A stretch of DNA of 64,000 nt from Azolla caroliniana (lineage: Eukaryota > Plantae > Polypodiophyta), in NCBI GenBank assembly GCA_043228905.1, contig JBHGNT010000021.1:4464001-4528000 (forward strand), in the 5' to 3' direction. Of this stretch, positions 1 to 64,000 are shown piece after piece. The notes under the pieces were generated by a model. That model had not been told where the DNA came from. It did no database searches and saw only the letters and a program-made list of their open reading frames with translations. The position numbers were made by a program, and so were the translations under genes. Numbering within the stretch: the first letter of the stretch is position 1; each line of letters opens with the position of its first letter.

Positions 1-1
1 C

Positions 2-3000
2 GGAGAAAACGAGGCAGAAGCCTTTTCAGCCTACGAATCGGATTCCGAAGGGGGATACAACGTGCACACGAACTACCGGAGCAGCAACGATACCCCCGGC
101 GGCCCGGAGGACGACGGGTCGGATACCGTGCCGACTCCAGAACCGGAACCGCTCGACCAGGGCTATCCGGAACCGCAAACGGAAGCCGTCAACCCACCAA
201 CACCGGAAGTGGAAGAAGCAAAGCCACCAACACCAACGAAAGAGCCGGCGAAGGTACCGGAAGACGAGCCGGTGAAAGAACCGGAAAAAGAACCGGAAGA
301 GGAACCGGAAAAAGCACCGGCAAAACAACCGGAAGTGGAACCGGAGAGAAAACCGGAAAGATATCAGCAAACGCCACTAAACCGCGGCCTAATTCTGGAC
401 GACGACATGCCGTTCCAATACTCAAAGTATCGCGATGATCCGGACGCGGAAGCGCATGTTCATGCCTTCGAGCAGACATGGGAAGCAAATCACACGTCCC
501 AGCGAATGACACCGGAGGAAGAAGAACGCTCGAAGATAGCAGAATTCGGGGTCACGTTAGAAGGACCAGCGACACGATGGCGGCGGACGCAAGACCCGAC
601 GACCATCACAACCTTTGCAGAATTAAAAGCAAAATTCTTGCATTTTTTCCACAAGGAGGTCGACCAGACGACAATGGTGGGCCTGTTTTATACGATCCGA
701 CAGGAGGCAGGGGAAAGCATTCCCCAATTCGTCATCCGTTTCCAACGAATGCATAGCCAGCTTACCCGTGCACCCCCGGAGGAGGAATTACGGACGATAT
801 TTTTAAACGCACTCCGGGAACCGTTACGCACGGTGTGTACGGTAATCGACTTTCGAGGAAGCACCATTGACCAGGTCATTGACCGGGTCAGGGAAATGGA
901 AAAGTCAAGCTCATGGCTTACACTGGGAACACTGCAACGGGCGTTACCCACCGAGGAAGATCTCCGGTTCCGGCAGGCGATTCAATGCACAATCTGCTTG
1001 AATGCCGGACACTCGGCAGTGGAGTGCACCATGCGAACCCAGTGTGTGATTTGCCAATCCAAGAGTCATACAACGGACCGGTGCGAGTATAACCTGCTAA
1101 ACCGACAAGCACCACCCGTCCGACGGATCGAGCCAAGAAGCAGCCGAGACGAAGATGAAGATCGTTGGCAAAAAATGAACCGGTACCGACCGACACAGGA
1201 TGTCCGGTACGGAGACAGACAAGAGAATGATGGCCGGTACGGGAATCGGCATGATAACTACGACCGGTATGAGCGATCAGACCGCTATCGGGAGTCCAAC
1301 AGACGACACGAGCAATACGACAGAGACCATTCCCCTGGTTACTGAAGGCACCAGGAGGACTACGGCCGATTTTACGATCCACCACGACCGGACTACCGAA
1401 ATAAAAATAAGAATAATAAGAAACGGAATTTCAAGAAAGGTGGTCACACTAGGGACCCGGAACATGGAACCCCAAGGAGCCAACCGGCACAGAACGCACC
1501 ACTCACTACGGGACCGACTCCGGCTACCAGCAATGCTGAATCCAGCAATACCCGTAAAGAGTACTGCTACTACTGCAGGCAGGAAGGCCACTACAGTAAC
1601 CAGTGCCCGGTAAAGAGCTACGAGAAACGACCAGCAGTTAATATGGTGGTTCCGGAAGTGGCGGATATACAGCAAGTAACCACACGGTCGAAAGGCATGG
1701 CCAAAGAGTGGGGAACACAAGAGGCCATACGAAAACAGGCGACGGAATGGGTGAAGGAAGCCAATGAAAGGAACATCGCGGACGCGGAACGGCAAAAGGC
1801 GAATACCATAGGGAGTGCCGGCGCTGGCCACGCAGAAAACGAGACATGGCAAGCACTGCAAGAATGTCAGATCACGTTGCCATTAGGAAGACTCTTGCAG
1901 CTCGTGCCGCGATTTACGGAAGGACTAAAAACGGGCATGACAGACGGTATAGCCCCACCGGCACCAGTCCTCTTCTCGAACCCGGAGGAGGGACCGACGG
2001 TGGTGGACACTAGTAGTCCGGTGATTACAGCTATTGTCAAAGGGCACGAACTTCCCGGCACAGTAATCGATGGAGGTTCCGGGGTGAACGTAATAAGCCT
2101 CCACACGTGTAATGCCTTGGGTATACATGAATGGGAGCCATGTCCGTTCTGGCTACGGATGGCGGATACGAGCTCTGTACGGCCGACGGGCTTAATACGG
2201 AAATTGGAAGTCACCATAGGAGGCCACACATTTCACATCTCGGCTGTAGTGCTGCAGCTACAGGCGCAAGGCGCGTACCCACTGTTGCTGGGCAGACCAT
2301 GGTTGAAAACAGCACACATCAAGCAAAATTGGCGGAAAAATATGATTACCTTCCGACGCGGAAAAGCCAAGGTCCGGGTTCCGACACAACCACGGACGAG
2401 CAACGGTAAGGAATGCACACCGCTATATGCGGAATGCGTGAACATGCTTGAAGGGTTGGCAGACGACGAAGAAGCCCAGTACTTGGAGGAACACCCAAAG
2501 ATCGTACCACTCTTCGAGATTGACGTGGCTGAAGCCGTAGCGCCATACTTGCCGCAGCGGGACGAAACCGAAGCCGAACCAGACAAAGATGCGATTCGGG
2601 AATTACGGCAAGCACAGGAAGCGTTGGAACGGGAAATGGCCGTTTCCCAACTGGTAAAAACATCCCAGCTCGACGAAGTGAACCTAGGAAGCAAGGACGA
2701 ATCAAAGCCGGTTCACATCGCCAAAGAAATGAAGCCGGAAGATAAAGCGGCGATGATCAAACTTCTCACGGAGTTTCGCGACGTATTCGCCTGGTCATAC
2801 GAGGACATGCGAGGGTTGGACCCTCAATTATATCAGCATCAGATCCACTTAGGCAAGGACGCGAAACCAGTGGCGCAACGACGTTACCGAATGAACCCCA
2901 ACTACGCAGCCAAAGTGAAGGAGGAAATCGACAAACTCCTAAGAGTGGGCTTCATCCGGCCGGTAAAGAAAGCGACGTGGCTGAGCCCCATCGTCGTCGT

Positions 3001-5632
3001 CCCAAAGAAGAACGGTAAAATCCGCGTGTGTGTAGATTACAGGAAATTAAATGCAGCCACAATTACGGATGCATTTCCTCTTCCGTTCACGGATGGAGTA
3101 CTGGATGCCGTCGCCGGCCATGAAGTTTATAGCTTTCTAGACGGGTTCAGCGGTTACAATCAAATCCGGATGCACCCTGACGACCAGGAGAAGACAACGT
3201 TCGTCACCGAATGGGGGGTGTTTGTGGCCGAAGTAATGATGTTCGGCCTAAAAACGGCACCAGCAACTTTCCAGCGAATCATCATGGAGATCTTCGGCGA
3301 ATACATTCCTGCCTTCATGCAGGTGTTCCTGGATGATTTTGCAGTCTATAGCCGGGGAAAAGACCATTTGCAGCACCTACGGTTATGCCTTGAAAAGTGT
3401 AGGTTATACCGGCTAAGCTTAAACCCAGCAAAATGCATCTTTGGGGTTTCAAGTGGAATATTACTGGGACACATTGTAAGTAAGGAGGGCATTGCGGTCG
3501 ACCCGGACAAAGTAAATGCGATACTAGGGGCACCGGCGCCGAAAACGGCCAAAGCACTAAGCCGATTCTTAGGACAGATCCGGTGGCACAGCCGGATGCT
3601 CCGTCACTTGGCTGACTTGGCTACACCATTACACACCGCGGTACATCGGACACCGTTCCAATGGACGGATACGGAGGATAAGGCATACAATGCCCTGAAG
3701 GTTCTTTTGTCGCAAGCACCCGTCGTGCAGCCTCCGGATTGGAGCAAGGAATTTCATGTGTTCGTGGACGCTTCCGACATCGCTATCGGCAGCGCCTTAA
3801 TGCAACTTACGGAGCCTAAATGGTACCGGCCGGTATATTATGCCAGCCGGAAGCTGTCCCAAGCGGAGAAGAACTATTCAACGACGGAACGGGAGGCCCT
3901 GGGCATGATCTACAGTGTAACAAAGTTTCGTCATTACCTATTGGGAAGGAAGTTCTCCTTTCATGTGGATCACTCGGCGCTCCTGTACTTAGTGTCCAAG
4001 GCGTCCCTGACCGGTAAGTTGGCCCGTTGGACCTTGCTGTTGCAGGAGTTCGAATTCGAGATTTTCCACCGGCCCGGTATCCAGCATGCCGTAGCAGACT
4101 ACCTGAGCCGGTTAGAGTCCGGAGAATCAGGCGACGGAGTAGCGGATGAATTCCCGGACGCAGAGTTATTCCGTATCACCCCGGAAACGGCAGCGGATGA
4201 CACGGTGGCATCAGAAGATAGGTGGCTGACAAACATGCACCAGTTCCTAAGCACGGGCCTGCCACCGGAGGAAATGAACCGGGACGAGAGGAAACGACTG
4301 GCGGTGCAGAGCCGCAATTTCTGTCTGTTACGGGACACTCTCTACCACAAAGGAGCAGATGGAATATGGAGACGGGCAGTCCGTAGTGACGAGAAACAAA
4401 TAATCTTACGGGAAGCACACTGTGGGGTTGCCGGAGGACACTATGCCGGGGAAGCGACGGCAAGGAAAGTATGGCAGAGCGGCTTATGGTGGCCCACGAC
4501 GTTAAAAGACGCCGTCAAGTATGCTAAGGAATGTGACCTATGCCAACGAATGGGCCAGCCTACGGAGCAAGCACGGATGCCACACCAACCGGTACTTCCA
4601 CTAGAGCCATTCCAGAAGTGGGGGTTGGATTTTGTCGAACCGTTCAAGCCACCGGCAATGAGAACGGGTAATCGTTATGTCATCGTGGCAACAGATTATT
4701 GCACTAAATGGGTGGAGGCTAAGGCCTTGAGAGACAATACCGCGTCATCCACAGCAAAATTCCTGTACGAGAACATTTGGTGCCGATATGGATGTCCGAT
4801 TGAATTAATCAACGACCAAGGAGGGCACTTCCTCGGCCAGGTAGTGGAAAGCTTAACAACGTTCTATGCCGTGGTCCATAAACGGAGCACACCGTACTAC
4901 CCACAAGCGAACGGGTTAGCAGAGTCCACCAACAAAACGCTGCAGAACATTCTCCGCAAAATCGTCAATGAAAACTGGACGGACTGGGATACAAAGCTCC
5001 ATAGCGCGCTATGGGCGTACCGAACGGCATACAAAACAAGTATCCGGACAACGCCGTTCCGGTTAGCGTTCGGCTTAGAGGCGGTCATGCCGGTGGAATT
5101 TCAGGTACCAAGCTTACGGATCCAACTACGGGAACGGCTGAATGAAAAGGAGTCGGAGGAAATGCGGCTAGTAGCACTATGCGAACTGGAGGAGCAACGG
5201 CTGGCCAACATCCTACACATGGAACTGGAGCAATGACGACGGAAAGCATTCGTTGACCGTCACCGGAAAGGTAACGAAAAGATGTTCGAAATCGGAAAGC
5301 CGGTGCTAGTATTCCAAACGAGGATGGGCAAGATGCCGGGTAAACTCCGGTTTAGATGGACAGGCCCGTATTGGCTGACACGGGAATACAACGGGTCCTA
5401 TCAGATAGGGACACTTGCCGGTGAAGTACTAGGCAAGTGGGTGAACGGATTTAGACTAAAGCCCTATAAAGGACCGATGCCAAAGAACCCGTTTATGCAG
5501 CCCACCGGCACTATACCGAGAACGGTACGGATGGAAGAAAAAGACGACGGGGAACCAGTAGCAGAGGCGAAGGAAGACACGGCAACCCGAAAAGAAAACG
5601 GTAAGGGTCCGAAGGGACCTACGGAGGTGTAA
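2..5632 (+). pseudogene. gag-pol: A gag-pol polyprotein in a single frame, with two premature TGA stops (1343, 5234)
   Basis: ORFs 62-1345, 1643-5236 and 5282-5632 share one frame and are open in between. Three CCHC knuckles (CTICLNAGHSAVEC, CVICQSKSHTTDRC, CYYCRQEGHYSNQC), protease VIDGGSG, RT FLDDF, RNase H FVDAS, integrase HHCC and KWGLDF core. Confidence 0.92.
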
Positions 5633-5646
5633 GATCACATACCGTC

Positions 5647-5649
<3 letters not shown>

Positions 5650-5678
<29 letters not shown>
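5650..5678 (+). repeat. Poly-A tract (29 A) between pol and the extra ORF
   Basis: Direct reading. Confidence 0.9.
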
Positions 5679-6004
5679 CATTAAAAATCGAGGTATGAAC
5701 GGGTGTGAAAGCAAGGAGCGAAAAGGTACGTAGTGGGCATTTAAGAGCCGCCACGTTACTTAATACTAAATCGGTACACGACGTGCGCATGCTCGAAAAA
5801 GGCGCCAAGACGCACAGAGAAAAAGAAGAGCGCATGGAGACCTTCTTTTTTCGCGAGCCAAGAAGCACAGAAGCACCAAGGTAGTGGAAGCTTAGCAAAC
5901 GCGAACCTGCACTCAGAGAACCCCCGCGTTCAGAACGCTCTCTCTCTCGCTCTCACTCTCATCACCACTCTACCTCGCCATCTTTCCTCGACCTCGAAGC
6001 AGAC

Positions 6005-8647
6005 ATGGAACCACAAACGCTGACGGAAGCGGCCAGGAAATGGTTCAGGCAACACGGACTGGATGGGTTCTTGACCATCATGGAGGCACCACCGCACAGA
6101 GAAGCCGACCGGGTCATCAAGGAGCTCGCCACAGAGGTCATCACCGAGGAAGCGATCCGTGCGCTAACAGGCCTTCCGGAGGGAGGTATCTTTCAGATCG
6201 ATAACCCAACCTCGGAGCAACTCATCCGATATTTCGGTGAGTACTCTGTTGCCGGCAAAGGCTATCGAACGCAGGGCGGCGAAGATCCGCTATTCAGGGA
6301 GATAGCTCGAGTGCTCCATGAGTACGGCCACGTGTACCCCCGACCCCCTGTCATGCCAAAAAATCGGGCAGGGATGATCATAGCCACCTATGAAGGGATC
6401 AAGGTGGATTGGCCGGTGTTGATTGCAGACGGGTTGTGCGCGGCAATCGACATGGTACGAGGAAAGGACGGCAAGGAGGGCCGGAAGCTGTGGCACGCCG
6501 TAGCTCAGTGGATAACATTGCTAGTGCCGCCGGTCGAGACCGTCCAGCCAAAGAAGCGGCCAAGATTATCGGAAGGAAGCACCTCGAAACCCGCGTCTAA
6601 ACGACAGCAGCTGCTGGCGTCGAAGGTGACGAAAGGGAAGAAACGGGTCCCAGAACCGGAGGAGGTGTCACCGGTCCGACCCGTTAAGATAACCATACGG
6701 CGACCGGGACAGAAGGAACCGGAACCCTTGACAGCATAGAGACATGCCGTTACCCAGGAAGAGGAAACGGAGGAGGCAGAAGAGCACCTACAACGACGGT
6801 CAAGAAGTAGGACCGCCGGGACAGCAGGGGAGCGTTCGTACCCGCAAGAGGAAGAAACGACGCCCCCAACTCAACCTGAGCAAACCACAAGGGAGGAACC
6901 GGAACCGGTGCGTATGGAACCGGCCTTGTCGACTTCTATAGAAGAAGTCATTCCAACGGCTCCGGAGACGGCGAGAACCGGAACTCAACAGCCGGCGAGC
7001 CCAGCCAGCACACACGGCGGCCAAGGAGTAGGACTAGTACAACAGCAAGGCACCAGTAGCATGTGGCTACGGTGGGTGGGCGAGCAAATCGCCGGAGTGG
7101 TCGAGTACATAGAGGCGGAGGAGAGAGCGCACCACGAACGGTTGCTCGTCACAACCGTAGATCTGGAGACGGCCCGGTCCAGAATCCGGAGCCTTGAACA
7201 AGACTTGGACAGGGTCACAAGGGAAATGGCTCAATTCGCGTTGACAACACAAGTCCAAGCACCGGTGACTCTGGGCAATGTACAGAATAAGGCGTCAGAT
7301 CAACCTGTACATAGCAATCAGACCCCGGCAACGGAAACCGTTCCGGAGAGAAATGCGGCACAGGCCCAAGAGCTTGCGGATTTAAAGGATGAGCTAGCTG
7401 CCCAAGAAGCGCTGAGGAGCCGCGAAAGAGAATTGAAGACGGCAGCGGAGGCAGAACTCAAAAAGACTGCTGAGAATCTACGCCGGGCTGAGGAGAGCTT
7501 ACGGAAAGGCCACCAAGCGTACGACCGGCTCAAGGAGGAGAAGGAGAAAATGCTGCAAGAGAAGGACAGGCTCCGGAGGAACGCCGAAACAGAAGTAGAG
7601 CGCCTGAAAGAGGAACTCCGGCAGGTAAAGGACCGGGAGGACCGGAACCAGCGCCAGATCAACGACAAGCTCAAACAAAAAACGGAGGAATTTGAGCACT
7701 TGCACCGGGAGTATAAACGTTTGCAAACGGAGCACAAGGAACGGACAGATGAGCTCCGGCAAGCAGTTGATCGGACCGCAACGGCATACGCTAAGGAACA
7801 AGCGGAAACCAGAAGACGGTTGGAAGAGGTGGAGAAGGTTCGGATAGAGCTCCTCAGGCAACAGCAGGCGGAAAAAGAAAGAGCAACGGAGGTACTGCAG
7901 AGGCTGCAAACAACATATCAAGGGCAGCTGACGCGCTACAGAGAGCAGGCGGAGGATACGGCTAATCTCATCAAGCAGTTGAAGGAGGAACGACAAGTTG
8001 TGGAAAGTAGAGCGCAAATGGGAGCAAGTCGTATCCAGGATATCATGCGGGCCTGGTTGAACCAGACCAAGAGCTTGATTGACAACGGTTCCGTCAAATG
8101 GTGGACCAAGTGGGCCACAAACGCGGCGGAACTCCAATTGCTCCGGGCCGACGTAGAGAACCGGCGGAAGGAGGGAGATGATTGCTATATGCTGACTTCC
8201 GAAGACTTCACCGGCATAAGAGATGAGCTGGCCGAGGACTTTCAAGCCTTGGCAGACGACCAACTAGGGCAAGTCCGGCAACTTGTAGCTCAGCTGGACG
8301 ACGACAGGCTGGAGGCGCAGATCCAATTTGAAAGCTACGAGAGGTCCCGGATCCGGGAAGAGAAAGCACGAGAACCGGTTACGGTCAACCTCAGTGATGA
8401 GGAACCTTTACTGGAAGGAGACCAGACCGGAAGCAGTCAAACGGAGATGCCGGAGTCAGAGAGACAAACGGAGCAGCCGGAGTCAGAGAAACAAATGGAG
8501 CAGCAGCAGCAAGCAGAGCAGCCGGAGCAGCCTCAGGCCCAACCGCAACCACAGCAGCAGCAGCAAGCACAGCCGCAACAACCACAACCGGAAGAACAAG
8601 TGGAAACTCTGGAACAAAGTATTTTGGACAATTTGGGTGAACAATGA
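6005..8647 (+). CDS. A extra 3' ORF (~880 codons, one in-frame TAG at 6737): globular N-terminus, long coiled coil, Q/P/E-rich tail
   Basis: ORFs 6005-6739 and 6908-8647 share a frame and 6740-6907 is open. It lies between pol and the 3' LTR and has E/K/R/Q-rich heptad-like composition. Confidence 0.8.
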
Positions 8648-8699
8648 AGGGCCCGAGAAGGGTTCGACGTACAAGGTACTGTCCCACGGGCGTGCCATG

Positions 8700-9083
8700 T
8701 GTTACCGGCCGGCAAGGAGTCCAAAATACGGAGTGAAGGAATTAATTAAATATGGTTGTAAATGAGCATAGTGTGGACGGACGGACTGGAAACGGTATGC
8801 CGTTCCAGATCCGGACGGATCCCGAATAGGTGCGATAGGCACCGTTTTGTACTACGGGCCGGAAACCTATTTAAAGGCCCGGACCCCATTGTAATAGCAG
8901 CGGATAATTAATAGAGCATATGGTGTTTATACTTCTGTGTTGATTTCCGTTCTGTAATTACTGTTATATCTTACGCGTGTAATTAACCAAAGCACTCTAA
9001 TCGTGTAACCTACGTAAGTCGGTGTAATCGTTGAATCTTAATCCTATGCCGTAATCACCCTTTGGTGAAGTGTCTCCGTGACA
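8700..9083 (+). repeat. Putative 3' LTR of A
   Basis: Imperfect inverted termini TGTTACCGG...CCGTGACA and a TATTTAAA box near 8868. The partner LTR is outside the window. Confidence 0.65.
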
Positions 9084-9327
9084 CCTTGTGTTAGGCCTTG
9101 TCCGGCTAGCGAATAACAAGGGAGTGAGTCGAGTCGTTGCCGTCGAAGTGATCATCTTCATACTCCGACATTTTCGCCTTCCCTTTCTCCAACTTCGGAC
9201 TTGGCCGAGATGTGCTTTGATCACTCGGGGGCTCTTGTGGCCCACTATGCCTTGTCGTAATCGGGCTTTCTTCGAACATGCGCATGAGCAAATCATCGGC
9301 TTCTATCTCTATTTCGGCGTATTCCTG
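9084..9327 (-). pseudogene. Copia C fragment 5 (post-integrase linker)
   Basis: EYAEIEIEADD...RPSPKLEKGKAKMSEYEDD joins in frame with 26456 (VFDESASWYALETTSTPIPLNP) once B and a 4-bp duplication are removed. Confidence 0.7.
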
Positions 9328-9946
9328 TGTCGTGGAGAAAACCGTCCCCAGGAGGAATCGGTGGATAGTGTTCATGAATTGGCCCTTACACACGAGCACA
9401 TGTTTTGATGTATTTACATAGTACAGGGCAACGATGTAATTATCCTAGGTAGCACGGATTTATTAGATAAGGGATCGAAGAGGATCTCTGTACGGGAGGA
9501 CAGAGAACAAAAGCGATGAAACAGTCTGTAACAGTTCTCTCTCCTTGTGCTATAAAAGGAGAGGAAAGGGGCTGAGTGGGGGAGCACAATTTTGGAGAGG
9601 GCGAAGTGTTGTTGTACTGGGAACCGAGCTCTAGCCTCCACTTCCATTGCTACTTCTGCAAGGATTTGGGGTTAGGTTGGTTGCCTCAGCTGCGTGAAAG
9701 CCCGTGTGCTTCCGGTAGAGGGTCCTCTGCGTATTTCAGTGCATGTGTTCATCTGTGTTGAGTCTGTCATCGGTTTGCCGGTTGTAGCATTGCAAGCTCT
9801 ATAATCTATGCTATTATTGGAATTGATTCTTTGTTCGTTCTCTCTGTGTTTCTGCGAATCTCTCTCCCTCTTCTCTCTCACGCTCCTCGGTTCAGGGCCC
9901 CCGCGGTCCCGCCTTACTTCATACACGAGAGCGTAACAACACGACA
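9328..9946 (+). repeat. B 5' LTR
   Basis: Direct repeat of 20210-20582 plus 26199-26455, with inverted termini. Confidence 0.92.
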
Positions 9947-9993
9947 TTAATTTGGTGAACCCAACGTGAATCAAGGCAGTAGAAGAGTTGAGG

Positions 9994-12900
9994 ATGAGGG
10001 GATCGGAGCTCGCCGAAGCCATGGCGGCAACAGTCGATCGGATAGTGAGGGCTCGCGAGGGCACGAGCGCCCTCGACAAGGCCATTGAATCAATTGTCGG
10101 CGCATCAGGCCGGTTCGGTGGGAAGAACGTCACGAGCTACTTGGAGTCCTACCGAGCCGAGATGGCGATGAGGGACATTGCGAAAGACAGGCGGTTGGTT
10201 GGATTCCCTTGGGTGGCGACACTAGACATTCACGCGGAGGTGCTCAAGGTGCAGGCTAGATGCCGGACATGGGAAGAGTTCGGGGGGCGGCTCCTCAAAA
10301 GGTACAGGCTCGATGACGCGCTTCGGCTAACAAAGTGAGAGTTCATGGAGTGGGTGGAGACCCCCGAAAAGGGGAGGAACATGTCTGCGCTCCTCCAGGA
10401 ATTTGAAAAATGGTTCGCTCGATTGTCGGTGTTTGACCGGACTGTGCTCGACACGAGCCGGGTCCTATTGTTTGTCAAAGCGGTGGATGCATTGGACCGG
10501 GAGAAACTGGGTCTCCTATTGGAGATGGACGAAGGGCCGTGGTAAAACAAGTCTGTAGTCGTTTCGATAAACGGCGTGAATGGAGCGGCGAGGGATCGCC
10601 GACAGCAAGGCCGGTCCTGGCAAGGAAGTTCAAGGAGCCGGTATCGATAAGGAAAGATGAGACTCAAACTTGGTAGGAGTCGGGTGCGGGATCTCTAGAT
10701 CACGTAGGCCTGGAGAGATAGTGGCGAACAATCTCGTGACCGAAGGCCGCCGACAGGGCAACGGTGCATGTGGTGTGGCACGGTCGGTTACATCCAGAAG
10801 GAGTGCACGGATTTCGCGGAAGCGCTCAGGGCTAACGCGGTGTACCTCTGGAATGGGCGGGTACACGTCAACGAGACTTGGAAATCCTTGGAGTTGAATA
10901 CTGGGCGTGGCGGAATGAAGCGGTTGATGGAGGACGCCGTGGCGCGACATGCAGAGGCCATCCACTACTTGGCATCGGCGGGGATCCAGGTCGGGGGCGA
11001 CGAGGATCTGAAGGCAAAAGACTCTGGGTTTTGGCCGCTGGTGCTAAAGGGCCTCTCCGGGGTTCGGCTAAAGGAGGAAGAGGCGGAACGCGCAAAGCAG
11101 CGGATCCGGGAGGTCACCGAATGGGACGATCCAATTGAGGAAAAGACTGGCTTCGTGGAAGCCGCGTGCCAGAACTATGAGATTCTGGTGGAAGATAAAT
11201 GTGCGGGTAAGGCCGGAGGGGCTGGACCCTCACAGCGGTACGAGACCCGGTTCAAGCCGAAGAAGAGCAATGCCGGTAGCCCCGGGATGCCTGACAAAGT
11301 AAAGTCGGCCGGTTATTGGTTGAGCACCGAAATAGAGAGGGCGACGGACCTGCGGAAGGTCCTAGAAGAGCGAATCCTTGACAACAAGGTCGAGCTATCC
11401 TTGAGGGAGGTGCTGGGGATCGCAAAGGAGTTCCAAGACTCCATCGTGGACTTGGTGAAGCGAAAAAGACTCTTGACAGAGACGTAACCGAAGAAGCCCG
11501 TAGAGGTGCGTACTACGCGCCTAGAAGATGTGGCCCTGGAAGACAAGTTAGCAGAAAGCCACTATTCGAAGTTGCACTGGGCTAGAGCCACAACTGAGAC
11601 CCCGATCGGATCGGGGACATCCATGACCCGGTCGTGGCATTGATAGACCACCGCTCAGAAATCAACTTGATGTCCATGGACTTTTACAAAAAGGGGAAAT
11701 GGCCAATCAATACCAAACATGGCTGGAAGATACGCGCGACAACCCGTGCTACGGAGGAACTACACGGGGCGTGCCCGAATGTGTGCGTCAAGATCGGCGA
11801 TGTTGAGATAGATCAACACTTTTTCGTGCAGGAGACGTCCTTGCACCTGGTGATTCTCGGTGAACCGTACATTACATCGGCACGCATGGAAACAATGGTG
11901 CTTGACAATGGTTCGGCGTAGGCGCGCGTCAAAAGCCAAGACAGACGACGCTCTGTCCAATTCCTGACCGTACGATCGAACCATGAGTGTAACCGTGAGA
12001 CCCTTAGCGGTGACAGCCGAGGGGATTTTTATAGAGGGCTATCAAGGCATGGGGCTACGATAGTCCGGACACCTCGGAGGAACCCCACATGTGTACAATA
12101 GGTAGGGGGTTTTGGTTCTCTGAAAGCGGAGGTTGTACCGTAACCGGCATCAACGGTCGGGAAAGGAAGCGGTTGGAGGAAAGACTTAGGGCGTCCGGAG
12201 TCCTCACCCCCGATGAGGAAATTAGCAGCACTGTGGAGGTGGTCTCTTTCAATGACACCTTAGGGTAATTACTGAAGGTATCCGAAGAAGGCCTCGATGA
12301 AGATCGGATGATTCCGGTTAGCTCAGTAGAAATGTACGAAGTCATTGCCGACTTCGGGGGAAGGGTCGGGTCGGATCAGACAGTTCGAGTGGATACGAGG
12401 TACAAGACTATGGACTGGAAGGTGAGGCCAATCGTGGTTCCCTTGCCGGAGGGCAGCAGGAAGTGGATAAAAAGGGTCGCGTACGACCCAAGTTTGCGGA
12501 ATCCGGCCGACATAGGACACCAGTTCACCGACATAACGTTGCGGGAGCTCAAGGTTGGTGAGGGTGAGTTTCTATTGCCGGCGGAGGAGGAACGATTTCG
12601 GAGGTTGCTCGGAAGGCATGGGAAAGCCTTCGCATTCTCGACGGAGGAGATCGGATGCGTAGACCCGACGATCATAGAACCGATGGTGATATTCACGGTG
12701 CCGCATGTGCCGTGGAATCTCAAACCGATTCCGGTACCCAGAGCTCACATCCCGAAGTTGATGGAGCTGCTGAAGCAGAAAGTGGAGATGGGCATCCTTG
12801 AACCATCGAGCGCCCTGTATTCGAATCAGTGGTTCATTGTGCCAAAGAAGAACGGCACGCTGCGCTTTATTCAGAACCTGCAGTCGGTCAACAAGGTGAC

Positions 12901-14271
12901 CATTCAGAACGCAGGAATCAGACCGACCATTGACGAGTTCGCAGAAGCCTTCGCCGGAAGGTCGATCTATTTGGTTGGGGATCTATACTCGGGGTACGAC
13001 CAGTTCCAACTAGCCGTGGAGAGCAGGGATATTACGACGATGCAGACTCCTCTCGGCCTAGGGCAGATGTGTACCTTGCTACAAGGAGGCACCAACTCGG
13101 TGGCGCACATGGTGAACGCTATGAACAAAGTGCTGAGAGACTGCATACCGGACATCACCATGCTGTTTTTGGATGACATATCAATAAAAGGGTGTCCGGT
13201 GGAGGATAAGGATGAGTTGGTTGCACCGAACGGTTGCCGGAGGTTTGTTGCGGATCACATCAAAGACTGCGAAAGGGTGCTACAAAGGCTAGAAAGCGCA
13301 CGACTCACCTTCTCCGGAGAAAAATCGGCTTTCGGTCAATCAGAAATCTTGGTGGTTGGTCACTTGTCTGGGCCTTATGGCCGGAAATTGTCTCCGGCAA
13401 AGGTCGAAGCCATTTCCGTGATGAAGGAGGAATGCAAGTCGGTAACGGAGGTGCGGAGGTTCTTGGGGGTGTGTGCATTCTACCACATATGGGTTCCGCA
13501 TTACGCACACGTCGTGGAACCACTCTATGGGTTGTTAAAGAAAGGGCGAAAGTTCAAATGGAGTAATGAACATACGGAATCAGTCCGGAGATTAAAAGAG
13601 GCGCTTACCACAACACCAGCTTTCCGAAAAGTGGTTTACGGCAAGGAGGTCCCCATCTACGTAACCGTAGACACAAGCCCGACAGGGATAGGATGGGTGA
13701 TCAATCAGGAGGATGAGAGCGGCGTGCGGTTCCCGATCCGGTTCGGGGCGAAGGTATTGAGCGAGCGGCAACGAGGATACGCCCATGTAAAGCGCGAACT
13801 ATGGGGTATCGTTTCGGCAGTCAAGGCCGATAAGGACTATCTAATTGGGACGGATTGCCTACCGATTCTCGGTATGGTCTCTGGATGCGTGACTCCGGAC
13901 CTAGCTATGCTCAGGTGGATCACATACATCAAGTCCCTAAATCCGGAGATATGACACATCTCTGGTAAAGACAACACCATGGCCGACATGCTTTCAAGAG
14001 CACGGTTCGATGACTAGGATGGCATGGTTTTGGAGAACGAAGAAGTTGGTGAGGACTTCTTCGAGTCGGCTCGCATAGCGACAAGGGTAGGGAGCACTCC
14101 GGTGCTCAACGAGTTCAATGAGAGCGAGTATGTCAGGGAGTGGCTCCAGGTTGGAAGGTTCCTAAGGACAATGACACTGGACATGGTGTGGACTAAAGAC
14201 GAGGCAAACCCGATCCGAAAGAAGGCCTACCGATTCTTCCTATGAGACGGAAGCATATGGAAGCACCCGAA
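9994..14271 (+). pseudogene. gag-pol: B gag-PR / RT-RNase H, with stops and frameshifts
   Basis: Knuckle remnant CMWCGTVGYIQKEC, protease ALIDHRSEINL, RT DLYSGYDQF and FLDDI, RNase H VTVDTS. Confidence 0.88.
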
Positions 14272-17200
14272 GGCCATGGCGTTGTCCTTTCCGGAGATGT
14301 GCCGTATCTCCGGGTTCAGGGTCTTGATGTACGCTATCCACCGGGGCATTGCTAGGTCCGGCGTCGCGCATCCGGAAATCATGCCAAGTATAGGCTGGCA
14401 GTCCGTCTCGATAATCACCTCCGTCCCGATCAGATAATCCTTGTCGGCCTTGACTGCCGAAACGACACCCCAAAGTTCGTGCTTAACTTGGGTGTACCCT
14501 CGCTGCCGCTCGCTCAACACCTTCACCCCGAACCGGATCGGGAATCGTACGCCGCCCTCGTCCTCCTGACTGATTACCCACCCGATCCCGGTCGGGCTGG
14601 TGTCCACCGTTACGCAGATGGGAACATCCTTGCTGTAAACCGCTTTAGGGAGATCCGGCGCCGTCGTAAGCGCCTCCTTTAGTCTCCGAACCGACTCCGT
14701 GTGCTCCGTCCTCCACTCAAAGCTACGCCCCTTTTTCAATAGTCCGTAGAGGGGTTCCGTGACATGTGCGTAGTGCGGGATCCAGATGTGGTAGAACGCG
14801 CATGCCCCCAAGAATCTGCGGACCTCCGTGACCGACCCGCAATCGTTCCTCATCGCGGAGATGGCCTCTACCTTTGCCGGAGACGGTTTCCTACCGTAAG
14901 GCCCGCACAGGTGTCCAACCACCAAGATCTCCGACTGTCCGAAGGCCGACTTTTCCCCGGAGAAGGTGAGCCTCGCGTGCTCTAGCCTTTGTAGCACCTT
15001 CTCGCAGTCATCGATGTGGGACGCCACGAAATTCCGACATCCGTCCGGCCCGATTGCCTCGTCCCTTTTCTCCACCGGGCATCCCTGGATCGGGATGTCG
15101 TCTAAGAACGACATGGTGATGTGCGGGATACAATCCCTGAGCACTTTGTTCATTGCATTCACCATGTGAGCCACTGAGTTCGTCCCTCCTTGTGGCAGGG
15201 TACACATCCGCACTAGGCCGAGAGGAGTCCACATCGTCGTGATGTCTCTGCTCTCCACGGCTAGTTGGAACTGATCGTATCCCGAGTATAGGTCACCGAC
15301 GGAATAGATCGACCTTCCAGCGAAGGCCTCCGCGAACTCGTCTATTGTCGGTTCGATCCCTGCGTTACGGATGGTCACCTTGTTGACCAGTTGTAGGTCC
15401 TGGATGAAGCGCAACGTGTCGTTCTTCTTCGGCACCGTAAACCACCAATTCGAATACGGGGCACTCGATGGTTCGAGGATGCCCATCTCCACCTTTTGCT
15501 TTAGGAGCTCCAACAACTTCGGGATGTGAGCTCTTGGCACCGTAATCGGCTTGAGACTCCACGGTACATGCGGTACCATGAAGATCACCATCGGTTCGAC
15601 AACTGTCGGGTCTACGCACCCCATCTCCTCCGGTGAGAATGCGAAAGCTTTCCCGTGCCTTCCGAGGATTCTCCGAAACCAGTCCTCCTTCGCCGGCAGT
15701 AGGAAGCCGCCCCCACCAACCTTGAGCTCCCGTAGCGTTATGTCGGTGAACCGGTGCCCTATGCTAGCTGGATTCCGTAAACTTGGGTCCGACGCGACCC
15801 CTTTCATCCGCTCCTTGCTGCCCTCCGGCAAGGGTGCCGCGACTGGCCTCACCTTCCGGTCCACAGTCTTGTATTTTGTATCCACGCGGGCCGTCCGATC
15901 TGACCTGATCCTTTCCCCGAAGCCCGCGATGACTTCGTACATTCCCATCGATCCTACCGGAACGGTCCGGTCTTCTCTAAGGTCTTCATCGATCACCTTT
16001 TGTAGTTCGCCCAAGGTGTCGTCAAAAGAGACCGCCTCCACGGCGCCGTTGATGTCTTCATCGGGGAAGAGGACTCCACATCTCTTGAGCCGCTCCTCCG
16101 CTCGCTTCCTCTCCCGGCCGTTGACGCTGGTTATAGTACAACCTCCGTTGTCAGAGAACCAAAACTTCCTACCCATGGTACAAGTCTTCTTCTGTACTGT
16201 ACATTTGTGGGGTTGTTCCCGGGAGTCCGGACTATCGCGGCCCCACGCCTTGATAGTCCTCTCTAAAAATCCCCTCGGGCTTCGTTGCCGAGGGCCTCGC
16301 GGTTACACTCGTGGTTCGGTCTCACCGTTAGGAACTAGACCGAGTGGCGCCCGTCCTGGCTTTTGACTCTTGTATAGGCCGAACCGTTGTCCAGCACCTT
16401 GGTCTCCATCCGTGCCACCGTGATATATGGCTCTCCTAGTATAACCGGATGCGAGGACGTCTCCTGCACGAAGAACTGCTGGTCGATCTCGACATCGCCG
16501 ATTTTCACCCGTACGTTCGGACAGGCCCCATGTAGTTCTTCCGTGGCGCGCGTCGTTGCCCGTATCTTCCAGCCGTGCTTGGTGTTGATCGGCCATTTAC
16601 CCTTCTTGTAGAACTCCATGGACATCAGGTTGATTTCGGATCCATGGTCTACCAGCGCCACCACCGGTTCCAGAACGTTGCCGATTCGTACGGGGGTTTC
16701 CGTAGTCGCCCTGGCCCAATGCGGCTTCGTGTAGTGGCTTCCCGCCAGCTCGTCTTCCAAGGCTTCGTCTTCCAGGTGCGTGGTTCGCACCTCCACCGGC
16801 TTCTCCGGTTCCGGCTCCGTCGAGAGCCTCTTACGCTTCACCAAGTCTACAATAGAGTCGTGGAACTCCCTCTTGGCGATCCCCAGCACCTCCCGCAATG
16901 ACAACTCCACTTTACTATCGAGGATTCGCTCTTCAAGGACCATCCTTAGGTCCGTTGCTCTCTCGATTTCGGTGCTCAACCGAAACCCCGCCTGCTTCTT
17001 CCCATCCGGCACGCCTGGGTTGCCGGCACCGGTCGGTTTCGGTCCAAACCGGGTCTCATACCTCGGGGGGCCGACCCCTCCGGCCTTTCCTGCCCGTTTT
17101 TCCTCCACCAGAACTTCGTAGTTCTGGCAAGTGGCTTCTACGAAGCCTGTTTTCTCTTCCACCGGATCATCCCAACCGGTGACCTCCTGGACCCGCTGTT

Positions 17201-19073
17201 CCGCGCGGTCCGCCTCTTCCCTCCTCAGCCGAACTCCGGAGAGGCCTTCAAGCACTAGCAGCCAGGATCCGGAGTCCTTCACCTTCCGGGTCTCATCACC
17301 CCCGACCCGAATTCCTGCCGACACTGAGTAGTTAACGGCTTTGACGTGCCGTGCCGCAGCCTCTTCCATCAACCTCTTCATGCCGCCGCGCCTCGTATTC
17401 AGTTCCAGGGCTCTTCGGGTCTCGCTTGCGTGCACCCGCCTATTCCAGAGGTACACCACGTTGGTCCTGAGCGCGTCGGCGAAGTCTGCGTAGTCCTTCT
17501 GAATGTGACCGATCGCGTCACACCACATGCACCGGTGCCCGCCGGCGGCCTCCGATCGCGAGGTTGTTCACCGCTATCTCTTCGGGCCTGTGCGATCTGC
17601 AGGTCGCGCACCATCTGTGTTAGCTCCTCCAGAGCCGCTCCTCTGGACAGGCCTCTGACCACGTCGTTCGATGCCGACCCCAACTCCGGCCAGATTCGGG
17701 TCTCTTCCTTCCTCCCAACCGACACTGAAACCGGCTCCTCGAGCCTCCTCCCCGGGACCGGCCCCGACCCCAACGCGCTTCTGTTGCTCCAATCGCGCCG
17801 TTTGTCGAAACGGCTGCAGACCCGTTTTACCATGGCCCAATCCGTCGTGAGCCCTTCGTCCGTTTCCAGTAGGGGACCCACCTTTTCCCTGTCGAGTGCA
17901 TCCACCGACTTGACAAATAGCAGCACTCGACTCGTTTCGAGCACCGTCCGGTCCAGCGTCGACAGCTGCGCGAACCGTTTTTCGAACTCCTGGAGGAGGA
18001 CCGACGTGTTCCTCCCTTTTTCGGGGCTTTCCACCCACGCCATGAAGTCCCGCCTCGACAGCCGGAGCGAGTCGTCAAACCCGTACTTCTCGAGGAGCTG
18101 CAGCTCGAACTCCTCCCAAGTCTGGCATTCGGCCAGCACCTCGAGCACCTCCGCATGGATGCCCGGCGTCACCACCCGAGGGAATCCGGACAGCTGCCTG
18201 TCCACCGGGATATCCCTCATGATCATTTCGACCCGGTAAGCCTCCAAATAACTTGTGGCGTCTTTCCCTCCGAAACGGCCTATAGAGCCGACGATCGATT
18301 CAATGGCTCTGTCGAGGGTACCCGTTCCCTCATGAGTGCTCACCAGCCGGTCGACGGCCACCACCATCGCCTCTGCTGGCTCCGATCCCCTCATCTTTCG
18401 ACTCCTTTGCCGCCCTTTTCACGTCGGGTTCACAAAATATGTCGCGTTATTACGCGCGTACGTGTAGAAAGGGGCGGGACCACGGGGGTCTTGGACCGAG
18501 GAGTGAGAGAGAGAGATACAGAGAGAGAGAAAGATTCACCGACACGTAGAAGCGAGGAAGTGAGAAACAGAACGTAACACTTAATTATAATGATAGAGAT
18601 TACAAACTCCGACAGTTACAACCGACAAAGCAGCGACGGGCCCGACACGGGGACCCTACTCACGCACACCGACGACGGTCACCGACTCCAAGAAACAAAA
18701 GGGGAAGGGGAGAGACTCTGTTGGAAGCACACGGGCTGTCCACGAAGCAGAGGCAGCGACCTCCCGACACCCGCAGAGAGTGACGATTCGTCCTCCAAGA
18801 GAGAGAGCTCCTCTTCCGTTCTGCAGCAACCTCCCTCCTCCTCCTCGCGCGCGATATCCTTCTCTCTTGTCAAGTCCCTTTTTATTCCCTGTCCTCCCCT
18901 CCGTCTGACAGAGATACGCACAATCTCCTGATAAATGCGTGCCGCCTCGTATTTCACCCACCGATCCGTTTATGAATCGGGTACAAAATATCAAGTTACG
19001 CGTCCATCCGTGTAAGAGCCGGTTCACGCGCCTTTCTCTCCGAATCCGCCTATGGCCGATTTTCTTCACAACA
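14272..19073 (-). mobile_element. Element I: 3'-truncated Trp-primed gypsy inserted antisense inside the B integrase
   Basis: 5' LTR 18440-19073, mutated PBS near 18419-18435, gag 17399-18394, gag-PR 16335-17528, RT-RH 14272-16176. No integrase or 3' LTR. Confidence 0.88.
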
Positions 19074-20136
19074 CCGTGCTTATACTAGGACGTGCACCGG
19101 TTTGTGACGACGTGCGAGAATTGTCAGATGCACTCCGCAATCCGGCATCGAGACGAGCTAAACCCGACTTACCCGCCGACCGTCCACTTCAAATGGATAG
19201 TGGACTTAGTAACGATGCCAATGGGAGTAGGACAGATGTGGTATCTGGTGCTTGCGCGGGGAGGACTTAACAAATCAGGTGGAAGGCTGCACACTGTAGA
19301 ACAAGACAACAACGGATGTATGCATGTTCCTGATCAAAGAGGTGGTATGCCGATACGGGTGCGCAGGGAAGATCATGGCTGACCGGGGAGAGTTGGATGT
19401 GCAGGAAGCCGAAGAGTTATTCGATAGGTTAGGGGTGAAGCTCTATCTCACTACGACGTACAACCTGGAGGTGAACGGAAAGGTAGAATGCGGACATAGG
19501 CCGATCGTGAAGGCTTTAGTACGTGCATGCGTAGGGCAGGTTGGGAATTGGCCACGACTCCTTCCTTACACACTATGGGCAGACCGGACAATGCATAGTT
19601 CAATGATCGGGTACATGCCGATAGAGCTGATGTATGGGTAGAAACCGGTCATGCCGGTGGAACGGACAATTACCTCATGGGCAACGATAGATTGGAGGAA
19701 CGAGATGAGCCGAGAAGAGCTGTTGGCGGCGCAGATTCGACAGCTCGAGCGAAGACTAGAGGACGTGGTGGGGGCAAAGGCGAAGCTGCAAACGACGAGG
19801 GAGAGGAACAAATGCCAGTTCGACTGAACACATCGGTTGCGGCCAAAGAAGATTGAAGAAGGCGAGTAGGTGAGGGTGTACGACAGTAGCCTCGACAACC
19901 AGCACAAGGCGACGCGCAAATTCGCAAGGAGGTGGTTCGGGTCCTACGCCGTAACGAGCGCGAACGACAATGGCACCTACCATCTTGCGGAGCTCGACAG
20001 GACGCGATTAACAGTACCGGTAGCTGGGAAGAGGATCAAGGCGTTCAAGAAGCGGAACGAGAACGAGTCGGACCTGGGGAGTGAGGACGATGATGACCGG
20101 TTCGGAGTAGGTGGTGAACCAGAGAGCGAAAAATGA
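19074..20136 (+). pseudogene. pol: B integrase remnant
   Basis: HRFVTTCENC, KWIVDLV, ADRGE and WFGSY motifs, with several stops. Confidence 0.85.
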
Positions 20137-20615
20137 TCGAGGGTCGGTCTTCTTTGGCAAAAGTCTATTCTGGCGCATACCGGAGGATGTGCGGTTAGTT
20201 GCGGGCGGATGTTGTGGAGAAAACCGTCCCTAGGAGGAATCGGTGGATAGTGTGCATGAACCGGCCCATACACACGAGCACATGTTTTGATGTATTTACA
20301 TAGTACAGGGTGGCGATGTAATATCCTAGGTAGCATGGATTTATTAGATAAGGGATCGAAGAGGATCTCTGTCCGGAAGGACAAAGAACAAAAGCGATGT
20401 AACAGTCTGTAACGGTTCTCTCTCCTTGTGCTATAAAAGGAGAGGAAAGGGGCTGAGTGGGGGAGCGCAATTTTGGAGAGGGCGAAGTGCTGTCGGACTG
20501 GGAACCGAGCTCTAGCCTCCACTTCCATTGTTGCTTCTACAGGGATTTTGGGTTAGGTTGGTTGCCTCTGCTATGTGAAAGTTGTTGGGAGACAATTCGG
20601 CCGAGGCCGAAATAA

Positions 20616-20840
20616 GATGAGGAGTACCCGGCTACGGAGAGCCGGATGGTGCAGGCCCGGTGTGAACCGGATGAGGAGTACCCGGTTACGGAGAACCGGA
20701 TGGTACAGGCCCGGTGAGAACCGGAAGAGGAGTACCCGGCTACGGAGAGCCGGATGGAGCAGACCCGGTATGAACCGGATGAGGAGCACCCGGCTACGGA
20801 GAGCCGGATGACGCAGATCCAGTGAGAACCGGAGGAAGAG
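20616..20840 (+). repeat. 54-bp tandem repeat (~4 copies) in H U3, also at ~25511-25735
   Basis: Unit GATGAGGAGTACCCGGCTACGGAGAGCCGGATGGTGCAGGCCCGGTGTGAACCG. Confidence 0.9.
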
Positions 20841-21332
20841 ACATATTCGTAAATATGTTTCTGAGTGCCCATCGAGGCTATATTTGTAAATAGCCGAAAA
20901 GTCATATTAGTATAAATATGACTTAGGGCAAACTTTTTTAGTGTTGTTGATGTTGTCATTCTTGTTGGAAAAAGTATAGCGAGAGCACGTAACTGTGTAC
21001 AGAGAGAGAGAGAGAGAGAGAAAGAGGTCGTTGCCTTTGTTGTAACCGCCGCCTGTGGTGAAGATCTGTGAGCACGAGGTCGTTGCCTCAGTGAACTCAC
21101 GGTTGTACATTCTTACATAGTGACAGTTTGCAGCCTGTGGGCTGCCGTGGTTTTTCCCCTAGTTTGGGGTTTTCCACGTAAACTTCCTGTGTACCTTTTT
21201 CTCTCCTTTGCGTCGCGTGTTTTTTCGTTTCCTGTTTTCTGTGTATGAAAAGAATCTTGGTTGTGGCCGAGCGTCGTGGATAAGGAGCGTTGAGTTCCCG
21301 TCAAGTGGTATCAGAGCGAAACGACACAGAAA

Positions 21333-24300
21333 ATGGACGAATCGTTTGGCGGCATGTTCAAGCTCACCGGCTCCAACTATTCAGTGTGGAAGTCGAAGAT
21401 GAGGGACATGCTCGTGGTTAAAGACCTCTGGCTGCCGGTTCAGTTCGGGGACAAGAGACCGGACAAAATCGACGCCGCGATATGGGAGGTGATGCATATG
21501 AAGACAACGGTGTACATACGGTGCTTCATCGACATGAGCCTGTACAACAACTTCAATGAAGAGAGCAAGTCTCATGAGCTCTGGGAGAAGATTGGCATAA
21601 TGTTTCAAAACAAAAATGCTGTTAATCATGTCTCGGTATTCCGGAAGCTAGTAAGACTCCGATACCAAGATGGCTCCAGCATGGAAGAGCATATGAATGC
21701 CTTCCAGGGGCTGATACACCAGGCAACGTCAGTGGAAGTACCTCTCGCCGATGAGGTACTAGCGCTACTCCTGCTCGGTTCCCTCCCGGATAGCTGGGAG
21801 ACGTTGGTTGTCACTTTGGGCAACGCCGGGCCGGAAGGAAAATGGTTATCCCTAGCAAGAGTAAAGTCGAGCTTGCTAGATGAGGAGGCGCGTCGGAAAG
21901 ACAAAGATACGAGCTCCGACTCCAAAGCACTCCTTACCGAATCGGAACGCGGAAGACAGAGAAACCGTAGTCCCCAGAATCGAGAGAAGTCGGGGACACG
22001 GTCAAAGTCAAGGGGGAGGCCTACTTGCTTCTATTGCGGCAAGCCGGGACACTTCCAAAAGAACTGTCGGCATTTCCGTAAAGACAAGGAAACCGACGGT
22101 ACCAATTCGAAGCAAACCTCAGACCGGAACGGTAAAGACCGGAACGGTAAAGACCGGAACGGTAAAGACCGGAACGGTAAAGACCGGAGGGGGCCGGACC
22201 GGAAGGGAACGACGGCAATCGCGGCAAGTGAAGAAGAGTTGATGCTCATCACCGAGGAGAGTGAGATAAACCTTGCCGGCGACGAGATGACCTGGGTGGT
22301 AGACTCCGGAGCGTCGTTCCACCTTACCTCGGACCGGAAATGCTTCTCATCCTACTCAGCCGGTGACCACGACTGTGTCCGGATGGGGAATGAAGGTACA
22401 TGCCGAATTGTCGGCATAGGAGACGTGTGGCTGTCAACACCAACTGGATGCAAGTTGCTGCTGAAGGATGTCTGACACGTTCCGGAGGTTCGTTTGAACC
22501 TAATATCAGCCGGTCGGCTAGATGATGAAGGCTACACGGGTAGCATCCGGAACAGTGTCATGAAGTTCAGCAAAGGGAGCCTGATTGTGGCTCGGGCCCG
22601 GAAGGTCAACACACTGTACCTGATGAATGCCCGGTTATGCCCGGAAGAAGTGAACGTGGCATCCGACACTACCGGTGAGCTGTGGCACAGGAGACTGTGT
22701 CACATGAGCGAGAAGGGGATGAAGAGGCTTGCAGAAGACAACCTCATTCCAGTGAAGAACGTGCACTTTGAGAAGTGCACTGACTGTCTGGCTGGTAAAC
22801 AAAACCGGACCTCCTTCCGACCAAGGCCACCGATGAGACGTAATGCACCACTAGAGTTGGTGCATACGGATGTGTGTCAAGTAGACACGAAGTCACATGC
22901 TGGAGCGCAGTACTTCGTGACGTTTATAGATGACCACAGCCGGAAGCTGTGGGCCACACCGTTTAAGACGAAGGATCAGGTGCTATCCGTCTTCAAAGAG
23001 CTCCACGCGAGAGTGGAAAGAGAAACCGGCCGGAAGCTGAAGGCGGTTCGAGCAGATAACGGAGGAGAATACCGGGGGCAGTTCGAGGAGTACTGCCGCT
23101 CGAAGGGAATCCGGCTCGAATTTACCGTGCCGAAGACGTCGGAACTAAACGGGCTGGCCGAGAGGATGAACCGGACCATAATGGAGATGGTCTGGAGTAT
23201 GCTAGCGCATGCAAAACTACCCAAGAAGTTTTGGGCTGAGGCACTGTCGACGGCGACATATGTGATAAATAGATCACCCTTAGTACCCTTGGACGGAGAC
23301 ACGCCACAGAGAGTGTGGACCGGTAAGGAAGTATCCTACTGGCATCTGAAGGTGTTCGGGTGTCTCACGTACGTGCATGTAGCCAAGGACCGGAGAGGAA
23401 AGTTAGATTCAAAGACCCGGCCATGCATATTCCTCGGTTACGGTGACGATGAGTTTGGCTACCGAGTGTGGGACCTGGTTGACAAGAAGGTATTCCGGAG
23501 TCGAGATATTATCTTCATGGAGAACAAGATGCTCGCCGACTGGGAGTTGGAGAAGAAGATAATGAACTCCGAGTCGACCGGTAAGGATAGACTCTATGAT
23601 GAGCAGACCCAACCGAAAAGAGACCGGTTAGCACTCGAGGAACCAGCCGGTTACGGTGAGGATACCGAACCGGCAGAAGAAGAGGTAGAGGAAGCTGAGA
23701 CCGGAACCGGCCAAGACCCCGAATCGGATTCGGATGAAGAGCAAATGGAGGAGCCGGTTACCGAAGCCCGAAGATGGAGATATCCTCTCAGAGAGAGAAG
23801 GGCCCCCTGGAGATTTCCAGATGCAGAGCATGTTCTGCTGACCGATGAGGGGGAGCTGGAAAGCTTCGAAGAAGTGAAGGAAGACACCCACAACCGAAAA
23901 TGGTTAAGTGCCATGCAGGATGAGATGGATTCCTTGCATGAGAACCATACATACGAATTGGTGGAGTTGCCGAAAGGAAAGCGGGCACTCCGAAACAAGT
24001 GGGTGTACAAGTTGAAACCGGGAGATGCCGGCAACCCCCCGAGATACAAAGCTAGGATCGTGGTGAAGGGGTTCCAGTAGAAGAAGGGTGTGGACTTCGA
24101 TGAGATATTTGCCCCGGTAGTAAAGATGACCTCCATCCGGACGGTGCTGAGTATAGCAGCAAGCATGGACCTTGAGGTAGAGCAGCTGGACGTGAAGACG
24201 ACATTCCTTCACGGCGACCTCGAAGAGGTGATCTACATGCAGCTACCGGAAGGATTCGTGGAGAAAGGGAAGGAGCACCTGGTATGCCGGTTGAAGAAGA

Positions 24301-25423
24301 GCCTGTACGGACTAAAGCAGGCTCCCCGACAATGGTACTGGAAGTTCGACTCCTTCATGACCGATCAAGGGTACCACAAGACGCAGGCCGATCACTGCGT
24401 GTTTGTGAAGAAGTTCGAAGGAGGCGACTTCTTGATACTCCTCCTGTACGTGGATGACATGTTGATCGTCGGACGGGACCAAGTCAAAATACAGATACTG
24501 AAGAAGGCTCTCAACCGGATCTTCTCAATGAAAGACTTGGGTCCGGCAAGACAGATGCTGGGGATGCACATCATTCGGGACCGGTCAGTGAAGCAATTAT
24601 GGCAGTCACAGGAGAAGTATGTGACAAAGGTGCTTCACCGGTTCAACATGTCAGAAGCGAAACCGATCGGATCGACACTTCCGACAAATTGCAAGCTATC
24701 TGGTAAGCAAAGCCCGAAGACGAAAGCAGAGAAGGCGGATATGATGAAGATTCCATATGCCTCTGCCGTCGGGAGCTTGATGTACGCAATGGTGTGTACC
24801 CGACCGGACATAGGATACGCAGTTGGAGTGGTGAGCCGGTTTATGAGCAATCCCGGCAAGGAGCACTAGAACGCGGTCAAATGGATACTTCGGTATTTGA
24901 AGGGCACTTCAAATATGTGTCTCCGATTCGGCTCCGGAAAACCTCAACTGGACGGTTTCACTGATTCGGACATGTCAGCTGATGTGGATACCAGCCGGTC
25001 TACATCCGGGTATGTAATGACATATGCAGGGGAGCTGTTTCGTGGCAGTCGAGGCTGCAGAAGACGGTTGCATTGTCAACCACAGAGGCGGAGTACATGG
25101 CGGCTGTGGAAGCCGGCAAGGAAATATTATGGATGAAGGACTTCATCGGAGAGCTCGGTAAACGGCAAGAGGAATACCGACTCTATTGCGACAGTCAAAG
25201 TGCCATCCACCTTGCTAAGAATGCGGCCTACCATTCCCGGACGAAGCATATCCAGCGGAGGTATCACTGGATCCGGGAAAGAGTAGATGACCAGGAGTTC
25301 GCACTGACGAAGATCCACACGGCCAAGAACGGGTCAGATATGCTGACCAAAGTGTTGACACCCGACAAGCTGGACGCATGCCGGAAGAGGATCGGACTGG
25401 TAAGACACCCCATACCGGAGTGA
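21333..25423 (+). pseudogene. gag-pol: H gag-PR-IN-RT-RH polyprotein with three stops and one frameshift
   Basis: CFYCGKPGHFQKNC, WVVDSGAS, LVHTDV, YVDD and SDMLTK motifs. Stops at 22473, 24078 and 24867, frameshift near 25030. Confidence 0.93.
22122..22187 (+). repeat. 15-bp in-frame repeat (DRNGK x4) in H gag
   Basis: GACCGGAACGGTAAA repeated. Confidence 0.9.
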
Positions 25424-26455
25424 AGGGGGAGTTTGTTGGGAGACAGGTCCCTCCGGATGGGAAGGGAGAAGAACAGTGCCGATGAACAAACTCGGCCGAG
25501 GCCGAAATCAGATGAGGAGTACCCGGCTACGGAGAGCCGGATGGTGCAGGCCCGGTGTGAACCGGATGAGGAGTACCCGGTTACGGAGAACCGGATGGTA
25601 CATGCCCGGTGAGAACCGGAAGAGGAGTACTCGGCTACGGAGAGCCGGATGGAGCAGACCCGGTATGAACCGGATGAGGAGCACCCGGCTACGGAGAGCC
25701 AGATGACGCAGATCCGGTGAGAACCGGAGGAAGAGACATATTCGTAAATATGTTTCTGAGAGCCCATCGAGGCTATATTTGTAAATAGTTGAAAAGTCAT
25801 ATTAGTATAAATATGACTTAGGGCAAACATTTTTAGTGTTGTTGATGTTGTCATTCTTGTTGGAAAAAGTATAGCGAGAGCACGTAACTGTGTACAGAGA
25901 GAGAGAGAGAGAGAGAAAGAGGTCGTTGCCTTTGTTGTAATCACCGCCTGTGGCGAAGATCTGTGAGCACGAGGTCGTTGCCTCAGTGAACTCACGGTTG
26001 TACATTCTTACGTAGTGACAGTTTGCAGCCTGTGGGCTGCCGTGGTTTTTCCCCTAGTTTGGGGTTTTCCACGTAAACTTCCTGTGTACCTTTTTCTCTC
26101 CTTTGCGTCGCGTGTTTTTTCGTTTCCTGTTTTCTGTGTATGAAAAGAATCTTGGTTGTGGCCGAGCGTCATGGATAAGGAGCGTTGAGTTCCTGTCAAA
26201 AGCCCGTGTGCTTCCGGTAGAGGCTCCTCTGCGTATTTCAGTGCATGTGTTCGTCTGTGTTGAGTCTGTCACCGTCTCACCGGTTGTAGCATTGCAAGTT
26301 CTGTAATCTATGCTATTATTGGAATTGATTCTTCGTTCTGTCTCTCTGTGTTTCTGCGAATCTCTCTCCCTCTTCTCTCTCACACTCCTCGGTTCAGGGC
26401 CCACGCGGTCTCGCCTTACTTCAAAGTTCATATGCGAGAGTGTAACAACATGACA

Positions 26456-27885
26456 CTGGGTTGAGCGGAATCGGAGTCGAAGTTGTCTCTAGTGCGTACC
26501 AAGATGCGGACTCGTCGAAAACGTTGTCTCGACTTGAGATTTTCGAGTTGAGGGGTTATAGCAGTTGTACCTCTTTTGCTCCAGTGAGTATCCTACGAAG
26601 ATACATTTCTCCGACTTCGAGTCAAGCTTTTGTCGCTTCTCGTCAGGGATGTGCACATATGCAATGGAGCCGAATATCCGAACGTGTGATAGGTCCGGCT
26701 TCTTTCTGAAAAACTTCTCGTGCGGAGTAAGTTCGTGCACACCCGATGTCGTACACCGATTCATGAGGTATACGGCCATGTTAGCCGCTTCTGCCCAGTA
26801 TGACTTCGGCACGTGCTTTTCGTTCATCATGGCCCGTGCTACTTCGAGCCGATTCTTTCGTTCGGCCACTCTATTTTGTTGTGGCATATGTCGACACGAA
26901 AACTGCTACCGAATTCCTTCTTTCCGTAGATACGCCATAAACTCATCCGAGAAATATTCCTTGCCTCCATCTGATCAAAGGCATCGTACATGTCGGCCCA
27001 TGGCTTTCTCGACTTCATTCTTAAATTTTTGGAAGTGTCTGAACACTTCGTTCTTTTGTCACATGGGGTAGATCCAGTTGTGCCTGGCGAAGTCGTAGAT
27101 GAAGGTCACGGAGTATCGGCATCCGCCGAATGTAGCCATCTAAGCTGGACCCCATACATCAAATTGAATTACGTTGAGTACGTCTTTGCTCACGTTTCGC
27201 TCCTTCGGAAATGGGTGCCCATGTTGCTTGCCGCACACATGCCTTGAACCTCTTTCTCTGTGAATGCCGGGAGCCTGATAATGACTCCTTTCAATTGCAT
27301 TGCCTTGAGGTTTGGGAGGTTGATATGGCCAATCCGCTTGTGCCATTACTCTATGTCGGAATCGGCTTTCGTGCCCTTTGCGAACATAGCCGATTTCATC
27401 TCATGCGAGTCGAGAATGAGCATTCGGCCCTGCCTTCGTCCGCGAGCGATGAGTCGGCCCTCTTTTTCGATGACGCAACCGCATTGATTAAATCAAACTT
27501 GCATCCCTTGCTCAACAATTTGGCCGACAGAGACCAAATTATTCGTAATGGTTGGTACAACAATACATTTTTAATAAAAGTTTGGTTACCTTCTTTGCTG
27601 AATGGGACATTACCGATGTGTCGAATCGGATGCGTAGTGTTGTCTCCGGTTTCGACATAGCCGGGTCGGTCTGGCTCTCGAAGTTCTCGGAACCATTCTT
27701 GATGAGATGTCATATAGTTCGAGGCACCAAAGTCGACAAAACATACGTCTTCCAAACTAGATGCGCTATTCGAAGTAGAAGCCGACATAGAATTTGCTCT
27801 ATGTCTCATCACGAACATTCCGCCATGGTCTTCATAGTCAGAGTTGGTGGTGTAATTGGTGAGTTGTCAGCTTTTGGAAGCTGAA
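26456..27885 (-). pseudogene. pol: Copia C fragment 4 (protease to integrase)
   Basis: FVDFGASNYMTSH (copia protease), QFDVWGP, PQQNRVAERKNR, KLDSKSEKCIFVGYS. Confidence 0.88.
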
Positions 27886-27889
27886 TCGT

Positions 27890-29477
27890 GAATCAATGAT
27901 CACTTCATGAAATTCCTTCTTCGCGATCCCTAGTACTTCTCTCGGAGTGTTAACTCGACTTTACTATCGAGAATCCTAGATTCGAGCACATGCTTTAGGT
28001 CGGTGGATGTTTCTATGTTGGAGGTGAGTTTGAATGACGAGGTGACCTTCTGCTTACCTTTGTCTTCTTTCATTGCCTCTGCAGCAGCTTGTTCCATTTC
28101 CCGTCTCTTTTGCTCTCGGGTCTTAGGTTTTCTTGAAGGTCCCGTTTCTTCAGTTCTCCTTCTCTTTTCTTCGACTGTCATTTTGTGGGAATTTACCCTT
28201 GCTATCTTTGCGATTGCTGTGAGTGAATCTACTGGGTCATCCCACCCAGTACTATTCCTAATTTCGTCACCGGCCTTTCATAAGTCCTGTGGTTGGACTC
28301 TTTTATCAGTAGCAGACTTTATCACTTTTCCCCAGAATCCTGATCGAATTTGGGGATCATCGACCTTCAATCCAAAAGTAGTCGGAAAGTACATTGCTTG
28401 AACATTCTTCAACTCTTCGTCCTCCGTCACTTTCTTCATCCCACCTGTTTTTAGGGGTTGTCGGGTCTCCGAGGAGTGGATTCTCCCATTTTGATAGAAG
28501 ATAACATTTCTTTCTAATGCTTCCTTATGGCTCTAACAATCACTTTTTTGGTGCTCCGTGCTATCACATCATATGCATCGGTGGATGAATTCACCCTTTT
28601 CTCCTTCATTGGGCTTTTGTCTGGCACTCGAGCTTTCACCCTTCTCAAGCTTTGTGAACTTGAGTTGTAGATCCCGCATTCCCTTTATCCGTTCATTGAT
28701 CGCAGATTCTGGCACCTTTCCTTTGCCAACATCCATTCGGGTTCCCGATTCTTGTTTTGGATGTTCTTTGGTTGTTGTCTTTATTCTATTGTCATAGCCA
28801 TCCTCCATCCTTGGGTTCCTCCTTCTTTGTACTCTACAAGCCTCGGGTACTTTCGCCCAATCGGACACCAAACCGGTTGTGCTTGTCCAGTCTTCTAGAA
28901 GGATAGTGATATCTTTTCTAAAAGATTTATCTACCGCATGGACGAATAAATCCACCTTTTCTAACTGTAATAGTTCTTGGTCTTTTACCGAGAGCTCATT
29001 ATATCTTTTCTCAAGCTCCCTTAGCAACTCTGAGACTGAGATTCCTTTACCCCCTTTCTCAGTCCATTCTAGAAAGCTTTTCTTTGACATTTTGGTCTAG
29101 TCGTCTAGCATATATTCATCAAGCAATGTTTGACGAAACTTGTGCCAATCTTCACGGAATTTCTCCGATAATTCTATTACCATTGCTCGGACATCAAGTG
29201 TGCACACCCAATTGATATGTGACACTATTTGTACTTTGGTTGCCCCTCTACTGGCCATCTCATATTCGTAGACCTCGAGGAACCGAGTGATGTCCTCGCC
29301 ATTAAATCTGCTTATCCTCTCGATGACCATTTGTACGGTGAGTGTTAACTCACTTTCCATCCGATTCATCGCACTTTGCTCTTGCAGCATCCGATTCATC
29401 ATCGTCATCATGAAACTTGCCATCTCTTCATTGAAGCCCTTATTCGCCATCTCTGTGTTGGCACCTTTATCCGCCAT
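27890..29477 (-). pseudogene. gag: J gag remnant
   Basis: ERISRFNGEDITRFLEVYEYEM resembles the B/D/I gag, and LESRILDSKVELTLRE is shared. Confidence 0.8.
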
Positions 29478-29565
29478 TTTCTTTGATTTTCCGACCTTCT
29501 CTTTGGAAAACTTTTACTCCTAAACTCCCCTTGTCAGCGACACTTCGCATCGGGTTCACCAAATT

Positions 29566-30502
29566 TATCTCGTAAAGATTGTGGTTGTGTGTTGCAACCG
29601 CCAGGGTTTTGTGACTCGTGGATGATCGTGTGGATGGTGCGATGACAAGAAGCTGAGAAAGCAAGATAGTTGCGAAAAGAAATTTATTTGTAAAACACCA
29701 CTTACAATATTTATTTGCCAAAAGTTATTTTGCACAACTTGAACTCACAACCTCTATTTGAGAAGAAGCGTTTGAGATAGACCACTTCAAACACTTTAAA
29801 TTCTTTTTATTTAGTTGTCTTTCTCTTTCTCTTTATACATACCAAATTAATATTACAAAATTTGATTACCGAAAAGATGTTTTCTAGAGGATTCAAACTC
29901 ACAACCTTTCGTTTGTGATACACCAATTCAACTTCTTCCTTTTCTTTTCTTTTTTTCTTTTCTTTAACTTTTGTCTTTGTTTATGCAAGCCACCATCTTC
30001 TTTGGCAAGCTCTTCATCTCACACCCATGCGAGCTTCTTCACTCGTTTTTTCTTCCTCCTTCCTTCTCTTCCTCTTTTCCTTTCTCCTTCTCCCCTCTAC
30101 CCTCCTATTCAGCCACGATGGGAGTGGCTTTTATAAGGGGGGTCAACCGCCCAGCCACCTTGAGGCGCTTGACAAACCACCTCATGTAGGCGGTTTATTT
30201 TATATTTTATTTTTGTTTTATCTATTTATTTTATTTATAAATTCTACAAATTCGATTTTGTAGTTGTACATTTGAGAAATTATAGAAATAGCCCTCATTT
30301 AATTTTGACTCCCCCTTTTGACATAATTATATTTGTGTCCCGAGCAACATTAATCCTTCTGAAGCTTATATCTTGGGCTCCTGAACTCCGATTCACGAAC
30401 CGAAATTTTGCATATGCTCCTCGCCACAAGCTCCATATGAGAAATTGCTTTCTATAGACTTTTGACATTCCTTTGACATTGTGAAGCAATAACTTCAAGA
30501 CA
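29566..30502 (-). repeat. J shared internal LTR
   Basis: Flanked by a PPT (30503-30512) and a Trp PBS, and partly repeated at 34370-34668. Confidence 0.82.
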
Positions 30503-30599
30503 CCCACCCCCTCTAAACTTGCACACCTTTGGGCGAGTTAACACCACTTCATTTTGATCCTCTTTGAATGACGGGGTGTCTTCTCATTTTCTAGGAGAT

Positions 30600-33500
30600 T
30601 AGGTTCAGTGTCTTCTCTTCGTTTAAAAATATTTATTCTTTTTTCCGCAATCGGCGTCTGTACCTCAGTAGTAGGTAGCCTTATCAGTCACCTTCCGTAC
30701 TTCGTAAGGCCCAAACCACCGTTTTGCGAACTTCCTCATTGTACTGTACTGGTTCTCGAGGCTACTATCCAGTACCAATACCTAGTCTCCTTCTTGAATC
30801 TTTTGTGTTCGTAATTTGTTTACTTTGTCAAATCTTGCTTTGTTCTTTATTTGAGCTTCCTTCAATTTCTCGGCAGCCTTTTCTACATCTTCTGCTTGAC
30901 ATTGTAGTTGTCGGATATGAACAACTAGCAAGTCTTCTCTACTCATCTCCGACTCCCATGGTAGCATTGCCCATGTAGCAATCTTCTCTTCAATCGGAAT
31001 CATCGGCCTTTGTCTTGTCATGAGCTCTATCGACATATATCATGTCAGCTAACTGTGTGTGGTCCTATCTGCCCACAATGCATATGGCAAGACCTTCGGC
31101 TAAGTACCTACTTTACCTTTGCACGCCTTTGCAAGTGCTTTAACTATCGGGCGATGACCTCTTTCTATCTTTCCATTTGCCTCAGGATTATATGTTGTTG
31201 TTAATGATAACCGAATTCCAATTCTATCAAAGAACTCCCTTGCTTCATTAGAATTGAGCTCACCTCTATCGGCCACTATCTTTCCTATACACCTATATCT
31301 ACATACTATATCCTCTAATATGAATTGACATATTGCTGATGTGGTCTTCGATCTTAGTGCTCTTCCTTCAACTTGATTTGTAAGGTCTTCTCTAGCAAGT
31401 ACCAAGAACTTCTTTTGACCTACCCCCATTGGCATTGCCACTATATCTACCATCCACTTGTAGTGTATAGTTGGCGAGTAGGTCGGATGCAACTCATCTC
31501 TATGCTTAATGTTGGAGTAGATTTGATAGGTTGGGCATGTCTCGACATACCTCTTGATTTTGTTGTAGAATCCTGGCCACCAATATCTTTCCTTTATTTT
31601 ACTGAATGTTGCCCAGACTCCATGGTGTCCGACCCACTCCCTGTCATGTAATTCCTTTAATATATGTTCCTGCTGCACTTGGCCACAGATAACCAGTTGT
31701 GGATTTCCCATTTTACACTTTGGGTGCTTCCAAAGGTAACCTTGATGCAAGAAAAATCGGTGTGCCTTCTTTCGGAAATTTGAGAAGTTTCTCCCACTCC
31801 AATTTCCTTCCATGGTGCTTGTAGATACTTCCCGATTTCCTTAAATTCTTCGTTATATTCTTCTTCTTCTTTAAACTCATGTTCTTCATGTGGCTCACCC
31901 CCTCTAATTGCATTTATGGCTAAAGCAGATTCTTCTTTGTCGCTATCTGATTCTGCCACTTCCTCATTTTCGTATTTCGCTCTAGACAACATATCAGCCA
32001 TTACGTTCTTCTCACTAGATATATGTTGAACTTCTGGGTTGATGGTTTTGATGTAGACACACCACCTAAGCATTGCTTGGTCTGGAATATTGCAATTCAC
32101 AATAATGCCAAGAACTGGCAAACAATCTGTCTCCACAATCACCTTTGCACCAACCAGATAGTCCCTATCCGTCTTGATAGCGATGACTATCCCCCAAAGC
32201 TCTCTCTTCACTTGCACGGATTTCGTTGACGTCCACTAAGTACCTTCGTACCAAATCGAATCAGATGTCTTTCTCCTTCCTTATCTTGTTGGCTTATCAC
32301 CCACCCGATTCCAATCGGACTTGAATCAACTGTGAGGATTATCGGTCGGGTGTAGTCAGGTTGTTTCAAAGCAGGAGCTTTCGCCAAATTCTCCTTTAGT
32401 CTTCTAATTGCATTTGAGTGTTCTTCTGTCCATTCGAATTCTTCCCCTTTTCTTAATAGTTGATACAATGGATCTAATATGTGGGCATAATGTGGAATCC
32501 ACTTGCAATAGAAGACACATGCACCCAAGAACATCCGAACTTCAGATACAAAGTTGCATTCCTCTTTCATATTCTGTATTGCGTTGATCTTTGTTGGTGT
32601 TGGCTTCCTTCCATATGGCCCACACATATGTCCTACCACTAGTACTTCTTGAACCCCAAATATTGATTTTGGAGCCGAAAGTGTTAGGTGTACCTCCTCT
32701 AGTCTTGAAAGCACTTTATCACAATCTTCTATGTGATCCCGGACGAACTTCTGACATCTACCACTATCCAATTCTTCATTCTTCATTCTTTCCTCACATC
32801 CTTTAATGGGTATATCATCCAAGAAAGGCATGGTTATGTGAGGAATAAAATATCGGAGAACTTTGTGCATACCATTCATCATGTGAGTGACCGAGTTGGT
32901 CGCACCTTGAGGTAGGGTACACATCCGAAGTAATCCAATAGGAGTCCTAATGGAGGTGATATCTCGACTACTAACCGCAAGTTGGAACTGGTCGTAGCCG
33001 GAGTAGAGATCACACATGGAGTAGATCGTCCTTCCGGTGAACATCTCTGCAAACTCATCTACTATCGGCCCCACTCCTGAATTCCGGATAGTAACTTGAT
33101 TCATAGGTTGCATGTCTTGAATGAATCGAAGCTGCCCATCCTTCTTTTGCACCGTAAACCATCTACTCGAATATGGAGCGTTTGATGGTTCCAAGATGCC
33201 CATCTTCACTTGCTCTTTTAGAAGCTCGGTTAATTGCGGTATCCTTGCTCTTGGCACTGGGATTGGCTTCAGATTCCATGGAATGTGTGGTATTGTGAAG
33301 ATGACCATTGGTTCAACTACTTTTGGATCCACACATCCAATTTCTTCAGGGTTGAAGGAGAATGTTTTCTCGTGCTGCCCTAGCATTTTTCTAAATTCTG
33401 CTTCTTCCATAGGCGTTAGGAAGTTCCACCCTCCAATTCTTAGTTCTTTAATTGTTTCTTGCGTGAATTTGTGCCCAATTCTCTTAGGATCCCAAAGAAT

Positions 33501-34360
33501 TGGCTTGGTCGATACCTCCTTCATTATCTTTTCACTGTTTTCTGGAAGCGGTGTTGTTGTTGGCCGAACCTTCTTCTCCACTGTTTTGTACTTTGTGTTT
33601 ATTCGAGCTTCTTCATTTTGAAGATACTCCTTGATGGTTCTGAACATCTCAATGGAGTTTACCATAACTTCAACTTCATCATCTTCTGTCGTTAGAGACT
33701 CCAACTCTCCCACTGTATCTTTAAAACAATATTCCTCAAATATATTCACTAATTTTTCTTCTGAATCTATCATGCCTCTACCTTTTAATTTTAATTTTAA
33801 TTTTTCAGAATTTATTTCCTTTGAAATCTTCTACTATAGTTGTGCCATCTACCGATGCAACATATAATTTATCTTTATCTTCAATGCTATGAATGGGACT
33901 TCTTACCTCCCTCGGGCCATCACAACCCCTTTTTGTAAGAGCCCGCTCTAGAAATCCTGTACAAAATCCCCCACATCTCGTAGTGGATGATCTCGTAGAT
34001 GCTCCTTATTCCTTTCATGATTTGGTCGAACAATAAGGAACTATATTGACCTCTTCCCATCCTCACTCCGAATCCTGGCAAATGCCGCTCCGTTATCAAT
34101 CACTTTAGTCTCCAATCATATTGCTGTCATGTACGGTTGCCCTAGGATTACAGGATAAAATGACTTCTCTTGGACGAAGAAGTTTTGATCTACTGACATG
34201 TCCCCATTTGTAACTTTAATATTGGGGCATGCGCCACATAAATTCTCCATGACCTCGGTCACTGCTCTGACCTTCCACCCATGGTTTGTTTCTATTGGCC
34301 ATCTCCCGCGATTGTAGAAATTAGATGATATGATGTTAATCTCAGAGCCATGGTCGATGA
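30600..34360 (-). pseudogene. pol: J PR-RT-RH-IN remnant
   Basis: IDHGSEIN, DLYSGYDQF, FLDDI, LTVDSS, KWMVDIV motifs. Confidence 0.88.
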
Positions 34361-35239
34361 GCCACCATCTTCTTGGTTTTGTTTTATCTATTTATTTTAT
34401 TTATAAATTCTACAAATTCAATTTTGTAGTTGTACATTTGAGAAATTATAGAAATAGCCCTCATTTAGTTTTGACTCCCCCTTTTGACATAATTATATTT
34501 GTGTCCCGAGCAACATTAATCCTTCCGAAGCTTGTATCTTGGGCTCCTGAACTCCGATTCACGAACCGAAAATTTGCATATGCTCCTTGCCATAAGCTCC
34601 ATATGGGAAATTGCTTTCTATAGATTTTTGACATTGTTTTGACATCGTGAAGCAATAACTTCACGAAAACGCTTATCGAGCCGAGTGTCATAGACACACC
34701 AAGCGCAAACTAGGACGGAGCACAGATGATGGGGCTACGAGCAACGGATGAACTTGAACCTAGACGTGAGGAGGGTAGGAACTCTAGATGTTTTGAGCGA
34801 CACGAGGGCATGAAGACAAAAATAAAGATCAAGGCGACAAAGATGAGGTGAAACGAGAATACTAGATTGATGTGTCAATGACTGGTGTTGAATCCCTTGA
34901 GAGGGACCAAGGAGGTTACAAGTATTTATACTGTGAGTCGAAGAACATGCATTAGAATATTCGGGACAATATTCTAGAACCCTATAGAACCTTCTAGTTC
35001 TAGAACTTTCTAAAAACTCCTACAACTTGAAATAGATAATCCACTAATAATCTACTAAGATATACATAATATGACCATATATTTGGATGTGTTGGTTAGA
35101 ACACAACACTTGACTATATACAAGAGGTCAAGAGTTCAAATCTTGTCGTCATGTCTGTGACATTATGCTCCCCTTTATGACTACCTTTTCAAAAGTGTGG
35201 TGTAGGGGTGAGCTGAAAGAGAAAACCAAAGTATGTTGA

Positions 35240-36008
35240 GGTGTGAGTGACCATGACCAGTCCTCACCAGAAATAGGAGCACGGGTGAATGCGGGCAATC
35301 ATGTGTGGTCCTCATCGGATATGGGACACCAACGTGAGTGCAAGTGACCATGTGCGGTCCTCACCGGAGATTGGAACACCAACATGAGTGTGAGCGACCA
35401 TGTACGGTCCTCACCGGAGACTGGAACACCAACGTGAGTATGAGCGACCATTGTGCGGTCCTCACCGCAGATTGGAACACCAACATGAGTGAACGACCAT
35501 GTGTGGTCCTCACCAAAGACAAGAACACCAACGGGCATGAGCGACCATGTGCGGTCCTCATCGGCAACTGGAACACCAATGGACGTGAGTGACCATGTGC
35601 GGTCCTCACCGGAAACTGGAAAAGCAACGGACGTGAGCGACCATGTGCGGTCCTCATAGGAGACACGAACACCAACGGGCGTGAGCAACCATGTGCGGTC
35701 CTCATTGGAGACACGAACACCAACGAGCGTGAGCAATCATGTGTGGTTCTCACCGGGAACTGGACTACCAATGGGCGTGAGCGACCATGTGTGGTCTTCA
35801 CCGGAGACATGAACACCAACGGATGTGAGGGACCATGTGCGGCCCTCACTGGGAATTGGAACACCAACGAGCATGAGAGACCATGTACGGTCCTCACCGG
35901 AGATGTGAACACCAAAGGGCGTGAGCAACCATGTGCGGTCCTCACCGGAGACACGAACACCAATGGATGTGAGCGACCCTACACGGTCCTCATTGGGAAC
36001 TGGAACAC
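35240..36008. repeat. ~48-bp tandem minisatellite (~16 copies) inside K
   Basis: Unit approximately GACCATGTGCGGTCCTCACCGGAGACACGAACACCAACGGGCGTGAGC. Confidence 0.92.
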
Positions 36009-36059
36009 TTGATGACCATAACAACTAGGCAAAGTAGTGTTGATGACGACAACAAGAGG

Positions 36060-36440
36060 GTTGAAGATGATGATGTCGAAGACGAAGAAATGAAGGCAAT
36101 GATGTTGATGAAGCGACTTTGGAAGCAACGACTTTGACTATGGTAATGATGGAAGCGGAGAAAGAGATGAAAAGGATAAGAAACATAGTGATCGAGATGT
36201 TGAAGTTCTGAAGAAACACAAAGACACATATACAAAGGATGATGTCGAAGATGAAGCAATGAAGTCGAAGATGATGATGTCGAAGACGAAGCAATGAAGG
36301 CAATGATGTTGACGAAGCGACATTGACTATGGCAATGATGGAAGCGGAGAAAGAGATGAAGAGGATAAGAAACATAGAGATTGAGATGTTCCGGTTCTGA
36401 AGAAACACAAAGACACATATACAAAGGATGATAGAAAACA
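36060..36440. repeat. ~190-bp purine-rich duplication inside K
   Basis: GATGATGTCGAAGACGAAG...GAAACACAAAGACACATATACAAAGGATG occurs twice. Confidence 0.75.
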
Positions 36441-37238
36441 CAAAGATAGGGATGAAGGTGATAGGAAACATAGAGAAAGCGACGAAGATAATAAGAAACA
36501 CATAGAGATGAAAACGGTAGGAAACACAAGGAGAAGGATAACAATGACAAAAAATGCAAGATAGGGATGTGGAAGATGATAAGAAGTACAGAGGTAGAGA
36601 TGATAATGAGAAGAAACTAGGAGATAGATATGTGAAGGATGAGAAAACGAAGGGATGTTGATGATGGTAACTCTAGAACCAATGACGGTGACGATGGTAA
36701 CTCTAGAAGCAAGGGCGATGACGAAGATGGGTAATGCTTCTAGTTGGCAAGGGATTCAAACTGTCACGGACACACCCAACGCGGACTAGGACGGAGCATA
36801 GATGATAGGGCTATGAGCGACATATGAACTTGGAGCTAGACGTGACGAGGCTAGGAACTCTACATGTTCGGAGCGACATGAGGGCATGAAGATAGAAATA
36901 AAGATCAAGGCGACAAAGATGAGGCGCAACGCGAATACTAGATTGATGTGTCAATGACTGGTGTTGAATCCCTTGAAAGGGACCAAGGAGGTTACAAGTA
37001 TTTATATTGTGAGTTGAAGTACATGCATTAGAATATTCGAGAGAATATTCTAGAACCCTCTAGAACCTTCTAGTTCTAGAACTTTCTAAAAACTCCTAGA
37101 ACTTGAAACAGATAATCTACTAATAATCTACTAAGATATACATAACATGACCATATATTTGGATGTGTTGGTTAGAACACAACACTTGACTATATACAAG
37201 AGGTCAAGAGTTCAAATCTTGTTGTGATGTCTGTGACA

Positions 37239-37470
37239 CCGAGCGAGTTGCATAGCTCTTTGATCTTCAAGGTGTATCTTGTGATGAACATATCCCTTTG
37301 TTGGATGTTGTTCAACTCTTGGCGGAGTTGAAGCTTTCTCACGGTTGTGTTGGCGGCGAAAATCTTTTGTAGATTTTCTCACGCTTCCTTCGGCGTCTCA
37401 GCTTCTCGAATGTCCCAAGCATTTGGTTGTGAACACATGTCGCCAAGCAATACATCATTCGGCTTGCCAC
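37239..37470 (-). pseudogene. gag: Copia C gag fragment (continues at 40522-40552 and 34669-34685)
   Basis: Joined translation VDYAAWEQ-AASRMMYCLATCVHNQML...ETPKEAxENLQKIFAANTTVRKLQLRQELNNIQQRD...KIKELCNSLG-SIS, a copia-type Gag. Confidence 0.85.
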
Positions 37471-38439
37471 TGTCATGAATCTGTGAACATTATGTGGCTT
37501 CACTTGGGCTTGAACCCAAGACCTTGTAATACATAATCAAGAACCTAACCATTAAGATAGCATATGATTATATGAAACAATAAAAGCTACTTCTTGTAAT
37601 AGATTGATATTGTAAATGTTCTAGAACATTCTAGAACATTCTAGAATATCCTAGAACATCTTAGAATATTCTAGAACATTATAGAAATCACTAGGTTATT
37701 CTTTAGGAACCTATAAATATGGACATACAATTCTTCTCAAAACCAATTCGAATCACAATGAAGTTAGGACCTTACCACACTAGCTCGATTCCCAATCGTG
37801 TCATGCCGCCACCGCTTCCTCTCCAACTTGTTGATGGCCCAGAGTATGAGGTAGCCTCCATTCTTGATTCAAAGATTGTGCGCAATAAGTTGTATTATCT
37901 AGTTGATTGGCTAGGCTATACTCCGAGCGATCACACATGGGAACCTGTCGATAATGTTGTAATGCTCAAGCTCTTATTGACGACTTCCATCATCGGTATC
38001 CCAAGAAACCTGGCCCTGCATTGTTAACAACTCCTTCCACTCGTCGTTTTAAGAGGAGGGATAACAAGACCTTATAATACATAATCAAGAACCTAACCAT
38101 TAAGATAGCATATGATTATATGAAATAATAAAAGCTACTTCTTATAATAGACTGATATTGTAAATGTTCTAGAAAATTCTAGAATATCCTAGAACATCTT
38201 AGAATATTCTAGGTCTAGAACATTCTAGAACATTATATAAATCACTAGGTTATTCTATAGGAACCTATAAATATGGACATACAATTCTTCTCAAAACCAA
38301 TTCGAATCAACACCAGTCTTAAGCTCTCATCGCCTATCTTGTATCCATTCTTATTCTACTTTAATACATTCATTCTTCTCTTATCATTTCATTCCTCTTC
38401 TTGTGATCTCTTTATATCTTTCTTCTATCACTTTAGCTT

Positions 38440-39615
38440 CTCTCTTAAACGTTGGAGTACCTTCCAGACATGTATATCATGCTCCGCTTGTGCTCTAGAG
38501 TAAATCAATAGATCATCTAAATAGATGATAAGAAAGATATCTAGAAAATCTCGGAAAATGTTATTTTCCATATGTTGAAACACGGCAGGAGCATTTGTGA
38601 GCCCAAAAGGCATAACTATATACTCGAAATGGCCATATTGAGTGCGAAATGTAGTCTTCCACTTGTCTCCCGGTCGAATACGGACAAGATTATATGCACC
38701 CCCTAGATCAATCTTGGTAAAATGCTTTGCCCCACTAAAGCGCTCTAAAAGACTGGAAATTAAAGGTAGAGCATACCTATTTCTTATTGTCACTTTATTT
38801 AATCCCCGATAATCCACGACCAAACGAAGTGAGCCGTCCTTTTTCTTCACGAAAAAGATAGGAGCACTAGCTGGAGACTTTGAATGTCGAATAAATCCAC
38901 TTGCAAGATTCTCGTCAATGTATGCTCGAAGAACCTCAAGCTCCGTTGGTGACATATTGTAGATCGGACCCCATGGTGGCTCTTTTCTTGGCTGTAGAAC
39001 AATGGGACAATCGTATGGCCGATGCTTTGGAAGTACACTAGCTTTGACTTTGTCGAAGACATCAACATATTCTTGGTACTTTTTAGGAATGTAGACCTCT
39101 GACTTCCCTTGAGTGTCACTAGAAGGTGCAACTGATATGGCAAATAAGAATAAATCTTCTTTTGCTCATTCTTGGCATAATTGTTCTAGTGTGATGATTG
39201 AAATTTGATGAAGAGGAATAACATGTTTGGTAGAGGGTGAATTGGTAACACTATGTTTTTTAAGGGGAGGATCTTGGGTTCGACCCTTGACTACTATGTT
39301 TCCTTTTGAAGGGCACCTAATTTCTCGTCGTCTCCAATCAATTCTTGGGTTGTGTAGCTCGAACCATGGCAAACCAAGGACTATTGGATGCTCAGGGCTA
39401 CGGATTATGTTAAAGGAGACTACACATCCTAAATCACCTAAGAGTATGTGTATCAACTCAGACTCCTCGAATATCTTTCTAGAAGCTATGGGACGTCCAT
39501 CAATCACTACTACGGAAACTAGGCAAGGAAGTTTATGCAAGGCTATTTGATGTTTTCGGGCAAAATCTCTATCCATGAAACAAGAATTGGCTCTGGTATC
39601 TAAGAGAGCTGGGAC
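38440..39615 (-). pseudogene. pol: Inverted chromovirus PR-RT fragment
   Basis: LLDTRANSCFMD, LGLPW, FVKKKDGSLRLVVDYRGLN, MPFGLTNAPAVFQ, YLDD. Confidence 0.9.
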
Positions 39616-39619
39616 ATGA

Positions 39620-40073
39620 AGTTGACAACTTGGTGTCCTAACTTGACCAATTATAAACTAGATTATAAATGCTTGGGTCCTTTTGTCATCACGAAGCGGA
39701 TTAATGATGCAACATTCCGTCTTGATCTTCCTGCAAGTTTGCAACTTCATCCAGTCTTTCACAACTCTCTTTTGGAACCTTACCACACTAAATCAATTCC
39801 CAATCGTGTCATGCCGCCACCGTCTCCTCTCCAACATGCTGATGGCCCAGAGTATGAGGTAGCCTCCATTCTTGATTCAAAGATTGTGCGCAATAAGTGG
39901 TATTATCTAGTTGATTGGCTAGGCTATACTCCGAGCGATTGCACATGGAAACTTGTCAATAATGTTTATAATGCTCAAGCTCTTATTGACGACTTCCATC
40001 ATCAGTATCCCAAGAAACCCGGCCCTGCATTGTTAACAACTCCTTCCACTCGTCGTTTTAAGAGGAGGGATAG
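39620..40073 (+). pseudogene. Integrase C-terminus (GPF) plus chromodomain, partly duplicated at 37767-38063
   Basis: LGPF...LHPVFH.SLLEPY...EYEVASILDSK...LVDWLGY. Confidence 0.9.
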
Positions 40074-42410
40074 TGTCATGCATTCGTGAACATTATGTTG
40101 CTTCACTTGGGCTTGAACCCAAGACCTTATAATACATAATCAAGAACCTAACCATTAAGATAGCATATGATTATATAAAATAATAAAAGCTACTTCTTAT
40201 AATAGATTGATATTGTAAATGTTCTAGAACATTCTAGAACATTCTAGAATATCCTAGAAAATCTTAGAATATCCTAGGTCTAGCACATTCTAGAACATTA
40301 TAGAAATCACTAGGTTATTTTATAGGAACCTATAAATATGGACATACAATTCTTCTCAAAACCAATTCAAATCAACACTAGTCTTAAGCTCTCACCACCT
40401 ATCTTGTGTCCATTCTTATTCTACTTTAATACATTCATTCTTCTCTTATCATTTCATTCCTCTTCTTGTGATTTCTTTATATCTTTCTTCTATCACTTTA
40501 CCTTCTCTCTTGGTTCTGATAGTTGCTTGCTCCCATGCTGCATAGTCGACGTTGTCGCGGTAATCCGCGAGTCTGTGTCGAAAGGGGCAGGACCACGGGG
40601 ATCTCAAACGAGGAAGTGATGGATGCCAGGAGACCGACCCTCTCCGGTCCCGGCTGCACCGGTTGTGGCGCAAACCGGAATGACTTCGGACGCGTATCGG
40701 AGGCTATCGAACACGAGAGAGGGAGAGAGAGAGAATACTTGCAACACCGACTCAACGCACGCTACTTATGTACAGGAAAGGAAAGAAGAAACTCTGAAGA
40801 TGCCGACACAGACACAGATGCACAAAACTTTATTATATACGTACAAGAATAAGATACAACTCCGGCTTCGAGCCGGACCAAAGTAGGTTAGGTTACAACA
40901 ACAGTGTGCTGCCAAGCTGCCAATCAGGGAGCTCTCGGGCTCGTCGCGCCGAGCGGGGTCTTGCACAAGAGACAGGGTAGAAGCCTAAACCCCTTTAGAC
41001 ATACGAGCTCCTAACCAGACTAAACCCTAAACAGACTCGAAGAAGAAGACCTCAAAGAAATTCTAAAGTAAGAAGAAGAAGAACTAACACACCTTCGACC
41101 TAAGTGGTATAACCTCCTAACTCAAAATGGGCAACCCCTCTACAAGGGACCCCTCCCTTCCTTTTATAGCCCAAGGAGGGAGGGATGTTACAATGTGGGA
41201 TAAATTCTCCCCCTTATTCTATACACCATTTTCCTACTATACATGTGTGCACATGTTGCACACTGCTGACTTGCCCATTCCATCCCGGTTTCACACCAAA
41301 GCCATAAATCTTCACTACATCCACCCCCACCAAACCGCACATCCACCGGCATGTGCCATGAAAGGAAAAGGTGAGAGATTTTGGCGATAGTGATCAACCG
41401 GGTTCTCCGCTGTCCTGGCACCTGACCGCCCTGCTGGCTCCTACCGACCCCGATCCGTCGACTCCATTCGATCTGCCATATCCGATGCTCACACCTTCTT
41501 CCCCGATTGGTCCTCCCGAACACCGTTGCGGATCTGGTCGCTCCTCCTTTGTATGCTGCATATGCCCTCCGATTAGGCCCCCGATCACTCCGGATGTTCG
41601 CCGGATTCCGCGCCTCGCGTGTATCCCTCCTTTGGTTCGACCGTCTCCTCGTCCCGAGCACCTCGGTGTGCCGTCTCTCTCCGTTCTGCGCTTGTCTTTT
41701 GTAGGCTCTTCCCATGCGTCGATGTCGTCCTCTAAATACGCGCTTGTTCTTCGGTCCTTAGGTGACCCCATTACGCGCTCCTTGTTTTTCCCTTGCTCAC
41801 CGTGCTCTCCTACGGTAGAGTGTACTGTTGTCGTGAAGAAAACCGGCCATAGGCGGAATTGGAGAAAAAGGCGCATGAACCGGCTCTTAAATAGACGGAC
41901 GCGAGAATTGATATTTTGGACATAATTCATAATTAGGTCGGCTGATGTAAATAGTAGGTAGTACACATTTATTAGCGGATTTGTGCGTATCTCTATCGAA
42001 AGGGAGTGGGAATAAAGCAATTTGACTAGGGAAGAAGGGTCTCCCCTTGGCGAACTATTTAAGGAGGGAGAGAAGGAAGAAAAGGGATCGCGCGTTGGCG
42101 AGGACGAAGTGCTGTTGAAGAACCGAGGACCGAGCTATCTCTCCTCCGATTGTCGTTCTCTGTGGGTGTCGAGAGTTCACTGCCTCTGCTTCGTGGACAG
42201 CCCGTGTGCTTCCAGCAGAGGCTCTCCCCCCCCCCCCCCCCCCCTCTTCTTTTTGGTTTCTTCGAGTCGAGTGGTTGTCGCCTGTGTGCGTGAGTAGGAC
42301 CCCGTGTCAGGTGCATTACCGGTTTGCCGGTTGTAACTGTTCGAGTTGTAAGCTACTGATTATAGTAATCGGATTCCTATTTCTTGCCCTTTTTTTGTCT
42401 GTGTATCTGC

Positions 42411-42453
<43 letters not shown>

Positions 42454-42556
42454 TGGTCCAAAACCCCCGTGGTCCCGCCTCTTCCTACACGCGAACGCTA
42501 ATCTTCACGACATAATTGGTGAACCCGACGTGAACAGGCGGCAAAGGAGTCAGAAG

Positions 42557-44349
42557 ATGAGGGGATCAGAGCTAACAGAGGCAATGGCGGTAGCCGTCGA
42601 CCGGCTGGTGAGCGCTCGCGAGGGGACGAGTACCCTCGACAGAGCCATTGAATCTATCTTCGGCAACATAGGCCGATTCGGTGGGAAGAATCCCACAAGT
42701 TCGGCGGCTGTCCGGATTCCATCGGGTGGTGACGCCGAGCATCCACGCGGAGGTGTTGGGCGGATGCCAGACTTGGGAGGAGTTCGAGTTGCAGGTCCTC
42801 GAGAAGTATGGGTTTGATGACTCTCTTTGGCTGTCGAGGCGGGACTTCATGGCATGGGTGGAAAGCCTCGGAAAAGGGAGGAACACGTCGGCGCTCCTCC
42901 AGGAGTTCGAAAAACGATTCGCGCGGCTGTCGACGTTGGACCGGACCATGCTCGAAACGAGTCGAGTACTACTGTTTGTCAAGTCAGTGGACGCGCTCGA
43001 CAGGGAAAAGGTGGGTCCCCTATTGGAGACGGATGAAGGGCTCACGGCAGACTGGGCCGTGGTAAAACAGGTCTGCAGCCGTTTCGACAAACGACACGAG
43101 TGGAGTGACGGAAGCTTGTCGGAGTCAGGACCGGTCCCGGCGAGGAGGCTCGAGGAGCTGGTATCGGTGCCAACCGGTAGGAAGGAAGAGACCCGAATTT
43201 GGCTGGAGTCAGGGTCGGCATTGAACGACGTGGTCAAAGGCCCATCCGGAGGAGCGGCTCTGGAGGAGCTGACACAGATGGTGCGCGACCTGCAGATCGC
43301 ACAGGCCCGGAGAGACATCGGCGAACAACCTCGCGACCGGAGGCCACCGGCTGGGCACCGGTGCATGTGGTGTGACGCGATTGGTCACATTCGGAAGGAT
43401 TGCACGGATTTCGCCGACGCACTCAGGACCAACGTGGTGTACCTCTGGAACGGGCGGGTGCACGCGAACGAGACCCGAAGAGCCCTAGAATTGAATACGG
43501 GGCGCGGCAGAATGAAGAGGTTGATGGAAGAGGCTGCGACATGGCCTGTAGAAGCCGTTAACTACTTAGTGTCGGCGGGAATTCGGGTCGGGGGTGATGA
43601 GACCCGGAAGGTGAAGGACTCCGGATTCTGGCCGCTAGTGCTAGAAGGCCTCTCCGGAGTTCGGCTGAAGAAGGAAGAGGCGGACCGCACGGAATAGCGG
43701 GTCCAGGAGGTCACCAGATGGGACGATCCAGTCGAAGAGAAAACGGGCTTCGTAGAAGCCTCTTGCCAGAACTACGAGGTTCTGATGGAAGACAAACGGG
43801 CAGGGAAGGTCGGAGGGCTTGGTCCCCCGCAAAGGTACGAGACCCGGTTCGGACCGAAGGTGACCAGTGCCGTCAACCCAGGCGTGCCAGATGGGAAGAA
43901 GCAGGCGGGGTTTCGGTTGAGCTCCGAAATCGAGAGAGAAACGGACCTACGGAAGGTCCTTGAAGAGCAGATCCTCGACAGTAAAGTGGAGTTGTCGTTG
44001 CGGGAGGTGCTGGGAATCGCCAAGAGGGAGTTCCACGACTCCATCGTAGACTTGGTGAAGCGGAAGAGGCTCTCAACGGAGCCGGAACCGGAGAAGCCGG
44101 TGGAGGTGCGGACTACGTACTTAGAAGACACGGCCCTAGAAGACGAGTTGGCGGAAAGCCACTACGCGAAGCCGCATTGGGCCAGGGCAACTACGGAAAC
44201 CCCTGTGCGGATCGGCGACGTTCTGGAACTAGTGGTGGCCTTGGTAGACCATGGATCCGAAATCAACCTGATGTCCATGGATTTCTACAAGAAGGGTAAA
44301 ATGGCCGATCAACACCAAGCATGGGTGGAAGATACTCGTGGCGACGCGT
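42557..44349 (+). pseudogene. gag: D gag and N-half of protease
   Basis: CMWCDAIGHIRKDC knuckle and ALVDHGSEINL. Confidence 0.88.
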
Positions 44350-47300
44350 TGTCGCGTTGTTACGCGCGTGCGTGGAGAAGGGCGGGACCACGGGGGTCTT
44401 GGACTAAGGAGAAGGGGAGAAGGAATAGGACTTCGGAATGGAGCTTAGCACAAGAAGAGAAAGAATGAACAAGAGGGAGATGGAGGCCAAATGCTCAACA
44501 AGATATATTAGAACCGAAAACCGATTACAAAATGGCGGCCGCGTAGGCCGCACCAAACGACTATGATAAACCCAAAACCCTAATCCGACGAAGAAGGAAA
44601 GAAACCCTAACTAAGGAACCCGAAACCCTAAAACGAAATGGTATACCTCACTCACACTCAAAATAAGGCAACCCCCACAATGGTGCTCTTCCTCTCCCTT
44701 TATAGCACAAGGAGGGAAGACCGTTACATAAAGGTGCTACAAAATATCCCCTTTCAATCAATGGGGATATTTCCCTTGATTTTAGGGGAGGTGGGAAGGA
44801 TGGGTCTTAACTCCCATCTCTACACGAACTACTATGTACCTATCTCTCTCTCTCTCACGTGGATGTGCGCGCAAAAGCACATCACCTTTACACTTTACAA
44901 ATCCTAAGGTGCATTTCTAGCACCATACTTATCACTATCGATAAATAGAAATACAACATGGTGATGTGCAACGTTGCACATCGCGGGTTTGCTTGCTTCG
45001 CTCGGGTTTCCGCCTATGGACGAAAATCTTCACGACATCCGCCCCCACCTAACCGCACATCCACCGGTATGTGCCAAAAGGGGACAAAACGCGAGATTTT
45101 CGGCCAAGGCGGCCAACCGAGCCCTTGACAACCTCGTGGGCTTGCCCGGCTTTGTCTTCCACTTCGAGCAAGTCCACCCCGTCCACACGAACCACCGTCG
45201 CCTTCCGGCCCACCATCTCCACCGAATGGTCTCGAACCGTCGGCTCCATCCGATCCGCCACACTTGACAACGTTCGCCGAGTCGTTGCCTCCACCCGATC
45301 CGCCACGTCCATCGTGATTCTTTGAACCACCGTCTACATCCGGACCGCCGTTTCCGATGCCCGCGCCTTCTTCCCCGATCGGTCCTCCCGAACGCCGTTG
45401 CCGACCCGGTTGCTCTTCTTTTGTCCGCCTCGTATAGCCTCCGGATGCTCTCCCGATCTCTCCGGTTGCACGCCGGATTCCGCCTTTCCCGTGCTTGCCG
45501 TGCTCTCTCGCCGTAGAGCATACCATCGTTCCCGTGCTCGTTGCTTGGCCCTCATGCGGCCGCATTGCACGTTTCGCATTCCGCTCCTCTTCGCGTACCC
45601 TTTCGGAAAGGTACCTTTCTTCCCCGACCTCCGTTTCGCTCGGAGGAACACCCTCTTGGCCCTCTTGGTCCGCTCGACCGCACACATCCTTCGTGATGTC
45701 GTGTTCGTTCTTTTGGGCGCATACATCTTCGTTCTCCGCGACCTCCCGTATGCCTCTCTCGGTGCCTTCATCCGTTGTGGCCTTCGTCCCCTCGCCGCCA
45801 CCGTCCGCCACTCTTGGTCTCACGTCGGCACTCGCGCCGACCGCCGGAGTCTCTATAGCCGGTGTGGAGGATCCCTCTCGGGCCTTATCTTCGTGGCCGC
45901 CGGTCTTAGCCTCTCCGTAGGCCACCTCTTCCCACCAATCTTCCCTAGCATCGTGCCAGGTCTTGTCGTCGCCGCCTTCCTCCTCGTATTCGCCTCTCGA
46001 AGGCGTGATCCGACCGTCATCTTCGGTCGCTCGATGTGGCTCCTTCGTAGGCATGCTTGTGTCTTGGCCCTCCATCGGCCGTATTGCATGCATCTCGTCT
46101 CGCTCTTCCGCCGTAGATCCGACCTCCGTGTCGGTCTTCTCCTCCTTTGTCGCCGTAGCCCGTTCCGACACGGGCTCGCCGTCTTGGACCCACCCGTCCA
46201 CCATCTCGTACCGGATATCCGTTCCGGTAACCTCGTACGCTCCGGCCTCCGACTCCTCGCCGCCACCCGCCGTCTCTCCGGTCTTATGTTGATCCGCAAC
46301 CGCCGTAGTCTCTAGAGTGGGTATGGAGGGTCTCGTTTGTTTCCGTTTTTCCCCCGAACCATGGTCGTCGTGCCCGGTTAGCCTCCATCTCGCGCTTACC
46401 GGCTCCCATCGTAACCGTAACCGCAACCGTAACCGGCCAATCGGTCTAGCCGGCTTCCTTCGGTTTGGGCCCGGTTCGCCGGCCCTTACTCTCTTCCTCT
46501 TCCGTGCCGTATTCCGGTCGGGTCGGTTCCCGACTCTCTCCTCGTTTCCGCTCCGGTCCTCTCCGTCGGACCCACCGTATACGCCCATTCCGGGCCCCGC
46601 ATACTCGTCTTCGTATGCGCTCTCTCCGGGCCTCACCCTCTCACGGTCACCGCCCATCTCTCCGGTCTCACGTTGGCATTCGAGCACAACCGCCGAAGTC
46701 TCCGGCCCCGGTGTCAAGGGGTCTTGCCTCCGTCCGCTCCAATCTTCCTTCTCGTTTCCGTTGCCCGCCTTGCCGCCGTCACCTCCCGTCGCACTAAGCC
46801 TTATGCCGGCACTCGGTCCGGCCATTGGAGCCTCTAGGATTGGTGTGGGTAAGGACCCGGCACCGCCGCTTGTTGTCTCCGTAGCCGCTTTCGTTCGGAC
46901 GTCGTTGTCCGCGGCTCCCCCATCTCCGATTCCGTAAGCCTCTAGTATGCTTGCCACCACCTCTTCTTCGCCGTTCTCCGCGTCATTTTGTTTGCCCGCC
47001 TTGCCGCCACCACCGCCCGTCGTTCTAGGTCTCGTGCCGGCACTCGGGCCGACCGCCGAAGCCTCTAGGGCCGGTGTGTGGAAGGTCGCGGCACCACCGC
47101 TCGCCTCCTCTCCGCTCGATGTTTTGGGCCGCCGTGCCCCGAATCTTCCGCCCACTTTCGAAGTGGCGCTCTCCGCTTTGTAGTCACCGGCCTCATCCTT
47201 GGCCGTCCATTCGCCGCAAGACGAGAGGGTTGCTCGCTCCGCACCCTCTCCCATGTCGTCGTCGTTTCGGTTGCCCCCCTTGCCGCCGCCACCGTCCGTC

Positions 47301-49940
47301 ACTCTAGGCCTTTCGCCGGCTCTCGGGCCGGGTGCCGGAGTCTCTAGGACCGGTGTGTGGAAGGTCGCGACACCATCACTCCTCTCGTCCGTAGCCACCT
47401 CCATTCGGACATCGTCGTCCGTGGCTACCCCGTCTTCGGTTTCGCAAGCATCGAGTATGCTTGCCGCCGCCTCTTCTTCGCCGGTCTCGTCCTCATTTCG
47501 GTTGTCCGCCTTGCCGCCGCCACCGTCCGTAGCTCTAGGTCTCGTGCCGGCACTCGGGCCGACCGCCGAAGCCTCTAGGGCCGGTGTGTGGAAGGTCGCG
47601 ACACCGACGCTCGTCTCCTCTTCCTCCTCCATTTCGCAAGCCTCGAGTATGCTCGCGAAATCCTCGTAGAACGTTTCGTGCAACCGCGTCCCGAAACTTC
47701 CGCCCACTCTCGAAGTGGCGTCCATCGCTCCGTAGATATCGGCCTCGTCCATGGCCGCTCTTTTTCCCCGAGATGAGAGGGTCGCTTGCTCCGCACCTTC
47801 TCTCGTGTCGACGCCGTGGTCGCCCGCCTTGCCACCGCCACCGCCTTTCACCATAGGTCTTACGCGGGCACTCGGGCCGGCCGCCGTGATCTCTAGGAAT
47901 GACGCGTGTAAGGTCGCGGGACCGCCGCTCGTCGATGTAATGTCCGTAGCCACCTCCGCTCGGACGTCGTTGTCCGTGGCTACCCCGCCTCCGTATATGC
48001 AAGCATCGGTTATGCTTGCCGCCGCCTCTTCCGCGGTCTCCTTACCGTTGTCTCGGTTGCCCGCCTTGCCGCCACCACCGTTCTTCTCCCTCGGTCTTAC
48101 GCGGGCGCTCGGGCCGGCCGCCGTGGTCTCTTGAACCGGTGCGTGGAAGGTTGCGGTACCGCCGCTTGTCTCCTCCGTACTCGATGATTCGGGCCACCGT
48201 GTCCCGAATCCGCCATGTCCGCTCGAATAGGCGATCGCCGCCTCACCGTCCCCGACCTCGTCCCCGGTCGTTCTTTTCCCCCATGTCGAGAGGGCGGTTC
48301 GCTCCGCACCCTCTCCCGTGGTACCGATGTACCATTCTCTTTCGGCCTCCGCATAGGCCCCGTCCTCCATGTGTGAGGAAGCTCCTTCCTCCGCGTCCTC
48401 CGATCCGCTCGGGCCCGACCCCGCAATAAGCCATTCTTCGGCTTCGATTTTCGCCATTACGAGCCCGCACGCCTCCCGTATTAGCGCTTGTAGGTCGAGC
48501 CCCTCCAAACCGGTTCGCGATGAGCTCTCGTCCGGCAGCATGGCGTAGTCGGTCGTCGCTCTCTCTTCTCCCCCGCTCGCGGGCCGTGTTGTGTCCGACC
48601 GCCTCGCCTCATGTTGCCGACACACCCATTCCACTTCGGGCCACTCCTCGGTGAGACCATGCGCCCCATAATCGTCTTGAAGCTGGAACATGATGTCCGT
48701 CCTCTCCTCATGATGGACCGTCTCCAAAAATAGGAGGACTTTGTCCGCCCCCACCGATCTTCGTTCCCACTCCGAGAGTTGAGAGAAACGACGCTCGAAC
48801 TCTCGGAATGCCTCTATTGCGCTCCGATGGCGCCTCGCCGACGCCACCCACCGATCGAACTCTCGCCGACCTCTTACCTCCGATTCCGCGCACCCGTATG
48901 CCTCCATTAGAGCCCCTTCAAAGGACTCCCACGATTCGTGAGCTTCTTGGAGCTCCTTGACCTCCTCGTACTTTGATGCGGCCGCCGCTCGACGAAAGAA
49001 CTCTAGCCTCGTCGCCTCGTCCACGCCCATCCTCGTCATTTCCGCATCGTAGGCTCTCAAAAATTTTGGGACCTCCTTCCCATCGAACCGGCCGACTAGA
49101 CGGACCACCCTTTCGACCGCTTGTTGAGCCGCCTCTCGCCTCGCCCTCTTCCGTCCGGCGTCCATCAAGATCTTTGTCATCATTTCCTCGAAGTCGAAGC
49201 CTTCCTCCATCTCTTTCTCCCTTGCCGCCTTTCACGTCGGGTTCACCAAAGATGTCGCGTTGTTACGCGCGTGCGTGGAGAAGGGCGGGACCACGGGGGT
49301 CTTGGACTAAGGAGAAGGGGAGAAGGAATAGGACTTCGGAATGGAGCTTAGCACAAGAAGAGAAAGAATGAACAAGAGGGAGATGGAGGCCAAATGCTCA
49401 ACAAGATATATTAGAACCGAAAACCGATTACAAAATGGCGGCCGCGTAGGCCGCACCAAACGACTATGATAAACCCAAAACCCTAATCCGACGAAGAAGG
49501 AAAGAAACCCTAACTAAGGAACCCGAAACCCTAAAACGAAATGGTATACCTCACTCACACTCAAAATAAGGCAACCCCCACAATGGTGCTCTTCCTCTCC
49601 CTTTATAGCACAAGGAGGGAAGACCGTTACATAAAGGTGCTACAAAATATCCCCTTTCAATCAATGGGGATATTTCCCTTGATTTTAGGGGAGGTGGGAA
49701 GGATGGGTCTTAACTCCCATCTCTACACGAACTACTATGTACCTATCTCTCTCTCTCTCACGTGGATGTGCGCGCAAAAGCACATCACCTTTACACTTTA
49801 CAAATCCTAAGGTGCATTTCTAGCACCATACTTATCACTATCGATAAATAGAAATACAACATGGTGATGTGCAACGTTGCACATCGTGGGTTTGCTTGCT
49901 TCGCTCGGGTTTCCGCCTATGGACGAAAATCTTCACGACA
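44350..49940 (-). mobile_element. Element E: young non-autonomous gag-only LTR retrotransposon (TR-GAG-like)
   Basis: 688-bp LTRs 44350-45037 and 49253-49940 (one difference seen), perfect TSD GCGT, Trp PBS 49231-49248, PPT near 45038-45050, no PR/RT/IN. Confidence 0.95.
45014..49210 (-). CDS. 1398-aa Gag-capsid-like N-terminus fused to a ~1150-aa acidic/Gly-rich repetitive tail
   Basis: Intact ORF with ATG about 20 nt past the PBS. Its N-terminus (VGRFDGKEVPKFLRAYDAEM...EFERRFSQLS...KVLLF...GLTEEW..V) aligns by eye to the D/I gag (IGRFGGKDATSYLEAYRVEM...EFEKRFAQLS...RVLLF...GLTTDW..V). Confidence 0.9.
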   Translation of the reverse strand: MEEGFDFEEMMTKILMDAGRKRARREAAQQAVERVVRLVGRFDGKEVPKFLRAYDAEMTRMGVDEATRLEFFRRAAAASKYEEVKELQEAHESWESFEGALMEAYGCAESEVRGRREFDRWVASARRHRSAIEAFREFERRFSQLSEWERRSVGADKVLLFLETVHHEERTDIMFQLQDDYGAHGLTEEWPEVEWVCRQHEARRSDTTRPASGGEERATTDYAMLPDESSSRTGLEGLDLQALIREACGLVMAKIEAEEWLIAGSGPSGSEDAEEGASSHMEDGAYAEAEREWYIGTTGEGAERTALSTWGKRTTGDEVGDGEAAIAYSSGHGGFGTRWPESSSTEETSGGTATFHAPVQETTAAGPSARVRPREKNGGGGKAGNRDNGKETAEEAAASITDACIYGGGVATDNDVRAEVATDITSTSGGPATLHASFLEITAAGPSARVRPMVKGGGGGKAGDHGVDTREGAEQATLSSRGKRAAMDEADIYGAMDATSRVGGSFGTRLHETFYEDFASILEACEMEEEEETSVGVATFHTPALEASAVGPSAGTRPRATDGGGGKADNRNEDETGEEEAAASILDACETEDGVATDDDVRMEVATDERSDGVATFHTPVLETPAPGPRAGERPRVTDGGGGKGGNRNDDDMGEGAERATLSSCGEWTAKDEAGDYKAESATSKVGGRFGARRPKTSSGEEASGGAATFHTPALEASAVGPSAGTRPRTTGGGGGKAGKQNDAENGEEEVVASILEAYGIGDGGAADNDVRTKAATETTSGGAGSLPTPILEAPMAGPSAGIRLSATGGDGGKAGNGNEKEDWSGRRQDPLTPGPETSAVVLECQRETGEMGGDRERVRPGESAYEDEYAGPGMGVYGGSDGEDRSGNEERVGNRPDRNTARKRKRVRAGEPGPNRRKPARPIGRLRLRLRLRWEPVSARWRLTGHDDHGSGEKRKQTRPSIPTLETTAVADQHKTGETAGGGEESEAGAYEVTGTDIRYEMVDGWVQDGEPVSERATATKEEKTDTEVGSTAEERDEMHAIRPMEGQDTSMPTKEPHRATEDDGRITPSRGEYEEEGGDDKTWHDAREDWWEEVAYGEAKTGGHEDKAREGSSTPAIETPAVGASADVRPRVADGGGEGTKATTDEGTERGIREVAENEDVCAQKNEHDITKDVCGRADQEGQEGVPPSETEVGEERYLSERVREEERNAKRAMRPHEGQATSTGTMVCSTAREHGKHGKGGIRRATGEIGRASGGYTRRTKEEQPGRQRRSGGPIGEEGAGIGNGGPDVDGGSKNHDGRGGSGGGNDSANVVKCGGSDGADGSRPFGGDGGPEGDGGSCGRGGLARSGRQSRASPRGCQGLGWPPWPKISRFVPFWHIPVDVRLGGGGCREDFRP

Positions 49941-52900
49941 GCGTGCTACGGAGGAGCTGCATGGTGCGTGCCCGAATGTACGCGTAAAGATCAGTGATGT
50001 CAAGATAAATCAACATTTCTTCGTGCAGGAAACATCCTCCCACCTGGTGATTCTTGATGAACCGTACATTACGGCAGCATGCATGGAGACGAAGGTGCTG
50101 GACAACGGTTCGACGTACGCGCGCGTCAAGAGCCAAGACGGTCAACATTCCGTCCAGTTCATGATCATACGTCCAAACCATGAGAGGAATCGTGAGACCC
50201 TCGGCGGCGACAACTGAGGGGATTTTTAGAGAGGGCTATCAAGGCGTGGGGCCGCCGTAGTCCGGACGTATCGGAAGAACCCCACACATGTACAATAGGT
50301 AGGAAGTTTTCGTTCTCCAAAAATGGAGGTTGTACTATAACCGGCGTCAGCGGCTGGGAGAGGAAGCGAGCGGAGGAGAGGCTTAGGGGATGCAGAGTCC
50401 TCTCCCCCGACGAAGAAATCAGCGGCGCCGTGGAGGCGGTCTCTTTTGACGACACCTTGGGCGAGTTGCGAAAGGTGATTGGTGAAGACCTTAGAGAAGA
50501 CCGGACCGTTCCGGTTAGTTCGATGGGAATGTACGAAGTCATCACGGACTTCGGGGAAAGGATCGGGTCGGATCGGACGGCCTGTGTGGATACAAAGTAC
50601 AAGACTATGGACTTGAAGGTGAGGCTAGTCGCGGCACCCTTGCCGGAGGGCAGCGAGGAGCGGATAAAAGGGGTCGCGTTGAACCCAAGTTTACGGAATC
50701 CGGCTGGCATAGGGCACCGGTTCACCGACATAACGCTATGGGAGCTCAAGGTCGATGGGGGTGGCTTTGTACTGCTGGCGGAGGAGGACAGGTTTCGGAG
50801 AATGCTTGGAAGGCATGGGAAAGCCTTCGCGTTCTCGCCGGAGGAGATCGGGTGTGTGGACCCGACGATCGTCGAACCGATGGTGTTCTTCACGGTACCG
50901 CATGTACCGTGGAATCTCAAACCGATTTGGGTGCCGAGAGCTCACATCCCGAAGTTGATGGAGCTTCTGAAGCAAAAGGTGGAGATGGGCATCCTTGAAC
51001 CATCGAGTGCCCCATATTCGAATCGGTGGTTTACACTGCCGAAGAAGAACAGCACGCTGCGCTTCATTCAGGACCTGCAACCGGTCAACAGGGTGACCAT
51101 CCGTAATGCAGGAATCAGACCGACCATAGACGAGTTCGCGGAGGCCTTCGCTAGAAGGTCGATCGATTCGGTCGGTGACTTATACTCGGGGTATGAGCAG
51201 TTCCAACTAGCCGTGGAGAGCAGGGATATCACGACGATGCGAACTCCTCTCGGCCTAGTATGGATGTGTACCCTACCACAAGGCGGGACGAATTCGGTGG
51301 CGCATATGGTGAACGCAATGAACAAGGTGCTGAGGGACTGCATCCCGGACATCACCATGCCATTCTTGGACGAAATCCCGATAAAGGGGTGTCCGGTGGA
51401 AGATGTGGACGAGACTGTCAGGCCAGACGGATGCCGAAGGTTTGTCGTGAACCACATCAACGACTGCGAGAAGGTGCTGCAGAGGCTCGAGAGCGCACGA
51501 CTCACCTTCTCCAGAGAAAAATTGGCGTTCGGGCAGTCGGAGATCCTGGTGGTCGGACACCTGTGTGGGCCTTAAGGTAGGAAACCGTCTCCGGCAAAGG
51601 TAGAGGCCATCTCCGCGATGAGGAACGATTGCGGGTCGGTTACGGAGGTCCGCAGATTCTTGGGTGCATGCGCGTTCTACCACATTTGGATCCCGCACTA
51701 TGCACATGTCGCGGAACCCCTCTACGGACTATTGAGAAAGGGGCGTAGCTTTGAGTGGAGGATGGAGCACACAGAGTCGGTCCGGAGACTAAAGGTTGCG
51801 CTTACGGTAGCGCTAGCTCTCCGTAAAGCGGCCATCTACGTGACGGTGGACACGAGCCCGACCGGGATCGGGTGGGTGATCAACCAGGAGGACGAGGATG
51901 GTGTACAGTTCCCGATCCGGTTCGGGGCGAAGGTATTGAGCGAGCGGCAGCGAGGATACGCCCAAGTCAAGCGCGAACTATGGGGTATCGTTTCAGCAGT
52001 CCAGGCCGACAGGGACTACCTGATCGGGGCGGAGGTAATAATCGAGACGGACTGCCTGCCAATACTCGGCATGGTTTCCGGATGCGCGACGCCGGACCTA
52101 GCAATGCTCCGGTGGATAGCGTACATTAAGTCCCTGAACCCGGAGATACGACACATCTCCAAAAAGGATAACGCCATGGCTGACATGCTTTCGAGAGCGA
52201 GGTTCAACGACGAAGACGACATGGTTTCGGATGACGAAGAAGTCGGCGAGGACTTCTTCGGGTTGGCTAATGTGATGACGAGGAAAGGGGACACTCCAGC
52301 GCTTAACGAATTCGACGAAAGCAGGTACGACGGGGAGTGGCTCCAAATCGGGAGGTTCCTACAGGCGATGACGCCGGACGCAGCGTGGATGAGAGAAGAG
52401 GCGAGCTGGGTACGGAAGAAGGCGTACCGATTCTTCCTACGGGAAGGGTGCATATCGAGGCACCCAAAGAAAAGAATGGCATCCCACTTCGAGTAGTGGT
52501 AAAGAAAGAAGAACAAGAGGAAATACTAGCGGCATTTCACGAGATTCCCTCGGCCGGGGCTGTACCGGGATGTGCATCGGTTCGTAACGACTTGTGAAAG
52601 TTGTCAGATGCACTCCGTAGTCTGACATCGGGACGAGCTACACCCGACCTACCCGCCTACGGTCCATTTCAAGTGGATGGTAGACTTGGTGACGATGCCG
52701 ATGGGAGTAGGACAGATGCGATTCCTGGTGCTTGCGCGGGAAGACTTAACGAACCAGGTGGAAGGCCGTGCACTGCTGAACAAGACAACCGCGGTTGTAT
52801 ACCGGTTCCTGATTGAAGAGGTAGTGTGTCGGTACGGTGCAATGGGAGTATCGTGGCAGATCGGGGAGAGCTGGATGCGCAAGAAGCTGAGGAGTTGTTC

Positions 52901-53617
52901 GACCGGCTAGGGGTCAAACTCTCCCTCACTACGGCGTACAATCCAGAGGCGAACGAAAAGGTAAAACGTGGGCACGGGCCGATCGTAATGGCGTTGGTGC
53001 GTGCATGCGGAGGGCAGGTCGGGAATTGGCCGCGGCTCCTTCCTTACGCACTATGGGCGGACTGAACTATGCACAGTTCGGTGACAAGGTTTATGCCGGC
53101 AGAGCTGATGTATGGACAGAAGCCGATCATGCCGGTGGAACAGACGGTTTCTTCGTGGGCGGCGGTAGATTGGAAGGACGAGATGAGCCGGGAGGAGTTG
53201 CTGGCGGCGCGGATTCGGCAACTCGAGCGGAGGCCGGAGGACATGAAACGGGCGAAGGAAAAGTTGCGGGTGGCAAGGGAGCGGAACAAGACCTGGTTCA
53301 ACCGGACGCACCGGTTGTGCCCCAAGAAGGTTGAGGAAGGTGACTGGGTCTTGGTATACGACAACAACCTCGACAATAAGCACAAGGCGGTGCGCAAGTT
53401 TGCTAGGAGATGGTTCGGGCCCTACACGGTGACGAGCGCGAACGACAATGACACGTACCACCTCGCGGAACTCGACGGGACATGGTTAGCGGTACCGGTG
53501 GCCGGGAAGCGGATCAAAGCGTTCAAGAAGCGGTTCGGAGACGAGCCGGAGCCGGCGAGCAAGAGCGACGAAGACGATCGGTTCGGGCCCGGCGAAGAAT
53601 CGGAGACCGACAAGTGA
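49941..53617 (+). pseudogene. pol: D protease C-half, RT, RNase H and integrase
   Basis: RATEELHGACP resumes after E. DLYSGYEQF, FLDEI (mutated), VTVDTS, KWMVDLV and WFGPY motifs. Confidence 0.9.
50220..50285 (+). promoter_or_regulatory. Putative -1 ribosomal frameshift signal between PR and RT (also 12023-12090 +, 16207-16272 -, 33913-33957 -)
   Basis: GGATTTT-TAG followed about 6 nt later by a conserved stem. RT is in the -1 frame in D and I. Confidence 0.7.
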
Positions 53618-54280
53618 AGCCGGTTTTCTTCGGTATCTACCCGTCTTTGGCGCATGCCGGTGGATGCGCGGTTTGGTGGGGGTGGATGTCGTGAAGAAAA
53701 CCGGCCATAGGCGGAATCGGAGAAAAAGGCGCATGAACCGGCTCTTACATAGGCGGATGCGAGAATTGATATTTTGGACATAATTCAAAATTAGGTCGGC
53801 AGATGTAAATACTAGGTAGTACACATTTATTAGGGGATTTGTGCGTATCTCTGTCAAAAGGGACAAGGAATAAAGCGATTTGACTAGGGAAGAAGGGTCT
53901 CCCCTTGGCGAACTATTTAAGGAGGGAGAGAAGGAAGAAAGGGATTGCATGTTGGCGAGGACGAAGTGCTGCTGCAGAACCGAGGGCCGAGCTCTCTCAC
54001 CTCCGATCATCGTTCTCTGTGGGGGTGTCGGGAGTTCGCTGCCTCTGCTTCGTGGACAGCCCCGTGTGCTTCCAGCAGAGGCTCTCTCCTCCCCGCCCCC
54101 CCCCCCCCCCCCCCCTTTTTTTTTGTCTCTTCGAGTCAAGTGGCTCTCGTCTATGTGCATGAGTAGGACCCCATGTCAAGTCCATTACCGGTTTGCCGGT
54201 TGTAACTATTCGAGTTGTAAGCTACTGATTATAGTAATCGGATTCCTGTTTCTTGCTCTTTTTTCTGTCTGTGTATTTGC

Positions 54281-54315
<35 letters not shown>

Positions 54316-55669
54316 TGGTCCAAGACCCTCGTGGTCCCGCCACTTCCTACACGCGAACGCGAAACTTCGCGACACCGTCATCCCGACCTTTGTATCGGGG
54401 TCCTTCACAGCTCTCGTTATTGCTTTATCCCGACTCGCGCCCTCTTGGGCCATTTGGCCTCGCACGTCCTCCGGGACCCCACGTTTTCTCTTCCTGGTGC
54501 GTAGCCCTTTGCTCTCTGTGCACCATCCTCCGCAATCTCGACAACTCACCGCCCCGCCTTCCATCCCATGCTTGCCTCTCAAAGGCTCGACGGGACCGCC
54601 ATCACCGGTCACTCGTTGCCGCTCTTCTGAGTGCATGCTTGTTTCTTAACCCTTCGCAGGCCGTAGTGCATGCTCCGTTTCATGCCCTTCACTCGCCGTA
54701 GTCCCAACCTTCGCATCAGCCTCTTCTTCCTTCGTCCTCGTAGTCCTTTCTGGCTTCGTTTGGCCCTCTTGACCCCACTCGTCCGTCTTTCCGCACCGGA
54801 TACCCGTTTCTGTAACCTTGTCCGCCCCGGCCTCTGACTGCTCACCGCCACCCGCTGTCTCTCCGGTCTTACATTGATCTGCAACCGCAGAAGCCTTTAG
54901 AATAGGTGTGGAGGGTTCCTCTTGTTTCCGGCCTTCCTCCGGACCGTAGTCGTTGCACCTACTTGGCCTCCTCGTGCTCACCTTGGTTACTCGTTGCCTC
55001 TATTGCTACGGACTTTGTCCCGTCATCGCCACCGTCAGTATCTTGGTCTTATGTCAGCTCCCGACGCCAAACGCCGAAGTCTCTAGATCCGGTGTGGAGG
55101 ATCCGTTAGGCCACCGACTCATGCACCAAGCGTCTCCGGTCTTTGTCCTGTTGACTTTGCCGATCGGGTCCGATTCTGGTTCGTGGCCGTGTCCCTAGCC
55201 TTATACCTCCTTCCGCTCCTTTTTGGCCCTTCTGCTTGATCTCGTTCACCTGTCGCCACCGTCCTTCTGTCCAGGTCTCATGCCGGCTCTCGCGCCAACC
55301 GCCAGAGTCTCTAGATCGGTGTGAGGATTGCCCACCCGCACTTCCTTTGCCCTCGTCCCCTCGCCGCCACCGTTAGTCTCTTGGTCTTATGTCGGCTCCG
55401 CTACCGACTGCCGAAGTCTCTAGATCCGGTGTGAAGGATCCTCCTTGGGCCTCTTGTTTTTCGACCCTATCCCCGGTGTTCCTTCTCTGCATGTCGAGAG
55501 GGTGGCTCGCTCCACACCCTCTCCCGTGGTACCGATGTACCATGTTCCGGACTCTTCGTAGGCCTGTTTCCTCCCCCCTTCCGGATCGGTTATCCGAAAG
55601 TCCGCTCTCCCGGTTCTCATTCGGGTCTGTCTGTCACTTTGCATTGCTAGGTCCCGTTCTACTACCGCC

Positions 55670-56340
55670 ACCATCAGTATCTTGGTCTTACGTCGGATCC
55701 GATGCCAACTGCCAAAGTCTCTAGCCCAGTGTGAGGTGACCCATAGGACCGGTCTTTGTTCCTCCGCTGCCGGATCGGTTATCTGGAAGTATGCTCCACC
55801 CGGTTCTTATCCGGATCCGTCCGTCACTCTACATTGCCGGGTCCCGTTCTCCTTCCGCCATGGTCAGTATCTTGGTCTTACGTCGGATCCGATGCCAACT
55901 GCCAAAGTCTCTAGCCCAGTGTGAGGTGACCCATAGGACCGGTCTTCGTTCCTCCGCTTCCGGATCGGTTATCCGGAAGTCCGCCCCGCCCGGTTCTCAT
56001 CTGGGTCCGTCCGTCACTTTGCATTACCGGCCATTCTCCTGCTGCCACCGTCAGTATCTTGGTCTTACGTCGGATACGATGCCAACCGCCAAAGTCTCTA
56101 GCCTGGTGTGAGGTGACCCATAGGATCGTTCTTCGTTCCTCCGCATCCGGATTGGTTATCCGGAAGTCCGCTCCACCCGGTTCTCGTCCGGGTCCGTCCG
56201 TCACTCTACATTGCCGGGTCCTGTTCTCCTACCGCCATTGTCAGTATCTTGGTCTTACGTCGGATCCGATGCCAACCGCCAAAGTCTCTAGCCTGGTGTG
56301 AGGTGACCCATAGGATCGGTCTTCGTTCCTCCGCTTCCGT
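55670..56340. repeat. ~190-bp tandem repeat (~3.5 copies) in the F internal region
   Basis: CAGTATCTTGGTCTTACGTCGGAT.CGATGCCAAC at about 55675, 55865, 56052 and 56242. Confidence 0.9.
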
Positions 56341-56949
56341 GTTCTTCTCTCGAACTCGTCGTCGACCTTCTTATTATGCTCCCGCCTCCATCTTCCATCT
56401 CTCTAGGTCTCACGCCAGCTATCGGGCCGACTGCTAGAGTCTCCGGATGACTTGTCCAAGGCCACTAACCCTTTTAGTGGTGTCGGTGGAAAGCATCCGC
56501 TCTATGATCGATCAAGCCCCACTTGGGCTTGATTCTCCAATGTCCGGAGTTTTGACTTAGATGCCGACCCCACCGGACTCGTTCCATACCCTTGATCATC
56601 TTCTTCCCGATTCCTGACCTTCGCCCGGTCGGTCTTTCTCCTCATGTAAAAGAGGGTGGCTCGTCCTGAACCCTCTACCGTATCGACACCTTCATACCGA
56701 ACTTGACCCCTGTCGATCGACTCTATTGCCCCTCCCTTGTCTTCCGTGTCTCCGGCCGCTTTCGGTCGAATGATCCATATCCGGATCGTGCTCCATCCGA
56801 ATCAGAATGTTGACCAGTTGGATCCCCGGTCTGGTCGACTTCCGATTCCGCTCCTCTCGGCACCGCCTCTCATTCGGTTCTTCTTCTCTGCCGCGGCTCC
56901 ATCCTCGACCTCCTCGCAGGCCGTTTGCCATCCATCTTCGCTAGCATCG

Positions 56950-59900
56950 TGTAAGAAATAGACACTTCGATTCACCTTCTTCCTTTCGGCCACAACCGAG
57001 TAATCGTGGATCAATGCAACAGAAAATAGAAACCAAAAGAGAGAAACACACGAGTACACAGGGATTAACGTGGAAAACCCTAGATGGGAAAAACCACGGG
57101 AGTACAAGACTCCAAACAACACTATACAAGAGAAGTATACAATGACGAGCTCCAAGGCGACGACCTTGAGCTCGCTGTCCTCGCCACAGGCGGCGGAAAT
57201 ACACAGAGGCGTCGTCCTCTTCCTCTCTCGCGCTCTATCTCTCTCTCTCTCACGGCTGCTCCCTCTTCGCTCCTCTTAAGTGGAAAAACAGAAAAATGAT
57301 AAGCAACGGTAAAACTGTTTGCCCTAAGTCATATATATACTTATATGACTTTGGGCTATTTACAACTGTAGCCACATGGGCCCATAGGAAACATATTCAC
57401 GGATATGTCCCTGCATCCGGATCGCTCTCCGGGTACATTCGTCATCCGGTACCGAAACCGAAACCGGTACCGTCCCATCCGGATCCGACCATCCCATTCG
57501 AAGGGACCGTAATCCCAACAAACTCCCCCTTCACTTCGGCATGGGATGTCTCTCCAATCCGATCCTCTTCCGGCATGCTTCCAGCTTGTCGGGTGTGAGC
57601 ACCTTGGTCAGCATATCCGACCCGTTCTCGTCCGTGTGGATCTTCGTCAGCACGAACTCCTTGTCTTCTATCCTTTCCCGGATCCAGTGATATCTTCGCT
57701 GGATGTGCTTCGTCCGGGAGTGATAGGCCGCGTTCTTTGCAAGGTGGATTGCACTCTGACTGTCGCAGTAGAGTCGGTACTCCTTCTGCCGGATACCGAG
57801 CTCTCCAATGAAGTCCTTCATCCATATTATTTCCTTGCCGGCTTCAACAGCTGCCATGTACTCCGCCTCCGTGGTTGACAACGCAACCGTCTTCTGCAGC
57901 CTCGACTGCCACGAAACAGCTCCCCCTGCATACGTCATCACATACCCTGATGTGGACCGGCTGGTATCTGCATCAGCCGACATATCCGAATCGGTGAAAC
58001 CGTCGAGTTCGGGTTTACCGGAGCCGAATCGGAGGCACACGTTTGCCGTGCCCTTCAGGTATCGGAGTATCCACTTGACCGCGTTCCAATGCTCTTTGCC
58101 GGGATTGCTCATGTACCGGCTCACCACTCCGACTGCATATCCGATGTCCGGTCTCGTACACACCATGGCGTACATCAAGCTCCCGACGGCTGAGGCATAC
58201 GGCACTTTCATCATATCCTCCTTTTCAGCCTTTGTCTTGGGACTTTGCTTGCTGGACAGCTTGCAGTTTGTCGGGAGGGTCGATCCGACCGGTCTTGCTT
58301 CCGACATGTTGAACCGGTGAAGCACCTTCGTCACGTACTTCTCCTGTGACAGCCACAACTGCTTCTTGCTCCGGTCCCGGATGATGTGCATCCCTAGTAT
58401 TTGTCTCGCCGGACCCAGGTCCTTCATTGAGAAGGTTCGGTGAAGAGCCTTCTTCAGCATCCGGATCTTGACCTGGTCCCGTCCGACGATCAACATGTCG
58501 TCCACGTACAGGAGGAGTATTAGAAAGTCTCCTCCTTCGAACTTCTTCACAAACACGCAGTGGTCGGACTGCGTTTTGAGGTACCCTTCGTCGGTCATGA
58601 AGGAGTCGAACTTCCGGTACCATTGCCGGGGAGCCTGCTTCAGTCCGTAAAGGCTCTTCTTCAGCCGGCATACCAGGTGCTCCTTCCCTTTCTTCTCGAA
58701 TCCTTCCGGTTGCTGCATGTAGATCTCTTCTTCGAGGTCACCGTGAAGGAATGCCGTCTTCACGTCCATCTGTTCTACCTCGAGGTCCATGCTTGCCGCT
58801 ATGCTCAGCACCGTCCGGATGGAGGTCATCTTCACCACCGGGGCAAATATCTCGTCGAAGTCGACGCCCTTCTTCTGCTGAAACCCCTTCACCACGATCC
58901 TGGCTTTGTATCTCGGGGGGTTTCCGGCATCTCCCGGTTTCAGCTTGAACACCCACTTGTTTCGAAGTGCCCGCTTTTCTTTCGGCAACTCCACAAGTTC
59001 ATATGTGTGGTTCTCATGCAGGGAATCCATCTCGTCCTGCATGGCACTCAACCACCTGCGGCTCTGAGTGTCATGTTTTGCTTCTTCAAAGCTCTCCGGC
59101 TCCCCCTCGTCGGTTAGCAGCACGTGCTCTGGTTCCGGAAATCTCCGGGGGGCCCTTCTCTCTCTTAGAGGATATCTCCGTTCCGGAGTTTCGGTAATCG
59201 GTTCTTCCGATTCTTCTTCATCCGAATCCATTTCGGGATCGGGGCCGGTTCCGGTATCATTTTCATCTTCTTCGGTCGGTTCGGTTTCTTCACCGTCTTC
59301 GGCCGGATCCTCGAGTGCTAACCGGTCCCTTGCCGGTCGGGACTGCTCCTCGTAGAGTTGATCCTCACCGGTCGACTTGGAGCTCTTCATCTTCTTCTCC
59401 GACTCCCAGTCGGCGAGTGTCTTGTCCTCCATGAAGATGATGTCTCGACTCCTGAATATCTTCTTGTCGACCGGGTCCCATACTCGGTAGCCGAACTCGT
59501 CGTCGCCGTAACCGAGGAATATGCATGGCGGGGTCTTTGGATCTAGCTTCCCTCTCCGGTCCTTTGCCACATGCACGTATGCGAGACACCCGAACACCTT
59601 CAGATGCCGGTAGGATACTTCCCTACCGGTCCACACTCTCTGCGGCGTGTCTCCGTCCAAAGGTACTGAGGGTGATCGGTTTATCACATATGTCGCCGTC
59701 GACATTGCCTCAGCCCAAAACCCCTTGGGTAATTTCGCATGCGCCAGCATACTCCGAACCCTCTCCATTATGGTCCGGTTCATCCTCTCGGCCAGCCCGT
59801 TCAGTTCCGGCGTCTTCGGCACAGTAAACTCGAGTCGGATTCCCTTCGAGCGACAGTACTCCTGGAACTGCCCCCGGTATTCCCCTCCGTTATCCGCTCG

Positions 59901-62204
59901 TATTGCTTTCAGCTTCTTGCCGGATTCCCTTTCCACTCTCGCGTGGAGATCTTTGAAGACGCACAACACTTGGTCCTTTGTCTTCATCGGTGCCGTCCAC
60001 AGTTTTCGGCTATGATCATCGATGAATGTTACGAAGTACTGGGCTCCGCCATGTGACTTCGTTTCTACCTGACACACATCAGTGTGCACCAACTCCAATG
60101 GTGCGCTACGTCTCGTCGGTGGCCTTGAGTGGAAGGAAGTTCGGTTCTGCTTACCGGCCAGGCAATCGGTGCACTTCTCGAGGTGCACATGCTTCACTGG
60201 GATAAGGTTGTCTTCTGCAAGCCTCTTCATCCCCTTCTCACTCATGTGGCACAGTCTTTTGTGCCACAGCTCACCGGCAGTGTCGGCTGCCACATTCAGC
60301 TCTTCCGGACATAACCGGGCATTCATCAGGTACAGTGTGTTGTCTTTCCGGGCCCGAGCCACTATCAGGCTCCCCTTGCTGAACTTCATTACGCCGTTCT
60401 GGATGCTACCCGTGTAGCCTTCGTCATCTAGCCTCCCGGCCGAAATCAGGTTCAGTCGGACCTCCGGAACGTGTCGGACATTCTTCAGCAGCATTTTGCA
60501 TCCGGTCGGGGTTGTCAACCACACATCTCCTATGCCAGCAATCCGGCACGTACCTTCGTTTCCCATCCGAACACACCCATGCTCACCGGCTGTGTAGGAT
60601 GAGAAGTATCTTCTCTCCGGGGTCAGGTGGAACGATGCTCCGGAATCGACCACCCAGGTCGTCTCATCGCCGGCAATGTTTAGCTCACCTTCTTCGGTGA
60701 TGAGCATGATTTCTTCCTCACTTGCCGCGAGTGCCGTCGTTCCTTTCCGGTCCTGCCCTCGCCGATCCGAACCTCTCCGGTCCGTGGCTCCCCGGTATGC
60801 ACCGTTTCTCTCCGGTGACTTCTTCGAATCGGAGTCGTCGGCTCTGTTGTCTTTTCGGTAATGCCGACAATTCTTTCGGAAGTGCCCCGGCTTCCCACAG
60901 TGGAAGCATGTGGGCCTTCCTCTTGACTGCGACCGGGTCCCCGACTTCTCCCGTCTTTGCGGACTCCGGTTCCATTGTCTTCCCCGATCCGATTCGGTAA
61001 GCAGCGCCTTCGGGTCGGAGGTCAGTTCTTTATCTCTCCGACGCGCTTCTTCGTTCAAAATACTTGTCTTTACCGTTTGCAAGGACAAGTTATCTTCGGT
61101 GCAGGAGGTGCTGAGAGTCACCACCAAGTTCTCCCAGCTGTCCGGCAATGTACACATCAGGATGATGGCTTGCATTGCATCCTCCAACGGGAACTTGATT
61201 GCCGCAAGCTGGTTCACGAATCCCATGAACGTGCTCACGTGTTCCACCATACTCTCGCCGTCCCGGTACTTGAGATTCACTATCTTCCTCATCAGGGAGG
61301 TCCGATTCAACGCATTCTTCCTCTCGTAGAGGCCCGACAGCTTCTTCCACATTTCATATGCGTTGGTGTCGTTTGCCACATGTTGTAGGACGCTTACATC
61401 GACATATTGTCGGATCGTCGCTACGGCTTTCCGGTTCAGGAGCTTCCACTCCGACTCAAGTACCCCCTTCGGTATTTCCGACCTGTCAATCGGTTCGTAC
61501 AGGTCCCGAACAATCAGAAGATCCTCCATCTTGATCTTCCAGTCGGCGTAATTCTGTGCATTCAGCACCATCATCCCCGGCTGCCCGCTGCCGCCGCCTT
61601 CCATTTTCTGCAACAGTCGCTCTGATACCAATTTGTAAGAAATAGACGCTTCGATTCACCTTCTTCCTTTCGGCCACAACCGAGTAATCGTGGATCAATG
61701 CAACAGAAAATAGAAACCAAAAGAGAGAAACACACGAGTACACAGGGATTAACGTGGAAAACCCTAGATGGGAAAAACCACGGGAGTACAAGACTCCAAA
61801 CAACACTATACAAGAGAAGTATACAATGACGAGCTCCAAGGCGACGACCTTGAGCTCGCTGTCCTCGCCACAGGCGGCGGAAATACACAGAGGCGTCGTC
61901 CTCTTCCTCTCTCGCGCTCTATCTCTCTCTCTCTCACGGCTGCTCCCTCTTCGCTCCTCTTAAGTGGAAAAACAGAAAAATGATAAGCAACGGTAAAACT
62001 GTTTGCCCTAAGTCATATATATACTTATATGACTTTGGGCTATTTACAACTGTAGCCACATGGGCCCATAGGAAACATATTCACGGATATGTCCCTGCAT
62101 CCGGATCGCTCTCCGGGTACATTCGTCATCCGGTACCGAAACCGAAACCGGTACCGTCCCATCCGGATCCGACCATCCCATTCGAAGGGACCGTAATCCC
62201 AACA
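56950..62204 (-). mobile_element. Element G: intact young Ty1/copia (Tnt1/Tork-like)
   Basis: 571-bp LTRs 56950-57520 and 61634-62204 (one difference seen), perfect TSD CATCG, tRNA-iMet PBS 61619-61630, PPT 57523-57532. Confidence 0.97.
57531..61604 (-). CDS. gag-pol: G gag-PR-IN-RT-RH polyprotein, uninterrupted (~1357 aa)
   Basis: CFHCGKPGHFRKNC, WVVDSGAS, LVHTD...ADNGGE...NGLAE, YVDD and SDMLTK motifs. No stops. Confidence 0.96.
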   Translation of the reverse strand: MEGGGSGQPGMMVLNAQNYADWKIKMEDLLIVRDLYEPIDRSEIPKGVLESEWKLLNRKAVATIRQYVDVSVLQHVANDTNAYEMWKKLSGLYERKNALNRTSLMRKIVNLKYRDGESMVEHVSTFMGFVNQLAAIKFPLEDAMQAIILMCTLPDSWENLVVTLSTSCTEDNLSLQTVKTSILNEEARRRDKELTSDPKALLTESDRGRQWNRSPQRREKSGTRSQSRGRPTCFHCGKPGHFRKNCRHYRKDNRADDSDSKKSPERNGAYRGATDRRGSDRRGQDRKGTTALAASEEEIMLITEEGELNIAGDETTWVVDSGASFHLTPERRYFSSYTAGEHGCVRMGNEGTCRIAGIGDVWLTTPTGCKMLLKNVRHVPEVRLNLISAGRLDDEGYTGSIQNGVMKFSKGSLIVARARKDNTLYLMNARLCPEELNVAADTAGELWHKRLCHMSEKGMKRLAEDNLIPVKHVHLEKCTDCLAGKQNRTSFHSRPPTRRSAPLELVHTDVCQVETKSHGGAQYFVTFIDDHSRKLWTAPMKTKDQVLCVFKDLHARVERESGKKLKAIRADNGGEYRGQFQEYCRSKGIRLEFTVPKTPELNGLAERMNRTIMERVRSMLAHAKLPKGFWAEAMSTATYVINRSPSVPLDGDTPQRVWTGREVSYRHLKVFGCLAYVHVAKDRRGKLDPKTPPCIFLGYGDDEFGYRVWDPVDKKIFRSRDIIFMEDKTLADWESEKKMKSSKSTGEDQLYEEQSRPARDRLALEDPAEDGEETEPTEEDENDTGTGPDPEMDSDEEESEEPITETPERRYPLRERRAPRRFPEPEHVLLTDEGEPESFEEAKHDTQSRRWLSAMQDEMDSLHENHTYELVELPKEKRALRNKWVFKLKPGDAGNPPRYKARIVVKGFQQKKGVDFDEIFAPVVKMTSIRTVLSIAASMDLEVEQMDVKTAFLHGDLEEEIYMQQPEGFEKKGKEHLVCRLKKSLYGLKQAPRQWYRKFDSFMTDEGYLKTQSDHCVFVKKFEGGDFLILLLYVDDMLIVGRDQVKIRMLKKALHRTFSMKDLGPARQILGMHIIRDRSKKQLWLSQEKYVTKVLHRFNMSEARPVGSTLPTNCKLSSKQSPKTKAEKEDMMKVPYASAVGSLMYAMVCTRPDIGYAVGVVSRYMSNPGKEHWNAVKWILRYLKGTANVCLRFGSGKPELDGFTDSDMSADADTSRSTSGYVMTYAGGAVSWQSRLQKTVALSTTEAEYMAAVEAGKEIIWMKDFIGELGIRQKEYRLYCDSQSAIHLAKNAAYHSRTKHIQRRYHWIRERIEDKEFVLTKIHTDENGSDMLTKVLTPDKLEACRKRIGLERHPMPK

Positions 62205-62209
62205 CATCG

Positions 62210-63245
62210 TGCTAGGACTCCTCACCGGCGCCTTCCATCTCTCCGGTCTTATGCCGACACACGGGCTCGACTGCCGGAGTCACTGGAATCCGCGTGGAGG
62301 GCTCGTCTCCGCTCTCGGCCTCCTCCTCGGCTGGTCTTTCTCCTCAAGTCGAGAGGGTGTCTCGCTCCACACCCTCTCATGTGGTACCATGGTACCGTTC
62401 TTCGGCCTTTGCCTGGGCCATGTCCGCCTTGTTCAGAAGGCGGACTAGCTCTGAGTCTTCGAAATCTACCTGCTTGCCGAATCTCTCTTTTTCGTCGACC
62501 ATCGCCTTCACAGCCTTGTACGCTTCCCGAACCAAGGCTTCGACATCGAGCTTCGCTGATCCTTGTTGCGTGCCCGCTCCTTGATATGATGACGCACTGT
62601 CGCGTGTTACCTTCCCTTTACCTTTCGCGGACCGCTCCTCATCCAACCGTCGGCATACTCATTCGACTTCCGACCAGTCCTCGGTAAGGCCATTCGCTCC
62701 GTCATCGTCTTTGAACTCAATTGCGATGGCCTCCCATTCCGCTTGGTCGATCGACTTAATGAACAATAGGACTTTGTCCAGCCCCACCAGTGTTTGATCC
62801 TGCTTCGAGAGCCGGGCAAACCGCTGCTCGAACTCTTGGAACACCTTTGTTGCGCCCCGGTGGGTCTTCGCCGATGCAACCCACTAGTCGAAGTTGCGTC
62901 ACCCCCAACTTTTCCGCCGTTCTCCGTATGCCTACAGGAGCGCCTCTTCGAAGGCCTCCCACGAACTATGAGCTTCTCAGAGCTCCTTCACTTCCGCGTG
63001 CATACGGATGATGACGACCCGACAGAAGAACTCCAGCCTCAACGTGCCTTGTCTATGTCTCGCACCTCCGTTTCCGCGTTGTAGGCTTCCAAGTAGAATG
63101 GGACTTTGTCCCCGTTGAAATGGCCGACTCTTTCGACCACTTGCTCAATAGCTTGCTGCGCCGCTTCCTGTCTCATCGTCACTCGTCCGAACTCCTTCAC
63201 CACTTCGGCCACCATCTCCGTGAAGTCTTCATCTTCCAACTTCAT
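62210..63245 (-). pseudogene. gag: F gag-like ORF 5' part
   Basis: EAAQQAIEQVVERVGHFNGDKVPFYLEAYNAE and EFEQRFARLS...DKVLLF...GLTEDW match the E N-terminus. Frameshifted. Confidence 0.85.
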
Positions 63246-64000
63246 CCTCCGTTGCCGCCCTTTCACGTCCGGTTCACCAAAGATGTCGTGGTAATCCGCG
63301 AGTATGTGTCGAAAGGGGCAAGACCACGGGGGTCTCGAACGAGGAAGGGATGGATGTCGGGAGACCGACCCTCTCCGGTCCCGATTGCACCGGCTGTGGC
63401 GCAAACCGGAACGACTCCGGATGCATACTGGAGGCTATCAAACACAAGAGAGGGAGAGAGAGAGAATACGTGCAACACCGACTCAACGCACACTACTTAT
63501 GTACAGGAAAGGAAAGAAGAAACTTCGAAGACACAGACACAGACATAGATGCACAAAACTTTATTATATATGTACAAGAGTAAGATACAACTCCAACTTC
63601 GAGCCGGACCAAGGTAGGTTAGGTTACAACAACAGTCTGCTGCCAAGCTGCCAATCGGGGAGCTCTGAAGCTCATCGCGCTGAGCGGGGTCTTGCACAGG
63701 AGACAGGGCAGAAGGCTAAACCCCTTTAGACATACGAGCTCCTAACCAGACTAAACCCTAAATAGACACGAAGAAGAAGACCTCAAAGAAACTCTAAAGT
63801 AAGAAGAAGAAGAACTAACACACCTTCGACCTAAGTGGTATACCCTCCTAACTCAAAATGGGCAACCCCTCTACAAGGGACCCCTCCCTTCCTTTTATAG
63901 CCCAAGGAGGGAGGGATGTTACAATGTGGGATAAATTCTCCCCCTTATTCTATACACCATTTATCTACTATACATGTGCACATGTTGCACACTACCGACT

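What the first reader, a model, noticed from the sequence alone, without database searches (positions are those of the whole stretch)
9324..54378. Trp-primed lineage inserts with 4-bp target duplications centred on CpG (NCGN)
Seen flanks: E GCGT/GCGT (44346, 49941); D CTGT/CCGT (41825, 54375); F ACGT (40549); I CCGT (19074); J ACGC (34669); B CCTG/CTGG (9324, 26456). For B a 4-bp duplication restores the host reading frame and each copy is one change from CCGG. Five clear sites and one reconstructed site all have a central CG, whereas G, H, K and L show 5-bp TSDs. Inference: a CpG-directed (possibly methyl-CpG-directed) integrase without a chromodomain, which would steer insertions into other TEs and help explain the nesting. 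Only E and D have both flanks confirming the TSD length.
Basis: partly seen in the sequence, partly recalled or inferred. Interest (0 to 1): 0.8.

Follow-up and report, generated by a model that had tools for sequence, protein, structure and literature searches.

The report
Phygy retrotransposons that insert at CpG
These nested jumping genes insert almost only at four-letter sites with CG in the middle, a real habit already published for the moss 'Phygy' retrotransposon lineage to which they very likely belong; whether the CG must be methylated is untested.

Summary
B, D, I and J are Ty3/gypsy elements with a DUF4100 gag and a tRNA-Trp primer site; E and F are non-autonomous partners with the same ends. 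The integrase ends after its SH3-like domain (no chromodomain, no archaeal RNase H). All 5 directly readable flanks have a central CG (window background 6.7%). Single-copy empty sites in paralogues confirm 4 bp for D and E. Outside the window, 19 of 22 host flanks of related elements were NCGN. In two read sets of the same family, most listed LTR-end contigs match through the CG. Neumann et al. 2019 list Phygy as 4-bp TSD 100% (NCGN), tRNA-Trp 81%, no extra domain. Gag relatives occur in Physcomitrium, Riccia and Adiantum. The avoidance of T at the first and A at the last position (18 of 19 sites VCGB) is generic 4-bp-integrase behaviour; the strict CG centre is the lineage's own. Methyl dependence is untested. 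CG targeting is not needed for the nesting, since the 5-bp-TSD elements here nest as well. Placement against REXdb reference sequences was not possible.

The parts
9328..26455 (+). Element B: Phygy-type Ty3/gypsy (5' LTR 9328-9946, Trp PBS 9953-9969, DUF4100 gag, RT-RH-INT, 3' LTR from 20210 split by copia C); I is nested in it
   Evidence: LTRs 92.6% identical
9324..9327 (+). B left flank CCTG (right flank CTGG at 26456-26459); CCGG is a reconstruction, not shown
14273..19073 (-). Element I: 3'-deleted Phygy-type copy inside B; single flank CCGT at 19074-19077
27900..34668 (-). Element J: diverged, rearranged Phygy-type copy (truncated LTR, pol, inner LTR about 29570-30502, Trp PBS near 29557, truncated gag; left end approximate); single flank ACGC at 34669-34672
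   Evidence: RT 70% to P0001
40553..64000 (-). Element F: non-autonomous partner (3' LTR 40553-41319, 5' LTR from 63284 runs off the window, Trp PBS just left of 63284); single flank ACGT at 40549-40552; hosts D and K
41829..54374 (+). Element D: full-length Phygy-type Ty3/gypsy, 6,948 bp without E (LTRs 41829-42512 and 53687-54374, Trp PBS 42517-42533); TSD CTGT 41825-41828 / CCGT 54375-54378
   Evidence: empty-site paralogue
44350..49940 (-). Element E: very young non-autonomous partner (LTRs 687 of 688 identical, Trp PBS 49232-49248, one 1,405-codon ORF with no Pfam hit); perfect TSD GCGT 44346-44349 / 49941-49944
53066..53617 (+). D integrase C-terminal part: SH3-like domain, then a short acidic tail; no chromodomain
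20583..26198 (+). Control: copia C, 5-bp TSD AAAGT/AAAGC, nested in B's 3' LTR
34686..37238 (.). Control: element G, 5-bp TSD CCGAG/CCGAG
37471..40521 (.). Control: rearranged chromodomain-bearing gypsy H, flanks GCCAC/GTTGC
56950..62204 (-). Control: intact copia K, 5-bp TSD CATCG/CATCG, nested in F

Best explanation
These are tRNA-Trp-primed, chromodomain-less Ty3/gypsy elements, very likely of the Phygy lineage, that leave 4-bp duplications centred on CG, most likely because the integrase itself selects the CG step by sequence. Shown: element anatomy, 4-bp duplication at D and E, central CG at nearly all sites, and no reader domain by Pfam. Inferred from retroviral intasome work: a 4-bp stagger needs a sharp bend at a central pyrimidine-purine step and disfavours T at the first and A at the last duplicated base, giving the VCGB edges. 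Inferred and untested: because only CG is used (19 CG, 1 TG, 0 TA, 0 CA among 22), bendability is not enough, so lineage-specific integrase contacts likely pick CG whether or not it is methylated. Non-autonomous E and F would borrow this integrase. The nesting is likely ordinary accumulation in a gene-poor, TE-dense region.
For: REXdb table: Phygy 186 elements, 4 bp (100%) (NCGN), tRNA-Trp 81%, no extra domain; the text names the NCGN preference. Trp PBS read in B, D, E, F, I and J. DUF4100 gag in 3 of 3 gag ORFs of B, D, I. Of 120 listed gag homologues, 29 are Physcomitrium patens, 11 Adiantum and 3 Riccia proteins. 19 of 22 unique host flanks are NCGN against about 5% background, and CG at other offsets is 0-4 of 22. 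Listed loose ends at E's outer LTR end reach through the CG in 67 of 106 (X1) and 89 of 134 (X5) contigs, and depth falls about 24-fold just outside it. VCGB in 18 of 19 against 40-52%. T/A avoidance at TSD edges and central YR are described for 4-bp retroviruses (PMC4422553). A CGCG target is known for the Drosophila ZAM subgroup (PMC5408687); that flies largely lack CpG methylation is recalled.
Against: No REXdb reference or P. patens RT was available, so the tree cannot place the elements in Phygy. D (6.9 kb) is shorter than the REXdb range of 7,656-9,968 bp. Nothing here separates sequence readout from methyl readout. The motif I flagged (DRGEL, aligned with PFV Ala188) contacts bases outside the duplication in PFV, so it does not by itself explain the centre. 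Nearly all of the 22 flanks come from one series of assemblies with unknown hosts. The rule that picked them does not use the flank, but I wrote it. The read tool may merge neighbouring positions and hid 41 rows.
Confidence: 0.75

Rival explanations
1. The integrase, or a host partner, needs the central CpG to be methylated, which steers new copies into silenced repeats without a chromodomain.
For: The centre is CG only, not other flexible steps. The region decays like methylated DNA: 14 of 33, 18 of 34 and 20 of 40 LTR transitions in D, B and F are at CpG. All six window sites lie in TEs. Phygy domains are enriched at centromeres of the liverwort Apopellia (PMC12885004, passages), and Phygy-in-Tcn1 nests are noted in P. 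patens (PMC6911290, passages).
Against: The same decay is seen in G (11 of 24), and methylation after insertion explains it. The 5-bp elements nest as well. The integrase ends in an acidic tail after the SH3-like domain, with no Pfam reader domain at E 0.1. 13 of 19 NCGN flanks had no match to the TE proteins I held, several in AT-rich, CG-poor DNA (small library). Searches gave no paper reporting such an integrase (listings seen; one hit read in passages).
Confidence: 0.12
2. Same targeting habit, but the elements are a sister clade of Phygy or belong to TatI (also Trp-primed with 4-bp TSDs).
For: TatI: 4 bp 100%, tRNA-Trp 75%. Gag is only about 31-64% identical to the P. patens proteins, and D is below the Phygy size range.
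Against: TatI has an archaeal RNase H in 100%; Pfam found none in 3 of 3 full-length relatives, and RH runs into the integrase in D. REXdb names NCGN only for Phygy. 11 of 29 P. patens gag-type proteins continue into the same pre-RT region, at 32-59% identity.
Confidence: 0.1
3. Chance or artefact: CG flanks reflect a GC-rich region or mis-set element ends.
For: Only D and E have both flanks; B is reconstructed; 3 of 22 outside flanks were not NCGN.
Against: Binomial p about 6e-20 for 19 of 22; the read-depth plateau stops at the CG; empty-site paralogues fix the ends; the pattern is published for 186 elements.
Confidence: 0.01

Closest known systems
Ty3/gypsy non-chromovirus Phygy (REXdb; Neumann et al. 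2019, PMC6317226; passages, section 9 and supplement 3 seen)
   Same: 4-bp NCGN TSD, tRNA-Trp primer, no chromodomain or aRH, coding region filling nearly the whole interior; gag relatives in P. patens.
   Different: Described there as specific to P. patens. Here it is a distant relative by gag, about 6.9 kb long, with non-autonomous partners, and kin in Riccia and Adiantum. Phygy in a liverwort is already reported (PMC12885004).
TatI (REXdb)
   Same: 4-bp TSD, tRNA-Trp primer.
   Different: Carries an archaeal RNase H (100%), which was not found here; no NCGN preference listed.
Selgy (REXdb)
   Same: Short non-chromovirus with a 4-bp TSD.
   Different: tRNA-Ala primer (90%), about 5 kb, no NCGN preference listed.
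Drosophila ZAM subgroup errantiviruses (PMC5408687, passages seen)
   Same: Gypsy-type integrase with a palindromic CG-centred target (CGCG).
   Different: Insect lineage with a different target consensus; works alike, not tested as kin.
PFV and other 4-bp-TSD retroviral intasomes (PMC4422553; abstract and passages seen)
   Same: Central YR step; T and A disfavoured at the first and last duplicated base; integrase homologous (E 8e-19).
   Different: Weak preference for any YR step there; near-absolute CG here. A neutral compact residue sits at the Ala188 position there; here DRGEL[DN] with a one-residue gap.

Membership tests
Phygy | Ty3/gypsy domain order gag-PR-RT-RH-INT | tested here: met
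   (protease only weakly seen, in relative P0166)
Phygy | 4-bp TSD | tested here: met
   D and E with empty-site paralogues
Phygy | NCGN target preference | tested here: met
   5 of 5 readable window sites; 19 of 22 outside flanks; read sets
Phygy | tRNA-Trp primer binding site | tested here: met
   TGGTGAACCC-type PBS in B, D, E, F, I, J; its assignment to tRNA-Trp is recalled, not from a tRNA search
Phygy | No chromodomain and no archaeal RNase H | tested here: met
   none in P0001, P0002, P0245 or D's integrase tail; positive control H gave Chromo E 4e-11; tails
Phygy | Clusters with REXdb Phygy in RT/RH/INT trees (the formal definition) | tested here: inconclusive
   one clade (100/100) of 21 of 23 rows with Riccia and Adiantum RTs at 66-86% to P0001, far from A and H; no REXdb or P. 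patens RT available; the link to P. patens is through gag and the pre-RT region
Phygy | Size 7.7-10 kb (descriptive; the paper calls size weak for classification) | tested here: not met
   D is 6,948 bp against 7,656-9,968
TatI | Archaeal RNase H domain in pol | tested here: not met
   0 of 3 full-length relatives
Selgy | tRNA-Ala primer | tested here: not met
   PBS reads as Trp type (assignment recalled)
Chromoviruses (Tcn1 and others) | Chromodomain at the integrase C-terminus | tested here: not met
Methyl-CpG-directed integrase (hypothetical) | Preference for methylated over unmethylated CG targets | not testable with these tools
   no genome, methylome or assay available

The most novel reading that the evidence does not exclude
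The Phygy integrase reads 5-methyl-CpG directly in its target-binding groove, with no reader domain. That would give mosses, liverworts and ferns an ancient retrotransposon lineage that homes to methylated DNA, a third route to heterochromatin targeting beside chromodomains and host tethers.
Probability: 0.12. Interest if true: 0.75.

Novelty: new member of a known kind. Interest (0 to 1): 0.2.

Why it matters
As found, it confirms a published lineage trait in another host and adds three small points: the preference holds across divergent families, the motif is VCGB, and non-autonomous partners share it. The mechanism of the strict CG choice was not found in my searches. This family has a very young copy (E) and high read depth, so it is handy material for testing it. 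A sequence-strict plant integrase would interest integrase biologists; a methyl-reading one would matter for epigenetics and targeted insertion tools.

Tried and rejected
No whole genome is held, so no genome-wide TSD logo. The viral-contig scan found 0 matches. Runs X11 and X16 gave only 5 and 1 contigs at the LTR end and are no evidence. The 3'-end search gave only 3 ends: 2 NCGN and 1 PBS-like. L030 has CCGC at one end and ACGT at the other, probably a collapsed contig, so it is not counted as a TSD. Rows dropped before the 19-of-22 count, out of 122 PBS sites: 57 with under 460 bp upstream, 30 with no TGTCGTG in range, 1 with too short a flank, 12 preceded by a polypurine tract. Of the 3 misses, ATGG looks like CpG decay, and AATA and GCTC look like mis-called starts; all 3 were kept in the count. 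No named P. patens RT turned up in two searches or the cluster look-up. D's integrase tail had no PDB sequence match. An AlphaFold job on the pol alignment had not finished, so no structural claim is made. The 'NCGN' paper search listed unrelated papers (20 of 93 seen). GingerRoot (PMC6839031, passages) has a 6-bp TSD and no strict motif, so it was rejected as an analogue. PMC7466625 (passages) does not discuss TSDs or say which RLG family is Phygy. Earlier-finding look-ups returned nothing. Two of five supplement files of PMC6317226 hold the word Phygy; I read file 3 whole and did not see the per-element table (Additional file 1), which may already show the VCGB detail.
Full report
What the window is. 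The 64 kb are a stack of nested LTR retrotransposons at 52% GC with no CpG depletion (observed/expected 1.0). No genome is held. Pfam, self-alignment and protein mapping resolve the elements. B, D, I and J are Ty3/gypsy with RT-RH-INT, and B, D and I have a DUF4100 gag. E and F share their LTR ends and primer site but show no RT or integrase. C, K and the host of B are copia, A is another gypsy, and H carries a chromodomain.

Checking the observation. E has a perfect GCGT/GCGT. D has CTGT/CCGT, one C-to-T change at the CpG. Paralogues show the empty sites with one copy of the 4-mer: B and I for E's site, and E for D's site. F, I and J have one readable flank each, all with central CG. B (CCTG/CTGG) keeps the host frame with a 4-bp duplication, but CCGG is only one of two possible single-step ancestors, so I do not count it. 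G and K have perfect 5-bp TSDs, C has one mismatch, and H matches at 2 of 5.

Evidence from outside the window. A pattern for LTR end plus primer site found 122 stretches in the scanned half of metagenome contigs, with wide flanks for 80. I took the nearest TGTCGTG 450-1300 bp upstream as the LTR start. That left 22 unique host flanks out of 122 sites, after dropping 57 too short, 30 without the motif, 1 at a contig edge and 12 preceded by a polypurine tract. 19 of 22 were NCGN against about 5% background, with 0-4 of 22 at other offsets. The rule ignores the flank but was written after I had seen, and nearly all loci come from one series of assemblies. Those of the 22 loci that match the window do so at 71-83% and 7 do not match at all, so several families are sampled.

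Reads of the same family. I laid contigs on E's outer LTR end, whose flank is GCGT. Listed loose ends lay at 44347 (55 in X1, 73 in X5) and 44345 (12, 16), against 39 and 45 at the LTR end itself, whose consensus is the primer-site side. So 67 of 106 and 89 of 134 listed ends match through the CG, where random flanks would give about 6%. Depth drops about 24-fold just outside. The tool hid 41 rows and may merge neighbouring places, so I take this as strong but rough.

What it is. Neumann et al. [quoted passage not shown] Their table gives Phygy as 186 elements, 4 bp (100%) (NCGN), tRNA-Trp 81%, no extra domain. The window's elements meet each of these. Gag homologues include 29 P. patens, 11 Adiantum and 3 Riccia proteins among 120 listed, and 11 of the 29 P. 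patens proteins run on into the same pre-RT region. TatI shares primer and TSD length but has an archaeal RNase H, absent in 3 of 3 full-length relatives. The formal test, a tree with REXdb references, could not be run. My RT tree only shows one clade with liverwort and fern sequences. D is shorter than the published size range. Phygy outside P. patens is already reported in a liverwort.

How it likely works. Shown: 4-bp stagger, CG centre, and an integrase that ends in an SH3-like domain and acidic tail (60 of 109 tails printed). 18 of 19 NCGN sites also avoid T first and A last, against 40-52% expected. That pattern was noticed in these data; the 5 readable window sites and 2 3' ends, not used to find it, all fit. 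Serrao et al. 2015 (PMC4422553) describe the same edge rule and a central flexible YR step for 4-bp retroviruses, largely independent of chromatin. So the edges are generic. The centre is not: 19 CG, 1 TG, no TA or CA. I infer base-specific contacts in this lineage's integrase. One lead is the DRGEL[DN] motif after the second catalytic Asp, in 96 of 112 related sequences, many of them close kin. It aligns with PFV's Ala188 loop with a one-residue gap. In PFV that residue touches bases outside the duplication, so this is a lead only. The Drosophila ZAM subgroup prefers CGCG, in an animal with little CpG methylation (recalled), which suggests methylation is not needed for such a habit.

The methyl idea and the nesting. 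LTR pairs decay at CpG (14 of 33, 18 of 34, 20 of 40 transitions), but so does G (11 of 24). This shows a methylated region, not a methylated target. CG density is 63-101 per kb in most elements here and 20-38 in J, G and H, so a plain CG rule steers little. C, G, H and K nest without it. 6 of 19 outside NCGN flanks matched my small TE protein set. Methyl dependence stays open at about 0.12; my searches found no paper that tests it.

Verdict. A real and correctly read feature, already described for Phygy. New member of a known kind; interest 0.2.

Noticed in passing
window 45014-49231 (-): E, whose LTRs differ at 1 of 688 bases, holds one open 1,405-codon frame with internal repeats and no Pfam hit; its start lies right after the primer site, where gag would be. 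F is an older sibling. A non-autonomous Phygy partner with a long unknown ORF.
   Followed up: partly
L004, L012, L014, L029, L032, L034, L040, L044, L073, L077; window 29570-30502: 12 of 34 located 5' LTRs were preceded by a polypurine tract, as is J's inner LTR: tandem LTR-body-LTR-body arrays, or contigs collapsed into a circle. PMC11899658 reports tandem structures (listing only seen).
   Followed up: no
window 44345-44346: Possible extra preference for C just outside the duplication (10 of 22 flanks at -5; loose-end consensus ends in CA), hinting at a CACGTG-like six-base site. Weak.
   Followed up: partly
window 5885-8647 (+): Gypsy A carries two extra frames (284 and 635 codons, one stop between) after pol, with no Pfam hit, like the extra ORFs of Athila/Tat elements; a 30-base A run lies at about 5649-5678.
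   Followed up: no
window 35243-36056: Element G (2.5 kb, about 550-bp LTRs) holds a 48-bp tandem array; no pol match was seen in it.
   Followed up: no
window 37471-40521: Chromovirus H is rearranged: its RT-protease piece is inverted relative to the LTRs and the chromodomain plus LTR part is duplicated.
   Followed up: partly
window 34681, 56945, 37466: The 5-bp TSDs of G (CCGAG) and K (CATCG) also contain a CG, and H's may have; C's does not. Too few to mean anything.
   Followed up: no

Follow-up and report, generated by a model that had tools for sequence, protein, structure and literature searches.

A 1398-aa open reading frame (ORF) fills most of a retrotransposon without pol in a 64,000-nt stretch of Azolla caroliniana DNA (the window). 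What keeps so long a frame open, and what could such a protein do for an element with no enzymes of its own? An earlier note, made from the sequence alone, described an intact Gag capsid with a repeat tail, inserted in the protease of its likely helper, and proposed that the protein favors packaging of its own RNA or interferes with helper particles. Our analysis shows that the element (E) is a young, multicopy, non-autonomous LTR element of an old pol-less lineage, and that this lineage is more interesting than the window copy itself.

Element E and its neighbors

The near-identical LTRs and the perfect target site duplication (TSD) reported earlier are both present (Table 1): the 688-bp LTRs differ by a single mismatch, a transition (0.15% divergence), and the 4-bp TSD reads GCGT. 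In contigs from two DNA runs, position 44345 is joined directly to 49941 with four shared letters, and thus empty sites of the family of D, the element split by E, exist. The 18-nt primer-binding site (PBS) of E and D is presumably a match to tRNA-Trp. In the hairpin by the polypurine tract (PPT), all 8 positions are paired in 8 of 8 sequences, with one two-sided change, in D. The E ORF contains no CCHC knuckle and gives no Pfam match, and protease, reverse transcriptase (RT), and integrase are also absent, in agreement with the earlier note. Its N-terminus does resemble the Gags of four neighboring autonomous elements, at 25 to 35% identity.

Table 1. Features of E and its neighbors, in window coordinates
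Feature	Position	Strand	Remarks
F, older decayed pol-less relative of E	40553-64000	-	5' LTR extends beyond window
D, dead autonomous-type gypsy split by E	41829-54374	+	LTRs 41829-42512 and 53687-54374
TSD GCGT (NCGN), left copy	44346-44349
E, pol-less LTR element	44350-49940	-	5591 bp total
E 3' LTR	44350-45037	-	688 bp
E ORF	45014-49210	-	ATG 49210, stop 45014-45016; 1398 aa
Small hairpin and PPT	45038-45074	-	Common to E and autonomous elements
DNA of Trp/Arg tip	45150-45308	-	Present, unread (out of frame) in window copy
Frame-leaving junction of window copy	45481-45494	-	Same junction in contigs of runs X1 and X3
Acidic Gly/Ala/Thr-rich tail of E	45794-48142	-	7 full repeat copies
Basic patch, aa 903-935	46406-46504	-	Variable between families
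Predicted helix after capsid, aa 240-259	48434-48493	-	Similar helix precedes zinc knuckle in autonomous Gag
Predicted capsid C-lobe, aa 111-207	48590-48880	-	PEG10 CTD: Z 8.1, rmsd 2.5, 84 aligned
Predicted capsid N-lobe, aa 33-107	48890-49114	-	Arc N-lobe: Z 9.0, rmsd 1.9, 69 aligned
E PBS	49231-49248	-	18 nt, identical in E, D, and 7 fetched loci
E 5' LTR	49253-49940	-	688 bp, TG...CA; TATA-like site at 49607
TSD GCGT, right copy	49941-49944

Alignments confirm that E lies in the protease region of D and that the two have PBS, LTR termini, and PPT region in common; besides a common pre-PPT/PPT segment, alignable LTR similarity is confined to the last 53 to 73 nt. Across E, D, F, and locus L002, the common parts are the 18-nt PBS, the last 50 to 85 nt of the LTR, and the hairpin with the PPT, while the LTR body differs. 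F contains D plus a young copia; its Gag is 43 to 47% identical to that of E, and its tail has the same motifs. D is flanked by a CTGT/CCGT target duplication, and the left flank of F reads ACGT. Because its LTRs are 7.7% divergent (versus 0.15% for E) and it carries stops and frameshifts, D is a landing site and not the working helper that had been suspected; only its clan can help. Targeting of a helper is not needed to account for the insertion, because Phygy elements prefer NCGN sites, and this is one. In runs X1 and X19, which we guess to be RNA, contigs cover the E interior, with almost none on the D flanks, a pattern that we do not take as a sign of expression; no dataset recorded as RNA was found to contain E.

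The proposed dependence of E on Trp-primed helpers is supported by the PBS and PPT common to both, and protease, RT, and integrase would come from intact Trp-primed relatives. In L002 there is an element of the D clan with both Gag-protease and Pol intact. Helper Gags carry DUF4100, one relative being from Riccia sorocarpa, and helper Pol P0021 has Pfam matches to RT, RNase H, and integrase, with no match to a chromodomain or an added RNase H (a weak absence). The tandem layout of helper and pol-less element in L002 was rejected as proof of a partnership, because a collapsed assembly can join both at the shared LTR end/PBS. A model of the E capsid C-lobe with that of the L002 helper, made without alignments, scored 0.22 against a mark of 0.34.

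The capsid and its lineage

For residues 33 to 207 of E, a retroelement capsid fold with two lobes is predicted, in line with the capsid assigned to the N-terminus in the earlier note. An AlphaFold2 model of residues 1 to 260 (76 sequences) has a pLDDT of 88. The best 20 rows of a VIA-align search are all retroelement capsids, headed by dArc1 (Z 11.1, rmsd 6.4, 158 aligned), as are the best 10 rows in Foldseek, none of them at E<=0.001. Although the VIA-align Z values are only modest for a protein made of helices, so consistent a list does not look like chance. An atlas search matches E to Retrotrans_gag clusters (score 0.92), and a PDB sequence search using the capsid alignment gave no matches. 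Not every relative has both lobes. The N-lobe was lost by internal deletion in P0004, P0005, P0019, P0202, P0203, and the L002 ORF; P0209 and P0210 have an N-lobe but no C-lobe; and P0200, P0201, and P0205 begin within the capsid, perhaps through gene calling.

Copies were sampled via metagenome contigs and run contigs, and protein matches are biased to open frames. The DNA set comprises 16 loci confirmed among 183 pattern matches, in collapsed metagenome contigs; in viral contigs, none of 134 pattern matches was confirmed. The tail-bearing relatives found are about 340 to 1500 aa long (many 600 to 720 aa), and five cluster members of 1419 aa match E at ~98% identity as far as residue 1240. 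An exact internal duplication in P0003 looks like misassembly. None of 9 tail-bearing proteins has a Pfam match above the cut-off, and such elements escape domain-based annotation.

In a capsid tree of 21 tail-bearing and 20 other sequences, from which near-duplicates were excluded and in which only 16 of the 20 "autonomous" rows have a CCHC or protease motif, 20 of the 21 tail-bearing capsids fall in one clade (support 98/100). The remaining one, P0208, has its tail on a capsid outside the clade, in a single contig that may be chimeric. The E capsid is 50 to 71% identical to the 6 clade members tested and 28 to 36% identical to 7 of 7 autonomous Gags tested. A search of 456- to 2000-aa proteins returned 8 matches and, because all are tail-bearing, a close autonomous parent is absent from the sample. 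With a capsid so distant from the sampled autonomous Gags, the lineage appears to be a deep pol-less clade with Phygy-like traits.

The open tail and the Trp/Arg tip

The tail consists of acidic, Gly-rich repeats, as the earlier note had seen, although we count seven full copies and not eight or nine; the basic patch was located as well. Derivation of the tail from helper gag-pol was rejected, there being no match beyond the capsid. In a 622-aa relative, tail pLDDT is below 50 from residue 292. Self-repeat offsets, which are not independent of one another, are divisible by 3 in 20 of 20 cases in E and in 6 of 6 in L002, versus 5 of 21 in F, the tail repeats of which are mostly out of frame. 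No stop interrupts the 1213-, 926-, and 770-codon tails of L001, L002, and L005, respectively. In frame-blind DNA blocks, the frame was kept in 56 of 62, a partly circular count because ORF stretches were compared; L011 is involved in five of the six exceptions. Of the high-coverage loci with tail sequence, three of six are fully open, L006 and L003 have two stops each, and L011 is frameshifted; among low-coverage loci, 7 of 8 have stops or frameshifts.

The open frame might be an accident of youth and high GC. The LTRs of E are indeed only 0.15% apart, tail dN/dS is about 1 (see below), broken amplified forms exist, and 30 to 39% of simulated tails remain open at 1% neutral change. However, the L001, L002, and L005 families are 11 to 19% apart and all open in the same frame, and simulated 10% neutral change adds 8 to 11 stops, with none of 300 runs stop-free. 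Other frames have 6 to 36 stops (20 to 36 in each of the remaining five over the E ORF, and 6 to 25 in each over the L001, L002, and L005 tails), and in 400 trials of composition-matched random sequence the longest open stretch was 813 codons. Furthermore, 600- to 720-aa relatives with 50 to 61% capsid identity keep the same layout. We regard this explanation as largely refuted and give it hardly any credence.

The C-lobe is under purifying selection, with dN/dS values of 0.28 to 0.70 in 10 of 10 pairs and a bootstrap interval below 1 in 5 of them. The two N-lobe values (0.58 and 0.87) have intervals that cover 1. For the tail, dN/dS is 0.54 to 1.20 across 9 pairs (0.81 to 1.04 in a first pass), and the interval covers 1 in 8; the pairs are not independent. 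Selection keeps the tail open, though not absolutely, and does not keep its sequence; for more than 1000 codons, this is selection on an open frame without selection on sequence. The earlier note had proposed to ask whether the tail stays open, with indels in multiples of 3 and dN/dS below 1. The tail does stay open and in frame across families, while its dN/dS is about 1. It had also reasoned that stops or frameshifts in young copies together with dN/dS of about 1 would make the frame a product of youth and GC. Because tail dN/dS is about 1, half of that pattern is seen, and some loci do have stops or frameshifts, but the open frame goes beyond what youth and GC produce.

Near its C-terminus, the family ORF encodes a Trp/Arg-rich motif (the tip) of the form RIWWIGW...WFxWKxWxxSKW, which is present in 16 of 26 nonredundant relatives, with the ORF end 5 to 79 residues beyond it. 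Several of the 10 relatives without the tip are fragments or broken siblings of tip-bearing families, and, by eye, no motif-less protein seemed to end just before the tip. Identity between families is 54 to 83% in the tip (inflated, as the motif was chosen by pattern), 51 to 73% in the C-lobe, and mostly 22 to 40% in the 120 residues before the tip. IGW is conserved best, with three copies in the E family; in the L002 ORF and F, the second half of the tip is missing; and one branch (P0201, P0205, and P0208) gained further Trp residues. Most tips have one to four GW/WG pairs, with none in P0208 and the P0201 tip and GC in P0204. Interfacial hydrophobicity is strong (best 15-mer -7 to -11.5 on the Wimley-White scale), with no transmembrane segment, and the tip of the 622-aa relative is modeled as a low-confidence helix. 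The tip gave no usable match in the atlas or Pfam and is absent from the autonomous elements and helpers compared.

Tip-region dN/dS is 0.54 to 1.35, with all four intervals covering 1, and synonymous divergence is not lower in the tip (0.21 to 0.23) than in the tail (0.11 to 0.25). NGG accounts for 67 to 78% of Arg codons in the tip versus 38 to 51% elsewhere in the tail, a pattern that an RNA-level GG signal would give. Neither a G4Hunter peak nor an unusual stable fold was seen at the tip. The TYRWMCG sequence with which the family ORF closes was not accepted as a protein motif, because it corresponds to the hairpin/PPT signal, which helpers also have and in which it is noncoding.

The window copy has left the family frame. 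Relative to L001, E lacks a net 97 bp near 45480 to 45495 and 1 bp at 45083-84; an extra base at 45083 is present in contigs of 4 of 4 runs compared. The last ~158 residues of E are a Gly-rich alternative frame, and the ORF can no longer be called intact. Because the frameshift near 45490 bypasses the tip frame, the E ORF runs into the LTR, with its stop 21 to 23 nt inside. The uninterrupted ORF into the 3' LTR described earlier is real in this copy, whereas the family ORF stops before the PPT; the five 1419-aa cluster members stop just upstream of it and have a C-terminus different from that of E. Family-frame read-through into the LTR also occurs in L002, L006, and P0017. Since the same junction is found in X1 and X3 contigs, it is a subvariant and not private to the window copy; in X3, its summed depth is 297 versus about 1300 to 1400 for the element body. 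With the tip out of frame in the window copy, the conserved part of the tail was missed in the earlier note.

A putative adaptor, its alternatives, and known systems

Our best explanation, which we hold with slightly less than even confidence, is an adaptor built of capsid, tether, and tip, in which the tip replaces the zinc knuckle and the tail is kept open to reach the tip. The E-lineage ORF would be translated into a capsid domain, a predicted-disordered tail, and, in the majority of relatives, the Trp/Arg tip, and the tail would be held open and in frame since translation must reach the tip. The C-lobe may dock on helper particles and the tip may bind element RNA in place of the lost knuckle, by which the element would help its own RNA into particles carrying helper-made Pol. 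The benefit would be partly in cis, and tip-less copies, including the window copy, would ride on intact siblings. Against an adaptor, the window copy no longer reads its tip, although the junction responsible recurs in X1 and X3. The stops or frameshift in three of six high-coverage tails, the mostly out-of-frame repeats of F, the tip dN/dS intervals that cover 1, the NGG-rich Arg codons of the tip, and the incomplete tips of the L002 ORF and F count against it as well. Docking on helper lattices is also not obvious, because the capsid is only 28 to 36% identical to the autonomous Gags tested. Phage satellites have capsid-hijacking proteins. A wider claim, which we find doubtful, is that in this lineage Gag has ceased to be a shell protein and become a hijacking adaptor, for which one capsid lobe suffices and in which a long tether and a new Trp/Arg module replacing the nucleocapsid couple the RNA to the particles or Pol of distant helpers. 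If true, LTR retrotransposons would have a satellite strategy comparable to that of phage satellites, stable enough for the capsid to drift to ~30% helper identity and for a capsid swap (P0208).

It is also conceivable, although we rather doubt it, that only the capsid matters as protein and that the rest stays open to let ribosomes reach the 3' end, which would spare the RNA nonsense-mediated decay (NMD) or stalling-triggered silencing, the Trp stretch being a GG-rich RNA signal. Tail dN/dS of about 1, the NGG skew of the tip Arg codons, and the shifted frame of the window copy, which is also open to the LTR and recurs in other runs, all fit. Moreover, NMD of RNA viruses in plants depends in part on 3' UTR length (PMC5031192), and LTR elements of plants have quadruplex motifs at particular positions (PMC3902901). 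However, the helper clan already tolerates a long untranslated end, because most helper ribosomes stop after Gag-protease, with ~3.5 kb of pol downstream. Stops cluster after the tip and not before it, helpers lack the Trp-rich stretch, and neither reduced synonymous divergence relative to the tail nor a G4Hunter peak or unusual fold marks an RNA signal at the tip. Retention of a 1- to 3.5-kb tail would also be left unexplained.

Less probable still is a translated protein whose tip is functional but binds, instead of element RNA, a membrane surface (in particle movement from cell to cell or into the nucleus) or Argonaute, the latter via GW pairs to damp silencing. An Argonaute hook is a disordered stretch in which GW/WG pairs are conserved and bind AGO. 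While strong interfacial hydrophobicity without a transmembrane segment, the well-kept and, in the E family, triplicated IGW, and the Trp residues gained by one branch agree with such partners, GW cannot be required, because it is absent in P0208 and the P0201 tip and replaced by GC in P0204. The tip has no atlas or Pfam match, and our literature search found no link of retrotransposon Gag to a GW hook. Poisoning of helper particles in the manner of Ty1 p22/p18 or Drt2, which would limit the copy number of the clan, seems very improbable. The C-lobe survives after loss of the N-lobe in at least two branches, and Ty1 restriction factors are made of this same part (PMC13709905; 9rxy is among the VIA-align matches); C-lobe dN/dS between the N-lobe-less L002 and L006 is 0.36 (interval 0.13 to 0.89). 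On the other hand, P0209 and P0210 keep the N-lobe without the C-lobe, and the elements depend on the helper yet are amplifying. The p22-like interference proposed earlier is made still less likely by the 28 to 36% identity to autonomous capsids, as Ty1 needs a near-identical dimer face and its restriction already breaks down between subfamilies with 78.9% Gag identity (PMC13709905). For the same reason, simple coassembly with a 30%-identical helper is doubtful.

The adaptor reading has partial counterparts. Foamy virus Gag, with its GR boxes, and the hepadnavirus core, with its Arg-rich end, are knuckle-less capsid proteins that use a basic C-terminus for nucleic acid; they are likened to E by description only, and they belong to autonomous viruses without a long acidic tether. 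C-lobe-only capsid proteins like Ty1 p22/p18 and Drt2 also occur in the E lineage (P0004, P0005, P0019, P0202, and the L002 ORF), whereas E has both lobes. The Ty1 factors are near-identical to their target and are not mobile units (PMC13709905), while the E-lineage C-lobe is ~30% identical to sampled helpers and resides in amplifying elements. A near-identical dimer face was found in none of the 7 autonomous Gags tested, and a closer, unsampled target is possible. The prion-like domain of Ty1 Gag is disordered, required, and tolerant of foreign sequence (PMC10002725). This domain is N-terminal, short, prion-like, and part of an autonomous element, and differs in each respect from the C-terminal, acidic tail of up to 1150 aa in E.

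The 4-bp NCGN TSD of E (GCGT) and its PBS, a presumed match to tRNA-Trp, are reminiscent of Phygy elements, a non-chromovirus group of Ty3/gypsy. All of 186 Phygy elements (100%) have a 4-bp NCGN TSD and 81% have a tRNA-Trp PBS (Neumann et al. 2019, PMC6317226). They were described there from autonomous 7.7- to 10-kb elements with no extra ORF, and we saw no mention of a pol-less partner (PMC6317226).

The closest known type is TR-GAG, which E resembles in having LTRs, PBS, PPT, and a single capsid-Gag ORF (capsid by fold model and atlas, not by Pfam) without RT, RNase H, or integrase, and in being multicopy and recently mobile. TR-GAG elements generally measure <4 kb (search window, 1 to 6 kb), and their TSD is 5 bp long (Chaparro et al. 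2015, PMC4350172); TR-GAG1 (433 aa) keeps its zinc finger and has no internal duplication, AT5TE33540 encodes 562 aa, and TR-GAGs are thought to arise repeatedly from autonomous pools (PMC4350172, PMC8704663). One copy is mobile in Arabidopsis (PMC8704663). By comparison, E is 5591 bp long (within the search window) with a 4-bp TSD, and its lineage lacks the knuckle, has an added tail of 400 to 1200 aa and a Trp tip, and forms a single deep clade far from its helpers. In the literature searched, we found no description of such a long-tailed pol-less element; most subscription journals were outside this scope, and moss-genome supplements may hold one. At stake is the way in which Gag-only elements obtain enzymes from helpers, and whether the Gag that they encode works in cis (PMC4350172, PMC8704663, PMC13570524). 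For this, the lineage supplies natural variants: full capsids, C-lobe or N-lobe only, tails of ~400 to 1200 aa, and tip-less copies. By its sequence features, the E lineage would be a TR-GAG-like, Gag-only type of non-autonomous LTR element, set apart by its tail, tip, missing knuckle, and deep origin.

Frame relationship of Gag, protease and Pol

In the autonomous clan, i.e., the Gag-protease and Pol gypsy elements sharing a PBS and PPT with the young pol-less element E, the protease shares the Gag frame, and Pol lies in the -1 frame past a GGATTTTT run in all four elements inspected. Thus, a frameshift is likely, located between the protease and RT and not between Gag and the protease.

Hairpin preceding the PPT

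All 8 of the sequences compared, from helpers and pol-less elements alike, conserve a hairpin immediately 5' of the PPT, and a single two-sided change occurs among them. Because 55 of 500 shuffles reached this level of conservation, the shuffle test provides weak backing for it.

Element architectures and neighboring elements

The tail-bearing protein P0208 has the tail and Trp/Arg-rich C-terminal tip seen in P0201, joined to a capsid that groups outside the clade of tail-bearing capsids; this reflects either a capsid swap or a chimeric contig. In metagenomic locus L002, a single LTR links a helper to a pol-less element lacking the N-lobe, representing either a real tandem or an assembly join.

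E lies within D, a dead autonomous-type gypsy, which in turn lies within F, and a pol-less element therefore resides in a helper-type element inside an older pol-less relative. The F tail contains repeats of about 110 nt and 187 to 190 nt, mostly out of frame. F also contains a young copia, to which an older copy is 85% identical. Two further autonomous-type elements, both truncated in pol, have the same PBS or a related Gag. A distinct gypsy and a tandem array adjoining short direct repeats are also present.

Coordinates of features in the window, unless a locus is named
Feature	Position	Strand	Remarks
GGATTTTT run	50217-50225; ~12022-12030; ~16255-16265; L002 3139-3149		
Hairpin	45055-45074; also L001, L002, L005, L006		20 nt
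Helper/pol-less join	L002 6478-7560		
E/D/F nest	40553-64000		
Young copia	56950-62204	-	Intact 1374-codon ORF; 571-bp LTRs, one mismatch
Older copia	about 20594-26199		
Autonomous-type pair	9697-19073		Head to head; junction 14272-14273
Distinct gypsy Gag-Pol	1346-5500	+	1296 codons open; CCHC, RT, RNase H, integrase
Tandem array	35240-36060		~48-bp units, about 80% alike
Short direct repeats	34686-37238
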